This document shows positions 1 through 64,000 of a stretch of 64,000 nucleotides of DNA, piece by piece. Both the position numbers and the translations under genes were made by a program. The stretch is from IMG/VR virus record IMGVR_UViG_3300027736_001324, positions 124,001 through 188,000 of that record; one strand, given 5' to 3'. Numbering within the stretch: position 1 is the first letter of the stretch; each line of letters begins with the position of its first letter. A model generated the notes under the pieces. That model made no database searches. It saw nothing but the letters and a program-made list of their open reading frames with translations, and had not been told where the DNA came from.

Positions 1-53
1 GGTAAATAAACCTCACTTAAAAGGTGAGGTTTACCACATCTGGCATAAATACA

Positions 54-82
54 TTGACAGGTTGAGAAAGTAGTGCTATACT
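54..82 (+). promoter_or_regulatory. sigma70-type promoter for the SSB gene, preceded by a late-type CATAAATA box at 44-51
   Basis: TTGACA (54-59), 17-bp spacer, TATACT (77-82). Confidence 0.7.
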
Positions 83-161
83 TACTCATCGTGTTAGTTA
101 CTTCATAGTGAAGTAGCGAATTAAAAACGAGACCATCTCAAATTTATAAGGAAATATTATT

Positions 162-1166
162 ATGGCATCATTAGCAGAAATCCGCGCACGTATCGCAGCG
201 CAAGACAATAAGTCAACAACAAAGAGTTCTAACACTCAATCAGATAATTCTATCTACCCCCACTGGAATATGGACGAAGGCACAACAGCCGCAATTCGTT
301 TCTTGCCCGATGGCGACACAAAGAACGAATTCTTCTGGGTAGAAAAACAAATCATTAAACTTCCATTCAATGGAGTTAAAGGACATCCTGAAATGAAACA
401 GGTTGTTGTTCAAGTACCTTGCGTTGAAATGTATAACGATGGTTCAACTTGTCCTATTTTGGCTGAGGTTCGCCCTTGGTACAAAGATGAGACATTGAAA
501 GAAATGGCAAACAAATATTGGAAGAAGCGTAGTTACATCTTTCAAGGCTTTGTACGTCAGAACCCACTTGGTGATGACAAGACTCCTGCGAATCCAATTC
601 GTAGATTCGTTATCAGCCCACAAATTATCCCAATCGTTAAGAGTGGATTACTTGATCCTGAAATCATGGAATTGCCTACAGATTATACACGTGGTCTTGA
701 CTTCAATATTAAGAAGTCTAGCAAAGGTGGCTATGCTGATTACAGTACAAGTAACTGGGCACGTAGAGAAACAGCATTGACTGAGGTTGAACAAACAGCA
801 ATCGAGGCACATGGATTGTTTGACCTTAGTACATTTTTACCGAAGAAGCCAGGTGAAGCTGAATTGCGTATTTTGAAAGAAATGTTTGAAGCATCAGTAG
901 ATGGTCAACCATACGACAACGAACGTTGGGGACAATACTATCGTCCATGGGGCTTAGATGCTCCAGCTGGTTCACAAACTGAAGCAGCGCCCTTGCCAAC
1001 TCGCACTGCACCAGCAGCACCCGCAGGTCTACCCGCTTGGGAAGATGATGTTGCGGCAGCAGAAGCATCTTTCACTAGTCCAGTTGTAGTTCCTACAGCG
1101 GCTCCGTCAAGTGATAAAGCACAAGACATTCTAGCAATGATTCGTGCTAGACAAAACAAGTCTTAA
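162..1166 (+). CDS. T4 gp32-like single-stranded DNA-binding protein
   Basis: AIRFLP, CxE...CPI, ANKYWKKR and KxxxGGYADYSTS motifs typical of gp32; upstream of uvsX and uvsY. Confidence 0.9.
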   Translation: MASLAEIRARIAAQDNKSTTKSSNTQSDNSIYPHWNMDEGTTAAIRFLPDGDTKNEFFWVEKQIIKLPFNGVKGHPEMKQVVVQVPCVEMYNDGSTCPILAEVRPWYKDETLKEMANKYWKKRSYIFQGFVRQNPLGDDKTPANPIRRFVISPQIIPIVKSGLLDPEIMELPTDYTRGLDFNIKKSSKGGYADYSTSNWARRETALTEVEQTAIEAHGLFDLSTFLPKKPGEAELRILKEMFEASVDGQPYDNERWGQYYRPWGLDAPAGSQTEAAPLPTRTAPAAPAGLPAWEDDVAAAEASFTSPVVVPTAAPSSDKAQDILAMIRARQNKS

Positions 1167-1171
1167 TCTAA

Positions 1172-1191
1172 ATAGGGGCTACGGCCCCTAT
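1172..1191 (+). terminator. stem-loop with cUACGg tetraloop after the SSB gene (weak terminator or stabiliser)
   Basis: ATAGGGGC-TACG-GCCCCTAT; no long U tract. Confidence 0.55.
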
Positions 1192-1205
1192 CTTAGGAGA
1201 ACACT

Positions 1206-1445
1206 ATGACATTACCAGACGAAAGATATCGTGCCTTAAAGCAAGGCAAAAAATTATTAGAGGAGTTGTGTGATCCTGGACGTACACCACGTGTACCTAG
1301 TTTAATCAGAGACCGCGCAAGAGCCGCACTACGTCACTATCCGCAAGATTGGGAAATTGATTCAATTGCAGAAAAATGTCCCGATATACTTGATAAAATA
1401 TCATATTCTGATAGAATGTATCTTAATGGTACAAATAACCGATAA
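1206..1445 (+). CDS. hypothetical phage protein
   Basis: 79-aa ORF with AGGAG RBS. Confidence 0.75.
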   Translation: MTLPDERYRALKQGKKLLEELCDPGRTPRVPSLIRDRARAALRHYPQDWEIDSIAEKCPDILDKISYSDRMYLNGTNNR

Positions 1446-1465
1446 CAAAGAAAGAGAGATTATCA

Positions 1466-2533
1466 ATGGCAAAACCATTTGACGTATCGAAATTTAGAAA
1501 AGAAATTACTAAGTCAATTGAAGGACTTAGCATAGGATATAACGATCCAACAGATTGGATCAGTACAGGAAATTATGGACTTAATTATCTCATTAGCGGG
1601 GATTTTAATAAAGGCGTTCCTCTTGGTAAAGTTACTGTCTTTGCCGGAGAGTCTGGATCAGGAAAATCATTCATCTGCTCAGGAAACCTCGTCAGACACG
1701 CACAACAACAAGGAATCTACGTTGTCTTAATTGATAGCGAAAACGCCTTAGATGAAAAATGGCTACACGCATTGGGTGTAGATACAAGCGAAACTAAATT
1801 GCTTAAACTAAACATGGCTATGATTGATGATGTGGGTAAGACTATATCAGAATTTATGAAGTCATACAAACTAATGGCAGAAGATGATAAACCAAAAGTA
1901 TTGTTTGTCATTGACAGTCTTGGTATGCTATTGACTCCAACTGACGTTAATCAGTTTGAAGCAGGTGATATGAAAGGTGATATGGGTCGTAAGCCTAAAG
2001 CACTAACAGCACTTGTTCGTAATTGTGTTAATATGTTTGGTAGTCACAATGTAGGATTGGTTGCTACTAATCACACATACGCAAGTCAAGATATGTTTGA
2101 CCCAGATGATAAAATCAGTGGTGGTCAGGGATTTGTTTACGCAAGTTCAATCGTAGTTGCTATGAAGAAACTCAAACTCAAAGAGGATGAAGATGGTAAC
2201 AAGGTTAGTGAAGTAAATGGTATTCGTGCTGCTTGTAAGATTATGAAAACTCGCTATGCGAAACCTTTTGAAAGTATTCAAGTTAAGATTCCGTATGAAA
2301 CAGGCATGAGTCCTTATAGTGGCTTAACTGATATGCTTGAGAAGTCTAATGCATTGAAAAAAGAAGGCAACAGTTTAGTTTATGTAACTGAAGATGGTGA
2401 AATTCTTAAAGCGTTTCGTAAGGGTTGGGAAGCCAACAAAGACGGAATACTTGACAAGGTGATGCTTGAATATACTGGAAAAACTAAAAGTGTGATAAGT
2501 AATGTAACATCTACGGAGGAAGTTACAGAATGA
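1466..2533 (+). CDS. uvsX: RecA-like recombinase UvsX
   Basis: Walker A GESGSGKS, IDSENALD, VIDSLG, NHTY and SGG motifs. Confidence 0.93.
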   Translation: MAKPFDVSKFRKEITKSIEGLSIGYNDPTDWISTGNYGLNYLISGDFNKGVPLGKVTVFAGESGSGKSFICSGNLVRHAQQQGIYVVLIDSENALDEKWLHALGVDTSETKLLKLNMAMIDDVGKTISEFMKSYKLMAEDDKPKVLFVIDSLGMLLTPTDVNQFEAGDMKGDMGRKPKALTALVRNCVNMFGSHNVGLVATNHTYASQDMFDPDDKISGGQGFVYASSIVVAMKKLKLKEDEDGNKVSEVNGIRAACKIMKTRYAKPFESIQVKIPYETGMSPYSGLTDMLEKSNALKKEGNSLVYVTEDGEILKAFRKGWEANKDGILDKVMLEYTGKTKSVISNVTSTEEVTE

Positions 2534-2775
2534 GTTTAGACGTTATATCAGAAGTTTGGGATGCATTACGTGAGCATATTGATTTAAGTGAACGTGATGA
2601 TGCGGCAGATACACTTGTCAATTTTTTAATTGATAATAATTATGAGATAGATGATATCAAAGATGCCTTCAAGGACAAAGATATTACTAAAGCATTAAAA
2701 GGTTACGCTGAAGAACATTTCCAAGAAGATGATTACGAAGAATTTGAAGAAGAAGATTTAGACGAATGGGATTAA
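2530..2775 (+). CDS. highly acidic hypothetical protein
   Basis: 81 aa, about 30 Asp/Glu; ATGA overlap with uvsX; GGAGG RBS. Confidence 0.75.
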   Translation: MSLDVISEVWDALREHIDLSERDDAADTLVNFLIDNNYEIDDIKDAFKDKDITKALKGYAEEHFQEDDYEEFEEEDLDEWD

Positions 2776-3237
2776 ATGTCAAATTGGTATACAAGAGTAT
2801 CAGTGAATTTAGGTGTAATCCCTGATTTCATTCAGCACTTTGAATCTGAGTTAGAACAAGCAAAACGTGAAGTAAAGGTATACGGCAATGTTGAAAAGAA
2901 CATTGCTGCTATTCCTGGTGTCACCGAACATAGATTCAATCAATTACAAGAAGTAGAAGCGGTACTTAACTTGCTCAATATTAGATTAAAGAAGATTCGC
3001 CGAACTCATTTTCAAAAATATTTAGAAGCGTATAATAGAGCATTGACAAGCCGTGATGCTGAAAAGTATGCTGAAGGCGAAGATGAAGTAATTGATATGG
3101 AAGTATTGATTAATGAAGTCGCTTATCTTAGAAATCGTTGGCTTGGTATAATGAAGGGCTTAGAGGCCAAACAGTGGCAGATGGGTCATATCGTGCGGTT
3201 ACGCACAAGTGGAATGGAAGATATTACAATTGGCTAA
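2776..3237 (+). CDS. uvsY: recombination mediator UvsY-like protein
   Basis: helical 153-aa protein with KYxEGExEV and KGLEAKQWQM, resembling UvsY; position after uvsX. Confidence 0.7.
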   Translation: MSNWYTRVSVNLGVIPDFIQHFESELEQAKREVKVYGNVEKNIAAIPGVTEHRFNQLQEVEAVLNLLNIRLKKIRRTHFQKYLEAYNRALTSRDAEKYAEGEDEVIDMEVLINEVAYLRNRWLGIMKGLEAKQWQMGHIVRLRTSGMEDITIG

Positions 3238-4087
3238 TTCAAATATATTAAATCAAATCGCAGCAAGAAACCTTAAATCATCTGGTGTTATTGCCGGTGC
3301 TAACGGTAATCACCATACAATCACAATGGGTAACATTCAACCATTAACTTCACTTACACTTAGTGGATTGAATGGTACAAGTAATGATTGGGATATATTT
3401 GGTAATAAAAATGTTAAGAAATATGAGGTGTTTGAAACCACTGAGGATATTTTAGCATTGAGTGTTACTTGGCATAGGTTGCGTCCATTAATAAGTCATG
3501 GTATTAGTAACATAATAAATCCTAGTAACAGACCAACTAAACTTACTGATGAAGTTTTATTCAAAGAAATAATTCAGGAAGATAGAGATAAGGCTAATGT
3601 TATCCGTGACTATTACAGTAAGAAACTTATGATGTTTACCTTAAAAGGTCAACAACTAACTAGTTATAGAAAAGATTTGAACACATTCATCCATGGTGAT
3701 TGTAAAGTAGTTAAAGAAGAAATGATGCCATTGGTGTATCGTTTACCTGAATTCTATGAGTATGATGTTGGGCTAGATGAAATGTTTTTAGAATTAGATA
3801 CTAGATTTGAAGGATCACAAATTGCGTCATCTACAATAAAAACACTTAATCCAGTAAAGAAATTTACAGTAAAACGCAAAAGTAGAAGATTTGTAGAGTA
3901 TTGGTTGAAGGACGAAGAAAATAAACCTTACAAAATTGAAATTGATTCAAATAATGAATTGATGCACTTGTGGGATTACTTTTATGATAGGGGCAAGTTT
4001 CACGAAATAACACTTGATACTGTAATTAGATTTAGCAATAGGGATAGTATTTCCCATTATAAATTGATTAAGTGGAAATTAGCATAA
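3230..4087 (+). CDS. hypothetical protein (start probably TTG 3230; ORF track gives 3209)
   Basis: long ORF followed by a terminator. Confidence 0.7.
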   Translation: MANSNILNQIAARNLKSSGVIAGANGNHHTITMGNIQPLTSLTLSGLNGTSNDWDIFGNKNVKKYEVFETTEDILALSVTWHRLRPLISHGISNIINPSNRPTKLTDEVLFKEIIQEDRDKANVIRDYYSKKLMMFTLKGQQLTSYRKDLNTFIHGDCKVVKEEMMPLVYRLPEFYEYDVGLDEMFLELDTRFEGSQIASSTIKTLNPVKKFTVKRKSRRFVEYWLKDEENKPYKIEIDSNNELMHLWDYFYDRGKFHEITLDTVIRFSNRDSISHYKLIKWKLA

Positions 4088-4088
4088 T

Positions 4089-4113
4089 AAAACCCCCGGA
4101 ATCGGGGGTTTTT
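4089..4113 (+). terminator. rho-independent terminator
   Basis: AAAACCCCCG-GAAT-CGGGGGTTTTT. Confidence 0.85.
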
Positions 4114-4139
4114 GCTTATGGCCATAGATAAAATTTTGG

Positions 4140-4168
4140 TTGACATTAAATGGTTTTGGGTCTATAAT
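4140..4168 (+). promoter_or_regulatory. early sigma70 promoter cassette P1
   Basis: TTGACA-ttaaatggttttgggtc-TATAAT (17-bp spacer). Confidence 0.9.
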
Positions 4169-4198
4169 AGAGGCTTAGATTGATTAAAGGAGCTAGTT

Positions 4199-4471
4199 AT
4201 GACACAAGTTTACGACCGTTTGACAGACAAAGAAAAGCGTGAAGTTCGTATGTATGGCGTGACCGTAGCAGGTATGCGTGAGTCTGTGGAATCTAGCATC
4301 ACTTTCAAACTGTCCGGTCCTGCTATGATGATTGCTAGCCTCATGAGTGACGCCCAAGAAATGGTCAATACCGAGTACGGTGATGTTGACTATATGCGGG
4401 CTGAAGATGCCCGTCAATGTCTGAATCGTGCTAAGTGGATTTTGTTTGAATATGTAATGAAAAGAGATTGA
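4199..4471 (+). CDS. early hypothetical protein
   Basis: AAGGAG RBS; own promoter. Confidence 0.8.
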   Translation: MTQVYDRLTDKEKREVRMYGVTVAGMRESVESSITFKLSGPAMMIASLMSDAQEMVNTEYGDVDYMRAEDARQCLNRAKWILFEYVMKRD

Positions 4472-4496
4472 CATTAAATGGTTTTGGGTATATAAT
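4468..4496 (+). promoter_or_regulatory. early promoter cassette P2
   Basis: TTGACA-ttaaatggttttgggta-TATAAT; upstream gene's TGA stop lies in the -35 box. Confidence 0.9.
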
Positions 4497-4528
4497 AGAG
4501 ACTTAAACAGTTAATCAACGGAGCAAAT

Positions 4529-4903
4529 ATGTCTGAATTCACTACTTGGGAACAAATGTCTGACTTGGAGCAGGCCCAATGTCAATATTGGGATATGTAC
4601 AAGGACGCTTACGGTGTTCGTCCCCGCGGTGTTGACACCTCTACGTGGACCCTTGCGGACTTTGATGCTGAGTTCCAGTTGCTCGGTGAAATCATCAAGC
4701 AAGAGGACATTGCACGTAAAGCGGCCGAAACTGAGGCTATCGATAGGTTTGAACAGCATGTAACCAACACTATTTGCATGGGTGCCCGTGATCGGGAAAC
4801 AGCATTGCGCTGGATCATGGATGCTAGCAATGCTAACGGTGACTGGGAATATTTGTGTTATGATCTGGGCCTGCCCTATCATTATTTTCGTAAGGTTGCG
4901 TAA
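4529..4903 (+). CDS. early hypothetical protein
   Basis: GGAG RBS; own promoter; YWDMYKDAYGVRPR motif of the kind seen in small early phage proteins. Confidence 0.8.
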   Translation: MSEFTTWEQMSDLEQAQCQYWDMYKDAYGVRPRGVDTSTWTLADFDAEFQLLGEIIKQEDIARKAAETEAIDRFEQHVTNTICMGARDRETALRWIMDASNANGDWEYLCYDLGLPYHYFRKVA

Positions 4904-4912
4904 TCTCAAAAC

Positions 4913-4941
4913 TTGACATTAAATGGATTTGGGTATAAAAT
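4913..4941 (+). promoter_or_regulatory. early promoter cassette P3
   Basis: TTGACA-ttaaatggatttgggta-TAAAAT. Confidence 0.85.
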
Positions 4942-4968
4942 GAACACTTATTCAGTTGAAAGGTGTTT

Positions 4969-5223
4969 ATGAAATTCAATTCTGTTGCATTGTCTGTACT
5001 GTATTTCAAAGTGTCTGTCAAAAAGAAGCCCTATAGCAATGAAGAAATTTGTTTGCTAATTGCTGCTAGTGATCACACTAAGCGAAACGCAAAAGATAAA
5101 GTAATGCTAGGCAAAACATTATACTTTAGAGAATTGCCGCTCTCTACTGAGCAATCTGTAATTGATTCTCATATTGAAAACATTACAAAATTGAACAACT
5201 TTTCAGTTGCCCAAGTGTTGTAA
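4969..5223 (+). CDS. early hypothetical protein
   Basis: ATG 4969 after AAAGGTG; own promoter. Confidence 0.7.
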   Translation: MKFNSVALSVLYFKVSVKKKPYSNEEICLLIAASDHTKRNAKDKVMLGKTLYFRELPLSTEQSVIDSHIENITKLNNFSVAQVL

Positions 5224-5242
5224 AAATACAACATACCCAAAG

Positions 5243-5271
5243 TTGACAATAATTGGCTTTGGGTATATAAT
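5243..5271 (+). promoter_or_regulatory. early promoter cassette P4 with flanking inverted repeats
   Basis: TTGACA-ataattggctttgggta-TATAAT. Confidence 0.88.
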
Positions 5272-5305
5272 ACAATCTTAGACAGTTAATTAAAGGACTT
5301 AGAAA

Positions 5306-5572
5306 ATGGCTAAAAAAATCTCTATCAAAGTGTTCGGTGACCCGGGTCATGCATGGGCCCGCTTCCCCAAAGCAAAGTTGGTCAGTCTTGGTATCGCAGA
5401 TAAAATCTCTACATACAGCTACCAAAATGGTACCAATGCTTTTTTGGAAGAAGATTGTGATTTGTCAGTACTAGTGGTCGCTTTGCGTGACCGTGGATAT
5501 GAGATCAAATTCAACGAAAGCCACGCTAATAAGCAGAGCAAAATCCGCGGATACGCTACATATAGGGCTTGA
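5306..5572 (+). CDS. early hypothetical protein
   Basis: DPGHAW and FLEEDCD motifs; AAGGA RBS. Confidence 0.8.
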   Translation: MAKKISIKVFGDPGHAWARFPKAKLVSLGIADKISTYSYQNGTNAFLEEDCDLSVLVVALRDRGYEIKFNESHANKQSKIRGYATYRA

Positions 5573-5597
5573 CATTAAATGGTTTTGGGTATATAAT
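5569..5597 (+). promoter_or_regulatory. early promoter cassette P5
   Basis: TTGACA-ttaaatggttttgggta-TATAAT, identical to P2; upstream TGA stop lies in the -35 box. Confidence 0.9.
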
Positions 5598-5630
5598 AGA
5601 GTCTTATTCAGTCAACAACAGGAGTTTTAT

Positions 5631-5849
5631 ATGGGCTACAAAGTTATCGCAGACAAACATCAGATGGATGAAATGCGTACCAAGTACGGTCCGCGTAAGG
5701 GGCTAGAAGGTCCTTTCAACTTCTCCGGACGTGTCCTGTATTACGATACTAAAGAAGGCATGTACTATGACCCGACTACGGACTTTTATGTTGAGCGGGA
5801 TGAAATGGATATCATCCATCAGCGTATTGTTAACATTTTGAAGGCATAA
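5631..5849 (+). CDS. early hypothetical protein (true start 5631)
   Basis: AGGAG RBS; GLEGPF...GRVLYYD..EG.YYDP.TD motif. Confidence 0.8.
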   Translation: MGYKVIADKHQMDEMRTKYGPRKGLEGPFNFSGRVLYYDTKEGMYYDPTTDFYVERDEMDIIHQRIVNILKA

Positions 5850-5850
5850 T

Positions 5851-6018
5851 ATGTTTTGGACTATCGTTCTAATCGGTGCAGGATTGTCATCTACCAGTGT
5901 CATGTATGTGGGCCAGTTTGAACAACAGGAAACTTGTGCTAAAGTAGCACAGGAATTTAAGCAGCAAAATATGAAAGCCGCCTGCGTACAAATGACTGGC
6001 GTTCCGGTTAAAAAATAA
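5851..6018 (+). CDS. small 55-aa protein with hydrophobic N-terminus (not in ORF track)
   Basis: MFWTIVLIGAGLSSTSVMYVGQFEQQETCAKVAQEFKQQNMKAACVQMTGVPVKK; fills the gap between stop 5849 and promoter P6. Confidence 0.7.
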   Translation: MFWTIVLIGAGLSSTSVMYVGQFEQQETCAKVAQEFKQQNMKAACVQMTGVPVKK

Positions 6019-6019
6019 T

Positions 6020-6048
6020 TTGACATTAAATGGATTTTCGTGTATCAT
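6020..6048 (+). promoter_or_regulatory. early promoter cassette P6
   Basis: TTGACA-ttaaatggattttcgtg-TATCAT. Confidence 0.8.
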
Positions 6049-6081
6049 AACGGCTTATTCACTTAATTAAAGGAATCAAAA

Positions 6082-6264
6082 ATGATTACTACTCTTGCAC
6101 AATTCATCCAGCAATGTGAAGTGTCCACAAACTATGAGATTTACAAATTGTTTGAATTCAAAACTTCCGAAGAAGTTCGGAACGATGTTTATATGTGGGC
6201 CGATCCTAAGAGCCCGGAACCATTTCGTAGTGCTATGTACAATCTAGGGTTCACCGACTATTGA
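6082..6264 (+). CDS. early hypothetical protein
   Basis: AAGGA RBS; own promoter. Confidence 0.75.
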   Translation: MITTLAQFIQQCEVSTNYEIYKLFEFKTSEEVRNDVYMWADPKSPEPFRSAMYNLGFTDY

Positions 6265-6289
6265 CAATAAATGGGTTTTAGTATATAAT
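6261..6289 (+). promoter_or_regulatory. early promoter cassette P7
   Basis: TTGACA-ataaatgggttttagta-TATAAT; upstream TGA stop lies in the -35 box. Confidence 0.88.
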
Positions 6290-6323
6290 ATAGTCTTAAT
6301 CAGTTAACTAAAGGAATTTATCT

Positions 6324-7358
6324 ATGTCAACAATTCGCATTTTCTCTGGTTCTTATCGTAATAACCCTGTTGCTAATGAAGTGTTTACACTAGTTAAGGG
6401 TTATCAAGTTGGTAAGAAGGGTGGATTTGTTACTGTTAAAAATGACGGACAGTTTGCAATGGGTGGACCTCAGGTCCGTGTCAATGTAGAAAGCATTGAG
6501 GATATTGAATTTTTGAATGGAGAGACAGTGGCAGATAATACAGTAGAGTTTAAAGTCAAGGCAGAAGTGTCCAAAGAAACTGAAGTAGAGGCAATGGACC
6601 GCATTGCACTACGTTTCGGCATTCTTGATGAAATGGCAAGTGCTTGTATCAGCGGTGACATTCGTGCTATGATTGTGTCAGGTCCTCCCGGAGTTGGTAA
6701 GTCACATGGCGTTGAAAAGCAAATGGAAAAGTCAAGCATGTTTGACAAGATTGCCGGCAAGCGTGTTCGTTTCAATGTTGTTAAAGGTGCTATGACTGCA
6801 CTAGGTTTGTACACACAGTTGTACAAATATTCTGACACAAAAAATGTGTTGATTTTTGATGACTGCGACAGTGTGTTTGCTGATGAATTGGCTTTGAACA
6901 TTCTGAAAGCAGCATTGGATAGTGGCAAGACTCGCAAGATTTGCTGGAATAGTGACAGTCGTTTGCTACGTGAAGAAGGTATCCCGAATCAATTCAACTT
7001 TAATGGTAGTGCTATCTTTATCACTAACTTGAAGTTTGAAAACGTGAAAAGCAAGAAATTGCAAGATCACTTGGAAGCACTACAAAGTCGTTGTCACTTT
7101 CTGGACCTCACTATTAATAGTGAGCGTGACAAAATGTTGCGTATCAAGCAGGTCCATCGTGATGCTGATGGTGGGTTGTTTGTTGATTACAACTTTGAAG
7201 AAACCCAATCTACTGAAATTCTAGATTTCATGTGGGAAAATCACGGCAAACTGCGTGAAATGAGTTTGCGTATGTGTTTGAAAATTGCCGATCTAGTTAA
7301 GATCAGCCCAGCAAACTGGAAAAATCTTGCACGTACTACTTGCATGAAGAATGCTTAA
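6324..7358 (+). CDS. P-loop/AAA+ ATPase
   Basis: Walker A GPPGVGKS, Walker B LIFDDCD, FITN sensor, ALQSR arginine finger. Confidence 0.85.
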   Translation: MSTIRIFSGSYRNNPVANEVFTLVKGYQVGKKGGFVTVKNDGQFAMGGPQVRVNVESIEDIEFLNGETVADNTVEFKVKAEVSKETEVEAMDRIALRFGILDEMASACISGDIRAMIVSGPPGVGKSHGVEKQMEKSSMFDKIAGKRVRFNVVKGAMTALGLYTQLYKYSDTKNVLIFDDCDSVFADELALNILKAALDSGKTRKICWNSDSRLLREEGIPNQFNFNGSAIFITNLKFENVKSKKLQDHLEALQSRCHFLDLTINSERDKMLRIKQVHRDADGGLFVDYNFEETQSTEILDFMWENHGKLREMSLRMCLKIADLVKISPANWKNLARTTCMKNA

Positions 7359-7376
7359 TTAAAATATAAGTTTTAT

Positions 7377-7402
7377 AGGGGAACAATTGTTCCCCTTTTT
7401 TT
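7377..7402 (+). terminator. rho-independent terminator
   Basis: AGGGGAACAATTGTTCCCCT palindrome followed by a T run. Confidence 0.85.
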
Positions 7403-7453
7403 GCCTTTATGTTTGCAATTGCTAATTAGTTTATGTTATACTAAGTACTAATT

Positions 7454-8941
7454 ATGAAACAATGTAAAATAATCGTCAGGGATGAAGTCAATGTAAAGAT
7501 TGAAGGTCTAGAATTGACTGAACGTAAATCCCTAGTAAAAATGTTTGAGTACGAAGTGCCCGGTGCAAGGTATCTTCCCGCGGTCCGTCTAGGTAGATGG
7601 AATGGTAAGGTTAGTTTCTTTAGTCTCGGTGGCAGTAGTTATGTCAATCTACTACCCGAAATACTACCCTTCATAGACAGCCGAGACTATGATATTGAAC
7701 TAGAGGACCTTCGTACATATAGTACAACATTCAATTTTGTTGAAGTGTCCGAGGATACGTTCAAACACAAGAATTGGCCCGAAGGTCATCCAATTGCAGG
7801 ACAACCAGTTGTATTGCGTGACTATCAAATATCAATCATTAATGAGTTTTTAAAGAATCCACAATCACTACAAGAAATTGCTACGGGAGCAGGTAAGACA
7901 TTAATCACAGCAGCATTGAGTTGGTCTATTGAAAGTTACGGACGCAGTATTGTTATCGTCCCAAACAAAAGTCTTGTAACACAAACCGAAGCAGATTACA
8001 TTAATCTAGGATTAGATGTTGGTGTGTACTTTGGTGATAGAAAAGAATACAATAAGACGCATACAATCTGTACATGGCAAAGCCTTAACAATATGCTTAA
8101 GAAAACAAAAGCAGGTGAAGCAGAAGTTGAGATTGGTGACTTCTTAGAAGGTGTAGTTTGTGTCATGGTAGATGAGGTTCACATGGCCAAAGCCGACGCA
8201 CTAAAAGAATTGCTTACTGGCGTAATGAGTAACATCCCAATTCGTTGGGGATTGACTGGAACTATACCTAAAGAAAAATTCGCAAGTCAAGCCATCTTTA
8301 TTAGTCTTGGCAATGTTATCAACAAATTATCTGCTAGCGAATTACAAGATAGAGGGGTATTGGCACAATGTCATGTAAACATTGTACAACTACAAGATGG
8401 TGTTGAGTTTAGTAATTACCAATCTGAACTAAAACATTTACTTGAAGATGATAAACGATTAAATAAAATTACTCAATTGGTCGATGTGATTAAGAATAGT
8501 GGCAACACATTGATATTAGTTGATAGAGTAGCAGCAGGTAAAGAACTACATAATAGGTTAGCCGAACTACTACGTAATTTTAAAACAGAATATGATGTTG
8601 TATTTGTATCAGGTAATACCGGTATGGATGAACGCAAAGAACAATATGATGAGGTTGCTACAGCAACTAACAAAATCATTATCGCTACATATGGTGTAGC
8701 AGCAGTTGGTATTAACATTCCCCGAATCTTTAATCTTGTTCTTATTGAACCGGGTAAGAGTTTTGTTCGGGTAATACAAAGTATCGGTCGTGGTATTCGT
8801 AAAGCTGAAGATAAGAACTTTGTTCAGATTTGGGATATCACAAGTAATTGTAAGTTTGCAAAACGGCATCTTACACAAAGAAAAGCATTTTATAAAGAAG
8901 CAAACTATCCATTTGATGTTGAAAAACTTACATATAAATGA
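7454..8941 (+). CDS. uvsW: UvsW-like SF2 DNA helicase
   Basis: LRDYQ, ATGAGKT, DEVH, GLTGT and QSIGRGIR motifs. Confidence 0.9.
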   Translation: MKQCKIIVRDEVNVKIEGLELTERKSLVKMFEYEVPGARYLPAVRLGRWNGKVSFFSLGGSSYVNLLPEILPFIDSRDYDIELEDLRTYSTTFNFVEVSEDTFKHKNWPEGHPIAGQPVVLRDYQISIINEFLKNPQSLQEIATGAGKTLITAALSWSIESYGRSIVIVPNKSLVTQTEADYINLGLDVGVYFGDRKEYNKTHTICTWQSLNNMLKKTKAGEAEVEIGDFLEGVVCVMVDEVHMAKADALKELLTGVMSNIPIRWGLTGTIPKEKFASQAIFISLGNVINKLSASELQDRGVLAQCHVNIVQLQDGVEFSNYQSELKHLLEDDKRLNKITQLVDVIKNSGNTLILVDRVAAGKELHNRLAELLRNFKTEYDVVFVSGNTGMDERKEQYDEVATATNKIIIATYGVAAVGINIPRIFNLVLIEPGKSFVRVIQSIGRGIRKAEDKNFVQIWDITSNCKFAKRHLTQRKAFYKEANYPFDVEKLTYK

Positions 8942-8947
8942 TACAAT
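8919..8947 (+). promoter_or_regulatory. sigma70-type promoter heading the 8954-14608 operon
   Basis: TTGAAA-17 bp-TACAAT, with TG just upstream of -10; ATG 6 nt downstream. Confidence 0.55.
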
Positions 8948-8953
8948 AACACT

Positions 8954-9454
8954 ATGAGAATTTTGACCCTAGATAACGAATACTATAACTTAGAGACATT
9001 GCCAGAGGAGATAGATGATTTACGATTTGCAATATTGGACAACAGTAATCCAAGCAATGTAGATTATCATTATATACCATTAATCTTTTTAGAAAGTTTT
9101 AATGCCCCGGCACTTGTATTGAAGATTGGTAAACACACAATTAAAATGCCAGTGGATTGGCAAATATTGATTGGTGAAAAAGAGCATGGCGATTTAGAAA
9201 CATTGCCACTAACAAGTATCAATGATAGAGGATTTAATGCGTTTGAGTTTAATCCGTTAACTAGTTTTAGTCCTACCTTTCTACCTATTGAGATTGTAGA
9301 TATATACCACGATGTAACATGGTATGCTCCCCGATTAAAGAACGGGCAGTTTCTGTGTGTACCGTTGAATGATGGGCCTAAACCCGAATGTGTATATTTT
9401 GTAAAAGAAATTAGTCGTAACTGTGAGATAATAGATTATAGTCAGGCATTCTAA
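8954..9454 (+). CDS. hypothetical beta-rich protein, possibly a degenerate stand-alone Hint-like fold
   Basis: 166-aa ORF; pattern VLKIGKHTIKMPVDWQILIG ... IEIVDIYHDVTWYAPRLKNGQFLCV. Confidence 0.6.
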   Translation: MRILTLDNEYYNLETLPEEIDDLRFAILDNSNPSNVDYHYIPLIFLESFNAPALVLKIGKHTIKMPVDWQILIGEKEHGDLETLPLTSINDRGFNAFEFNPLTSFSPTFLPIEIVDIYHDVTWYAPRLKNGQFLCVPLNDGPKPECVYFVKEISRNCEIIDYSQAF

Positions 9455-10047
9455 TGGCAACAAGAAAAGTAGCAGTACCCGTTGATGAAAAATTTGACAA
9501 ACAAGATTTAGACTTGTTTGAGGTCCTTGCCGCATTAGATAAGAAAGATTATGATTTCTTTGATAGACTATCACCCGAACAACAAAAAAAGTTTGTCCCG
9601 TTTACAATGATACAATGGCTAAGTGCTATTAAAGGTAGTGAGGGATTAAGTCGTTATTATGTAATGAGTACAGCAGAGTATGCGAACAAGTATCTGTTCA
9701 ATGAGAATATTCAAAAGCATCCTAAACTACAATGGTTGATGATGTGTGCTAGTAGCCCGGGCTCAGGTAAACAATTCCATCAGTGGATACCTAACATCAG
9801 CCCTAAGGTAAGTAAATTACAAGCAGCAGCTAAACTAAAAGATATTAAAGAGTATTACAAGAAGATATATCCTAGAGCAGATAGTGATGATATTGACGCA
9901 GTAAGTGAAGCGTTTGTAGTTAATCAAAAACGCAAACTTAAATTAGCAGAATTGTTTCCTAATATGAAACTAACAGACATTGAGACATTAAATGAAACTA
10001 TTACTGAAGAACAACTTAAGCAATATGAAAGAGACCTCGGCAATTAA
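9454..10047 (+). CDS. probable clamp-loader small subunit (T4 gp62-like)
   Basis: KKFVPFTMIQWLS...ANKY...QWLM...KQFHQWI resembles the gp62 pattern; TAATG coupling. Confidence 0.5.
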   Translation: MATRKVAVPVDEKFDKQDLDLFEVLAALDKKDYDFFDRLSPEQQKKFVPFTMIQWLSAIKGSEGLSRYYVMSTAEYANKYLFNENIQKHPKLQWLMMCASSPGSGKQFHQWIPNISPKVSKLQAAAKLKDIKEYYKKIYPRADSDDIDAVSEAFVVNQKRKLKLAELFPNMKLTDIETLNETITEEQLKQYERDLGN

Positions 10048-10726
10048 GGCAGCAAAGTATGGCTGTGAATTTTGTAAGAGGGAGTTCTTGCGTGAATCAA
10101 CCACGCTTAGTCATGTATGTGAGCAGAAGCGTAGATGGTTAGATAAAGACAATCACGGCAATCGTATTGGGTTTCAATGTTGGTTGGAGTTTTATAAAAA
10201 GAATACATCAAAACGAAAGAATCTTAAGCAAGAAGATTTTATTAAGAATCCATATTACATTGCGTTTGTTAAGTTTGGTAATTATTGTGTCAACATCAAT
10301 GCGATAAATATTCCAAGATTTACTGATTGGTTATTAAAGAATCAAGTTAAGATTGACAATTGGTGTAGTGATAGTACATACACTAAATATCTAATTGAGT
10401 TTTTGAGACATGAAGATCCATTTGATGCTATACATCGTAGCATTGAAAAATGTATAGAAATGGCAAGTGACGCTAACATACAGCCACATGACTTATTGAG
10501 ATATGGCAATGCAAATAAGATTTGTTATGCGATAACAACGGGTAAGATTAGTCCATGGTTGTTGTATCAAAGCGACAGCGGGGTCCATTTCTTAGATGGA
10601 TTAAATGAAGGCCATGTTAAAATGATCATTGATTATATAAATCCAGAACAGTGGGCAATAAGGTTTAAACGTGATGCAGAACTTACGAAACGAATTAAAG
10701 ACACCCTCGGTGAAGCAGGGTACTAG
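10025..10726 (+). CDS. hypothetical protein with N-terminal zinc finger
   Basis: CEFCKREF...HVC. Confidence 0.7.
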   Translation: MKETSAIKAAKYGCEFCKREFLRESTTLSHVCEQKRRWLDKDNHGNRIGFQCWLEFYKKNTSKRKNLKQEDFIKNPYYIAFVKFGNYCVNINAINIPRFTDWLLKNQVKIDNWCSDSTYTKYLIEFLRHEDPFDAIHRSIEKCIEMASDANIQPHDLLRYGNANKICYAITTGKISPWLLYQSDSGVHFLDGLNEGHVKMIIDYINPEQWAIRFKRDAELTKRIKDTLGEAGY

Positions 10727-10907
10727 GGTTCGTATCCCTTGGATGAAAGGTGATACAATTAGTGATTGGGATGAAACTTGTATTTGGGCAATGGAACAAT
10801 TTGATTTGCCGGGTGGGAAGTTTTACACACACATGACAGAAGATTATATGGATTTTGTATTTAAAGATGAGCGTGATGCGATACATTTTAGTTTAAGATG
10901 GTTATGA
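10710..10907 (+). CDS. FxLRW-family small protein 1 (GTG start inferred)
   Basis: ends FVFKDERDAIHFSLRWL. Confidence 0.75.
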   Translation: MKQGTRVRIPWMKGDTISDWDETCIWAMEQFDLPGGKFYTHMTEDYMDFVFKDERDAIHFSLRWL

Positions 10908-11119
10908 GAAGATGGGAAGATATACGACCGGGTTGGCATGAACGTGTTATTAAACTAGATGAAAACCGCCGGCAACTGCATCGTATTGAAATAATAGATT
11001 GGGTATGTAATAAAATTGAAAATTATGAAAGGCACACATTGTGCACCTGGGATGAATTTGAAGTAAGAATAAAATTTAGATATGAACGAGACTACATTTT
11101 TTGTAGTTTAAGATGGTAA
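10904..11119 (+). CDS. FxLRW-family small protein 2
   Basis: ATGA overlap; ends IKFRYERDYIFCSLRW. Confidence 0.75.
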   Translation: MRRWEDIRPGWHERVIKLDENRRQLHRIEIIDWVCNKIENYERHTLCTWDEFEVRIKFRYERDYIFCSLRW

Positions 11120-11361
11120 CAAAAACAAAACAAGTAACTTATAAATATGTGGCCAGATTATGGGGCGCAGACTATGCCGCCCTGTTAATTTGGCTACAAA
11201 AAAATATAGGCAAATTAGTTGCCGCTAAGCCTATTGTTGCCTGGGAAGGACAAGGTTGGTATATGATATTAGTACAAGGCAACCATGGAGACCCTTATTG
11301 TGATATACATTTTGTAAATAAGAAACATTTAAAACTTTTGGAAAAAGACTGGGTTGAATGA
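11113..11361 (+). CDS. FxLRW-family small protein 3 (divergent)
   Basis: central LIWLQKNIG; ends IHFVNKKHLKLLEKDWVE. Confidence 0.65.
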   Translation: MVTKTKQVTYKYVARLWGADYAALLIWLQKNIGKLVAAKPIVAWEGQGWYMILVQGNHGDPYCDIHFVNKKHLKLLEKDWVE

Positions 11362-11660
11362 TAAAGAAACGTGCCATGGCTAACAATAGATGGGTATCTG
11401 ATTTAGCAAATCAATGGATAGATGAAATCAACGTGAAACGCCTTGAAACTGGTTATGCTGACAATCAACCTAAATGGCCCTACTGGGTTCGTCCACACAA
11501 CTACGAGGAGAAAGAGTGGTATGACATGGACAAATGGCTGCTAAACATAATGGGTGATAATAATTGGCATAAAGAAAACGCACGTTGGGTAGGCAGCAAT
11601 CGTAAGTATTGGTTCCGTGATGAAGCAGATAGAACCTTTTTCATATTGAGATGGTCATGA
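11358..11660 (+). CDS. FxLRW-family small protein 4
   Basis: ATGA overlap; ends YWFRDEADRTFFILRWS. Confidence 0.78.
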   Translation: MIKKRAMANNRWVSDLANQWIDEINVKRLETGYADNQPKWPYWVRPHNYEEKEWYDMDKWLLNIMGDNNWHKENARWVGSNRKYWFRDEADRTFFILRWS

Positions 11661-11899
11661 ACAGCAAACAGCGTAGAAAAGAAAAACGTGATATTGATAA
11701 GAATTATCACAAGGTACATCTTACAGTACGCCCAGGAATGAATTGGACTGATTGGTGTGATCAAGTTGCGGAAATGGTTAGGTGGGTTAGTGAACATACT
11801 AGGCGTGATTGTTGTTTGCAAAAAAATGAGTGGGCTGGTAGTACATTCTATTTCGTAGACGCAAAAGATGCTACACATTTTATATTGAGATGGTCATGA
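11657..11899 (+). CDS. FxLRW-family small protein 5
   Basis: ATGA overlap; ends FYFVDAKDATHFILRWS. Confidence 0.78.
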   Translation: MNSKQRRKEKRDIDKNYHKVHLTVRPGMNWTDWCDQVAEMVRWVSEHTRRDCCLQKNEWAGSTFYFVDAKDATHFILRWS

Positions 11900-12156
11900 T
11901 AGATATAGAACACGAATACATTGACAAACTTGCTAAAGATATGGCTGACAGCATTGATACAGAAGTATTGTATAATGCTATGGGTTGGACTGTTGTTAAC
12001 ATACCGCATCCATGGTACATTCCTAGTGTGCGTAATAGTGTAACAGATTGGTTAGAAGAAAATAAAATTGAATATCATGAATATCATTGTTGGGACGGCA
12101 GAATTGCTTTCAAAGAAGGTAGTGATGCTACATTTTTCATATTGAGGTGGTCATGA
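11896..12156 (+). CDS. FxLRW-family small protein 6
   Basis: ATGA overlap; ends IAFKEGSDATFFILRWS. Confidence 0.78.
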   Translation: MIDIEHEYIDKLAKDMADSIDTEVLYNAMGWTVVNIPHPWYIPSVRNSVTDWLEENKIEYHEYHCWDGRIAFKEGSDATFFILRWS

Positions 12157-12398
12157 GTAAATTTACACACAAAACAGAACGCTATTTTGGTAGCAAAGTT
12201 AATATACATACTATCTCTTGGAAGAACCAAGATGATGTTGACCCTAAAGAAATCAAGAAATGGTGTAAAAAGAATTACGGCAATTCAGGGTATGATGATG
12301 AAACTGGAAGTAATCGTTGGGTAGATAATATTAAGCAATGTGAGATAATGCTTACCCGTGACGAAGATTTAACATTGTTTTTATTGCGCTGGGAATGA
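12153..12398 (+). CDS. FxLRW-family small protein 7
   Basis: ATGA overlap; ends IMLTRDEDLTLFLLRWE. Confidence 0.78.
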   Translation: MSKFTHKTERYFGSKVNIHTISWKNQDDVDPKEIKKWCKKNYGNSGYDDETGSNRWVDNIKQCEIMLTRDEDLTLFLLRWE

Positions 12399-12598
12399 AA
12401 TCTGTAACCATCTACGGCAAAAGTGCGAATGAAGTAATAGAAATATTACATCAAATGCAAGCACACGGCTGGACTGATGGAGTAGATTTTGATTGGGCAT
12501 ATCATCGTTCTTCCACATATGATACAAGAGATCGCCGAGCAGTGTTTAATTTCTACAAAGAAGAATACAGTACTTACTTTGCATTGAGATGGGTATGA
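12395..12598 (+). CDS. FxLRW-family small protein 8
   Basis: ATGA overlap; ends FNFYKEEYSTYFALRWV. Confidence 0.78.
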   Translation: MKSVTIYGKSANEVIEILHQMQAHGWTDGVDFDWAYHRSSTYDTRDRRAVFNFYKEEYSTYFALRWV

Positions 12599-12864
12599 CC
12601 AATATATCAAAATCATTTCAAGATTATGATGACGATGATCCGGCATTACATCAACGAAAGAATCGTTGGAAGTATTGGGAAGCATTGAAAAAAGTTCGTG
12701 TAGAGTACATGGAAAACAAAACTGATTTTGACGCATATGATTTTGAAGATTATCTACAAAAGAAGTACGGTGTAAGAATGAATATTACCAATGGCAATAT
12801 AACAGATGGTTATCAGATAGTAGATGAAAAACTCTATTTAATATTTTTATTAAAATGGGGATGA
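12595..12864 (+). CDS. FxLRW-family small protein 9
   Basis: ATGA overlap; ends YQIVDEKLYLIFLLKWG. Confidence 0.75.
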   Translation: MTNISKSFQDYDDDDPALHQRKNRWKYWEALKKVRVEYMENKTDFDAYDFEDYLQKKYGVRMNITNGNITDGYQIVDEKLYLIFLLKWG

Positions 12865-12865
12865 T

Positions 12866-13138
12866 ATGGCAATAAAATACACAGAATGTTTCCATCCAGC
12901 ATATCCCAATGCCTCAGGCTCTTTATGTAAGGATAACAAATATAAAGCAGGACACAAAACAGTCTATCAAAGAGATTGTAGATATCATAAAGAGGATCCA
13001 TCTATCATTGTAAAATGGATGAGAAGAAATTTTGGTGAAAGACACCAAGGTTGGGACTTCTCTTTAGCTGGAGGATGTGTTACAATAGAGTTGTGGGATG
13101 ATAGATTTATAACAATGTATGAAATGTGGCAGATGTAA
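12866..13138 (+). CDS. FxLRW-family small protein 10 (divergent)
   Basis: central VKWMRRNFG; ends IELWDDRFITMYEMWQM. Confidence 0.7.
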   Translation: MAIKYTECFHPAYPNASGSLCKDNKYKAGHKTVYQRDCRYHKEDPSIIVKWMRRNFGERHQGWDFSLAGGCVTIELWDDRFITMYEMWQM

Positions 13139-13686
13139 TGGCAAATGATATAATGATTGATTTGGAGACACTTGACACAAGTCCATATTGTGTTATATTA
13201 ACTATAGGAGCTGTGCGGTTTGATCCTAAGGGTAATGGTGTAGTAGAACGATTAGAATTGCGTCCTACGATTGAAGAACAGACAGAAAAATATGATAGGA
13301 TAATTGATGACAGTACAATTGAATGGTGGGCAAAACAAAGCCCTGCCGCACTTGAAGAAGCGATGGGAGATGAAGGACGTGTTTCATTTAGTGAATGTAT
13401 GGAAACCCTTTATAAGTTTTGTTGGAATCGCCGTGCTGTGTGGTCTAATGGGGCTGCATTTGATATCGTTGCTTGCGAGACCGCATGGAGGCAACTTGGA
13501 GTGCGAATACCGTGGCCATTCTATACCGTACGAGATACTAGAACGTTGTATGAAGTTGCAGGAGTCAAACTAAGTGATGGCGGACATTCTACTAGTCACA
13601 AAGCAGTAGAAGATGCCGAAAGACAAGCAATTGTTGTACAAAAAGCGTATACTAAACTAATTAAAGCAGGAGTAATGGCACCATGA
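13138..13686 (+). CDS. DEDDh 3'-5' exonuclease (Rv2179c/DexA-like)
   Basis: IMIDLETL, WSNGAAFD, RDTRT and HKAVEDA motifs; TAATG coupling. Confidence 0.85.
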   Translation: MANDIMIDLETLDTSPYCVILTIGAVRFDPKGNGVVERLELRPTIEEQTEKYDRIIDDSTIEWWAKQSPAALEEAMGDEGRVSFSECMETLYKFCWNRRAVWSNGAAFDIVACETAWRQLGVRIPWPFYTVRDTRTLYEVAGVKLSDGGHSTSHKAVEDAERQAIVVQKAYTKLIKAGVMAP

Positions 13687-14000
13687 TGGTATATATTGTA
13701 GCATATAAATTTGAAACGGAAAAAGAATATGATGACTATATGCAGAATGAAGATGATTTTAAGTTGATGACTTGGTTAGTTGATAACAACATAACTGTCA
13801 TTGATGCTGAAGATTGTACTGATTTAGTAGATAATAAAGAGGTAATAGAGTTTAGTTTTAAATTTAAAAAAGACGCAAAAAAGTTTGCAAAGGCGTTTGA
13901 TTTAAAAGTAGAAGGGCCTTCCGAACGTGATTTCACTAACCCGTGGTTACCCCCCGATTGGAACGGTGACTGGGATAATCTACCGGGGTTCAGAGGATGA
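13683..14000 (+). CDS. hypothetical protein, likely a divergent 11th member of the FxLRW family
   Basis: LMTWLVDN helix and FSFKFKKDAKKFAKAF; ATGA overlaps at both ends. Confidence 0.65.
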   Translation: MMVYIVAYKFETEKEYDDYMQNEDDFKLMTWLVDNNITVIDAEDCTDLVDNKEVIEFSFKFKKDAKKFAKAFDLKVEGPSERDFTNPWLPPDWNGDWDNLPGFRG

Positions 14001-14608
14001 GAATAGATAGTGATATTGACATTGACTTTGGTTCAAGAGATAAATTGCTTGAACTGATTAAACATACAAGCGCAGCAATGCGTAATGTCAATCCTATTCG
14101 TAAACATGCTACTGGTGTATATGTTACACCTATTCCCTATGATCCAATACATGATATCGCAAGTATTGACTATACAGAAGCCGAGAAGCGTGGTTACTTC
14201 AAACTAGATTTGTTGAATGTTCATGTTTATGAGAATGTCAGAGATGAACAACATCTTAATGAATTGATGGTTGAGCCTGATTGGAGTAAACTGAAGGATA
14301 AATCTTTTGTTGAAAAACTTATTCACTTGAATAATCAGTACTACAATTTAGAGAAGATGCCAGAACCTATAGATAGTATCCCAAGATTATCTATGTTTTT
14401 AGCAGTTATTCGTCCTGGTAAAAAGCATTTGATTGGGAAATCTTGGAGTGAGATTAGTAAAACTGTATGGGATAAGGGAACTGATGGGTATGTATTCAAA
14501 CGTAGTCATAGTGTAGCCTACGCACAACTAGTAGTTGTTCACATGAATTTGTTAGGGCATTCTCTTAACGAGGGTGATGCTACGGCGTTTACTACGGCGT
14601 TTACTTAA
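13997..14608 (+). CDS. DnaE (Pol III alpha)-like mini-polymerase, C-terminal half with catalytic palm and reduced fingers
   Basis: SDIDIDF, KHATGVYV, GYFKLDLL, AVIRPG and GYVFKRSHSVAYA match DnaE PDIDIDF, KHAGGVVI, GLVKFDFL, ALxRPG and YGFNKSHSAAYA. Confidence 0.85.
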   Translation: MRIDSDIDIDFGSRDKLLELIKHTSAAMRNVNPIRKHATGVYVTPIPYDPIHDIASIDYTEAEKRGYFKLDLLNVHVYENVRDEQHLNELMVEPDWSKLKDKSFVEKLIHLNNQYYNLEKMPEPIDSIPRLSMFLAVIRPGKKHLIGKSWSEISKTVWDKGTDGYVFKRSHSVAYAQLVVVHMNLLGHSLNEGDATAFTTAFT

Positions 14609-14932
14609 TTCATTCATACTGCACGTTGGACCGTGAACCACTACTAGACTTTTGTTAGTAAAGGTCCTTAAGTAGGGTTTAAAGGGTAGCCAATCATCCT
14701 TTAAAAACAGATTGATAGGGACAAGACGATTACTTTCCCACCACCAAACTTCTCCTAATTCTAAGAACTTTTCTTTGATTGTGTTATCGGTTATAGCACC
14801 GTAATCATATATAGTGGTGACCATGTCATCACGGTTTTGAACAATACCTACATAATCTTGGTTGGCATATGAACATACTGTAATGAACGGGTGATTTTCT
14901 GTCAATCGTTTAAAGAATTCGTTTTGGATCAT
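14552..14932 (-). CDS. hypothetical protein
   Basis: 126-aa ORF with a late-type GATAAATA box on the minus strand at 14950-14957. Confidence 0.7.
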   Translation of the reverse strand: MIQNEFFKRLTENHPFITVCSYANQDYVGIVQNRDDMVTTIYDYGAITDNTIKEKFLELGEVWWWESNRLVPINLFLKDDWLPFKPYLRTFTNKSLVVVHGPTCSMNELSKRRSKRRSITLVKRMP

Positions 14933-15019
14933 TATTTTAGTTAACAGTTTATTTATCGGGTAACCAAAGTTAATTAAATTAAAATATATAGACTAAATAC
15001 GTTATAGGAGCCTACATTT

Positions 15020-15784
15020 GTGTATTCAACATCAGTATTTTATTACGTTCAGCGCAACATTGTTGTGTTATTGTCAGGCTATTCACCGAGGAAATATATG
15101 CCAGTCTATGCCAAACCATTAACCCTACATAAGGGAGTGGATAATCAAATCCAGTTTCAATTCCTGAATCAAGAGCAAAAACCCGTAGATGTTACTGGAA
15201 AAAGTATCACTTGCCGTATATTAAACTACACAGGTAATGAAATCTTAATACAGAAAGCATTGACCTTGCAGTTTGCTGCCACCGGTATTTGTGCGTTATA
15301 TTTAAATGCTGCGGACCTTGAGAATATACAGGCTCAAAAATGCTATTATACCTTAGAAATACCAGTTAATGAGTTTGACTTCCCTGTGTTTGTGGATCAA
15401 AACGCCGGCGCCCGTGGCGAGATGAATATTGTTAATAGTGTATTACCTAACTTTGTCCCATCATACAATATCACAATCCCAACTGGGCAAGCCTTTCCTA
15501 ATAGTCCTAACAGTAATGGAAGTAGCATCACTTACACTACTAGTGTACTGAGTACTAATAACAATCCAATACTAACTATCCAAACTGAGTACATTGAATT
15601 CTATGGAAACACAACTATTCAAGGTAGCAGTATTGTGGATAATGATTGGTATGATATTGTAACTACTGAGGAAGTCTCTAATGTTACACAAACGGTTGGA
15701 TATGTAATTGAAGGATTTCATCCTTATGTTCGTATGCAATTCACTAGCAATGCGGGCGCAGTAACAAATATATTGACCAGATAA
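15020..15784 (+). CDS. putative virion structural protein (Ig-like, beta-rich)
   Basis: ACTAAATA late box at 14992, AGGAG RBS, GTG start; KGVDNQIQFQFLNQEQKPVDVTG pattern. Confidence 0.65.
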   Translation: MYSTSVFYYVQRNIVVLLSGYSPRKYMPVYAKPLTLHKGVDNQIQFQFLNQEQKPVDVTGKSITCRILNYTGNEILIQKALTLQFAATGICALYLNAADLENIQAQKCYYTLEIPVNEFDFPVFVDQNAGARGEMNIVNSVLPNFVPSYNITIPTGQAFPNSPNSNGSSITYTTSVLSTNNNPILTIQTEYIEFYGNTTIQGSSIVDNDWYDIVTTEEVSNVTQTVGYVIEGFHPYVRMQFTSNAGAVTNILTR

Positions 15785-15785
15785 T

Positions 15786-15814
15786 TTGCTTTAACATTAT
15801 GATTGTGTTACAAT
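15786..15814 (+). promoter_or_regulatory. sigma70-type promoter for primase-helicase
   Basis: TTGCTT-17 bp-TACAAT with extended TG; ATG 6 nt downstream. Confidence 0.55.
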
Positions 15815-15820
15815 CAATAG

Positions 15821-16795
15821 ATGTTTGATATCCTGTCAATAATACCCGGCAAAAAAAGAAAAACTAGTACTGGTTGGACTATCTTTAACGCGGTTTGTTG
15901 TCACCACTTTAATCATCGACCAGATCAAAGATTGCGCGGTGGCATCATGTTCGATGGGGGAAATTGGGTATATGCTTGTTTTAATTGTGGATTCAAAACA
16001 GGCTTCACTTTAGGGCAACCTATTTTAATAAAAACTAGAACATTATTAAAATGGTGCGGTATAGATGATATTCAAATTCAAAGGTGGAATTTACAAAGTC
16101 TACAGAATAAAGATTTGATAGATTTCACTCGTCCAGTAAAACAACGCATAAAGATTACCTTTAACGAACACCAATTGCCCGCCGGCGATATTGTGGATAT
16201 TAATAATCCATTGCACAAAGTATATGTAGACTATCTGCAATTGAGAAAGATAGATATTAATGCTTATCCTTTTTTAATCACTCCAAATGCAAAAGGCAGG
16301 ATGGGTAATAGAGTAATCATCCCTTACACCTATAATAATACTATAGTAGGTCATACAAGTAGATTTTTAGATGATAAAATACCTAAGTATATCAATGAAC
16401 AACAACACGGTTATGTATTTAATATTGATATGCAAAAACCAGACTGGAGCGTTTGTATTGTAACTGAAGGAATATTTGATGCATTGAGTATTGACGGTGT
16501 GGCAATAATGCATAATGATATCAATCCTGAACAAGCATTACTATTAAGCACATTGAACAAACAAATTATACTAGTCCCAGATAGAGATAAGACGGGATTA
16601 GAATTGTGTGATAAAGCATTGGAATTGGGTTATAGTGTTAGTTTACCAAATTGGGATAGTGATGTAAAAGATGTAAATGATGCAGTAGTTAAATATGGTA
16701 AATTACCTACCCTATTAAGTATACTACAATGTGCAACAAATAGTAAAATCAAAATAGAAATGCAAAGGAAAAAAATTGGCAAAGCAGGAATCTAA
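15821..16795 (+). CDS. DNA primase (gp61/DnaG-type)
   Basis: Zn-binding CC...CFNCG; TOPRIM VTEGIFDA, PDRDKTG and KDVND. Confidence 0.88.
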   Translation: MFDILSIIPGKKRKTSTGWTIFNAVCCHHFNHRPDQRLRGGIMFDGGNWVYACFNCGFKTGFTLGQPILIKTRTLLKWCGIDDIQIQRWNLQSLQNKDLIDFTRPVKQRIKITFNEHQLPAGDIVDINNPLHKVYVDYLQLRKIDINAYPFLITPNAKGRMGNRVIIPYTYNNTIVGHTSRFLDDKIPKYINEQQHGYVFNIDMQKPDWSVCIVTEGIFDALSIDGVAIMHNDINPEQALLLSTLNKQIILVPDRDKTGLELCDKALELGYSVSLPNWDSDVKDVNDAVVKYGKLPTLLSILQCATNSKIKIEMQRKKIGKAGI

Positions 16796-18218
16796 AAAAC
16801 AATTAGAATACACATCTGATGTTCAGAAGCTGTTTCTGAGGATGATGATTACAAACGCGGAATTGTATACCCGTGTTATGAATATTATGAATAGCGAGAA
16901 TTTTGATCGTTCGCTAAAACCAGTGGCTGAATTATTTAAAACACATACCGACAAATATAGAGTATTACCGGACTCTACACAAATTAAAGCAACAACCGGA
17001 ATAGATATTGACCCTATCCCAGAATTGAATGAAGGTCATTATGAATGGTTCTTTGACGAATTTGAATCATTTACCAAAAGACAAGAATTAGAACGTGCTA
17101 TTCTTAAGGCAGCAGACTTACTTGAGAAGGGTGATTTTGAACCAGTTGAAAAACTAATCAAAGATGCGGTACAAATTAGTTTACAAAGAGACATGGGTAC
17201 AGATTACTTTGCTGATCCTAAAGGTCGTATCAACAAATATTTTAATAGTGGTGGACAAGTATCAACAGGCTGGCCACAAATGGATCGTATTTTGTATGGT
17301 GGCATGAGTAGAGGTGAATTGAATATCTTTGCAGGTGGTTCAGGTTCAGGTAAATCACTTGTGATGATGAACATTGCATTAAGCTGGTTACAAATGGGAT
17401 TGAGTGGTGCATATATTACCCTGGAATTGAGTGAAGAATTAACATCGTTGCGTACAGATGCAATGTTAACCATGATGGGTACAAAAGCAATTCGTAAAGA
17501 TATTGATACAACAGAACTTAGAGTTAAGATAGCAGGTAAGAAGTCTGGAAAGTATCGGGTTAAAGCATTACCGGCACAAAGCAATGTAAATGATATTCGT
17601 GCTTATTTAAAAGAGGTGCAAATTCAAACTGGTATTAAAATTGACTTTGTTATGATTGATTACTTAGATTTGGTTATGCCAGTGTCTATTAATGTTAGCC
17701 CCACTGATCAGTTTATTAAAGATAAGTATGTAGCAGAAGAATTGCGTAATTTAGCAAAGGAACTTGGTGTCTTGTTAGTTACCGCAAGTCAGTTAAATCG
17801 TAGTGCTGTTGACGAACAAGAATTTGACCATAGTCATATTGCAGGCGGTATCAGTAAGATTAACACAGCAGATAACGTGTTTGGTATCTTCACAAGTCGC
17901 AGTATGCGTGAGCGTGGCAAGTATCAGATTCAATGTATGAAAAGTCGTAGTTCAACTGGCGTAGGAATGAAGATTGATTTAGAATATGATGTTGAGACTA
18001 TGCGTATCAGTGACCCCGGGGTCGATGGTGAACAGAGTTACACACCAAAGCCAAGCGCAAATGACATAATGAGTACATTAAAACCACAAGCTACAGTTAC
18101 AGATTATACTGTTGATCAAAGTACTGAAGAAATAACATTAGAACCGTTGACTAGAACAGTTCATGCTGAAATACAGGGATCAAAATTTAAGACATTGTTG
18201 AATTCCTTAAAGAAATAA
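16776..18218 (+). CDS. replicative DnaB-family helicase (gp41-like)
   Basis: GGSGSGKS, ITLELSE, IDYLDL and TASQLNR motifs; TTG start. Confidence 0.92.
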   Translation: MAKQESKKQLEYTSDVQKLFLRMMITNAELYTRVMNIMNSENFDRSLKPVAELFKTHTDKYRVLPDSTQIKATTGIDIDPIPELNEGHYEWFFDEFESFTKRQELERAILKAADLLEKGDFEPVEKLIKDAVQISLQRDMGTDYFADPKGRINKYFNSGGQVSTGWPQMDRILYGGMSRGELNIFAGGSGSGKSLVMMNIALSWLQMGLSGAYITLELSEELTSLRTDAMLTMMGTKAIRKDIDTTELRVKIAGKKSGKYRVKALPAQSNVNDIRAYLKEVQIQTGIKIDFVMIDYLDLVMPVSINVSPTDQFIKDKYVAEELRNLAKELGVLLVTASQLNRSAVDEQEFDHSHIAGGISKINTADNVFGIFTSRSMRERGKYQIQCMKSRSSTGVGMKIDLEYDVETMRISDPGVDGEQSYTPKPSANDIMSTLKPQATVTDYTVDQSTEEITLEPLTRTVHAEIQGSKFKTLLNSLKK

Positions 18219-18256
18219 TTATACCATACACGCATAAATACTAGTAGGATAATTAT

Positions 18257-18505
18257 ATGCAAAAACAAACCCGCTCCCTCTTGCAGGAATTAGAAGCACT
18301 CGGCAATAACCGCGATACAAGTCACATTATTGAAAGTAGGGCTCATAATATCATAACCAGTGCTATTAATTTACTTGAGTTGATTAATAAGCATTACCCT
18401 GAAGAACAGGCGCAAATATTAGAGCGAAAACTATTAAGTGCTATTAAGAGCAAAGACCAGCAGAGATTTTCTAAATCATTAAGGAAAAACCGTGAACCTA
18501 TCTGA
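18257..18505 (+). CDS. late hypothetical protein
   Basis: CATAAATA at 18233; AGGA RBS. Confidence 0.7.
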   Translation: MQKQTRSLLQELEALGNNRDTSHIIESRAHNIITSAINLLELINKHYPEEQAQILERKLLSAIKSKDQQRFSKSLRKNREPI

Positions 18506-19691
18506 ATCGTTAGCGATACTTAGAGACAAAGTAGATAAAATTGCCTCTTTGAAAGAAGATAAGGGACACCTAGATCATCCTGAAGATTTAATATTTTTGG
18601 GAGGAAGTCAGGGTGCAAATCGTGCATTACAAGCAAGTATAGCTACCGTAAAGAATCCCAAGACTGTTACTATTAAGTGGGACGGATATCCTGCATTGAT
18701 ATTTGGCCGTAATAGTCGTGGACAGTTTAGTATTATGGACAAGCATATGTTCAACAAGAAAGACGGGTCAGGTAGACAAGTATTCAGTCCAGAACAGTTT
18801 ATGCAATATGACCAAGCCAGGGGCGTAGACCGTTCAGGTCTACACTCATTAATGGCAGAGATTTGGCCAGGGCTAGCAAAATCATCTAGTGGCGGTAAAG
18901 GTTATTATTGGGGGGATTTGTTATTCAGTCAACCATTATCAGAAAAGAACGGTATCTACATGTTCAAAGCGAATCCCAAAGGCATTACGTATAAAGTAAA
19001 TGCCGAAAGTGATTTAGGTAAATTAATGGCTGGCAAGCAAGCTGGTATCGCTGTGCATCAATATCTAGCACCTAATGCCATGACAACAGATGATGCTAGT
19101 ACATTAGATGGAACTATAGGGCAGCTAAAGAATAATAGCAATGTTGCTATTGTCCCTAGTGCTATGCCTATTACCCCCAAGATGAAAATCAACACATCTT
19201 TAGTTAAAAGTACTCAAAATGCTATTAAAAGTTACGGAGCATTAGTGGATCAATTTATGGATAATGCCCCCCAAGCACGTAATTCATTTAATCAATTGTT
19301 TACAGTATTCATTAACAAACGAATCGTAGAGGGTAACTTAAATGATTTAGCACAAGGCTTTATGGATTTTGTAAAAGCTAGACCCATGACAGAACCTATG
19401 CGTAAGAAATTGTTAGGATACACTACATTAGATCCAAAGACAAAGAAAGAAGTACTTGTTCCTGGATACTTACAACAGAATGCCGAAGCAATTAAGGGGG
19501 CATTTACTATTTGGGTAGAGATGTACAAGTTAAAAATGTCTATCGTAGAACAGCTTAATCAAGCAGCAAAAGAATCCCCGGTCAAAGGATATTTAGATGA
19601 TGGTACTGAAACACATGAGGGTTTTGTATCTAATGGCTTAAAATTCGTTGATAGAATGGGTTTTAGTCGCCAAAATCTAGCCGGCCGCTAA
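18492..19691 (+). CDS. putative RNA-ligase/covalent nucleotidyltransferase-fold protein (DUF6267-like)
   Basis: HLDHPED, motif I TIKWDG, motif IV HEGFV, motif V KFVDR; N-terminal LSE/LKE leader. Confidence 0.6.
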   Translation: MNLSESLAILRDKVDKIASLKEDKGHLDHPEDLIFLGGSQGANRALQASIATVKNPKTVTIKWDGYPALIFGRNSRGQFSIMDKHMFNKKDGSGRQVFSPEQFMQYDQARGVDRSGLHSLMAEIWPGLAKSSSGGKGYYWGDLLFSQPLSEKNGIYMFKANPKGITYKVNAESDLGKLMAGKQAGIAVHQYLAPNAMTTDDASTLDGTIGQLKNNSNVAIVPSAMPITPKMKINTSLVKSTQNAIKSYGALVDQFMDNAPQARNSFNQLFTVFINKRIVEGNLNDLAQGFMDFVKARPMTEPMRKKLLGYTTLDPKTKKEVLVPGYLQQNAEAIKGAFTIWVEMYKLKMSIVEQLNQAAKESPVKGYLDDGTETHEGFVSNGLKFVDRMGFSRQNLAGR

Positions 19692-19772
19692 GCCAAATCC
19701 GTGTTTTTTTTAGTTCTGGCATAAATAAGTGTATGAAGCAGTAGGCTTCAACTTATTTAAAGGCATTTCAAA

Positions 19773-20162
19773 ATGGCACAATTTACAAAAACAAACGGTG
19801 ACTTTCTACCGGTAATCAACTTTGATTCATTCTCATACACCAACAGTGGTGCAAACGCAGTTAGTTCTGCTGCTACAGTACAACCTCAAGGTCCTAAACT
19901 AGACTTCTTCACAGTTACAGCAGCTAGTTCAGGTGCTTTCTCTGGTACTCAAGTTAGCTTGATCATCCAAGCTACACAACAATTAGCTACAGTTTACATC
20001 TATGAGTTTACAACTGCGGGTCCTGATACATTGGCAATGGCTGTGTATCCAACTGGCGCTTGGACAACTACTACATTGAACGCAGCTATCATTGCTGAAT
20101 TGACAGCAGGTGGTGTTGCTAACACAACTGTTACTACAGCTACAGCTACATTCACAGGTTAA
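19773..20162 (+). CDS. putative abundant virion structural protein
   Basis: late box at 19720, own terminator, Thr/Ala-rich composition. Confidence 0.65.
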   Translation: MAQFTKTNGDFLPVINFDSFSYTNSGANAVSSAATVQPQGPKLDFFTVTAASSGAFSGTQVSLIIQATQQLATVYIYEFTTAGPDTLAMAVYPTGAWTTTTLNAAIIAELTAGGVANTTVTTATATFTG

Positions 20163-20175
20163 TCAATATCTGTAT

Positions 20176-20205
20176 AAAAAACCCTAGATTTTCTAGGGTT
20201 TTTTT
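20176..20205 (+). terminator. rho-independent terminator
   Basis: AAAAAACCCTAGA-TTT-TCTAGGGTTTTTTT. Confidence 0.85.
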
Positions 20206-20224
20206 ACCTCTGTTAAATAGTAGT

Positions 20225-20671
20225 ATGAGTTACATTATCTCTTGCTATACCCTATTTGATATCACGCAAACTAATGTACCAAACCGCCATCGTCCTGATA
20301 TGGACAAAGAATGGCATCATAAACGCAATACACAAAGTAATTTTGACACGGTGCAACAAGCAATCTCATTACGTAGCCAGCCCGATGTTGTTCGTATCCC
20401 TGAAAAAATAGAAATAAGATTTGACGAATTCACTGAGTTTGGGTTCTTATTTGAGCAACAAGATAAAGAGACTTATCCATGCTGGAACTTTGATTTTGCG
20501 GTACAACATCCTAGTGTGTTTTATGATGGTGTAACTGAATTGGGAGCATTATATAGAGATTGTGACCAAGTACCAATGATTAAATGCCATACTGAATGGG
20601 ACCAACTCCCCACATTCTTAGATACTAGCGATGAGTTGAGAAATATATATTTTAAAGTGTTAACCAAATGA
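20225..20671 (+). CDS. hypothetical protein
   Basis: CYTLFDIT...RNTQSNFDTVQQAISLRSQP; late box 5 nt before the ATG. Confidence 0.75.
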   Translation: MSYIISCYTLFDITQTNVPNRHRPDMDKEWHHKRNTQSNFDTVQQAISLRSQPDVVRIPEKIEIRFDEFTEFGFLFEQQDKETYPCWNFDFAVQHPSVFYDGVTELGALYRDCDQVPMIKCHTEWDQLPTFLDTSDELRNIYFKVLTK

Positions 20672-21141
20672 TAAGCGACAAACTACTGCACAAATTTACA
20701 AAAACAATATCCAATCAAGAAATGGAAAAATTAAGCGAATTAACTATAATTCAAGGCCCGGAAGGTTCTTATTTTCTATTCAATCAATATGCAATTAAAA
20801 AAAACAATGATTGTTATATAGTGGAAAAAGATAATATAGCAGGAACCAAATCATTCAATGTGTTAAAAAACGCAGTATCTTGGTGTACATTTGATAAACG
20901 AAACAGTATATATGAATCCAATCGGATTTTAGATTTAGACAATAGATTATCTAGTGTAGATACTGAGATTCAATTGCATCAAAAATTGGTAAAAAAGTCC
21001 AAAAATTTAGAAGAAAAATTGATTTACCTAGCTAAATTGGGTGAAGAAAAGATGGAACGCAAGCAGATAGCCGACGAATTAGCAGGTTATGTGAATAGTT
21101 CCAGAATTTGGCAAGACAAACGATTTAACAAATCCGCATAA
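20668..21141 (+). CDS. hypothetical protein with coiled-coil C-terminus
   Basis: ATGA overlap; 157 aa. Confidence 0.7.
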   Translation: MISDKLLHKFTKTISNQEMEKLSELTIIQGPEGSYFLFNQYAIKKNNDCYIVEKDNIAGTKSFNVLKNAVSWCTFDKRNSIYESNRILDLDNRLSSVDTEIQLHQKLVKKSKNLEEKLIYLAKLGEEKMERKQIADELAGYVNSSRIWQDKRFNKSA

Positions 21142-21189
21142 TAACGAAAGAAAAGATAAATATATTATATATTTCTCTGGAATACAAAT

Positions 21190-21900
21190 ATGAAACTAAC
21201 TGAATTAAACCACAATCGCCGCTCTTTCTCTACTAAAGTATTGAAAGAACAGTACGAAACCTCATTTAACGTAGATGGTATGTCCATGTCATCTACCCGC
21301 ACTATGCTTCAAAAAGTACGTGGGTTACTGAGTGAGTCAAAGCAATCTCCTGACTATCATAATAGTCAATCATCAAATTCTTATATGAAATTGGTGTTCA
21401 TGGAGCAAGCACTTAGTGACCACTACAACGAACTACGTTCACTTCCACAGCCAAGAATCATGGTTGAGAATGAAGAAGTTGAGAAGTCACAAGTTGTATT
21501 AGCAGCGCAAGACATGGTAGACCAAGTACAGAAGATGCTTGAAGATGTAGGTCAGATGCAAGTTAAAGAATTGCCTGCGTTAGTATCAAGCATTGAAAGC
21601 GAAATTGGTGTTAACGAAAGTCAAACATACAATGATCAAGTTTCAGGTCAATTAGATACATTATCTGCTTCATTGAAAGAAGCATCAACTGCATTAAAAA
21701 ATGCGTTGAATGGTTTAACTGGTCAAGCAGTAGACGCAGCATTTGATGCTGGTGCTGACATGGGTGCAGAAGCAGGGGTAGATGCTGGCATGGACGCAGG
21801 CATGGATGCTGGTGCTGATATGAGTATGGGTGATGTTCCCCCTCCTGCTGAAGAACCAGATATGCCCCCATCAGGTGGTGTTGGTAGAGCAAAGAGATAA
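21190..21900 (+). CDS. putative prohead core/internal head protein
   Basis: GATAAATA at 21155; LTE, LKE, LSE and MVE motifs; coiled coil and acidic AGMD-repeat tail. Confidence 0.6.
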   Translation: MKLTELNHNRRSFSTKVLKEQYETSFNVDGMSMSSTRTMLQKVRGLLSESKQSPDYHNSQSSNSYMKLVFMEQALSDHYNELRSLPQPRIMVENEEVEKSQVVLAAQDMVDQVQKMLEDVGQMQVKELPALVSSIESEIGVNESQTYNDQVSGQLDTLSASLKEASTALKNALNGLTGQAVDAAFDAGADMGAEAGVDAGMDAGMDAGADMSMGDVPPPAEEPDMPPSGGVGRAKR

Positions 21901-21901
21901 T

Positions 21902-22234
21902 ATGTTTCTCTTTGAACTTGCTGATCCGGCGAGTGCTAAACTTATCGTTCTTGTCAATCAACTTAAAACTGATTTAGATAACGGTATAATAGATCCTAGT
22001 AGTTACACGACGGACGAGTTTTTAACTTATCTACAAGATAAAGGTGATATTGTTTTAGATGTCACCGACTTGTATGATATGATAAAGAACCCTCCTTTAA
22101 ATACTGTAATTAAAAATATTCAAGGTGATCAGATTATCTTCAAAGGACATGATGAGACTCCGGAAAATCCAGATCAATCACAAAGTCAACAAGTTGTACA
22201 ACAAATGGCACAAAGTGCTATGCCAACACAATGA
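21902..22234 (+). CDS. hypothetical protein (true start 21902)
   Basis: starts MFLFEL one base after the previous stop; ATGA overlap with iscA. Confidence 0.65.
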   Translation: MFLFELADPASAKLIVLVNQLKTDLDNGIIDPSSYTTDEFLTYLQDKGDIVLDVTDLYDMIKNPPLNTVIKNIQGDQIIFKGHDETPENPDQSQSQQVVQQMAQSAMPTQ

Positions 22235-22551
22235 TAACTGTTACAGATAAAGCAACAAACAAAGTAAAACAAACTCTTGCAAAAAGAGGCAAAGGATTAG
22301 GAATTAGAATAGGTGTCAAAACGACAGGCTGTTCTGGTTTAGCCTATGTTCTTGAATATGTTGATCAACCAATGTCAGAAGATATAAAGATTGATTGTGA
22401 TGGGTGCTCATTATATGTTGATCCAAAAAGTTGTGCTTATCTTCAAGGGATGACAATAGATTATGTCCGCAATGGACTTAATGAGGGTTTTGAATTTCGT
22501 AACCCTAACGAACGTGATAGATGCGGGTGTGGAGAAAGTTTCCGAATCTAA
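22231..22551 (+). CDS. iscA: iron-sulfur cluster assembly accessory protein IscA (HesB family)
   Basis: TTGCSGLAY and CGCGESF motifs. Confidence 0.95.
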   Translation: MITVTDKATNKVKQTLAKRGKGLGIRIGVKTTGCSGLAYVLEYVDQPMSEDIKIDCDGCSLYVDPKSCAYLQGMTIDYVRNGLNEGFEFRNPNERDRCGCGESFRI

Positions 22552-22580
22552 TTGACATTAGTATTATAATCAACTATAAT
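22552..22580 (+). promoter_or_regulatory. sigma70 promoter for the exonuclease
   Basis: TTGACA-17 bp-TATAAT; ATG 8 nt downstream. Confidence 0.75.
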
Positions 22581-22588
22581 TTACTATA

Positions 22589-23275
22589 ATGTACAATCCA
22601 AACAAATACAACTATATACTCATGAGCAGGGTAGAAATTGAAGGCAAACGTAGATATGCTACACCAGATGGTGAGAAACTTCCAAGCGTTACAACAATAC
22701 TAGACGCAACCAAGTCAGAAGAAAGTAAACAAGCATTACATAACTGGCGCAAACGAGTTGGTGTTCAAAAAGCACAAGAGATTACAACTGAGGCAGCAGG
22801 ACGTGGCACACGTATGCACAAGTTTCTTGAGGATTATATCAAGACAGGTATAGTTACTGAGCCTGGCAGCAATCCCTACAGTATTCAAAGTCACAAAATG
22901 GCAAAGCAAATTATTGAACAGGGATTAGTGAAATGTAACGAATACTGGGGAACAGAAGTTCCTTTATACTTCCCTAAAATCTATGCAGGCACAACTGACT
23001 TGTGCGGGGTGCATGATGGAAGTGATGCTATTATGGACCACAAACAATCTAACAAATTCAAAAAGCGTGAGTGGATTGACGATTACTTTATTCAACTAGC
23101 AGCGTATGCCAATGCTCACAATGAAGTACACGGGACTAAGATACGCAAAGGCGTCATTTTTATGTGTACCGCTGATGTTGTTTATCAGGAATTCATCATT
23201 GAAGGTACTGAATTTGACAAGTATAGTGACATGTGGTTTAAGCGGGTAGAGCAATACTATATGAAATTTGTATAG
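22589..23275 (+). CDS. PD-(D/E)XK exonuclease
   Basis: PSVTTIL, RGTRMH, AGTTD...IMDHKQS and QLAAYA motifs. Confidence 0.85.
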   Translation: MYNPNKYNYILMSRVEIEGKRRYATPDGEKLPSVTTILDATKSEESKQALHNWRKRVGVQKAQEITTEAAGRGTRMHKFLEDYIKTGIVTEPGSNPYSIQSHKMAKQIIEQGLVKCNEYWGTEVPLYFPKIYAGTTDLCGVHDGSDAIMDHKQSNKFKKREWIDDYFIQLAAYANAHNEVHGTKIRKGVIFMCTADVVYQEFIIEGTEFDKYSDMWFKRVEQYYMKFV

Positions 23276-23326
23276 CGGTTAAGTCAATATTATGATAAAT
23301 AAGTGTAAACGTGAAGAATTACACTT

Positions 23327-26300
23327 ATGGCCATAGTACAAATCTCAAAGATACAGCAAAGAGCAGGTAACCTAGTTGACTTACCACAGCTAGACAACGG
23401 TGAATTTGGCTGGGCAACTGATGAAAATAGACTTTTCATTGGAAGAACCGGAAACACTTATGCAGATGAGAATATTGAGGTATTAACTTCATATTCCAAT
23501 ATAAGTTTTAGTCAAATTAACGGTAGTGATGGTGGCAACTTTAACATAACCGTACCATTGAATGGACAAATATTGACATATGTATCAAGTACCGATACAT
23601 GGGAAAACTACACCGGATTAAATTCACAACTCGGTGGTGCCAAACTTAAATTAGGTAATGTATCAAATATTTCAATGACCGGTGGGGCCATTGGATATAT
23701 CTTAGAAACAGACGGGTTAGGAAATCTTTCTTGGACTCCTAAGAATACATTGTATACTACAATCAAAGGATTAACAAACAACATTACTGGTAATATTGTT
23801 ACTATGACAGTTTCTAATTTGACCCCATATACCAATGGACAGATTGTAACTATTACTAGTGCAACAATTACTAATTCCGGGGCAAATTCAAATATTAATG
23901 GTCATACATTTTATTTAAAATTAAATGGGGATTACGCTACCTCAGGCAATGTAGTATTATATACTGATTTAGGATTAACAGCAACTGCCAATGGTGCAGG
24001 ATTGTTAACGTATGTAGCGAATTCTGGAATAGCCACTGCTGCATTAGGTGGTAGTGGCAGTGGAGTAGTAGGTGGTTCAAATACTACTGTACAGTTTAAT
24101 GATCAAAATATTTCAAATGGTGTTGCTGCGTTTACCTTTGATAAAAACACAACTACATTAACCGTTTCTTCTGGCAATGTTGTTGCTGGAAACATTAATG
24201 CGGTCACCGCAGTTACTGGTCCAGTAATAGTTTCAAACGTTGCTGTTGGCACAGCCCCACTAACTGTAACAAGTACAACACTTGTTCCTAATTTGTTTGT
24301 AGCTAGGTCAAATGTTTCTGAATATGCTAATACTGCGTTAACAACCACTGGAACTTGGTATCCGTTATTTGTAAACGCAACGTCGGGAAATTTAGCACAA
24401 GGTGCAAATGCCAATCTATCATTCAATGCTTCAACCGGTAATTTAACTACTACATTATTAAATGTAACTGGTAATGCCAATACTGGTAATTTGGGTACAA
24501 CTACATTGGTTGCTACAACAGGTAATATCACTACTATCAACAGTGGATTGATGAAGAATAGTACAAGTAATATTACCATTGCATCCGCCGGCAATGTTTC
24601 TACCTTTATTGGTGGCAATGCTACTGCACAATTTGTAGTTACTTCAACTGGCGCAAATATACCAGGTACTGCTAATGTTGTTACCTTAGTTACATCAACT
24701 GCAACAATTACAACAGGTAATATTACTACTATTAATAGTGGATTAATGCAAAACGGCAATAGCAATATTACCATTACTGCTAATGCCAATATCTCTCACT
24801 TTGTCACTGGTAATACTACTAGTCAATTGACTGTAACTGCAACTGGTGCAAATATACCCGGTACTGCTAACGTTGGTGGTAACGCTAACGTTGGTAATTT
24901 AGGAACTGCACAAGTATTGGCAAGTGCTAATATTACTACCCCGCAATTCATATCTAATGTAGCTACTGGTACTGCTCCATTAAGTGTACAAAGTACAACT
25001 GTAGTTCCTAATTTATATGTGGCAAGGTCTAATGTATCAGAATATGGTAATGTTGTATCACAAACCGCAGGCACTTTCTATCCAACAATGGTCAGTGCTA
25101 GCGCAAGTGCTAATTATCAGTTAGGTAGTAATGTTAATTTATCATTTGCTGTCAATACGGGTACATTGAGTGCCACATTATTTACAGGTACATTAACAAC
25201 AGCAGCACAACCAAATATTACAAGTGTTGGTACATTAACTTCATTGACTGTTTCAGGTAATATCAATAGCACAGGTAATATAAATGCTAATTATATTGTA
25301 GGGAATGATGCTTACCAAGGTGGACTAAATATAGTAGGAAAGATAGGAGCTGCAGGTGATTCTGAACAAGGTGGATCAATTGGCATACAAGGTGGTAATG
25401 GCAATTCATCAGGAGTTACCATCGGCGGAGTAGTTACTCTTTCCGGTGGGGCTGCTTCTGCAAATGGACTTGGGGGCTATGTAGGCTTAGTAGGTGGTTT
25501 GGGCGCAGGCACCGGAGCGTTCATTCAAGCAAACGGCGGATCCTCTAATTCTTCTAGCAGCGGCGGTGACTTGATATTAAGAGGCGGTGCAGGAAGAGGC
25601 ACTAACACAAACGGCGGTATCATTACTATTACAGGTGGAATAGGAACTGGTACAGGAACACCCGGCAACGTAGCAATTCGTGTAGCTGCTGCAATTGCAT
25701 CTGGTAGTGCAAACCAAACTGCAGCCAATGTTGTAGTATTTTCTTCATCAGGTATTACATTTGCTGCCAACGGAAACATAACACAAAGTGGTGCATCATC
25801 ACAAATATCAGGTGCAAATTTAGTAAGTGCCAGTTACTTAACCGGTACATTAACAACAGCAGCACAACCAAATATTACAAGTACAGGTACATTAACAAGT
25901 TTGGCGGTAACAGGTAATATAACAAACGGCAATGTTACTGGTGGTAATCTAGTTAGTGCCAGTTACTTAACCGGTACATTAACAACAGCAGCACAACCAA
26001 ATATTACAAGTACAGGTACATTAACAAGTTTGGCGGTAACAGGTAATATAACAAACGGCAATGTTACTGGTGGTAATCTAGTTAGTGCCAGTTACTTAAC
26101 CGGTACATTAACAACAGCAGCACAGCCAAACATCACTAGTGTAAGTACATCATTCACTAACCTTACCTTTGCCAATGCACAAACAATCAGCGGCAATAAT
26201 ATGACACTTACTACTGGTGCAAATACGCTTCTTGGAACCATTACAGGCAACTGGTCATTAAGTGCCGGTAGTAAATTACAAGCAACATACGCTGACTTGG

Positions 26301-26656
26301 CAGAATACTATGAATCAGATAAATCATACGAACCTGGTACTGTAGTAGAGTTTGGCGGTGAAAAAGAAGTTACAATAGCTGAAGATGGCACAACAAGAGT
26401 TGCTGGGGTAGTATCAACTAACCCAGCCTATGTAATGAATTCACAATGCCAGGGTGAACATGTTGTTGCTGTAGCATTGCAAGGACGTGTGCCATGTAAA
26501 GTTCGTGGAACAATACATAAGGGCGATATGCTTGTAAGCGGCGGCAATGGATTTGCTAGACCATCTCAATTACCTGTAATGGGAATGGTAATCGGAAAAT
26601 CACTAGAAAACTTTGAAGGTGAAGGCGTTATTGAAGTAGCGGTTGGCAGACTTTAA
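23327..26656 (+). CDS. tail fibre/virion fibre protein with C-terminal intramolecular-chaperone-like domain
   Basis: N-terminal LPQLDNGEFGWATDENRLFIG; AQPNITS repeats; C-terminal YADLAEYY...VALQGRVPCKV; late box at 23294. Confidence 0.82.
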   Translation: MAIVQISKIQQRAGNLVDLPQLDNGEFGWATDENRLFIGRTGNTYADENIEVLTSYSNISFSQINGSDGGNFNITVPLNGQILTYVSSTDTWENYTGLNSQLGGAKLKLGNVSNISMTGGAIGYILETDGLGNLSWTPKNTLYTTIKGLTNNITGNIVTMTVSNLTPYTNGQIVTITSATITNSGANSNINGHTFYLKLNGDYATSGNVVLYTDLGLTATANGAGLLTYVANSGIATAALGGSGSGVVGGSNTTVQFNDQNISNGVAAFTFDKNTTTLTVSSGNVVAGNINAVTAVTGPVIVSNVAVGTAPLTVTSTTLVPNLFVARSNVSEYANTALTTTGTWYPLFVNATSGNLAQGANANLSFNASTGNLTTTLLNVTGNANTGNLGTTTLVATTGNITTINSGLMKNSTSNITIASAGNVSTFIGGNATAQFVVTSTGANIPGTANVVTLVTSTATITTGNITTINSGLMQNGNSNITITANANISHFVTGNTTSQLTVTATGANIPGTANVGGNANVGNLGTAQVLASANITTPQFISNVATGTAPLSVQSTTVVPNLYVARSNVSEYGNVVSQTAGTFYPTMVSASASANYQLGSNVNLSFAVNTGTLSATLFTGTLTTAAQPNITSVGTLTSLTVSGNINSTGNINANYIVGNDAYQGGLNIVGKIGAAGDSEQGGSIGIQGGNGNSSGVTIGGVVTLSGGAASANGLGGYVGLVGGLGAGTGAFIQANGGSSNSSSSGGDLILRGGAGRGTNTNGGIITITGGIGTGTGTPGNVAIRVAAAIASGSANQTAANVVVFSSSGITFAANGNITQSGASSQISGANLVSASYLTGTLTTAAQPNITSTGTLTSLAVTGNITNGNVTGGNLVSASYLTGTLTTAAQPNITSTGTLTSLAVTGNITNGNVTGGNLVSASYLTGTLTTAAQPNITSVSTSFTNLTFANAQTISGNNMTLTTGANTLLGTITGNWSLSAGSKLQATYADLAEYYESDKSYEPGTVVEFGGEKEVTIAEDGTTRVAGVVSTNPAYVMNSQCQGEHVVAVALQGRVPCKVRGTIHKGDMLVSGGNGFARPSQLPVMGMVIGKSLENFEGEGVIEVAVGRL
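25826..26123 (+). repeat. perfect 129-bp (43-aa) tandem repeat, about 2.3 copies
   Basis: units start at 25826, 25955 and 26084. Confidence 0.9.
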
Positions 26657-26683
26657 TAATAAATAAGATATAGGAATAATAAA

Positions 26684-27241
26684 ATGACAACATACGCATA
26701 TACAGCAAACATTGCAACACCGGCAGCTTCAGCAAACATTGCAACAGATAAAGTAAGAATAGCCACTTCTAATGCAGCTATTCAATATACTACTAGTTTC
26801 CCTAATGTAGCATTAACCGGTAATGTAACTTGTGCTACTAATACTAGTACAGTAACTGGAGTGGGAACATTATTTTTAACCGAATTGGGAATTGGATATT
26901 GGATAGGCAATACTGCCGGAAACTCAGCCGGCATTGTTAAAGCAATTGCTAATAATACTAGTTTAACACTAACAGCAAATGCTTCTGTGGCAATAGCAAA
27001 TACTACCGCAAGATATAGTCCATATGGTGTTCCGTATACTGTAGCAAATGCCAATAGCGAAGTTATTCCTGCAAACACTGTAGAAAATAGTATCATAGTA
27101 GGACAAGGTAATATTGTATCTTACTTAACATTAGCCGGTGCTAATTCTATATTCAGTATTACTGAATTGGGCATGCCTCATTCTAATACGGGTACATCAG
27201 GTATATTGGCAACCCCTGTTAATGGTGGTCCAAAGAAGTAA
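26684..27241 (+). CDS. putative virion structural protein
   Basis: late box at 26658; Thr/Ala/Asn-rich with TVTGVGTLF module. Confidence 0.7.
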   Translation: MTTYAYTANIATPAASANIATDKVRIATSNAAIQYTTSFPNVALTGNVTCATNTSTVTGVGTLFLTELGIGYWIGNTAGNSAGIVKAIANNTSLTLTANASVAIANTTARYSPYGVPYTVANANSEVIPANTVENSIIVGQGNIVSYLTLAGANSIFSITELGMPHSNTGTSGILATPVNGGPKK

Positions 27242-27272
27242 ATTTTACTCCTTAAGATAAATATATAATACA

Positions 27273-27326
27273 TTCGCATTCGGCGAGTTTATGCGGTCCC
27301 CGCCGCGTAGTGACTAGAACTCACTA
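27273..27326 (+). ncRNA. candidate structured 5'-UTR cis-regulatory RNA
   Basis: GC-rich island with three hairpins and an alternative pairing, between late box 27256 and ATG 27346. Confidence 0.45.
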
Positions 27327-27345
27327 ATATTTCAAGGAGAAACAA

Positions 27346-28620
27346 ATGGGACGCCCTCTAAAAATCGCAAAGGCTCAAGCAGTCTTAACAGTAACTGATA
27401 CAGCAGAAACCGGCAGTATCGTCACAATATCAGGTGGAAATTTAACTACATCACCTACTGTAGGTGTAGCTAAAGGTATGTCATTTATAGTTGCTACAAC
27501 TGTTGGTGGATTAACAGCTAACACAATTTATTATGTAAATTCAATACTAACAAATACTACATTTAATGCATCACAGACTCAGTTAAGTGTACAGCCACAA
27601 ATAATGCAACCATTAACAGACACAACTGGTCAATCAGTTAGTGCTTCATTTAATGTTGTTGATGCATACTTTAACAACCCAGTTGGTGGAACAGGTTTCC
27701 CTGCTACTAATGCTAACACATACAGTGTAGTTGGTGGTAATACAGCAATCATTGGTAAACAAGTATTAGCACAAGTTGCTATTGGTATCAGTGGTACAGG
27801 TACATTATACACACCTTTAGCAGTTAATACTAGTAATGTAGTAGTTGGTGTAGGTACTGATTTAGCTAACTTAGCTACTGGCGCAGCACTACAAATTGCA
27901 GTTGCTAATAATAACGGTAGTACTGATTATGTTAGTCTTGGGTTTGCTTCTGCTACACACGGTAATGTTTCAGTAGCTGTTGCCAATACAACAGTATCAG
28001 GTAGCGTTATTGGAACTTCGGGTAATGCACAAACTCTTATAGCAGATATGCCAATACAGTTTAGCGCAAATTTTGGCGGTTTAACTACAGGTACAACATA
28101 TTTTGTTAAAACTATCGCTAACGCAGCAGCATTCACCGTTTCTACTAGTCAAGGTGGACCGGTACAAGCTGTCACCGCTAATGCGTCAGTAACAGCTAAT
28201 GCTCTTATGAATCGTGTTGTACTAACAGCCAATGCTAACGTTGTCAGAAGTAATGCTTCATTCATCTATGCTAATGATGAAGCAGGTTATATTGTTCGTC
28301 AAAAGGGTAAACAAAAATATCTAGTAACAGGAACAGTAACTGGTTTAACAGCACAATGCTTTACAGCAAACGTTGCAAACACAGCATTGACACCAAACTC
28401 AATGCGTATCCTTGCTACATATGCTAATAGTGCTACTCAAACAGTACAAAGTCTTTCTGACCACACTGGTGAGTTGTTTACTGCTACTTCAGGACCAATT
28501 GCTACTGGTAATATAGTGTTCCAAAATGCTGCTCCAGTATTTGCAACATTCAACACAGCAGTAGCAGCAAATGCGACTGGTGGACAACCTTACGCAATCG
28601 TAACTATTGCTAGCGCATAA
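27346..28620 (+). CDS. virion structural protein
   Basis: AAGGAG RBS; N-terminal MGRPLK; GYIVRQKGKQKYLV; two YYV beta-modules. Confidence 0.75.
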   Translation: MGRPLKIAKAQAVLTVTDTAETGSIVTISGGNLTTSPTVGVAKGMSFIVATTVGGLTANTIYYVNSILTNTTFNASQTQLSVQPQIMQPLTDTTGQSVSASFNVVDAYFNNPVGGTGFPATNANTYSVVGGNTAIIGKQVLAQVAIGISGTGTLYTPLAVNTSNVVVGVGTDLANLATGAALQIAVANNNGSTDYVSLGFASATHGNVSVAVANTTVSGSVIGTSGNAQTLIADMPIQFSANFGGLTTGTTYFVKTIANAAAFTVSTSQGGPVQAVTANASVTANALMNRVVLTANANVVRSNASFIYANDEAGYIVRQKGKQKYLVTGTVTGLTAQCFTANVANTALTPNSMRILATYANSATQTVQSLSDHTGELFTATSGPIATGNIVFQNAAPVFATFNTAVAANATGGQPYAIVTIASA

Positions 28621-28621
28621 T

Positions 28622-28936
28622 ATGGCAACCGCATCAAGTAAGGCCGTTAAAATGCAACCTGAAACTGAAATTGCGGTACTTCAAGTCCAAGTTAAGAACA
28701 TCGAGGATAAAATTGGTGATCTTAAAATGGATTTGAAGTCAATTCGTGATGCCCTAGATGAGAACGCAGAAGAAACTAGACAAATGTTGAAAACTATGCG
28801 TGAACAAGATGTTAAGGAACATAGCGAATTAGCTGGAAAGATTTCAGTTTTAGAAAAATGGCGCTGGATGATGATGGGAGCAGGTGTAATAATCGGCTCT
28901 ATGGGATTCAATACAGTGTCAACATTGCTAAAATAA
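28622..28936 (+). CDS. coiled-coil protein with C-terminal transmembrane helix (possible holin-like)
   Basis: LEKWRWMMMGAGVIIGSMGF; start 28622 one base after the previous stop. Confidence 0.6.
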   Translation: MATASSKAVKMQPETEIAVLQVQVKNIEDKIGDLKMDLKSIRDALDENAEETRQMLKTMREQDVKEHSELAGKISVLEKWRWMMMGAGVIIGSMGFNTVSTLLK

Positions 28937-28962
28937 AAAAAGAGACTTAGGTCTCTTTTTTT
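28935..28962. terminator. bidirectional terminator between convergent genes
   Basis: A7-GAGAC-TTAG-GTCTC-T7. Confidence 0.85.
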
Positions 28963-29363
28963 GTAAGTGTCTTTAACTTGTCCTGGACAACATCAAAATT
29001 CACAGTACTAAACAATCCAGGATGTAATGGCTTGGGATATTGATTATCTCCTACCCATGCATATCCACAATGTTCTTCATTAAGTGCAGGAACAAACTCA
29101 TCTTCTACCTCACAAAAGAATGTATGATAGGTAAAGGTGTGATTGATGAATTTCTGTATAGGTATTAATTTAGCATTAATTGGAAACATTCCAATTTCTT
29201 CCTGACATTCTCTAGCAATACCCTCAAACAGAGTTTCATCATCTTCTATCTTGCCGCCGGGAATACCCCAATTGCCAGGGTTTTTGTTGTCTGTGCGTAA
29301 TAGATATAGGTAGCGATTTGTTTTACTACTATAAAAGAAAACTCCGGCTGATGTATTGCTCAT
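28947..29363 (-). CDS. Nudix hydrolase (start probably 29363)
   Basis: Nudix box GKIEDDETLFEGIARECQEEIG. Confidence 0.9.
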   Translation of the reverse strand: MSNTSAGVFFYSSKTNRYLYLLRTDNKNPGNWGIPGGKIEDDETLFEGIARECQEEIGMFPINAKLIPIQKFINHTFTYHTFFCEVEDEFVPALNEEHCGYAWVGDNQYPKPLHPGLFSTVNFDVVQDKLKTLTKKET

Positions 29364-29382
29364 ACTATGATTTATCACAGTA

Positions 29383-30759
29383 TTAGATGACGATAGAATA
29401 ATCCCCTTGATCATACCATCCTTCGTATGATTTCATCCAAGTATCATCTACAAAACGATATTGGACATTAGTTGTTAAGTTAGTTACATATTCTAATGTA
29501 GTTGGGGTTGCAATAGTGCTATCAAAACTTACAAACCATTCTCCAGCGCCGGCATTGTATTCAATAATGTCATTAGCAAATGCTACTACATTACCCCATG
29601 CAACAGTGCTATCACCGGGAGCACCAATGTTATCTACTAGAAGATATCTACGTCCATTAACTGGCCCGGGCAATCCTGCATTTGGACCAGTTAATTGAGG
29701 GTTTATCACACCGTCAACTGGATCCAATGTATTTTGTGGTAATGTATCAGGGTCAATGTTATAGATTAATAATCTATCATCATTGGGATTAGGTACAATA
29801 GTGCCTACAATTTCGTGATCCATAAATGGATTTTGTAGCCAAATTTGACTAATACCTGGTTTAACTGTTCCATACACATTTAACACACTAGACCAATATA
29901 TATCAGTATTGGGATTATCAGGTAATTCTGTATTAAAATTACTTGGATCAAACGCAACTGCTTGTGGCAATATTTGTAATGTATTTCCCAATAGCAATAA
30001 TTTGTATCCGTATGGTGTGATTTTTGGTCTAGTTCCTAACAGCAAATCATCATCTTGTATATCAGTTAATGCTGTGCCTTTAAAGATTGATGCAATAATT
30101 TTTTCAATAACACCCATCTTCTTAAGTTTACTTGCTGTACTAATCCAAATTGGCATATAGAATTTCCAACTCATAACATCAATTGGATTACCGGTGCCTA
30201 CTGGAATACTGCGACTACTGAAAGTTAATCCATCTTGGTATACAACACTTAATGAGGTCCAATCAATAAAGTTATCAGTACTTTGTATCTCTAATGCAGG
30301 GTTAAACAATGTGCCTAATTGTTCTATTAATTGCAGTTTTTGATTATAGTTTGTAGTCCAAAAATCTACAGTAAGTCTTAATGTATAAGGCACTGGCATT
30401 AATCTTTCTACCGTGAATGCCTGTCCTTGCACAGTTTCATATTCTTGTGTGTCGTTATTATAAGATCGTTGTCGAACTTGCACCTTATCAATAAATGTAG
30501 GATCTTGTGTTCTGCGTTGATCGTATTCCAATGCAGTAATATAATATGTTATTAGAGGTGCGCTTGGTAAGTTACTGGCACTATTATTAGCAATAATAGT
30601 TGATGCCTGTCTGCTGCTATCACCATACATAACAGGAACACGAACTAATATTTCATTACCCGCTGGATCTTTGCCTTTAGTAACTTGCCAGTTACTGAAA
30701 ATTTTTGCAAATTGAATTAAAAATCTGCGTACCTGATTGTCATAGAAAAAATCTGCCAT
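29383..30759 (-). CDS. tail terminator/sheath stabiliser (gp15-like) with C-terminal extension
   Basis: FFYDNQVRRFLIQFAKIFSN, VPVMYG, MPVPY and QLIEQL...FNP motifs. Confidence 0.8.
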   Translation of the reverse strand: MADFFYDNQVRRFLIQFAKIFSNWQVTKGKDPAGNEILVRVPVMYGDSSRQASTIIANNSASNLPSAPLITYYITALEYDQRRTQDPTFIDKVQVRQRSYNNDTQEYETVQGQAFTVERLMPVPYTLRLTVDFWTTNYNQKLQLIEQLGTLFNPALEIQSTDNFIDWTSLSVVYQDGLTFSSRSIPVGTGNPIDVMSWKFYMPIWISTASKLKKMGVIEKIIASIFKGTALTDIQDDDLLLGTRPKITPYGYKLLLLGNTLQILPQAVAFDPSNFNTELPDNPNTDIYWSSVLNVYGTVKPGISQIWLQNPFMDHEIVGTIVPNPNDDRLLIYNIDPDTLPQNTLDPVDGVINPQLTGPNAGLPGPVNGRRYLLVDNIGAPGDSTVAWGNVVAFANDIIEYNAGAGEWFVSFDSTIATPTTLEYVTNLTTNVQYRFVDDTWMKSYEGWYDQGDYSIVI

Positions 30760-30769
30760 TATATACTCT

Positions 30770-32473
30770 TTATACTACTGGGGGCAACGGGTCAGGTGTC
30801 AATCCTAAAATAGTTGACAACGCTTGACGTTGCGGAACAAATGTTCCATCTGTAAGTTTTGTTTGCGCCCTATCATTAATAAAGCTAGATTTCTGTGATT
30901 TATCTGCTTCCGTCATGCCTGTAGGCGTTCTGACATTTTTAGATATTCTAACCCATATTCTACCATCCCAGCGATATAGCAATTGCGGGAAGTAATCAAT
31001 ACGTAAAAAGTAATCTCCAACTTGTGGATTTTGTGGGAAACTTATACCAGCTCCAGTTGGGAATCCATTTGGTGCTTCTCCGGTGCCATCTAAATATCCT
31101 GTCGTATATCCAAAACTTCTTGGGCTACTACGTGCAATGAATTGGAATGCCGGATCACAATCTGCTCTCCAATCCATATCCTGATTAATTGTACCAGTAA
31201 ATCCCGGTAGTTCTGGGTTAGCATCAGCAGTTGCATATGTATTATCAGCAGTACCGTATGGTCCGGTAATTTGTCCCATTGAATATACTGTTAATATTTT
31301 GTTCCCTGTTACCTGCCCTGAATTAGTATCTGTTCTTTCAGGTGCTAAGGTAACTGTTTCTAAATTGACAGTGTTGAAAATATCTAACTTATCATATCCC
31401 ATATCAGCCGTCATGTCCCAAATACTTTTTATTGCTGCTTTAGAAATTTTAAGTACTGGGCTAGGATTTTTAAAATTAGAGTTACGAACCATCATTACTC
31501 TAACATTTATAACTGGATTACTACCATTTGTATTAACCCCAACCGGTGGTGCAGGATTATTAATGGCTCGGGATAAAACTCCATCACTTGAATATTCACC
31601 GTACGTGGGTACAATATATAGATTACTTCTATCGTAACCTGCCTTAGGTACAAGACGTTCTGCTTCAACAAGGGCAGCATTGTTAATTTCAATGTTCTTA
31701 TTGTAAGTAGCAAGAATATCTTTAAGATTATCCGCGGTATCTAATTGCCAATATGTAGGATCAGGTGGGTATGTCCCGGCCGGAACATCAATTAATGCCT
31801 TGTAATTTTTATCACCGTAAGTAATTACATATCCTGCAGGATATGTTTTATTTTTGTCCCATATACCTAAATAAGTATCTTGGTCTATTGGAGCACTTAA
31901 TATCTGACTAAATTCTTCACTATCAACCAATGGTTCACATTTGATACGCCATAGATGCGGGAACCAAGTTGGACTAAACCCCTCGCTAGCATAATTAGCG
32001 TCGGTAATTTGCATGAAACGTTTCAATGCAGTTGGGATAGTTTCCTTTAAGGGGTTGTAATCTAGTAAATGAGGTAATTCAATTACATCACCAACCATTA
32101 ACTTTCTACCAATCAAATCAATCATATCATTATAATGAACTGTAATGAATATAATATCATTGTTTAAGAATAATCCAAACTGACTTAAATCAAAATCTAA
32201 ATTCTGTACATTGTAATGTCCACGTAAACGATATACATTTGGGTCATATGTTCTGTCACGGTTTTCCAAGAATAACAAATCTTGTATATTAGTCGGGGCT
32301 AATACATCATATTCAGGTTGGGTAGCATCAATTGATGGACCTTGGTTTGTTGGACCCATATACTTATGTACATACAAATCCGTGGAACCTGCGGTGAACT
32401 GTTCTGATATTATCTTATCAAAAAAGTTATAATCATTAGTTTTATTGGGACGCCAAAGTGAAAGCCGGGGCAT
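30770..32473 (-). CDS. neck/head-closure protein (gp14-like) with inserted carbohydrate-binding module
   Basis: DLLFLENRDRTYD, LSQFGL and GDVIELPH; insert WDKNKTYPAGYVITYGDKNYKAL; late box at 32494-32501 on minus strand. Confidence 0.72.
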   Translation of the reverse strand: MPRLSLWRPNKTNDYNFFDKIISEQFTAGSTDLYVHKYMGPTNQGPSIDATQPEYDVLAPTNIQDLLFLENRDRTYDPNVYRLRGHYNVQNLDFDLSQFGLFLNNDIIFITVHYNDMIDLIGRKLMVGDVIELPHLLDYNPLKETIPTALKRFMQITDANYASEGFSPTWFPHLWRIKCEPLVDSEEFSQILSAPIDQDTYLGIWDKNKTYPAGYVITYGDKNYKALIDVPAGTYPPDPTYWQLDTADNLKDILATYNKNIEINNAALVEAERLVPKAGYDRSNLYIVPTYGEYSSDGVLSRAINNPAPPVGVNTNGSNPVINVRVMMVRNSNFKNPSPVLKISKAAIKSIWDMTADMGYDKLDIFNTVNLETVTLAPERTDTNSGQVTGNKILTVYSMGQITGPYGTADNTYATADANPELPGFTGTINQDMDWRADCDPAFQFIARSSPRSFGYTTGYLDGTGEAPNGFPTGAGISFPQNPQVGDYFLRIDYFPQLLYRWDGRIWVRISKNVRTPTGMTEADKSQKSSFINDRAQTKLTDGTFVPQRQALSTILGLTPDPLPPVV

Positions 32474-32533
32474 AATTAACCTACCTTATTACTTATTTAT
32501 CGTAAATACAGACGACGGCGTATTACCAAAAAC

Positions 32534-32562
32534 TTGACATTAAATGGTTATTGTGTTATACT
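32534..32562 (+). promoter_or_regulatory. early promoter cassette P8 (remote copy)
   Basis: TTGACA-ttaaatggttattgtgt-TATACT; shares the TTAAATGG spacer with P1-P7. Confidence 0.85.
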
Positions 32563-32592
32563 ACGTATTCAATTGAAACTTTGGAGTAATAT

Positions 32593-33759
32593 ATGGCTAC
32601 ACGTAAGCATACAGACGATCATTTTGTAAAAGCACTCAACCCCAGAGATGCTGATACAAAGTATATGGGTGAAGAACCATTCTTCCCGACCCAGCCCGAA
32701 CCCGAAACAAGATTTTCAGCACTTGCTAGAAGTTTTACGTGGTACACCCGTTTCTATACTAAAAAAGACGCAAAAGAACTATTGTGTCAATATCTGGATT
32801 ACAATAAGCGAACAGACGAGGCTAAGTTGGTTCGTAAGGTCCATGAAAGCGAATTCATTATTACATTGTGCTGGGTAGCACGTATGACAATGCGCGGGCT
32901 AGAATTAACCGAGCATGAAGAACTGACATTGCAAAATGATATTGGACGACTAGTCAAATCATTGAATTCTACAGAAACAAAAACTAGCGCAACCAGTATC
33001 GTAAAAGAAGAAGTGGTTGCAACACGCCCCAACATTCAGGAAATTCTGAAAGAAAAGGCACGAGATGCCGCCGGCGAAATGGAAGGGATGATTGACGATT
33101 TTGTTACTAAGGGCAAAGCGTTGGAAAAGACAGTTGATATTGTTGCAAAATACAATGTCATGCCTCAACATATCCCAATCATTGTTGAAATCTGGAAACG
33201 TAAGCAAGATGAATTTCAACGTCTAAGTGACGGTGACGAGTCTCTAAAAGAGGGTTATGCGTTCCTAGGCAAGATTCAGATTCGTAACATTCTGAAATTT
33301 ATTGAGGGTGTGCTAGGTGACTTGAATAGCTATATCAGCATTAAGAAAGCAAGCAAGGCTCCGCGCAAACGTAAAGCAGTCCCTGTTGAAAAGATTGTTG
33401 CTAAACTGAAATACTTGAAGTTGTTCAAGGATGTTCAATCTAAACTTGATTTAGTTAGTGTACATCCTACAAAACTTCACGGGGCAAGTGAAGCGTGGGT
33501 TTATGATACTGGTAAGCGTAAATTACATCACTACATTGCTGACGATTATAGCAAAGTGTTCAGTGTTAAGGGTAACACATTGCTAGGGTTTGATGCGAAT
33601 ACTAGTGAGATGAAAACATTACGTAAGCCCGGCGAGCAAATCAAAGAAGTGATGGGAAGCAAGCCCGCAGCACGTAAGTATTTCAAAGATATCAAAGCAG
33701 TAGGTGCAGTGCCCAATGGAAGGTTCAACGAAAATATGTTGATTTTGAAAGCGTTTTAA
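32593..33759 (+). CDS. early conserved hypothetical phage protein
   Basis: 388 aa, GGAG RBS; C-terminal SVKGNTLLGFD..SEMKTLRKP...NGRFNENMLILKAF. Confidence 0.8.
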   Translation: MATRKHTDDHFVKALNPRDADTKYMGEEPFFPTQPEPETRFSALARSFTWYTRFYTKKDAKELLCQYLDYNKRTDEAKLVRKVHESEFIITLCWVARMTMRGLELTEHEELTLQNDIGRLVKSLNSTETKTSATSIVKEEVVATRPNIQEILKEKARDAAGEMEGMIDDFVTKGKALEKTVDIVAKYNVMPQHIPIIVEIWKRKQDEFQRLSDGDESLKEGYAFLGKIQIRNILKFIEGVLGDLNSYISIKKASKAPRKRKAVPVEKIVAKLKYLKLFKDVQSKLDLVSVHPTKLHGASEAWVYDTGKRKLHHYIADDYSKVFSVKGNTLLGFDANTSEMKTLRKPGEQIKEVMGSKPAARKYFKDIKAVGAVPNGRFNENMLILKAF

Positions 33760-33760
33760 A

Positions 33761-33949
33761 ATGAACAGACAAGAGGTACAACAACGAATGACAGAGATTA
33801 TGGTTATGATTGACCAGTCAATAGCAATGACCGATGACAGAAATGAAATATTAATGTTAGCCTGTGCTATGATGCAGAGGTCTAAAGAGATATTTGAGTC
33901 TGAATTGGGTGTAGAAGGAAGAAAAGAAATGTTTAAGGATTATGTATGA
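33761..33949 (+). CDS. hypothetical protein
   Basis: 62 aa, coupled to neighbours. Confidence 0.7.
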   Translation: MNRQEVQQRMTEIMVMIDQSIAMTDDRNEILMLACAMMQRSKEIFESELGVEGRKEMFKDYV

Positions 33950-34122
33950 CAGATAAATTTTTTATATGGTTTGATCGTAACCGTAAAACGATTGGATATA
34001 CAGTTGCCGGACTCAATATTTTGAGTGGGTTAAGTTTGCTTGCTAGCGGACAAAGTGCAAATGGCTGGTTGCAGATTTTCTTGGGAGGTGTCATTGGAAT
34101 TGATACTGCAACAACACCATGA
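33946..34122 (+). CDS. small membrane protein, 58 aa (not in ORF track)
   Basis: MTDKFFIWFDRNRKTIGYTVAGLNILSGLSLLASGQSANGWLQIFLGGVIGIDTATTP; ATGA overlaps at both ends. Confidence 0.7.
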   Translation: MTDKFFIWFDRNRKTIGYTVAGLNILSGLSLLASGQSANGWLQIFLGGVIGIDTATTP

Positions 34123-34565
34123 AAATTGATTTAAACAAATACCAAGAGTTTGTAGAGGCAGTTACTAGTCAAGCAAGCAATGACCTGACTACATTCCATG
34201 ATACGATAGATCGGTTAGATGCTAACTATGAACTAGACTTAGCAGACAATCAGATGAAGCATGGACCTGATGTTAATATTCCACTACTAATCACAGCATG
34301 TTTTGGATTAGCGGCTGAAAGTGGTGAATTTATTGAAGTGCCCAAGAAGATCATTTTTCAGGGTAAAGCATTGACTGACGAGAATGTATTTCATATGAAA
34401 CGTGAACTCGGTGACATTATGTGGTACTGGGTAAATGCATGTCGTGCGTTGAATCTTGACCCCAACGAAGTGATTGCTGAGAATATACGCAAGTTAGAGT
34501 CACGCTATCCCGGTGGAAAGTTTGACGCATTTTACAGCGAAAATCGTAAAGACGGCGACTTGTAA
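34119..34565 (+). CDS. mazG: MazG-like NTP pyrophosphohydrolase
   Basis: GLAAESGEF, RELGDIMWY and NIRKLESRYP motifs. Confidence 0.88.
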   Translation: MKIDLNKYQEFVEAVTSQASNDLTTFHDTIDRLDANYELDLADNQMKHGPDVNIPLLITACFGLAAESGEFIEVPKKIIFQGKALTDENVFHMKRELGDIMWYWVNACRALNLDPNEVIAENIRKLESRYPGGKFDAFYSENRKDGDL

Positions 34566-34614
34566 TACATGAACCATAGTGTTACCTGATAAATAGTATT
34601 ATTAGGTAACACTT

Positions 34615-35412
34615 ATGTCAACATATCCAACCGCTTCTGTTCTTTCAACTCCAACCGGGTTAACTTTATCAGAATTAAAAGAGGGATTATTCAGTAATCT
34701 TAGATATCGTCTTGGTGACGGGATGATTGATATTGAATTGGATCCTCAACATTACGAGGCAGCGTACAATTACGCTATTAAGGTCTATCGTCAACGGGCA
34801 CAAGCCGCTACGGAAGAATCTTATATTCTAATGACCATTGAAAAGAATGTAGATACCTACACTCTTCCTGCTGAGTTTATCAATGTAAGAAGTATTTTCC
34901 GTAGAACAATTGGTTTAGAAACTGGGCCATCAAGCAGCAGTTTTGATCCGTTTAGTAGTGCTATTCTAAACACCTATTTGCTTAACTATAATTATGCTGG
35001 CGGTATGGCAACATATGACTTTTATGCAGGTTATGTTGAGTTAGCAGCAAGAATGTTCGGTGGTTATGTAACATACACATTCAACCCAGTGTCCAAGATA
35101 TTGCGTATTGTTCGTGATCCAAAAGGATCGGGAGAGCGTGTATTGATATGGGCCGATGTACAAAAGACAGAAGAAATATTACTACAAGACCCGGGCGCTG
35201 GTGTATGGATTGGTGATTTTATTTTAGCTAATCTTAAAGTTATGATTGGTGAAGCCCGTGAGAAATTTGGCACTATCGCCGGTCCAGGTGGCGGTACAAC
35301 ATTGAACGGTACTGCCATGAAAGCAGAAGGCAAAGCTGGAATGGAATTATTGATTGAAGAATTGAAGAAATATGTAGATTACAGTCAACCATTAACATGG
35401 GTACAGGGTTAA
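34615..35412 (+). CDS. neck/head-tail adaptor protein (gp13-like)
   Basis: RLGDGMIDIELD and KFGTIAGPGGGTTLNG; late box at 34588. Confidence 0.85.
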   Translation: MSTYPTASVLSTPTGLTLSELKEGLFSNLRYRLGDGMIDIELDPQHYEAAYNYAIKVYRQRAQAATEESYILMTIEKNVDTYTLPAEFINVRSIFRRTIGLETGPSSSSFDPFSSAILNTYLLNYNYAGGMATYDFYAGYVELAARMFGGYVTYTFNPVSKILRIVRDPKGSGERVLIWADVQKTEEILLQDPGAGVWIGDFILANLKVMIGEAREKFGTIAGPGGGTTLNGTAMKAEGKAGMELLIEELKKYVDYSQPLTWVQG

Positions 35413-35471
35413 CCTAAATGCTTTCTATTGTCTTGTTACTGTAATATAATAAGTACTTATAGGAACATTGT

Positions 35472-36131
35472 ATGATTATAGGTATCACTGGTTTAATTGG
35501 TTCAGGCAAAGACACAATTGCTGACTATCTTACTACCCATCACGGGTTTAAACGAATCAGTTTTGCATCCAGTCTTAAAGATGCAATAGCAGTAATCTTT
35601 GGATGGAACCGTGAATACTTAGAAGGCACAACAAAAGCTAGTAGAGTTTGGCGTGAACAGAAAGATGAATGGTGGAGCAATCGTTTGGGTATGGACATTA
35701 CCCCAAGATGGATACTACAATATTGGGGAACTGATGTATGTCGTAATCACTTTCACAATGATATCTGGGTAGCAAGCGTAGAACACAAGCTATTAAACTC
35801 TAATGAAGATATTGTAATTACCGATTGTAGATTTGCCAATGAGGTAAATGCTATTAGAAACATAGGCGGTATAGCAATTAGAGTAAAACGAGGCCCTGAT
35901 CCTGAATGGTATGATTCAGCAGTGGCATACAATAGAGGGCCAAACGGTAACTCAGCTTGGTCTCTAAGCAAAATGAAGTTAGACAAACTACACATTCATG
36001 CTAGTGAGTACAGTAGTGTAGGACTAGACTATGACCATATGGTAGATAACAACAGTACCATTGATGAATTACACAACACTATGTACGGAATAATTAGTAG
36101 TCAATTTGTAGATCACCTCGACGCCAAGTAA
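35472..36131 (+). CDS. deoxynucleoside monophosphate kinase (gp1-like)
   Basis: GLIGSGKDT, PRWILQYWGTD, ITDCRFANE and HASE motifs. Confidence 0.9.
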   Translation: MIIGITGLIGSGKDTIADYLTTHHGFKRISFASSLKDAIAVIFGWNREYLEGTTKASRVWREQKDEWWSNRLGMDITPRWILQYWGTDVCRNHFHNDIWVASVEHKLLNSNEDIVITDCRFANEVNAIRNIGGIAIRVKRGPDPEWYDSAVAYNRGPNGNSAWSLSKMKLDKLHIHASEYSSVGLDYDHMVDNNSTIDELHNTMYGIISSQFVDHLDAK

Positions 36132-36447
36132 CATCTTTTTTCTTAACTACTTCTATACAATTTAAACAAATACTACGTAGATTAGTATGTTCAGTATGTT
36201 CTAAGTTTCCGTCAATATGAAACACGGTTATTTGTGTAAGAAATAGACTTTTAAACCCACATAAATCACATGTGGCTTTTTTTTTATATCCACTTTTGGT
36301 CCAATTAGCCTTTCTAGGCTTTAGTTTGTTTTTCTTTCGGCCGCATTCATCACATGTACTTCTGTAATGTGTAACTCCGTCACGTTTATAATTTATAGCG
36401 GTATGATTTTTGTTACATTTAATACAAATTGGGCGTTGATTTAGCAT
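36094..36447 (-). CDS. zinc-binding degenerate HNH-family protein
   Basis: four CxxC pairs; VFHIDGN...NLRSICLNC. Confidence 0.7.
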   Translation of the reverse strand: MLNQRPICIKCNKNHTAINYKRDGVTHYRSTCDECGRKKNKLKPRKANWTKSGYKKKATCDLCGFKSLFLTQITVFHIDGNLEHTEHTNLRSICLNCIEVVKKKDVTWRRGDLQIDY

Positions 36448-36566
36448 ACAGTATTTAGTTAGAAACCTTCGAAGGTACGGTTAAACCGACTTTTTTGAAT
36501 TTATTAATAAATAATAGTATGCAATCAGGTAGTAAACCTCAAAATTTTACATAAAGGAAAAATAAA

Positions 36567-39500
36567 ATGGCATTAACATCACCCGGCGTAGAAGTAACGA
36601 TCATTGACCAGAGTCAATATTTACCAGCGGCTGCTGGTTCTGTTCCGCTAGTAGTATTAGCTACAGCGCAAAACAAAGCCAATCCAACAGGTACAGGCGT
36701 AGCACCCGCTACAACTGCTGCAAATGCAAATAAGTTGTATCAAGTTACAAGCCAAAGAGATTTAGTAAGTTTGTATGGAACACCATTCTTCTATACTACA
36801 ACAGCTGGAACACCAATTCAAGGTTACGAATTAAATGAATATGGTTTATTAGCAGCATATTCATTATTAGGCGTTACTAACCGTTGTTATGTATTACGTG
36901 CTGATATTGATTTAGCAAGTTTAGTTGGACAAACAGCACGTCCAACAGGTGCCCCTGCTGACGGCGCATATTGGTTAGATACTCTTACTTCAACTTGGGG
37001 TATAAATATATTCAATGCAACAACAGGACAATTTGTCCCAGTATCTCCTCTTGTTATTAGTGATGCAGCTTCATTAACTGGAGGTGGATATCCATTAGAT
37101 AGTATTGGTAACATTGGAAGTTATGCAGTAAATGCAACAGTGACTGGAACAGGCGCCCCTGTTACAACACACCAATTCTTTTTAAAGAATTACAATAATA
37201 CTTGGGTTCCATTGGGATCAAATGAATGGATGGCTTCTGTTCCTACAATTCAAGGTACTGTAAGTAATCCTACATTAATTGCAACTAATACATTTACTAT
37301 AAATGTAAGTGGTATATACAACATTGTAATAGAAGTTCCAGCAGATAATACTGTTGAAGGAGTTGCAAGTGCTATTAATGATGTAGGATTAGGCATTATT
37401 TCAGCAAGAGTAAGTTCAGGTAGATTGTTGATTTATTCTGTACAAACTTCAACAAGTCTTGGTTATTTCTCTATAACAAATACTACAGGAACACCGGCAA
37501 CTGCAATGGGACTTCCTTTATCAACAAACGTTTATCAACCAATATTACAGTACGGCACTTCATCTCAGATGCCATTGTGGTCTAGTAGTCAAACAACTCC
37601 TCGTCCAACTGGTTCTATTTGGATGAAAATTGGTTCTTCTGGAAACGGATTGGAACCAATTGTATCTAGATATAGTACTACAACTGCATCATGGGTTGCA
37701 AAATCTGTATCATTGGCTCAATCTGATTGGTCAGTTACCGCTACGTTAGATCCATCAGGCGGAGCATTGATTGCAGCAGGTGAAGTTTATGGTCAATATA
37801 ATTTTAATGGACAATTTAATGCAGGTCCGGTTTACTTATGGGAAAGATTAGCATCTGGCCCAACAGTAGTAACAGGAACAACAACTGATGTTGTATTTGC
37901 TGGGCTTACTAGTTCTACTAGTTGTACTGCAACAACAGCATCAAGTGATCAAATTACTGTAGCAAGTTCTGCTGCTTTTAATATTGGTGACCCGGTAGTA
38001 TTTACAGGCAGTGTTTTTGGTAATGTAGTGGTTGAAACTACATATTATATCTTAGATAAGCCAACTGCAACCGCAGTAACAATTTCTGCTACCCTAGGTG
38101 GAAGTACATTCCAATTAGCTAATGCAACTGGTACAATGACCATGACTAATCCAGATGTATCTTTGTATGTTCAAGTAAGCGCAGCTGGTTCCACTAATTT
38201 ATCAGCAGTGTATAGCTTTGTAGTTGAGGACGGAATGGATAACACAGATTTTGTAACTGCATGGCAATCATCAGGTATACCTAATACTAGTGCAAGCATT
38301 ACTACTGACGGCGCAATTCAACTACAACACACCCTAGGCGGTGTAATTGTAATGAATGATGTTATTCAAACTGCGGGCGCACTTAAAGGATATTCTGCAG
38401 GTATTTTAGATCAAGCTGGATTCATAGTAGGGGATACACTATTTACTAAATATGGAAATCAACCAACTGTTACTTTTACATCAGTTACTCCTAATTCCAC
38501 TGATAGTGCTACAGGAACTAATGCAACGGTAACTATAACAGGCAATTATGGAAAGTATGTATTAAATGGTAATGGTGTAGCAACCGCTGGAACTGGATAT
38601 GCAATAGGTGATCAATTAACGTTCTTGGGTACACAATTAGGTGGAACAAGCCCGGCAAACGATTTAGTAGTTCAAGTTACTGCTATATCAGGTGACAGCG
38701 CAACTGGTCCAGTAACCGCAACTGCATGGGTTTCAGGTACTTCTAGTATTAATTATTCAGTAGAATGTAGTAATTGGGTAGAATTAGACTTTACTGCTAA
38801 CGAAGGTGCCCCAGTAGCAACTCCAACAAATGGTACAAACTGGTTCTACAGTGTTATTGACCAAGTTGATATACTAGTGCAAGCTAATGGTCAATGGAAT
38901 GGTTATAGAAATATAAATTACGATTCTACTGGTTTCCCATCAGCAACAGGCAGTAATGCAACAGATCCAAATGGTCCTATAATTGCTGCAACTGAACCAA
39001 CAACTCAAAGTGACGGCACAACTGCATTAGCATACGGTGATTTATGGATCAACACAACTGATTTAGAAATGTATCCGGTTATTAGTCGTTGGCAAAGTGT
39101 TGAGTCTGTAGATCAGTGGGTATTGATTGACAATGCAGATCAAACTAGCAGCAAAGGTGTAGCATTCTATGATGCACGTTGGAGCAGTTCTGGTGCAATC
39201 AACCCAGTTGATGATCCGATTCCAACTATCAAGAGTTTGTTAATTAGTGATTATGTTGATTTAGATGTTCCGAATCCAGCTGCATACCCAACAGGTATGT
39301 TGTTGTTCAACACACGCCGTTCAGGATACAATGTAAAAGAATTCACAACAGGATATTTTACAAGTGCTAATTATCCAAATGCCGGATCATATGATGCAGG
39401 GGATCCTACTAACATAGATAACTTACCATTGGTTAGCTATACATGGGTAAGTCAAAGTGGATTACAAAGTAACGGCAGTCCGTATATGGGTCGCCAAGCA

Positions 39501-40430
39501 CAACGTAATATGGTTGTAAAATCATTGCGTTCAGCGATTGACACTAATACTGATATCCGCGACGAAGATAACTTCTTCAACTTAATGGCTACACCTAACT
39601 ATCCAGAATTACAACCTAACATGGTTGTATTGAATGCGGATCGCGGTGAGACAGGTTATATTATTGGTGACACTCCAATGAGATTGCCTCCAAGTGCTAC
39701 TGATATTCAAGCATGGGCAACTAACGCCGCAGGTGCAACAAGCACAGGCGAAGAAGGTTGTGTAACACGTAATACATACTTAGGGTTGTTCTATCCAAGT
39801 GGTATCACAAGTGACCTAAGTGGTAACTTAGTTGCTGTTCCTCCAAGTCACATGATGTTGCGTACATTCTTACGTAATGACACCATCAGCTATCCTTGGT
39901 TAGCAGCAGCAGGCACACGCCGCGGTATCATTGACAATGCTACAAACATTGGTTATATTGATTCAGCTACTGGTGAGTTTGTTACTACTAAGACACAAAT
40001 TGGTATTCGTGATGTATTGTACATTAACTTTATCAATCCGTTGGTATTCTTTACAGGCGTTGGGTTACTAAATTATGGTAACAAGACAAGTTATAACAGT
40101 TCTAGCGCATTAGATAGAGTTAACGTTGCACGACTAATTGCTTATGTACGTAGACAATTAACATTAGCAGCAAGACCGTTTGTATTTGAACCTAACGATG
40201 CATTGACTCGTAATCAAATCGCAGGTGTGGTTCAAACATTGATGGTTGATTTAGTTGCTAAACGCGGTATCTATGATTACTTGGTAATTTGTGACGAAAG
40301 TAACAATACCCCAGCAAGAATCGATAGAAATGAACTTTGGATTGACGTTGCACTTGAACCAGTGAAAGCCGCTGAATTCATTTACATCCCGGTTCGTGTT
40401 CTAAACACAGGTGAGATAGCATCATTATAA
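36567..40430 (+). CDS. tail sheath protein (gp18-like), enlarged to 1287 aa
   Basis: MALTSPGVEV; PWLAAAGTRRG, INP, GNKT, LDRVNVARL, FVFEPND and EFIYIP motifs. Confidence 0.93.
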   Translation: MALTSPGVEVTIIDQSQYLPAAAGSVPLVVLATAQNKANPTGTGVAPATTAANANKLYQVTSQRDLVSLYGTPFFYTTTAGTPIQGYELNEYGLLAAYSLLGVTNRCYVLRADIDLASLVGQTARPTGAPADGAYWLDTLTSTWGINIFNATTGQFVPVSPLVISDAASLTGGGYPLDSIGNIGSYAVNATVTGTGAPVTTHQFFLKNYNNTWVPLGSNEWMASVPTIQGTVSNPTLIATNTFTINVSGIYNIVIEVPADNTVEGVASAINDVGLGIISARVSSGRLLIYSVQTSTSLGYFSITNTTGTPATAMGLPLSTNVYQPILQYGTSSQMPLWSSSQTTPRPTGSIWMKIGSSGNGLEPIVSRYSTTTASWVAKSVSLAQSDWSVTATLDPSGGALIAAGEVYGQYNFNGQFNAGPVYLWERLASGPTVVTGTTTDVVFAGLTSSTSCTATTASSDQITVASSAAFNIGDPVVFTGSVFGNVVVETTYYILDKPTATAVTISATLGGSTFQLANATGTMTMTNPDVSLYVQVSAAGSTNLSAVYSFVVEDGMDNTDFVTAWQSSGIPNTSASITTDGAIQLQHTLGGVIVMNDVIQTAGALKGYSAGILDQAGFIVGDTLFTKYGNQPTVTFTSVTPNSTDSATGTNATVTITGNYGKYVLNGNGVATAGTGYAIGDQLTFLGTQLGGTSPANDLVVQVTAISGDSATGPVTATAWVSGTSSINYSVECSNWVELDFTANEGAPVATPTNGTNWFYSVIDQVDILVQANGQWNGYRNINYDSTGFPSATGSNATDPNGPIIAATEPTTQSDGTTALAYGDLWINTTDLEMYPVISRWQSVESVDQWVLIDNADQTSSKGVAFYDARWSSSGAINPVDDPIPTIKSLLISDYVDLDVPNPAAYPTGMLLFNTRRSGYNVKEFTTGYFTSANYPNAGSYDAGDPTNIDNLPLVSYTWVSQSGLQSNGSPYMGRQAQRNMVVKSLRSAIDTNTDIRDEDNFFNLMATPNYPELQPNMVVLNADRGETGYIIGDTPMRLPPSATDIQAWATNAAGATSTGEEGCVTRNTYLGLFYPSGITSDLSGNLVAVPPSHMMLRTFLRNDTISYPWLAAAGTRRGIIDNATNIGYIDSATGEFVTTKTQIGIRDVLYINFINPLVFFTGVGLLNYGNKTSYNSSSALDRVNVARLIAYVRRQLTLAARPFVFEPNDALTRNQIAGVVQTLMVDLVAKRGIYDYLVICDESNNTPARIDRNELWIDVALEPVKAAEFIYIPVRVLNTGEIASL

Positions 40431-40437
40431 TAAGCTA

Positions 40438-40461
40438 GGATAACCCCGAAAGGGGTTATCT
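40438..40461 (+). terminator. stem-loop with GAAA tetraloop between sheath and tube genes
   Basis: GGATAACCCC-GAAA-GGGGTTATCT. Confidence 0.7.
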
Positions 40462-40501
40462 GTTTATTTAAGATAAATAAGATTAACAGGAGATATATAA
40501 A

Positions 40502-41134
40502 ATGGCAACAGCCTCACAATCATTGTTCAACATGACAGTAGCATCTGATAATGCCGGTGGCAATCAGGGCTTACTAATGCCAAAACTACAATTCAGATTC
40601 AGAGTAAACTTTTTGAATTTTGGAACAGACACAAGTACAGTAGAGTTAACTAAACAAGTTATTGACTGCTCACGTCCACAAGTACAGTTCCAAGAAATTA
40701 CACTACCAGTATACAATTCAACAATGTATTTGGCAGGTAAATATGCTTGGCAAACAATGTCAGTCAACATTCGTGATGACGCAACTGGTAGCGTTTCAAA
40801 ATTAGTTGGTCAACAACTACAGAAGCAATTAGACTTTGTTGAAATGGCAAGTGCTGCATCAGGACAAGACTATAAATTCCAAACCAACATCGAAATTTTA
40901 GATGGTGGTAATGGTACAAATGCTCCTGTAGTATTAGAGACATGGGAACTATATGGATGTTTCTTGCAAACAGCTAACTACAACACATTGAACTATGGTA
41001 CAAATGAGGTTGTGACAATATCATTGACAATACGCTTTGATAATGCAATTCAATCTGCAATTGGTTCTGGTGTAGGTGCTACTATCGGTAGAACAGCAGG
41101 TTCATTATCTACAGGTATTGGCGCTGGTTCATAA
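40502..41134 (+). CDS. tail tube protein (gp19-like)
   Basis: PKLQFRFRV, AGKYAW, IRDD, WELYGCF and LTIRFDNA; directly after the sheath gene. Confidence 0.88.
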   Translation: MATASQSLFNMTVASDNAGGNQGLLMPKLQFRFRVNFLNFGTDTSTVELTKQVIDCSRPQVQFQEITLPVYNSTMYLAGKYAWQTMSVNIRDDATGSVSKLVGQQLQKQLDFVEMASAASGQDYKFQTNIEILDGGNGTNAPVVLETWELYGCFLQTANYNTLNYGTNEVVTISLTIRFDNAIQSAIGSGVGATIGRTAGSLSTGIGAGS

Positions 41135-41155
41135 TCAACGCTAAATAAATCTAGC

Positions 41156-42418
41156 ATGTCTGGATTTTTTCAAGACTTACTTAAAGGCGCCGCCGGAACA
41201 TTTTTCGGCGGCGATTACCTACGGGATTATACTCATGCTAGTAAGACATTTAGACCTAATTCATATCAAAACGCTCCTAAGTTTAAATATCTATTTCATA
41301 CATATTTTGAAATAAATCCAGCAGCATACGGCGAAGGTATTAGTACAGGATCTAATTTTGGTATTCTAGTTAAAACAGTAAAACTCCCTAGTTTTACTTT
41401 TGACGTAGCGGTAATGAATCAATATAATCGCAAAAGATTGGTTCAATCAAAAATAAAATATGATACCATAGATATTACTTTCCATGATGATCACGGCACT
41501 GCACCTAATACTCCAAATTCAGGTGGCACAATAAGAAGTTTGTGGAAAGCATATTACAATTATTATTATGCTGATGGTACTGTGCCTCAAGTTGTGTTGC
41601 CAGGTGCACCCGGTGCCCCTCCCAGAAAATTAGTTAGTGGTGCATATCCATTCTCTACTGATGCTACATATAACAATCGTAATCAATATAAACCGTCTAT
41701 AACAGGCAATGACAATTGGGGATATTCAGGAGACTCTCCTGACCCGTCTGGTTCAAAAATACCTTTCTTTAAACAAATAACTGTATTTGGTCTAAGTCAA
41801 CATAATTGGACTGCCTACACGTTGATTAACCCAGTCATAACTAGATTTACACACGATACATATGACTATGCTCAAGGTACTGGTACTATGGAACATCAAA
41901 TGTCTATCGATTATGAAACGGTAGTATACAATGATGGTGGATTAAGCGGAAAGGCACCGGGAAATATTGTTACTGGATTTGGTGATGATGCTAATTATGA
42001 TCGAACGCCTAGTCCAATAATGAGACCAGGCGCTAATAAAACTATATTAGGTCAAGGCGGATTACTAGATGCAGCAGGTGGTATTATCAATAATTTAACT
42101 CCTGATCCAGTCACCGGAGAAGTAAACCTACTAGGTGCTATTCAAAAAGCAGGGACAGCATATAACACATTTAAAAATACTAATTTAGGCAGTCTGGTTA
42201 AATCAGAACTTACTGCCGGTATAATAAATGCAGTTGGACAAACCCCTAATAGAAATTTAATTGTTAGTACCCCTATCTTTGGGGCAGCACCTCAAACTAG
42301 TGGCACCGCCGGAGCACCACCAAGTAATGCACAATCTACCCCTCAACAACTCGGCGGAGCTCCTTATGCGGGTACTAGTAATAGCGGAGTTACTAATTCC
42401 CCGCGAGGCGGCAGATAA
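41156..42418 (+). CDS. tail-tube-fold baseplate protein (gp48/gp54-like tube initiator)
   Basis: VKTVKLPSF...NQYNRK...ITFHDD...W..YY...IDYETV. Confidence 0.65.
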   Translation: MSGFFQDLLKGAAGTFFGGDYLRDYTHASKTFRPNSYQNAPKFKYLFHTYFEINPAAYGEGISTGSNFGILVKTVKLPSFTFDVAVMNQYNRKRLVQSKIKYDTIDITFHDDHGTAPNTPNSGGTIRSLWKAYYNYYYADGTVPQVVLPGAPGAPPRKLVSGAYPFSTDATYNNRNQYKPSITGNDNWGYSGDSPDPSGSKIPFFKQITVFGLSQHNWTAYTLINPVITRFTHDTYDYAQGTGTMEHQMSIDYETVVYNDGGLSGKAPGNIVTGFGDDANYDRTPSPIMRPGANKTILGQGGLLDAAGGIINNLTPDPVTGEVNLLGAIQKAGTAYNTFKNTNLGSLVKSELTAGIINAVGQTPNRNLIVSTPIFGAAPQTSGTAGAPPSNAQSTPQQLGGAPYAGTSNSGVTNSPRGGR

Positions 42419-42441
42419 ATAGTATAAACTATTAATTTATT

Positions 42442-42801
42442 ATGCCACAAATACTAGATCAACGCACTTCAATGGATCAAACGGTTAGAATATTTGACTC
42501 CTTTTATGCCATCACTTTAACTATAAACGGAAACGAATATGATATCGTTCGTGGATATTTTCTATCAATTTGTGCTACAAAAAATATTGCAAATAATTTC
42601 ACTGCGGTGTTATTCAGAATATCACAAGAAACCGGAATAGATGCACTTGATTTGTTAGACCAAATAAAAGGCAAAAAAAAGATGGAGATGAATCAAATTT
42701 TTGCTTACTATATGAATAGTTTCAAAAGCAAAACATCTCTTTATGGTATAGGTACAGTACCAAAACCTAATTTACCCGTAGCACGTAATATCGTACAATA
42801 A
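42442..42801 (+). CDS. late hypothetical protein
   Basis: late box at 42414. Confidence 0.7.
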   Translation: MPQILDQRTSMDQTVRIFDSFYAITLTINGNEYDIVRGYFLSICATKNIANNFTAVLFRISQETGIDALDLLDQIKGKKKMEMNQIFAYYMNSFKSKTSLYGIGTVPKPNLPVARNIVQ

Positions 42802-42803
42802 TC

Positions 42804-43241
42804 ATGGGTAACTGGGCACAAGGCATATATACTCCTAAAAACCCACAAAAATATGTAGGGAAACATAAACCTAAATACCGTTCAGGATGGGAATTAACAT
42901 TCATGACCTTTTGTGATACACATAATAACGTAACACATTGGGCTAGCGAATCAATGTCTATTCCTTATCGTAGTCCATTAGATGGTAAAGTGCATAACTA
43001 TATTCCAGACTTCTTTGTTGTTTATCAAAACAAGTATGGAAAAGCAATTGCTGAAGTAGTAGAGATTAAACCCAAGAAACAAAGTCTAATTGAAAGCCGT
43101 GCGGCAAGCGCAAGAGATAGAGCAGTAGTTGCTGTAAATCATGCTAAATGGGCCGCTGCTACTGCATATTGTAAAATGCAAGGGTTTGCGTTTAGAGTCA
43201 TAACTGAAGATGACCTTTTTAGAAACGGGTCACGAAAGTAA
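42804..43241 (+). CDS. head completion nuclease (gp4-like)
   Basis: PKNPQKYVG, YRSGWE, WASE, YIPDF, EIKP, NHAKWAAA and ITEDDL motifs. Confidence 0.9.
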   Translation: MGNWAQGIYTPKNPQKYVGKHKPKYRSGWELTFMTFCDTHNNVTHWASESMSIPYRSPLDGKVHNYIPDFFVVYQNKYGKAIAEVVEIKPKKQSLIESRAASARDRAVVAVNHAKWAAATAYCKMQGFAFRVITEDDLFRNGSRK

Positions 43242-43253
43242 CTAAATACTTTT

Positions 43254-43730
43254 ATGACAAAAAAGCTAGAAGAATTATTTGAACTTCCCCAAAATGAAAT
43301 AGACACTTTGGCAAAACCGACGCCAGAGAACGCACAAGAAATTACCACTGAAGCATTAGATAGTCTATCAAAAATAGAACAAGCATTACCACAAGTACGT
43401 GGATTAGAAGCTGCTGACGATGAGATGGATAGTCTTGCTACACTAGCACAAGATAGCTATAAAGACTTGATGGACTTGGGAATGCAAGTTGATAGTAGAT
43501 ATGCTAGCGAGATATTCAATGTTGCTGGAACTATGCTAGGACATGCTATCACAGCAAAGACTGCTAAACTAAATAAGAAGTTAAAGATGATTGATTTGCA
43601 ACTAAAAAAAGCGCAATTAGATCAAAAAGAAGCAAGTAGAGACAAAGAGATTGAGGCTACCCCGTTAGGTGAGGGTAGAGAACTTGACAGAAATGAGTTA
43701 CTTAAGATGTTGGCAGCGAAATCCGACTAA
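43254..43730 (+). CDS. probable terminase small subunit
   Basis: helical, size and pattern of T4-like TerS (YKDLMDLG...RYASEIF...LKMIDLQLKK...RNELLKML); late box. Confidence 0.5.
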   Translation: MTKKLEELFELPQNEIDTLAKPTPENAQEITTEALDSLSKIEQALPQVRGLEAADDEMDSLATLAQDSYKDLMDLGMQVDSRYASEIFNVAGTMLGHAITAKTAKLNKKLKMIDLQLKKAQLDQKEASRDKEIEATPLGEGRELDRNELLKMLAAKSD

Positions 43731-43760
43731 AAAGATAAATAATATATACAGGAATAAAAA

Positions 43761-44390
43761 ATGCGAAGCCTCAAACAACATATTATGGAAAGTATACATA
43801 CTTACAAGTATACTATCAAAATTGCCGGCACCATTGACAAAAACTTTTTAGATATGTTTAAATACAATCTAACCAAGTTTGACCCAGTGGAAATCAGTGA
43901 ACCAAAGTCTACCCCGATACAGAAGTCACCATATGGATTTCCTAATTTAGAGAATGAAAGCGTAACATTGATTAAAGTTGAGTTTAGATACCCAGCTACA
44001 GAGCCAATGGTACAACAACTTGCTCAACTATGTGGATACAATGTTAACATGGTGCGTATGGTATCAACAGACTTTGATGATAGCATTGACAGCGAAATGG
44101 CCGGCTATGAAAATGAAATGAAAAATAGTCCATTACTTGACAAAGAAGAAATGGGTCAACAGCCAGACGCTAAAGCAGCAAGCAAAGCGTATGGAGATTC
44201 ATATTTAACTTCAATCAAAGATCAAGCTAAAGAGTCTAAGATTGATATTCCATATGCAGGAACAAAAACAAAAGATGCGTTTGACCCGTTCAAGCCATAT
44301 TTAGATGATAAGAAGTTGGGTGATAAGAGTCCAATGACTACTATCAAAATGCCACCAAAGCCAAAGACTGGCGCAGCATATAACCGTTAA
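43761..44390 (+). CDS. putative internal virion protein
   Basis: late box at 43734; N-terminal MRSLKQHIMES leader. Confidence 0.65.
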   Translation: MRSLKQHIMESIHTYKYTIKIAGTIDKNFLDMFKYNLTKFDPVEISEPKSTPIQKSPYGFPNLENESVTLIKVEFRYPATEPMVQQLAQLCGYNVNMVRMVSTDFDDSIDSEMAGYENEMKNSPLLDKEEMGQQPDAKAASKAYGDSYLTSIKDQAKESKIDIPYAGTKTKDAFDPFKPYLDDKKLGDKSPMTTIKMPPKPKTGAAYNR

Positions 44391-44400
44391 GGAAAAGAAA

Positions 44401-47262
44401 ATGGATATCAGAGATATATTAAAATCATTCGACAATTTATCAGAAGCAACAACAGCTACTGATAAAGGTACAGTTCACAAAGCAGGCCCAGGTGGATATG
44501 GAAATAAACATGGATCAGAAGATGTTACTGATCAATATGGTAAACCAATTGCTCGTATGAGTTTAGGTAAAATGGGTCTTGCAAATGAACCAAAGCGCGG
44601 CAAAGGTCGTCCACCAAATCCTGACAAAGCAAAAGAGTACGATAGCACAGCACTAAACAAAGCAATGGGTGTCGGTAAAGCACCTAAGCCAACTGGCAAG
44701 CCTAGTGTTAAGCATAGTCTTAAAGAATACTTTGATATAATGGACGAAGCATTAAGCGAAGCAGGACTAGCAGTACAACCAATGCCAGCTACACCGCAAC
44801 AGAAGCAACAGCAGCAAATGGCAACAAAGCCATCTTTTATGATTAAAGATCCTGCTAATCCTAATATGCCAGCTATCACTACTCAAGATCCAGCAGTGGT
44901 ACAAGCAGCTAAGAATGGTACAATGTCAATGCAGAAGCCAGGCGCTGCCCCAACTGCACCTGGTGCTGCACCCGCTGCAGGTGCAGGCTCACAAGTTGCA
45001 CCAATGAAAGAAACAGGAGATGTTGGTAAGCATAACAATGCCTCTACAGGATTTGACGCATTGGTTCGTAAATTGACACCTAAGTACGGCAAAGAAGCTG
45101 CTACAAAAATTGCAGGCTCACAATTTCAAAAAATGAAAGAAAGTGAAATAGAAGAAGCAGCTAAGTATCGTGATCCTAAATACAAAGACCAATTGTACAC
45201 ACAGGAACCACTAGACCATACGTTTGGCCCTGACATGGATGATGCTTACGATAATGACTACCCCGATGACTACGCTGGCAGAAAAAGCCCAATGCACAGT
45301 GGCACCGGTGATCCATTAGAAAAATGGCATCGTAGGTCGGCTAAAAATAGTATAAACACTCAGGGCAAAAGAGCAGGCTTGCCATCAAGAGATCAAATTA
45401 CCAGTTTGAAACAAAGTATTAAAAATGTTCACGGTCAACATGCAAGACCTAATTTGCCAGAAGCAGAACAACCGCAACATTTTGCACAATCAAGCCCACT
45501 AAGCACTGCTAATCGCGGTGTGTTAGAAAGCAAAAAAGGTGTTAATCCTTTCGCTAAGAAAGATGACAAAAAAGACGATAAGAAAAAGCCAGATGCCAAC
45601 AAGAACGGTATCCCTGACTATGCTGAAGATGGTAACGGTCCAAACGATACAAAGAAAAAAGGTGCAGCACCTAAGAAAGGTGTAAATCCTTTTGCTAAGA
45701 AAACTGAGAAAAAGAAAGTGAAAGAAGGTATGGAACATCATTTACAAGCAGCAAGACTTGAAGGTAAGAGTCACGCACTAAGAAAAATGCCTTACAATTG
45801 CACACACGATAATATGGAAGAAGCACGTTGCTACCATGATGGCTTTAAAGAAGGCCTAGATGAGTGCTATGGTCAAATGCCAATACTTGGTCGTACAAGA
45901 GTTGGTGAAGTAGACGAGGCTTATGTGGCTAGTCCATCTAATCAATATGATCATTATGGTGATGAGGCTTCTCCAGAAGAACACAAAGCATACCAAGATG
46001 AAATCAATTTGTATAAGACTCCGGGTGCTCATCCTGCTCTAGCATCAATAGGCATGGGCCGCGCTCAAGATATGAATAGTCGTTTAATTCAAACATTACA
46101 AAAAAGAGGAAAGCCTGTTCAACAAGCATTTGGTGAAAACGAAGTAGGCACAATGGCTAGTTATGGTGCAGATGACATGGGTATGGATGAAGGCAATCCT
46201 TTCACTGCCGGGCTTGCTAGAACACCACAAGGTGGCAAGTTTAAAGTAGGTGGAAATACATTTACTGATAGAACACGCTATGATTCAAATTTAGAAGAAT
46301 TTGCGTTTGAATCATTGGACAAGCAATTGAATGCACTACTTGAAAGCGAAGAAAAAGTTTCAGAAGGCATGACAGTTTCTATCAGTAAAGGTCAACAAGG
46401 TTCTCCTGATTCAGTAAGTGTATCAGCACAAGATGGTGAAGCTGACCAGTTGTTAAGTATCATCAAGTCAGCAGGCATGGGTTTGTTTGGCGGTGATGAA
46501 CACAATGGTTATGGCGCACCACAAGGCTCAACACAAGCTCCTGGTGGCATTGAAGTAGTTGATGACCATGACGGTATGATGGCATTGATGAGAAAGTTAT
46601 CAGGCGCAGGCGGCGAAATGCCAAGTGGCGGTGATTACGAAAGTGAAGAAGGTCACGAAGGACACGGCGAAGAAGATCATATGCACGGTGAAGAAGAAAC
46701 TTGCAATGAATGCGGCGGCATGATGGAAGCTGGTCATTCTTGTGGTTCAAAAGAAATGGTAGATGAAGTAGAATCAGAAGATCAAATGGAATTTGAAGTA
46801 TCTGAAAATGCTCCAGACTCTGGTGCTGATAATACTAATGCTGATGTCGCAGGTAATGCAGCGGCTAATAGCGCATTAGCAACAGCGGATGCAGGTGCTG
46901 ATGAAGAAGAAGGTCAAGTATATTCAAGTCCTACTGAAGGTAAAGAAGATACTACTGGTGAAGAAGCCGGTAAAGAAGTAAAAAAAGATATTGAATACGA
47001 TGACAAGAAAGACGAAAAATACAAGAAAGACACAAAAGTAGATGAATCATACGCTAATAGCGCAGATGATACTTTTGAAGCTGACATTGACTTTATGACT
47101 AAGGTTATCAGTGGTGGATTGAATAAACAAAAATCTACTGGTCAAACAACAGTTCCAGTTATCAATGGTCAAAAGAATCGTATGGGAGTTGATGGATTAG
47201 GTAGTCCAATGAAAGAGTCTAATGATTTATTAAAAGACTACAGAAAATTAAGCGGTCTATAA
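44401..47262 (+). CDS. large low-complexity internal head protein with many putative prohead-protease sites
   Basis: 953 aa; repeated hydrophobic-x-E motifs; C-terminal RKLSGL. Confidence 0.65.
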   Translation: MDIRDILKSFDNLSEATTATDKGTVHKAGPGGYGNKHGSEDVTDQYGKPIARMSLGKMGLANEPKRGKGRPPNPDKAKEYDSTALNKAMGVGKAPKPTGKPSVKHSLKEYFDIMDEALSEAGLAVQPMPATPQQKQQQQMATKPSFMIKDPANPNMPAITTQDPAVVQAAKNGTMSMQKPGAAPTAPGAAPAAGAGSQVAPMKETGDVGKHNNASTGFDALVRKLTPKYGKEAATKIAGSQFQKMKESEIEEAAKYRDPKYKDQLYTQEPLDHTFGPDMDDAYDNDYPDDYAGRKSPMHSGTGDPLEKWHRRSAKNSINTQGKRAGLPSRDQITSLKQSIKNVHGQHARPNLPEAEQPQHFAQSSPLSTANRGVLESKKGVNPFAKKDDKKDDKKKPDANKNGIPDYAEDGNGPNDTKKKGAAPKKGVNPFAKKTEKKKVKEGMEHHLQAARLEGKSHALRKMPYNCTHDNMEEARCYHDGFKEGLDECYGQMPILGRTRVGEVDEAYVASPSNQYDHYGDEASPEEHKAYQDEINLYKTPGAHPALASIGMGRAQDMNSRLIQTLQKRGKPVQQAFGENEVGTMASYGADDMGMDEGNPFTAGLARTPQGGKFKVGGNTFTDRTRYDSNLEEFAFESLDKQLNALLESEEKVSEGMTVSISKGQQGSPDSVSVSAQDGEADQLLSIIKSAGMGLFGGDEHNGYGAPQGSTQAPGGIEVVDDHDGMMALMRKLSGAGGEMPSGGDYESEEGHEGHGEEDHMHGEEETCNECGGMMEAGHSCGSKEMVDEVESEDQMEFEVSENAPDSGADNTNADVAGNAAANSALATADAGADEEEGQVYSSPTEGKEDTTGEEAGKEVKKDIEYDDKKDEKYKKDTKVDESYANSADDTFEADIDFMTKVISGGLNKQKSTGQTTVPVINGQKNRMGVDGLGSPMKESNDLLKDYRKLSGL

Positions 47263-47276
47263 AAGAATCGTACTTT

Positions 47277-47307
47277 AAAATACCCGGCAATAGTCGGGTA
47301 TTTTTTT
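47277..47307 (+). terminator. rho-independent terminator
   Basis: AAAATACCCGGC-AATA-GTCGGGTATTTTTTT. Confidence 0.85.
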
Positions 47308-47329
47308 GGGTCACCGTTTCTCAAATAAC

Positions 47330-47348
47330 GATAAATACATTATAAATA
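47330..47348 (+). promoter_or_regulatory. tandem T4-type late promoters
   Basis: GATAAATA (47330) and the exact T4 consensus TATAAATA (47341). Confidence 0.75.
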
Positions 47349-47360
47349 GGTAACACTAAC

Positions 47361-55751
<8,391 letters not shown>

Positions 55752-55766
55752 CATTGAAAGTTGATA

Positions 55767-56855
55767 ATGGGAATATCATTTGGACCAATGCGAATATCGG
55801 GATTTACTGCGGTAATAATTTCAGTACCTAATGCACCCACAGTAGGTACTGCAACTGCTACTGGAACAACAACAGCTACATTAACTTATACTGCCCCTGC
55901 ATATAACGGTGGCTCTACTATAACTAGTTATACTGCAACCTCAAATCCCGCCGGCGGATCTGGTACATTGAGTCAAGCAGGGTCAGGCACTATTAATATT
56001 ACTGGATTATCACCGGGTACAGCATATACATTTACTGTTACTGCAACAAATTCAATTGGTACAAGTTCTCCTAGTTCTGCAAGCAATCAAATTACTACAA
56101 CCGCAGCAGCCGGGCAACAAGCATATACAACTGCTGGATACTATATATGGACAGCACCAGCTGGCGTAACATCAGTTAGTGTAGTTACAATAGGCGGCGG
56201 CGGCGGAGGATATAATAATGCAGGTGGAGGTGGTGGCCTAGGCTGGCAAAATAATATTGCAGTTGTGCCGGGAAATACATATCCGGTTTACGTTGGTCCC
56301 GGTGGCGCAGGATCTTTTTCGTCACCGGATTGTGATGGAAGTGCATCACATTTTAATAATTCAGTTTTTGGCAATGGAGGATTGGGCGGCGGCAGCGGCG
56401 GGTCAGGTGGTGGATATTCAGGCGCCACCGGTGGCGGCACGGGCGGCAACGGCGGAACCTTTTGGGGAGGCTACGGCGGCGGCGGTGGCGCCGGCGGCTA
56501 CTCAGGTAACGGCGGGAACGGATCAACTGCTAGCAACCAGAATGGTAGCGATGGCGCAGGAGGAGGTGGCGGCGGTGGCGGCGGGTCGGTTAGCGGCGGC
56601 TCACAAAGAGCCGGTAACGGCGGAGGTGTAGGAATATATGGTCAAAGTAACAATGGTGCCGGCGGGGTCTATGATATTGACGGTGGTCGCGGAGGAGGTG
56701 GAGGTTCGGGCGGCAGCTCCGGGGCATCTGCTACATATGGTGTAGCGGGTGGTGCATACGGCGGAGGAGGTTCAGGCGGTGCTTGTCCAGGCGGCGACGG
56801 AGCCGTATATATAGTCTGGCCTGGATCAACACGATCTTTCCCGTCAAGTATATAG
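55767..56855 (+). CDS. fibronectin type III plus glycine-rich domain virion protein
   Basis: PNAPTVG...NGGSTITSY...GLSPGTAYTFTVTATNSIG (Fn3); WTAPAGVTSVSVVTIGGGGGG glycine-rich domain. Confidence 0.8.
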   Translation: MGISFGPMRISGFTAVIISVPNAPTVGTATATGTTTATLTYTAPAYNGGSTITSYTATSNPAGGSGTLSQAGSGTINITGLSPGTAYTFTVTATNSIGTSSPSSASNQITTTAAAGQQAYTTAGYYIWTAPAGVTSVSVVTIGGGGGGYNNAGGGGGLGWQNNIAVVPGNTYPVYVGPGGAGSFSSPDCDGSASHFNNSVFGNGGLGGGSGGSGGGYSGATGGGTGGNGGTFWGGYGGGGGAGGYSGNGGNGSTASNQNGSDGAGGGGGGGGGSVSGGSQRAGNGGGVGIYGQSNNGAGGVYDIDGGRGGGGGSGGSSGASATYGVAGGAYGGGGSGGACPGGDGAVYIVWPGSTRSFPSSI

Positions 56856-56906
56856 GTCATCAACAACCTTCAATCAAAACGATAAATACTATAATAAGGA
56901 AGTATT

Positions 56907-57527
56907 ATGGTAACACTAGATTTATTGACACATATGTGTCCCCGAACAAAATCAAGTATTCTTGAGGGATACTTAGAACCACTAAACACAGTGGCTGAAT
57001 ACTATGACATGAATGTTAATCCAGCAAGATTGGCAGGCTTTCTAGCACAAACAGCACATGAATCCGGTGGATATACTGCTATTAAAGAAAATTTAAACTA
57101 TAGTGCTAAGGGTCTACGTGGTACATTTGGTAAATATTTTCCCAACGATGAACTAGCAAATCAATATGCTAAAAAGCCAGAACGTATTGCTAATCGTGTC
57201 TATGCTAATCGTATGAGTAATGGCCCAGAAGAATCAGGTGATGGATATCGCTTCTGTGGTCGTGGACTAATTCAATTAACAGGTCGTGCTAACTATACAA
57301 AATTTGCAGCAGATTTAGGCATGAGTTTAGAAGATACAATAGCTTACTTAGAAACGCCAAACGGTGCTGTAGCAAGTGCTGGATGGTTCTGGGATAATAA
57401 CAAACTAAATCAATACTGTGATAGTGGAGATTTTGTAACATTAACTAAACGTATCAATGGTGGTACAATTGGTTTAGAAGATAGAAAGCATCATTACGAA
57501 TTAGCGATGCATTATTTAACAAGTTAA
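56907..57527 (+). CDS. GH19 chitinase-like lysozyme (endolysin)
   Basis: FLAQTAHESGG, ENLNYS, GRGLIQLTGRANY and INGGTIGL motifs; late box at 56881. Confidence 0.92.
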   Translation: MVTLDLLTHMCPRTKSSILEGYLEPLNTVAEYYDMNVNPARLAGFLAQTAHESGGYTAIKENLNYSAKGLRGTFGKYFPNDELANQYAKKPERIANRVYANRMSNGPEESGDGYRFCGRGLIQLTGRANYTKFAADLGMSLEDTIAYLETPNGAVASAGWFWDNNKLNQYCDSGDFVTLTKRINGGTIGLEDRKHHYELAMHYLTS

Positions 57528-57528
57528 T

Positions 57529-60324
57529 ATGGCACAACCAACTTGGATTACCCCCGCAGGTTCTATAGGAACTTATCCCTATGGATATACTATGACTTTT
57601 TTGGTTTCAGCCACTCCAGTGGATCCGGCAGCTACAATAACATATACTTTATTATCCGGATCACTTCCTACTAATCTAACATTGAAAACAAGTAACGGAT
57701 TAATAAGTGGTGTACCTACACTAGTTACACAAAATACTACAACTTCATTTACTATTCGTGCAACTGATAACTTGGGTAATATACGTGACAGGACGTTTAG
57801 CATAACCGTGTCAGGGACTGCTGTACCACAATTTACCACTCCCGCTGGTTCGTTGAAAAATGTAAACGATAGCACATGGACACAAATTCAAGTACAATAC
57901 GCTAATCCTGATACGACAAATAATGTAATAGTTGATTTGCAAGAAGGACTATTACCTCCGGGGCTTGAATTATCTGAATCAGGGCTTATTCAAGGTTATG
58001 CACTCCCGCCAATAATTAATTTAACACTACCCACTGTAACAACTGTAGCATTGTCATCAAGTTCAACTACTGATTATATTTCATGTTTTGACAATTCTAT
58101 AAACAGTACTATGATAGGAAGACCGGTTGTATTTACTAATACATTCGGGGATATTGTATCTAATCAAACTTACTATATAAGAGATGTTAATACATCAAAT
58201 AATTCATTTTCAATATCTGCTACTGAATTTGGTACTGCATTACCATTGGCCGATGCGTCGGGCACAATGAATGTTACGTTACCGAGTATCTCTACCGGAC
58301 AACCCACAAAAAGAACATATTCATTTGTGTTAAGACTATTAAGCCCACTTGGCGGCAATATTGCTTCTTATTCAATTACTGTTATTAATCAAAACTTGCC
58401 CTTAAGTCAAGGGGGTACATTAGGATTACAGCCTAATACTAGACCACCAACTATATTAAATACAAGACCATTAGTTATTGCTCCAACTGATAATGATCCA
58501 TATTATGGTTATTATATTTTACCACCTATCCCACCTACACAGGCTGCACAAATAGGAACAATTCAAAGTGATAACTACTTTGCATTTAAAGTGTTAGGCT
58601 ACGATTTTGATGGAAATAATTTAGAATATATATTCTCTAACTTGCCAAGTTGGATGTCAGGTAATTCAACTACAGGATGGTTGACTGGATATCCTATATT
58701 AGATGTAAAGAGTATAATTAATTATAATTTTACAGTAAGCGTGAGAAAAGTAAATAGCCCATCTATAACATCAGGTAATTTTAATTTCTCACTTACATTA
58801 AGTTTTGATATATTAGGTAATATTATATGGATTACTACTGAAAATTTAGGGACTGTTTACAACGGTAGTATCAGTACATTAAAAGTTGAAGCAGTATCTG
58901 ACACAGAAGATTTACAATATAGATTAACTTCAGGATCATTACCTCCTGACTTAGAATTGTTATCTAACGGAGAAATAATAGGTATTATAGCGGATCAACC
59001 TACATCACAAATGTTAGATGCATCCACTACTACTAATTTTAGTTTCACAGTACAGGCATATTCAACTACATATAATTCAATATTTTCTAGTAAAACATTT
59101 GAAGTAAATGTATATCAAGAATATAATCAACCAACTGACATATTGTACATAGAAGCATCGCCTAGCATACAGGATAGACAACTTCTTAATACATTATTAG
59201 ATAATGACGCTCTAATAGACCCTCTATTATTATATAGACCAACTGACGTTCATTTTGGAAAAGCTACTAATGTTATATATGAACATGCGTATGGAATATA
59301 TGCTAGTGATATAAATCAATATATTGCAGCAATACAAAGAAAAAATCACTATTGGAGAAATATTACTTTAGGTGAATTAAAAACTGCGGTGGCAAAAAAT
59401 GATGCAGGCGAGATTATATATGAAGTGGTGTATAGTGAAGTAATAGATAACTTAGTTAATCCGTCCGGTGTAAGTGTTCCTGCTGAAATAAACTGGCCTC
59501 GCCCAATAGATTTAAATTTAGGGGCATGGTATACTAGTGTAACTAATATTTTTACAAGCTATTATTTTGGTCAACCGGGAAGTACGTTAAGTGTAACTGC
59601 TACTGCTGCCACAACCAATCAGATTACTTGCGGTTCAACTGTGGGTTTATTGTCAGGTAGACAAATAATGTTTTCTGGCACTACTTTTGGAAACATTGAA
59701 GCAGGTACTACTTATTATGTTCTTAGTGTTGATAGTACAACTGAATTCACGGTATCTACTACCCCCTACAATGGGACTGCTATGGTATTAACTACTGATA
59801 CAGGTTTGATGGATTGTATTATATATGAGCCTACCTTCTATACCAGTTTAACTCCGGGCTATGCTATAACGTTATATCCTAATAGTTTGTTCAATATGCG
59901 TAATCAAGTAGCCGATGTATTAGGACAAGTGTATAATAGTACATTATTACCGCAATGGATGACGAGTCAACAAGAAAATGGTAGTACATTGGGATATACT
60001 CAGGCTTGGGTTATATGTTATACAAAACCAAGAGAAACCGGTGGAATAAGTCCTGCGGAAGTTATAAAAACAAATATAGAAACAAATTGGGGATATACAA
60101 ACGCACAAGGTAACTTTGTACATTACTCATTGAATCAAATTAATTTTGAACTTGATAGATTTACCGTTAATAAGAGTGCTACATATGATTGGGATAATGG
60201 ATTAAACCCACCTGCTTGGACCGGACTACCAAGTGCTACCCCTACTCCCAATCCATTAAATAGCCAAGATTTTTATGTGTTATTCCCTAGACAAACTATT
60301 TTACCGGACGAATCACAATACTAA
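57529..60324 (+). CDS. baseplate wedge-like protein with Ig-like repeats
   Basis: repeated SGSLPxxLxL..GLISG Ig-like units; C-terminal LPQWMTSQQ...LGYTQAWVICYTKP. Confidence 0.7.
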   Translation: MAQPTWITPAGSIGTYPYGYTMTFLVSATPVDPAATITYTLLSGSLPTNLTLKTSNGLISGVPTLVTQNTTTSFTIRATDNLGNIRDRTFSITVSGTAVPQFTTPAGSLKNVNDSTWTQIQVQYANPDTTNNVIVDLQEGLLPPGLELSESGLIQGYALPPIINLTLPTVTTVALSSSSTTDYISCFDNSINSTMIGRPVVFTNTFGDIVSNQTYYIRDVNTSNNSFSISATEFGTALPLADASGTMNVTLPSISTGQPTKRTYSFVLRLLSPLGGNIASYSITVINQNLPLSQGGTLGLQPNTRPPTILNTRPLVIAPTDNDPYYGYYILPPIPPTQAAQIGTIQSDNYFAFKVLGYDFDGNNLEYIFSNLPSWMSGNSTTGWLTGYPILDVKSIINYNFTVSVRKVNSPSITSGNFNFSLTLSFDILGNIIWITTENLGTVYNGSISTLKVEAVSDTEDLQYRLTSGSLPPDLELLSNGEIIGIIADQPTSQMLDASTTTNFSFTVQAYSTTYNSIFSSKTFEVNVYQEYNQPTDILYIEASPSIQDRQLLNTLLDNDALIDPLLLYRPTDVHFGKATNVIYEHAYGIYASDINQYIAAIQRKNHYWRNITLGELKTAVAKNDAGEIIYEVVYSEVIDNLVNPSGVSVPAEINWPRPIDLNLGAWYTSVTNIFTSYYFGQPGSTLSVTATAATTNQITCGSTVGLLSGRQIMFSGTTFGNIEAGTTYYVLSVDSTTEFTVSTTPYNGTAMVLTTDTGLMDCIIYEPTFYTSLTPGYAITLYPNSLFNMRNQVADVLGQVYNSTLLPQWMTSQQENGSTLGYTQAWVICYTKPRETGGISPAEVIKTNIETNWGYTNAQGNFVHYSLNQINFELDRFTVNKSATYDWDNGLNPPAWTGLPSATPTPNPLNSQDFYVLFPRQTILPDESQY

Positions 60325-60346
60325 ATATATATAACGGAATAAAAAC

Positions 60347-61879
60347 ATGAGTACAATCAACACAACCGCAATAAATGTAAATTACCCTGTCCCGGGCGTT
60401 AACAATAACAGCCAGGGATTCAGAGATAATTTTGCTTCTATCGTAAACAATTTAAATGCCGCCGGCAATGAAATAACTGACCTACAAAATAAAGTTGTAG
60501 TTAAACAAGCATTACTAGGCACTACAATTAATAATGATATGGCTAATACACTTATCAGTAATGCAAGTACACGTGGCTTTAGAGCAACAACTTATAATTT
60601 AGGTAACGCATTAGCCGGTACTGTACTAGTTGATGTGTCATTAGGTGATGTACAGTATGGAACAGTTGCTGCAAATACTACAATCAATTTTGGTAGTTGG
60701 GCACCAACTGGTACTCAAAGCAATGTGCAACTAAATCTATCAGTTTCAAATGCTAATGCTGTAATCAGTTTTCCAAGTGAATTAGTAATCTCCAATGATG
60801 ATGGTGTTATGTTACTTGAAAACTTTGCTAATATTGGTACTATACCAACTGTTACAGTACCAAATGGAGTAACACAACTTAACTATTTGATAAGTTCAAC
60901 TGATTGCGGCAACACATTGTATATTCAACCAATCAATAGACCAAGACAATCAACTCAGATTCAACAAAAACTTATTTCCCCTAAAGGATTTCAAGGTGAT
61001 GTTAATGGTGATATCGCAGTTGGGCCATCGTTTAATCAATTATCTGTGTTATCGTCAAATACAGGAATGTCTCTGTCTACCGTAGTGATTTCAAATACTT
61101 CAGGTGGGTTTACTTGTAGTGCGACATCATTACCATTAGCAGTGGATCAACAATTGAGAATATCTGGAACTGCAGGTGGCACAGGTAGTATCAGTGGGTA
61201 TTCAGATCCTAGTACATATTATATTATAGCTACCAATGGAACAACTAACTTTCAATTATCAACTACTAGCGGCGGCTCAAACATTACAACAACAACCGGA
61301 ACACCTACTGGTTTAACATATAAAGTTAATAATGGATATTTAAATGTAGCAGATACTACTCAACTATATACCGATTTGCCAATTGTATTCACTGGTACTA
61401 GTTTTGAAGCTAATATCACTAGCGGTGCTACATATTATGTTAGAAATGTTTCTGCTAATACATACTTTACAGTTTCATCAACTATTGGTGGTGCCAATGT
61501 AAACTTGGCAGGCGGGTCTGGTACAATGTATGCAAACCCAGTGTCGTATGTATATGTCGCTACAGACTCATATAATTCTTCATCATACGGAACATCAGTA
61601 ACACAAACATATGCTAATGGCATGATAACCTTAAGTGGCAATACTGGAAGTTTAGCAAATAATGCCCCAATCATTTTTGCTGCTAATATGGGAGGATTAG
61701 TTTCAAACACTGTTTATTATGTTAAATCCTTCTCCGGCGCCAATATTACAGTAAGTTTAAGTAGATCAAATGGAGTAGCAGATACTACCGTTGTCCTATC
61801 TGGTAATACTACTGCAACAACTGCAACATTCTATGTTGGCAATGATATCTGGAAAAGAATCGCACTATCTTCTTGGTGA
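60347..61879 (+). CDS. baseplate/tail structural protein
   Basis: YPVPGVNNNSQGFRDNF...EITDLQ; C-terminal WKRIALSSW; late box at 60320. Confidence 0.72.
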   Translation: MSTINTTAINVNYPVPGVNNNSQGFRDNFASIVNNLNAAGNEITDLQNKVVVKQALLGTTINNDMANTLISNASTRGFRATTYNLGNALAGTVLVDVSLGDVQYGTVAANTTINFGSWAPTGTQSNVQLNLSVSNANAVISFPSELVISNDDGVMLLENFANIGTIPTVTVPNGVTQLNYLISSTDCGNTLYIQPINRPRQSTQIQQKLISPKGFQGDVNGDIAVGPSFNQLSVLSSNTGMSLSTVVISNTSGGFTCSATSLPLAVDQQLRISGTAGGTGSISGYSDPSTYYIIATNGTTNFQLSTTSGGSNITTTTGTPTGLTYKVNNGYLNVADTTQLYTDLPIVFTGTSFEANITSGATYYVRNVSANTYFTVSSTIGGANVNLAGGSGTMYANPVSYVYVATDSYNSSSYGTSVTQTYANGMITLSGNTGSLANNAPIIFAANMGGLVSNTVYYVKSFSGANITVSLSRSNGVADTTVVLSGNTTATTATFYVGNDIWKRIALSSW

Positions 61880-61890
61880 TAAATATTTGA

Positions 61891-62154
61891 ATGGAACATC
61901 CATTCTTAGATAAGAAAAAACTGGCCGAAAAGACATTAGAGGAAATCCAGACTGATTTAACCGGTCTGATGAATAAACTAACCTTTGCTTCTCGTACAGG
62001 TAATAGGCCATTAATTAATCAGCTTCATATGGTAATTGAAACGTATCGTAATGAAGCCAGCAAAAAACTTGACGATGTTATGAAAAAACAAAACATTCAA
62101 GGTCAAGTATCAATACAAAAAGAGGATCAAATTGGCAACAAAAATAGAACGTGA
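61891..62154 (+). CDS. hypothetical protein
   Basis: late box 5 nt before the ATG. Confidence 0.7.
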   Translation: MEHPFLDKKKLAEKTLEEIQTDLTGLMNKLTFASRTGNRPLINQLHMVIETYRNEASKKLDDVMKKQNIQGQVSIQKEDQIGNKNRT

Positions 62155-62737
62155 ATTCGCATTCCAAGCTGGGGTTTATTTTGAAGGTGAATTCTTAATG
62201 ACCATATATGAACTTGCATTAAAAATGGAAGTTGATACAGCATCTATTAAAGAACAGAATATAGCAATGGACAGAATACATTACTTCTTGCATGAATGTT
62301 TGGGTAATAGTATCTTTGTACAAGATTCAGAAAAAAAAGCTATAGAAAAGTATATGCAAGCTGATATCAAAGTCTGTACATTACCTGACGAACCATATGA
62401 TCAAATCATAACCATATTATTATTGCTTAAACTAAATGCAATAACAGAAGGCAAACTGCATATTACCGATATTTCACTTATGTCTGGGTTAAGTGATGAT
62501 GTTAAATTTGTATATGACATAGAAAATGTGTCTAATCACCCATTTGGTAATAAGGGCTGGTGGAGTGATAGTTCTACTAATATGTCAGATATAACCAAAT
62601 CTAACAAAAAGGATAAAATTGTTAGACTGGTAAAACAACATTCTGATTGGTGGAGCGTTGGGTTAGATTGGGAACAAAAAGAATATACCACTACTGAAAT
62701 TATTTTTAGTAATGACCATGAAAAACAACCATTATAG
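62132..62737 (+). CDS. hypothetical protein
   Basis: GAGGA RBS, TTG start, 201 aa. Confidence 0.72.
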   Translation: MATKIEREFAFQAGVYFEGEFLMTIYELALKMEVDTASIKEQNIAMDRIHYFLHECLGNSIFVQDSEKKAIEKYMQADIKVCTLPDEPYDQIITILLLLKLNAITEGKLHITDISLMSGLSDDVKFVYDIENVSNHPFGNKGWWSDSSTNMSDITKSNKKDKIVRLVKQHSDWWSVGLDWEQKEYTTTEIIFSNDHEKQPL

Positions 62738-62766
62738 TTGATTTACACAAAAGTCTATGTTATAAT
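62738..62766 (+). promoter_or_regulatory. sigma70-type promoter for the DnaE N-half
   Basis: TTGATT-17 bp-TATAAT with extended TG; ATG 6 nt downstream. Confidence 0.7.
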
Positions 62767-62772
62767 ACATAG

Positions 62773-63288
62773 ATGAAAATTGATAATTATGGACAAATAA
62801 TTCTCACAGAAGATGATCTGTGTGATTTGTATATGAGTGATCCAGCCCGCACCATTAAAGATTGTCTTGTAGATAAGCAAATAAATCTGGACAGTACGCA
62901 CATCTTTCTCTCAGAAGAAAATCTACCTACATTAGTAGAATACATAGATAAAAAATTATCAGTTGAAGAATTTGATAAAGAAAATCAATCTCAGTGGCAA
63001 ATGCCCGTAGAATACTACGAAATGGATATTGCTAAATGGGTATTAGATCAATGTAAAAACGAAGAAGAACTGCAACGTGCAGGCAACGAATTAATAAAAT
63101 TCCATGATAGGGATATGTTCCCATTATTGAAGTATTTAAAATATCTAGTTGACACAATGCGTAGAAACAATATTGTATGGGGCGTAGGTCGTGGTAGTAG
63201 TGTAGCAAGCTATGTATTGTATTTGATTGGAATTCATCGTATAAATAGTTTGTACTACCAATTATCGGTAGATGAATTTTTAAAATAA
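62773..63288 (+). CDS. DnaE (Pol III alpha)-like mini-polymerase, N-terminal half
   Basis: R...EL..F...M..LLKY...LVD..R..NIVWGVGRGSSVASYVLYLIGIHRINSLYYQLSVDEFLK matches DnaE VGPGRGSAAGSLVAYxLGITxIDPLxYDLLFERFL. Confidence 0.85.
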   Translation: MKIDNYGQIILTEDDLCDLYMSDPARTIKDCLVDKQINLDSTHIFLSEENLPTLVEYIDKKLSVEEFDKENQSQWQMPVEYYEMDIAKWVLDQCKNEEELQRAGNELIKFHDRDMFPLLKYLKYLVDTMRRNNIVWGVGRGSSVASYVLYLIGIHRINSLYYQLSVDEFLK

Positions 63289-63298
63289 GGAGATTAAA

Positions 63299-63661
63299 AT
63301 GGCTATAGTTAGATCCGCAATGGGAAAAAGTGTTGATATGTCAGCACTAGTATCCAAAAATGAAAAAACAAGAGCAGTGGGTAATGTTAAAAATCTAAAT
63401 GCACGTGGTGATACCATTGATGCATTTGGTAAAGTTATCAAACCCGTGACTGAAAAGGTAAATAATGCATACAGCAAAACAGTAGGTAATCGTTCTGCTC
63501 AACCGCTAAAAAGACCTAGACCAACAATTCAACCAGATTCTGCCCCTACCCCAACACTTGATTTGATTGAGTTAACCCCAGAAGAATTGGAATTGGAAGA
63601 ATCGTTTAATGATGATTTGGAAGTTGAACAAATCAAAGCCAAAGAAACAAAGAAGAAATAA
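63299..63661 (+). CDS. hypothetical protein
   Basis: AGGAG RBS; SAMGKSVDM..L...NE..RAVGN..NARGD motif. Confidence 0.75.
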   Translation: MAIVRSAMGKSVDMSALVSKNEKTRAVGNVKNLNARGDTIDAFGKVIKPVTEKVNNAYSKTVGNRSAQPLKRPRPTIQPDSAPTPTLDLIELTPEELELEESFNDDLEVEQIKAKETKKK

Positions 63662-63662
63662 C

Positions 63663-64000
63663 ATGGAAGAAAAGAAATTAGCATTTGACCCGCATAAATT
63701 CACTAAAGACCAATTCAGACCAATCGGCGCACATATCATTGTTTATGATATGAGTTTTGATGTTCGTATTACCACTAGTGGTATACTATTACCAAATGAT
63801 GATATGAAAAGTGCAGGTATCAGGCCTCGTTGGGGAAAGATATACAAGATTGGTGCAGAGAATAAAGACCCTGATTTGTATGAAGAATTATGGGTCATGG
63901 TAAGTCATGGTCGTTGGACACGTGGTATCGACATTGAAGATGAAACGGGTAAGAAAACATTGCGTAGAGTTGATCCTAGTGATATACTATTAGCGTCAGA
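63663..64000 (+). CDS. GroES-like co-chaperonin, truncated by the window end (not in ORF track)
   Basis: FRPIGAHIIV...TTSGILLP...PRWGKIYKIG...DILLAS matches the GroES pattern. Confidence 0.8.
   Translation, partial: MEEKKLAFDPHKFTKDQFRPIGAHIIVYDMSFDVRITTSGILLPNDDMKSAGIRPRWGKIYKIGAENKDPDLYEELWVMVSHGRWTRGIDIEDETGKKTLRRVDPSDILLAS

Follow-up and report, generated by a model that had tools for sequence, protein, structure and literature searches.

Can two small genes lying far apart in the genome of an uncultured jumbo phage together encode the catalytic core of a DNA polymerase? The window analysed here, a stretch of 64,000 nucleotides from an IMG/VR contig of 263,709 bp, contains two open reading frames (ORFs) on the same strand and about 48.8 kb apart, with the gene for the C-terminal part (C-half) placed before that for the N-terminal part (N-half). 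Both ORFs, which an earlier note on this DNA had pointed out from the letters of the sequence, were found with the coordinates, lengths and motifs that it gave:

13997..14608, + strand: C-half of the split minimal Pol III alpha, 203 aa (ORF, motifs, phrog_11778)
62773..63288, + strand: N-half of the split minimal Pol III alpha, 171 aa (ORF, motifs, PF07733, phrog_11127)

These two small, strongly conserved genes encode the catalytic core of a bacterial-type (DnaE) polymerase, and the split between them is real.

Motif map, fold and break point

Motifs were mapped onto E. coli DnaE (K-12 record). The GRGS motif at position 361 of the E. coli protein corresponds to position 139 of the N-half (N139-142), and FERFLN (388-393) corresponds to DEFLK (167-171), with which the N-half ends. 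In the C-half, D6/D8/D10 are the counterparts of E. coli D401/D403/D405, KHATGV 36 of KHAGGV 510, K69-D71 of K553-D555 (D71 being the third catalytic Asp), the RPG at 139 of that at 639, and FKRSH 167 of FNKSH 756. The break lies within the 7-residue linker separating FERFLN from PDFDVDF, and the C-half starts five residues before the first Asp of the DxDxD strand. The pair thus holds the hG[GS] motif, the DxD and the third Asp (E. coli D401, D403 and D555), but because the cut separates the GS motif from the metal-binding strand within the Pol-beta-type core, neither half has a complete active site. The earlier note had placed the break between the GRGS and PDxDxD blocks with all three Asp kept, and had proposed a check of their conservation; both the map and an alignment of 86 diverse C-half homologues (27-57% identity) bear this out. 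D6, D8, K69, D71 and P140 are invariant in these homologues and RPG, FK(R/K)SH and KHAxGV nearly so, while GRGS is invariant among N-half homologues, the alignments being built from window, IMG/VR and protein-search sequences only.

When each half was compared with polymerase profiles, as the earlier note had suggested, the N-half matched PF07733 (DnaE/PolC) at 35.1 bits against a cut-off of 23.9, with residues 92-170 on profile positions 16-94, whereas the C-half alone had no match in the Pfam search. Two PHROG families annotated as DNA polymerase match the halves (phrog_11127 the N-half, 2.9e-40; phrog_11778 the C-half, 5.8e-56), and by these sequence comparisons the DnaE match is far above chance. 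The N-half aligns to residues 384-455 of Taq DnaE and 324-393 of E. coli DnaE, stopping exactly at FERFLN; its residues ~92-171 correspond to the beginning of the DnaE palm and include the triphosphate-binding motif GRGS (hG[GS]), and residues 1-90 form a small N-terminal region that is modelled poorly. For the C-half, an HMM search of its alignment against PDB sequences returned GCN4 as a single, spurious match, and hhalign against E. coli DnaE aligned the RPG stretch alone. For this half we relied instead on motif mapping and structure comparison. It contains the DxDxD strand, KHAxGV, KxD and, with RPG and FK(R/K)SH, the finger base; DnaE's thumb and finger tips have been lost.

The two halves total 374 aa, against 1160 aa for cellular DnaE. 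Relative to the E. coli enzyme, two stretches between conserved motifs are shorter by ~79 and 89 residues. The DxD and KHAxGV are separated by 30 residues in the C-half versus 109 in E. coli, and the C-half ends 32 residues after FK(R/K)SH, versus ~400 in E. coli. A Pfam search found no PHP (PF02811), OB or further Pfam domain in either half, and together with the motif spacing this agrees with the earlier view that PHP, OB and clamp-binding parts are missing. The pair does not have the architecture of full-length bacterial DnaE (PHP; thumb; beta-clamp-binding, HhH and OB parts). In addition, the position of E. coli R390, in FERFLN, is an invariant Glu in phage N-halves, and given this change and the missing thumb, DNA handling must differ from that of DnaE.

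Five naturally fused, single-chain variants of 375-376 aa (P0289, P0391, P0392, P0409 and P0410) were found in metagenomes, on at least 8 contigs from several samples. A 10-residue linker joins the halves exactly at the break, and the fused genes occupy the C-half locus and are nested among split forms; their proteins do carry PF07733. For the split C-half nearest to this clade, the preceding ORF was considered as an adjacent N-half and rejected, as it is a homologue of a zinc-finger protein, phrog_11058. A model of the fused chain, made from a smaller alignment set in which the N-halves aligned correctly, predicts one compact module (pLDDT 86, pTM 0.84). DnaE and PolC structures take the first 18 places among its PDB matches (E 3.4e-8 to 6.6e-4, probability 1.00), the next match having E >1, and the TM-score of the model to DnaE structures, normalised to the query, is 0.54-0.57. 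The AF2 model of the window C-half (pLDDT 93.5) likewise has DnaE as all of its 10 best PDB matches in Foldseek, with modest E values of 2.4e-3 to 0.14. As modelled, palm and fingers fold like those of solved DnaE/PolC structures.

We put at about 75% the probability that the two ORFs are subunits of one minimal C-family nucleotidyltransferase module, orthologous to the split Pol III alpha of Iyer et al. That the pair is one minimal Pol-beta-fold module in two polypeptides had been proposed before, and the motif map, fold matches and fused version, as well as the co-occurrence and dN/dS given below, uphold the proposal. By its sequence, the N-half supplies the first strand and helix of the palm, with the GS motif holding the triphosphate of the incoming nucleotide. 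The C-half contributes the third Asp and a trimmed fingers base (RPG, KSH), besides the strand that bears the two metal-binding Asp, and the two halves would assemble non-covalently into an obligate heterodimer. One could instead suppose a non-templated enzyme of the same fold, that is, a terminal transferase, a modifier of DNA or RNA ends or a nucleotide-signal synthase. Such an enzyme could do without the elements with which DnaE holds primer-template (thumb, HhH, clamp-binding and OB), and the deletions between motifs point the same way; however, the retained RPG, FK(R/K)SH and KHAxGV are specific to the C family, the fold matches are confined to DnaE and PolC, and the genes sit in replication blocks, with a primase and helicase at one locus and a clamp loader at the other. 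We regard this alternative as rather unlikely.

Conservation and co-occurrence

If the halves form one module, they would be expected to travel together. Both are present in 95 of 96 cultured-phage records (96 versus 95 records for the two halves, with the same taxon profile), and every large IMG/VR contig appearing in the match lists of both halves carries both, which is the co-occurrence that the earlier note had wished to see checked. Length, synteny and the break point, the last another of its proposed checks, are kept from Pseudomonas, Agrobacterium and Salicola phages to the window phage. The window halves are 36-47% identical to the proteins of PA5oct, Atu_ph07, Phosso, SCTP-2 and GAP32; no near-identical DNA was found among cultured phages, the window phage being uncultured. 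Cultured carriers include the therapy candidates PA5oct and Paride. The median dN/dS is ~0.08 for the N-half and ~0.11 for the C-half, where a value near 1 had been named as a sign of decay, and both halves are real genes under purifying selection.

Could the halves nevertheless act independently or with other partners, one of them for instance as a non-catalytic replisome adaptor? Their genes are 31 to >200 kb apart in relatives, and their neighbours and promoter arrangements differ, as such a division of labour would allow. Against this stand the invariant catalytic residues of both halves, the near-perfect co-occurrence, the similar dN/dS and the in-frame fusion in one lineage, and we find the idea very unlikely. 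The shortness of the pair might also suggest decaying fragments of a captured dnaE gene, but this is refuted by the low dN/dS, by the at least 8000 metagenomic protein clusters (90% identity) that match each half, and by the conserved length, break point and synteny across distant phages. Joining by a split intein, known for DnaE genes of cyanobacteria, has next to no chance of applying here: DnaE homology reaches the last residue of the N-half and begins at about residue 2 of the C-half, which leaves no room for intein fragments on either side of the break (in line with the lack of intein tags noticed earlier), and the C-half starts five residues before the first Asp without a Cys, Ser or Thr +1 context.

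Gene neighbourhoods and expression

The two genes of the proposed heterodimer lie in different surroundings. Around the C-half, the window contains the following:

7454-8941: UvsW-type helicase (PHROG match)
9992..10726, + strand: phrog_11058 protein, 244 aa (3.1e-57)
13126..13686, + strand: DEDD-type 3'-5' exonuclease, Rv2179c-like (phrog_255, 1.1e-42; PF16473, 6.6e-33)
13683..14000, + strand: 105-aa ORF with ATGA overlaps on both sides, linking the exonuclease gene to the C-half
14552..14932, - strand: small convergent ORF, 126 aa (phrog_11637, 6.7e-31)
15821-16795, + strand: primase (PHROG match)
16776-18218, + strand: DnaB/gp41-type helicase (PHROG match)

The C-half is thus part of a replication block with the UvsW-type helicase, primase and DnaB/gp41-type helicase (phrog_47, phrog_19 and phrog_16 for the block), whose order is the same in relatives. 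Homologues of the phrog_11058 protein, which has a C2H2-like zinc-finger start (a weak hint in Pfam), adjoin the C-half in Atu_ph07, Paride, GAP32, Phosso, SCTP-2 and L207; in the window, a lineage-specific insert of ~3.3 kb lies between the two genes. The phrog_11637 ORF overlaps the C-half 3' end with its own, and its position and orientation are kept in all cultured relatives examined and beside the fused genes. At the C-half, start codon and preceding stop codon share an ATGA within a chain of coupled genes, and the gene has no promoter of its own, an arrangement that indicates translational coupling to the upstream ORFs. No PHROG or Pfam family was matched by the 105-aa ORF, and the exonuclease is the upstream member of the same chain. 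All 64 close IMG/VR relatives with sufficient flanking sequence have the exonuclease gene upstream of the C-half, and the loci of cultured relatives lack it; by gene order, this neighbour is specific to the lineage of the window phage, and a family-wide conserved proofreading partner was rejected on that ground.

The N-half is flanked by two features within the window:

62738..62766, + strand: sigma70-type promoter-like element (TTGATT, 17 nt spacer, TATAAT with TG extension; scan score 10/12)
63299..63661, + strand: phrog_14844 protein, 120 aa, conserved gene directly downstream of the N-half

The promoter-like element takes up all of the space between the genes, its end lying 6 nt before the N-half ATG, and from this we infer a leaderless mRNA. 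In the scan, promoter-like counts in the regions of both halves were not above chance overall, so that the element is credible only through its conservation: it recurs at a fixed distance from the ATG in 57 of 86 distinct homologue upstream sequences, versus 29 of 2220 random positions. Of the sigma70 promoters that the earlier note had placed before both halves, the one at the N-half therefore stands, while the one at the ATGA-coupled C-half does not. The T4-type late promoter TATAAATA had 4 matches versus 10 expected, none usefully placed upstream of either half, and there are no tRNA genes within the window. Past the window end, the source contig continues with a gp31/GroES-like gene (phrog_931) and then a gp44-type clamp loader (phrog_168, 1.4e-69), and the gene order downstream of the N-half is the same in five cultured relatives. 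The N-half had been described as embedded among late genes; it does border a tail/lysis block, but on its other side it heads the GroES-like/clamp-loader block that begins just past the window end.

The two halves consequently have different transcription set-ups. In the primase-helicase block, the C-half would be produced as part of the translationally coupled chain; at the start of the GroES-like/clamp-loader block, the N-half has its own conserved sigma70-type promoter, so placed that its transcript would be leaderless.

Known relatives and significance

A split minimal Pol III alpha has been described in the group 2.2 (Rak2/PA5oct/Atu_ph07-like) jumbo phages by Iyer, Anantharaman, Krishnan, Burroughs and Aravind (2021, Viruses 13:63, PMC7824862), with an N protein as the NTP-binding part and a C protein as the Mg- and template-binding part, and the split minimal core was proposed as a model for the ancestral enzyme. 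The window pair agrees with it in having two standalone proteins from genes at distant loci, in the N/C division and, by gene content, probably in the phage group; it does not differ in kind and is an orthologue in an uncultured phage. Both halves are already annotated in PHROGs and GenBank, as the earlier note had suspected. The finding is real, but its kind is already known, and since the arrangement was published in 2021 its novelty is low and we do not present it as a discovery. We found no mention in the text of PMC7824862 of fused variants, conserved neighbourhoods, the N-half promoter or the lineage-specific exonuclease; what is added here to the published picture is the fused forms, conserved synteny, N-half promoter, C-half coupling and lineage-specific exonuclease.

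Compared with bacterial DnaE (E. coli 2HNH; Thermus aquaticus 2HPI/3E0D), the pair has GS, the three Asp, KHAxGV, RPG and KSH in the same order, and the palm and finger-base fold of the fused model matches; it differs in being two polypeptides of about one third the size, in the Glu replacing R390 and in lacking the PHP, thumb, finger tips, beta-clamp-binding, HhH, OB and tau-binding parts. The split-intein DnaE of cyanobacteria (Synechocystis, Nostoc) also comes from two distant genes, but there protein trans-splicing restores the full-length enzyme and the break is elsewhere in the protein, whereas the phage pair has no intein fragments and is broken inside the catalytic core. A possible analogy, in function only, is Bacillus subtilis, where DnaE is an accessory C-family enzyme beside the main replicase PolC. 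That DnaE is a full-length single chain, shown biochemically to extend RNA primers before hand-off, and the phage C-half gene lies in a block with primase and helicase.

Given the missing PHP, thumb, clamp-binding, HhH and OB parts, the phage enzyme is probably distributive, and it probably needs other proteins of the phage replisome as partners. The window phage has T4-like replication genes (UvsW-type helicase, primase, gp41-type helicase and gp44-type clamp loader), and the missing parts and gene neighbourhood suggest that the module is probably not the main replicase but an accessory polymerase working next to one of family B, with short tasks of DNA synthesis, for example in primer extension, gap filling or repair. 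One further hypothesis, which we consider unlikely, is that the split is no neutral accident but a control device: the core would form only while two transcription units under different regulation are active together, namely the coupled operon of the primase-helicase block and a leaderless transcript from the dedicated sigma70 promoter at the clamp-loader block. If so, the phage would have a second polymerase behind a gate, extending primers or filling gaps on behalf of the family B replicase, and the rare lineage with re-fused halves would amount to a natural experiment in the loss of that gate. The fused variants also offer a convenient single-chain construct for first biochemical and structural work. 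No smaller version of the bacterial replicase fold is known than this C-family core of ~370 residues, divided inside the active-site motif, and with its thousands of metagenomic clusters per half and ~96 cultured jumbo phages, the split core is very common.

A DnaE-type core divided between two genes

The two open reading frames singled out by the earlier note, together with the motifs quoted for them, were read directly in the sequence:

13997-14608, + strand: C-half, 203 aa, beginning MRIDSDIDIDF and containing KHATGV, GYFKLDLL, IRPG and FKRSHSVAYA
62773-63288, + strand: N-half, 171 aa, with GRGS inside and a C-terminus of ...LSVDEFLK

These were mapped onto E. coli K-12 DnaE as given in its RefSeq record.

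Motifs of E. coli DnaE and their counterparts in the two halves
GRGS: E. coli 361; N-half 139
FERFLN / DEFLK: E. coli 388-393; N-half 167-171, its last residues
Three Asp of DxDxD: E. coli D401, D403, D405; C-half D6, D8, D10
KHAGGV / KHATGV: E. coli 510; C-half 36
KxD: E. coli K553-D555; C-half K69-D71
RPG: E. coli 639; C-half 139
FNKSH / FKRSH: E. coli 756; C-half 167

Since FERFLN falls at the end of the N-half and DxDxD at the start of the C-half, the break lies in the short linker from FERFLN to PDFDVDF, in agreement with its earlier placement between the GRGS block and DxDxD with all three Asp retained. The two halves are one DnaE-type catalytic module, cut after the GS motif and before the DxD strand. 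Compared with E. coli DnaE, the phage halves are ~79 residues shorter between DxD and KHAxGV (the stretch that holds the thumb in the E. coli enzyme), the C-half is ~89 residues shorter between RPG and KSH, and nothing corresponds to the sequence past approximately residue 790.

Searching both halves against Pfam gave a single match, to DNA_pol3_alpha in the N-half (35.1 bits, cut-off 23.9), so that the profile check proposed earlier succeeded for the N-half and not for the C-half, while PHP and OB regions were absent, as had been claimed. PHROGs assigned the N-half to phrog_11127 (2.9e-40) and the C-half to phrog_11778 (5.8e-56), both labelled DNA polymerase. A profile built from N-halves aligned with residues 384-455 of Taq DnaE and 324-393 of the E. 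coli enzyme through the very last residue of the N-half, which leaves no room for an intein fragment and upholds the reported lack of an intein tag.

The C-half model, built from an 86-sequence alignment, reached a pLDDT of 93.5. Its ten best PDB matches were all DnaE (E 2.4e-3 to 0.14), followed by noise, and its best matches in BFVD were full-length phage DnaE-type polymerases. C-half residues ~187-203 (window 14555-14605) are variable and modelled with low confidence (pLDDT ~50-60). In the window clade and Paride, this tail is acidic and then aromatic (…TAFTTAFT, …DPFKLFS) and could be a clamp-binding peptide; it was not found in Atu_ph07, GAP32, Phosso or SCTP-2.

Co-inheritance, selection and fused homologues

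The two genes are co-inherited and their catalytic residues are all conserved. In a tblastn search of 50,697 phage records, the C-half was found in 96 and the N-half in 95, with an identical taxon profile (Rak2/121Q-like coliphages, PA5oct-like Pseudomonas phages, Atu_ph07, Phosso, SCTP-2, GAP32, CBB and others) and best identities to the window halves of 36-47%, which answers the earlier call for a co-occurrence check. The sole mismatch between the lists is one Klebsiella record; the collection includes partial Klebsiella records. The window is a section of IMG/VR contig 3300027736_001324 (263,709 bp). Both halves also occur together on the other large IMG/VR contigs common to both match lists, and a metagenome protein search gave at least 8000 candidates for each half.

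In every genome with both matches listed, the two genes lie on the same strand, with the C-half gene usually upstream. Going by the tblastn coordinates, the distance between them rises from ~31 kb in Rak2-like phages through 34 kb (GAP32), 44 kb (PA5oct-like phages) and 116 kb (SCTP-2) to >180 kb in Atu_ph07 and Phosso. Because gene order is permuted relative to the protein, a split by a simple frameshift, stop codon or intervening element is excluded. In the RefSeq annotation of Atu_ph07 (L001 4001-4066), the C-half CDS starts 66 nt downstream of the tblastn match start. This leaves the annotated protein without the DxDxD strand, so that the start was probably mis-called.

Pairwise Nei-Gojobori comparison with IMG/VR relatives gave a median dN/dS of 0.11 for the C-half (26 pairs) and 0.08 for the N-half (15 pairs), far from the value near 1 expected of decay. 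Among 86 C-half homologues (27-57% identity), D6, D8, K69, D71 and P140 are invariant, thus including catalytic Asp residues whose conservation had been in question, and D10, H37, G40, R139, K142, K168 and H171 almost so; G-R-G-S is invariant in N-halves. Together these rule out decaying fragments.

A natural single-chain version came to light when the C-half was used in an exhaustive phmmer search (373 matches, E up to 0.001), which included one fused metagenome protein, P0289 (375 aa). Its residues 79-180 match the N-half at 35% identity and residues 190-371 match the C-half; at the junction, ...IKEFIK is followed by a 10-residue linker and then DFDID. Two more fused clusters at 78-81% identity came from a search restricted to fused-size lengths and two further members from cluster look-up, giving a set of 375-376 aa (P0289, P0391, P0392, P0409, P0410). 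At least 8 contigs, drawn from several samples, carry fused versions (loci including L123-L126 and L208), one being a 33-kb phage contig with fibre repeats and genes for ribosomal protein S21, thymidine kinase and SAM synthetase. The fused gene occupies the C-half locus, and downstream of it come homologues of two window genes, reverse ORF 14552-14932 and structural gene 15020-15784.

Modelled as a single chain from an alignment in which N-halves and C-halves were entered as separate unmodified rows, P0289 (pLDDT 86.2, pTM 0.84) is predicted to fold as a single DnaE-like palm and finger base. DnaE and PolC account for all of its 18 best PDB matches (E 3.4e-8 to 6.6e-4; the 19th has E = 1.6), with a TM-score normalised to the query of up to 0.57. 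In BFVD, a viral protein of fused-version length (A0A249Y020, 374 aa) is a fold match of the C-half model (E 0.02).

A tree built on 86 C-halves places the fused sequences in one shallow clade (support 100), which falls within the split forms together with the standalone C-halves P0393 and P0397 (support 96). P0397 is truly standalone, its upstream ORF encoding a zinc-finger protein and no N-half. The simplest reading, with midpoint rooting only, is a secondary re-fusion. Whichever the direction, the fusion is Rosetta-stone evidence for the halves as one functional unit.

Gene neighbourhoods and promoters

The C-half sits within a replication block, in the following order:

7454-8941: UvsW-type helicase
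then phrog_11279, 11758 and 11058, conserved unknowns
then a ~3.3 kb insert of small ORFs and an Rv2179c-like DEDD exonuclease (13126-13686, +; PF16473, 6.6e-33) that is coupled in one chain with the C-half
then a 105-aa ORF and the C-half
14552-14932, -: small conserved phrog_11637 ORF, convergent, 3' of the C-half
15020-15784: structural protein
then a primase and a gp41-type helicase

In Atu_ph07, Paride, GAP32, Phosso and SCTP-2, the C-half is likewise preceded by phrog_11058 and followed by the reverse ORF, structural protein, primase and helicase, in that order. The last 57 nt of the C-half gene are shared with the 3' end of the phrog_11637 ORF, an arrangement kept in all relatives examined and beside fused genes. 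The exonuclease is a neighbour of the C-half in 64/64 close IMG/VR relatives and in 0 cultured relatives, which makes it a lineage-specific addition and rules it out as a family-wide proofreading partner. A second exonuclease gene (phrog_298) lies at 22589-23275 (+).

Approximately 48 kb of tail genes separate the halves (sheath, tube, 2796-aa collagen-like fibre, endolysin). The fibre gene (47361-55751, +) has ~50% G+C versus ~37% in the rest of the window. Directly 3' of the N-half is phrog_14844, and the source contig just beyond the window end carries a gp31/GroES-like gene, a 103-aa ORF, a gp44-type clamp loader (1.4e-69) and PhoH, the order from N-half to PhoH being common to five cultured relatives. 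The N-half, described earlier as embedded among late genes, thus heads a small replisome-accessory block, so that the earlier description is too simple.

The earlier note placed both halves behind sigma70 promoters, which holds for the N-half and fails for the C-half. The start codon of the C-half and the stop of the 105-aa ORF overlap (ATGA), as do the start of that ORF and the exonuclease stop, leaving the C-half without intergenic space and without its own promoter; the nearest sigma70-like matches are ~800 nt upstream, at the exonuclease ORF start, and regional match counts are at chance level. The 35-nt gap before the N-half consists wholly of a TTGATT-17-TGTTATAAT element, whose end lies 6 nt upstream of the ATG. 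Alone, such an element is weak evidence of a promoter. Yet although the spacer diverges, the element persists at a constant distance from the start codon (57/86 distinct upstream sequences versus 29/2220 random positions), and this conservation across relatives argues for a real promoter, which would give a leaderless or near-leaderless mRNA.

In PA5oct, sigma70-like TTGAC/TATAATA promoters lie at mapped transcription start sites, and from 15 min onwards structural genes are transcribed alongside replication genes (PMC7318152), which makes co-expression of the halves plausible by analogy. The PA5oct orthologues (EST35_0220, EST35_0288) carry no virion-protein flag; neighbouring genes do.

Five near-identical sigma70-type elements (TTGACA, conserved 17-nt spacer, TATAAT) also lie on the + strand, each ~30 nt upstream of a small ORF, and are probably an early-promoter family of the phage:

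4140-4168, +
4468-4496, +
5243-5271, +
5569-5597, +
6261-6289, +

A loose pattern of TTGACA/TATAAT elements gave 7 matches versus 0.58 expected.

Relation to published work and proposed role

The observation is confirmed and its interpretation supported in its core, with the promoter argument in need of correction. The suspicion that DnaE-like fragments are already annotated in related phages was justified, as PHROGs and many GenBank records label both halves, and the split minimal Pol III alpha was described by Iyer et al. (PMC7824862); in kind, the finding is therefore not new. We found in that text neither fused variants nor selection estimates, and likewise no mention of the two conserved neighbourhoods or of the conserved promoter that directly precedes the N-half start codon; no later experimental work on the enzyme turned up in the literature searched. 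The window holds one more orthologue of the known split Pol III alpha, an unusual enzyme whose existence and architecture are published.

A single minimal Pol-beta-type core comprises both the GS motif and the carboxylates, so that neither half should be active alone, and the two proteins would join non-covalently into an active enzyme. With thumb, HhH, clamp-binding and OB parts missing, this enzyme is probably distributive and dependent on partners, for which the conserved neighbours and the clamp system are candidates. Alternatively, the split enzyme may have non-templated transferase activity. Its genes lie beside primase-helicase and clamp-loader genes, and a family B replicase is present in this phage group (PMC7824862); both suggest that the split polymerase would serve in short-patch synthesis, as primer extension, gap filling or repair, the same conclusion being reached by Iyer et al.
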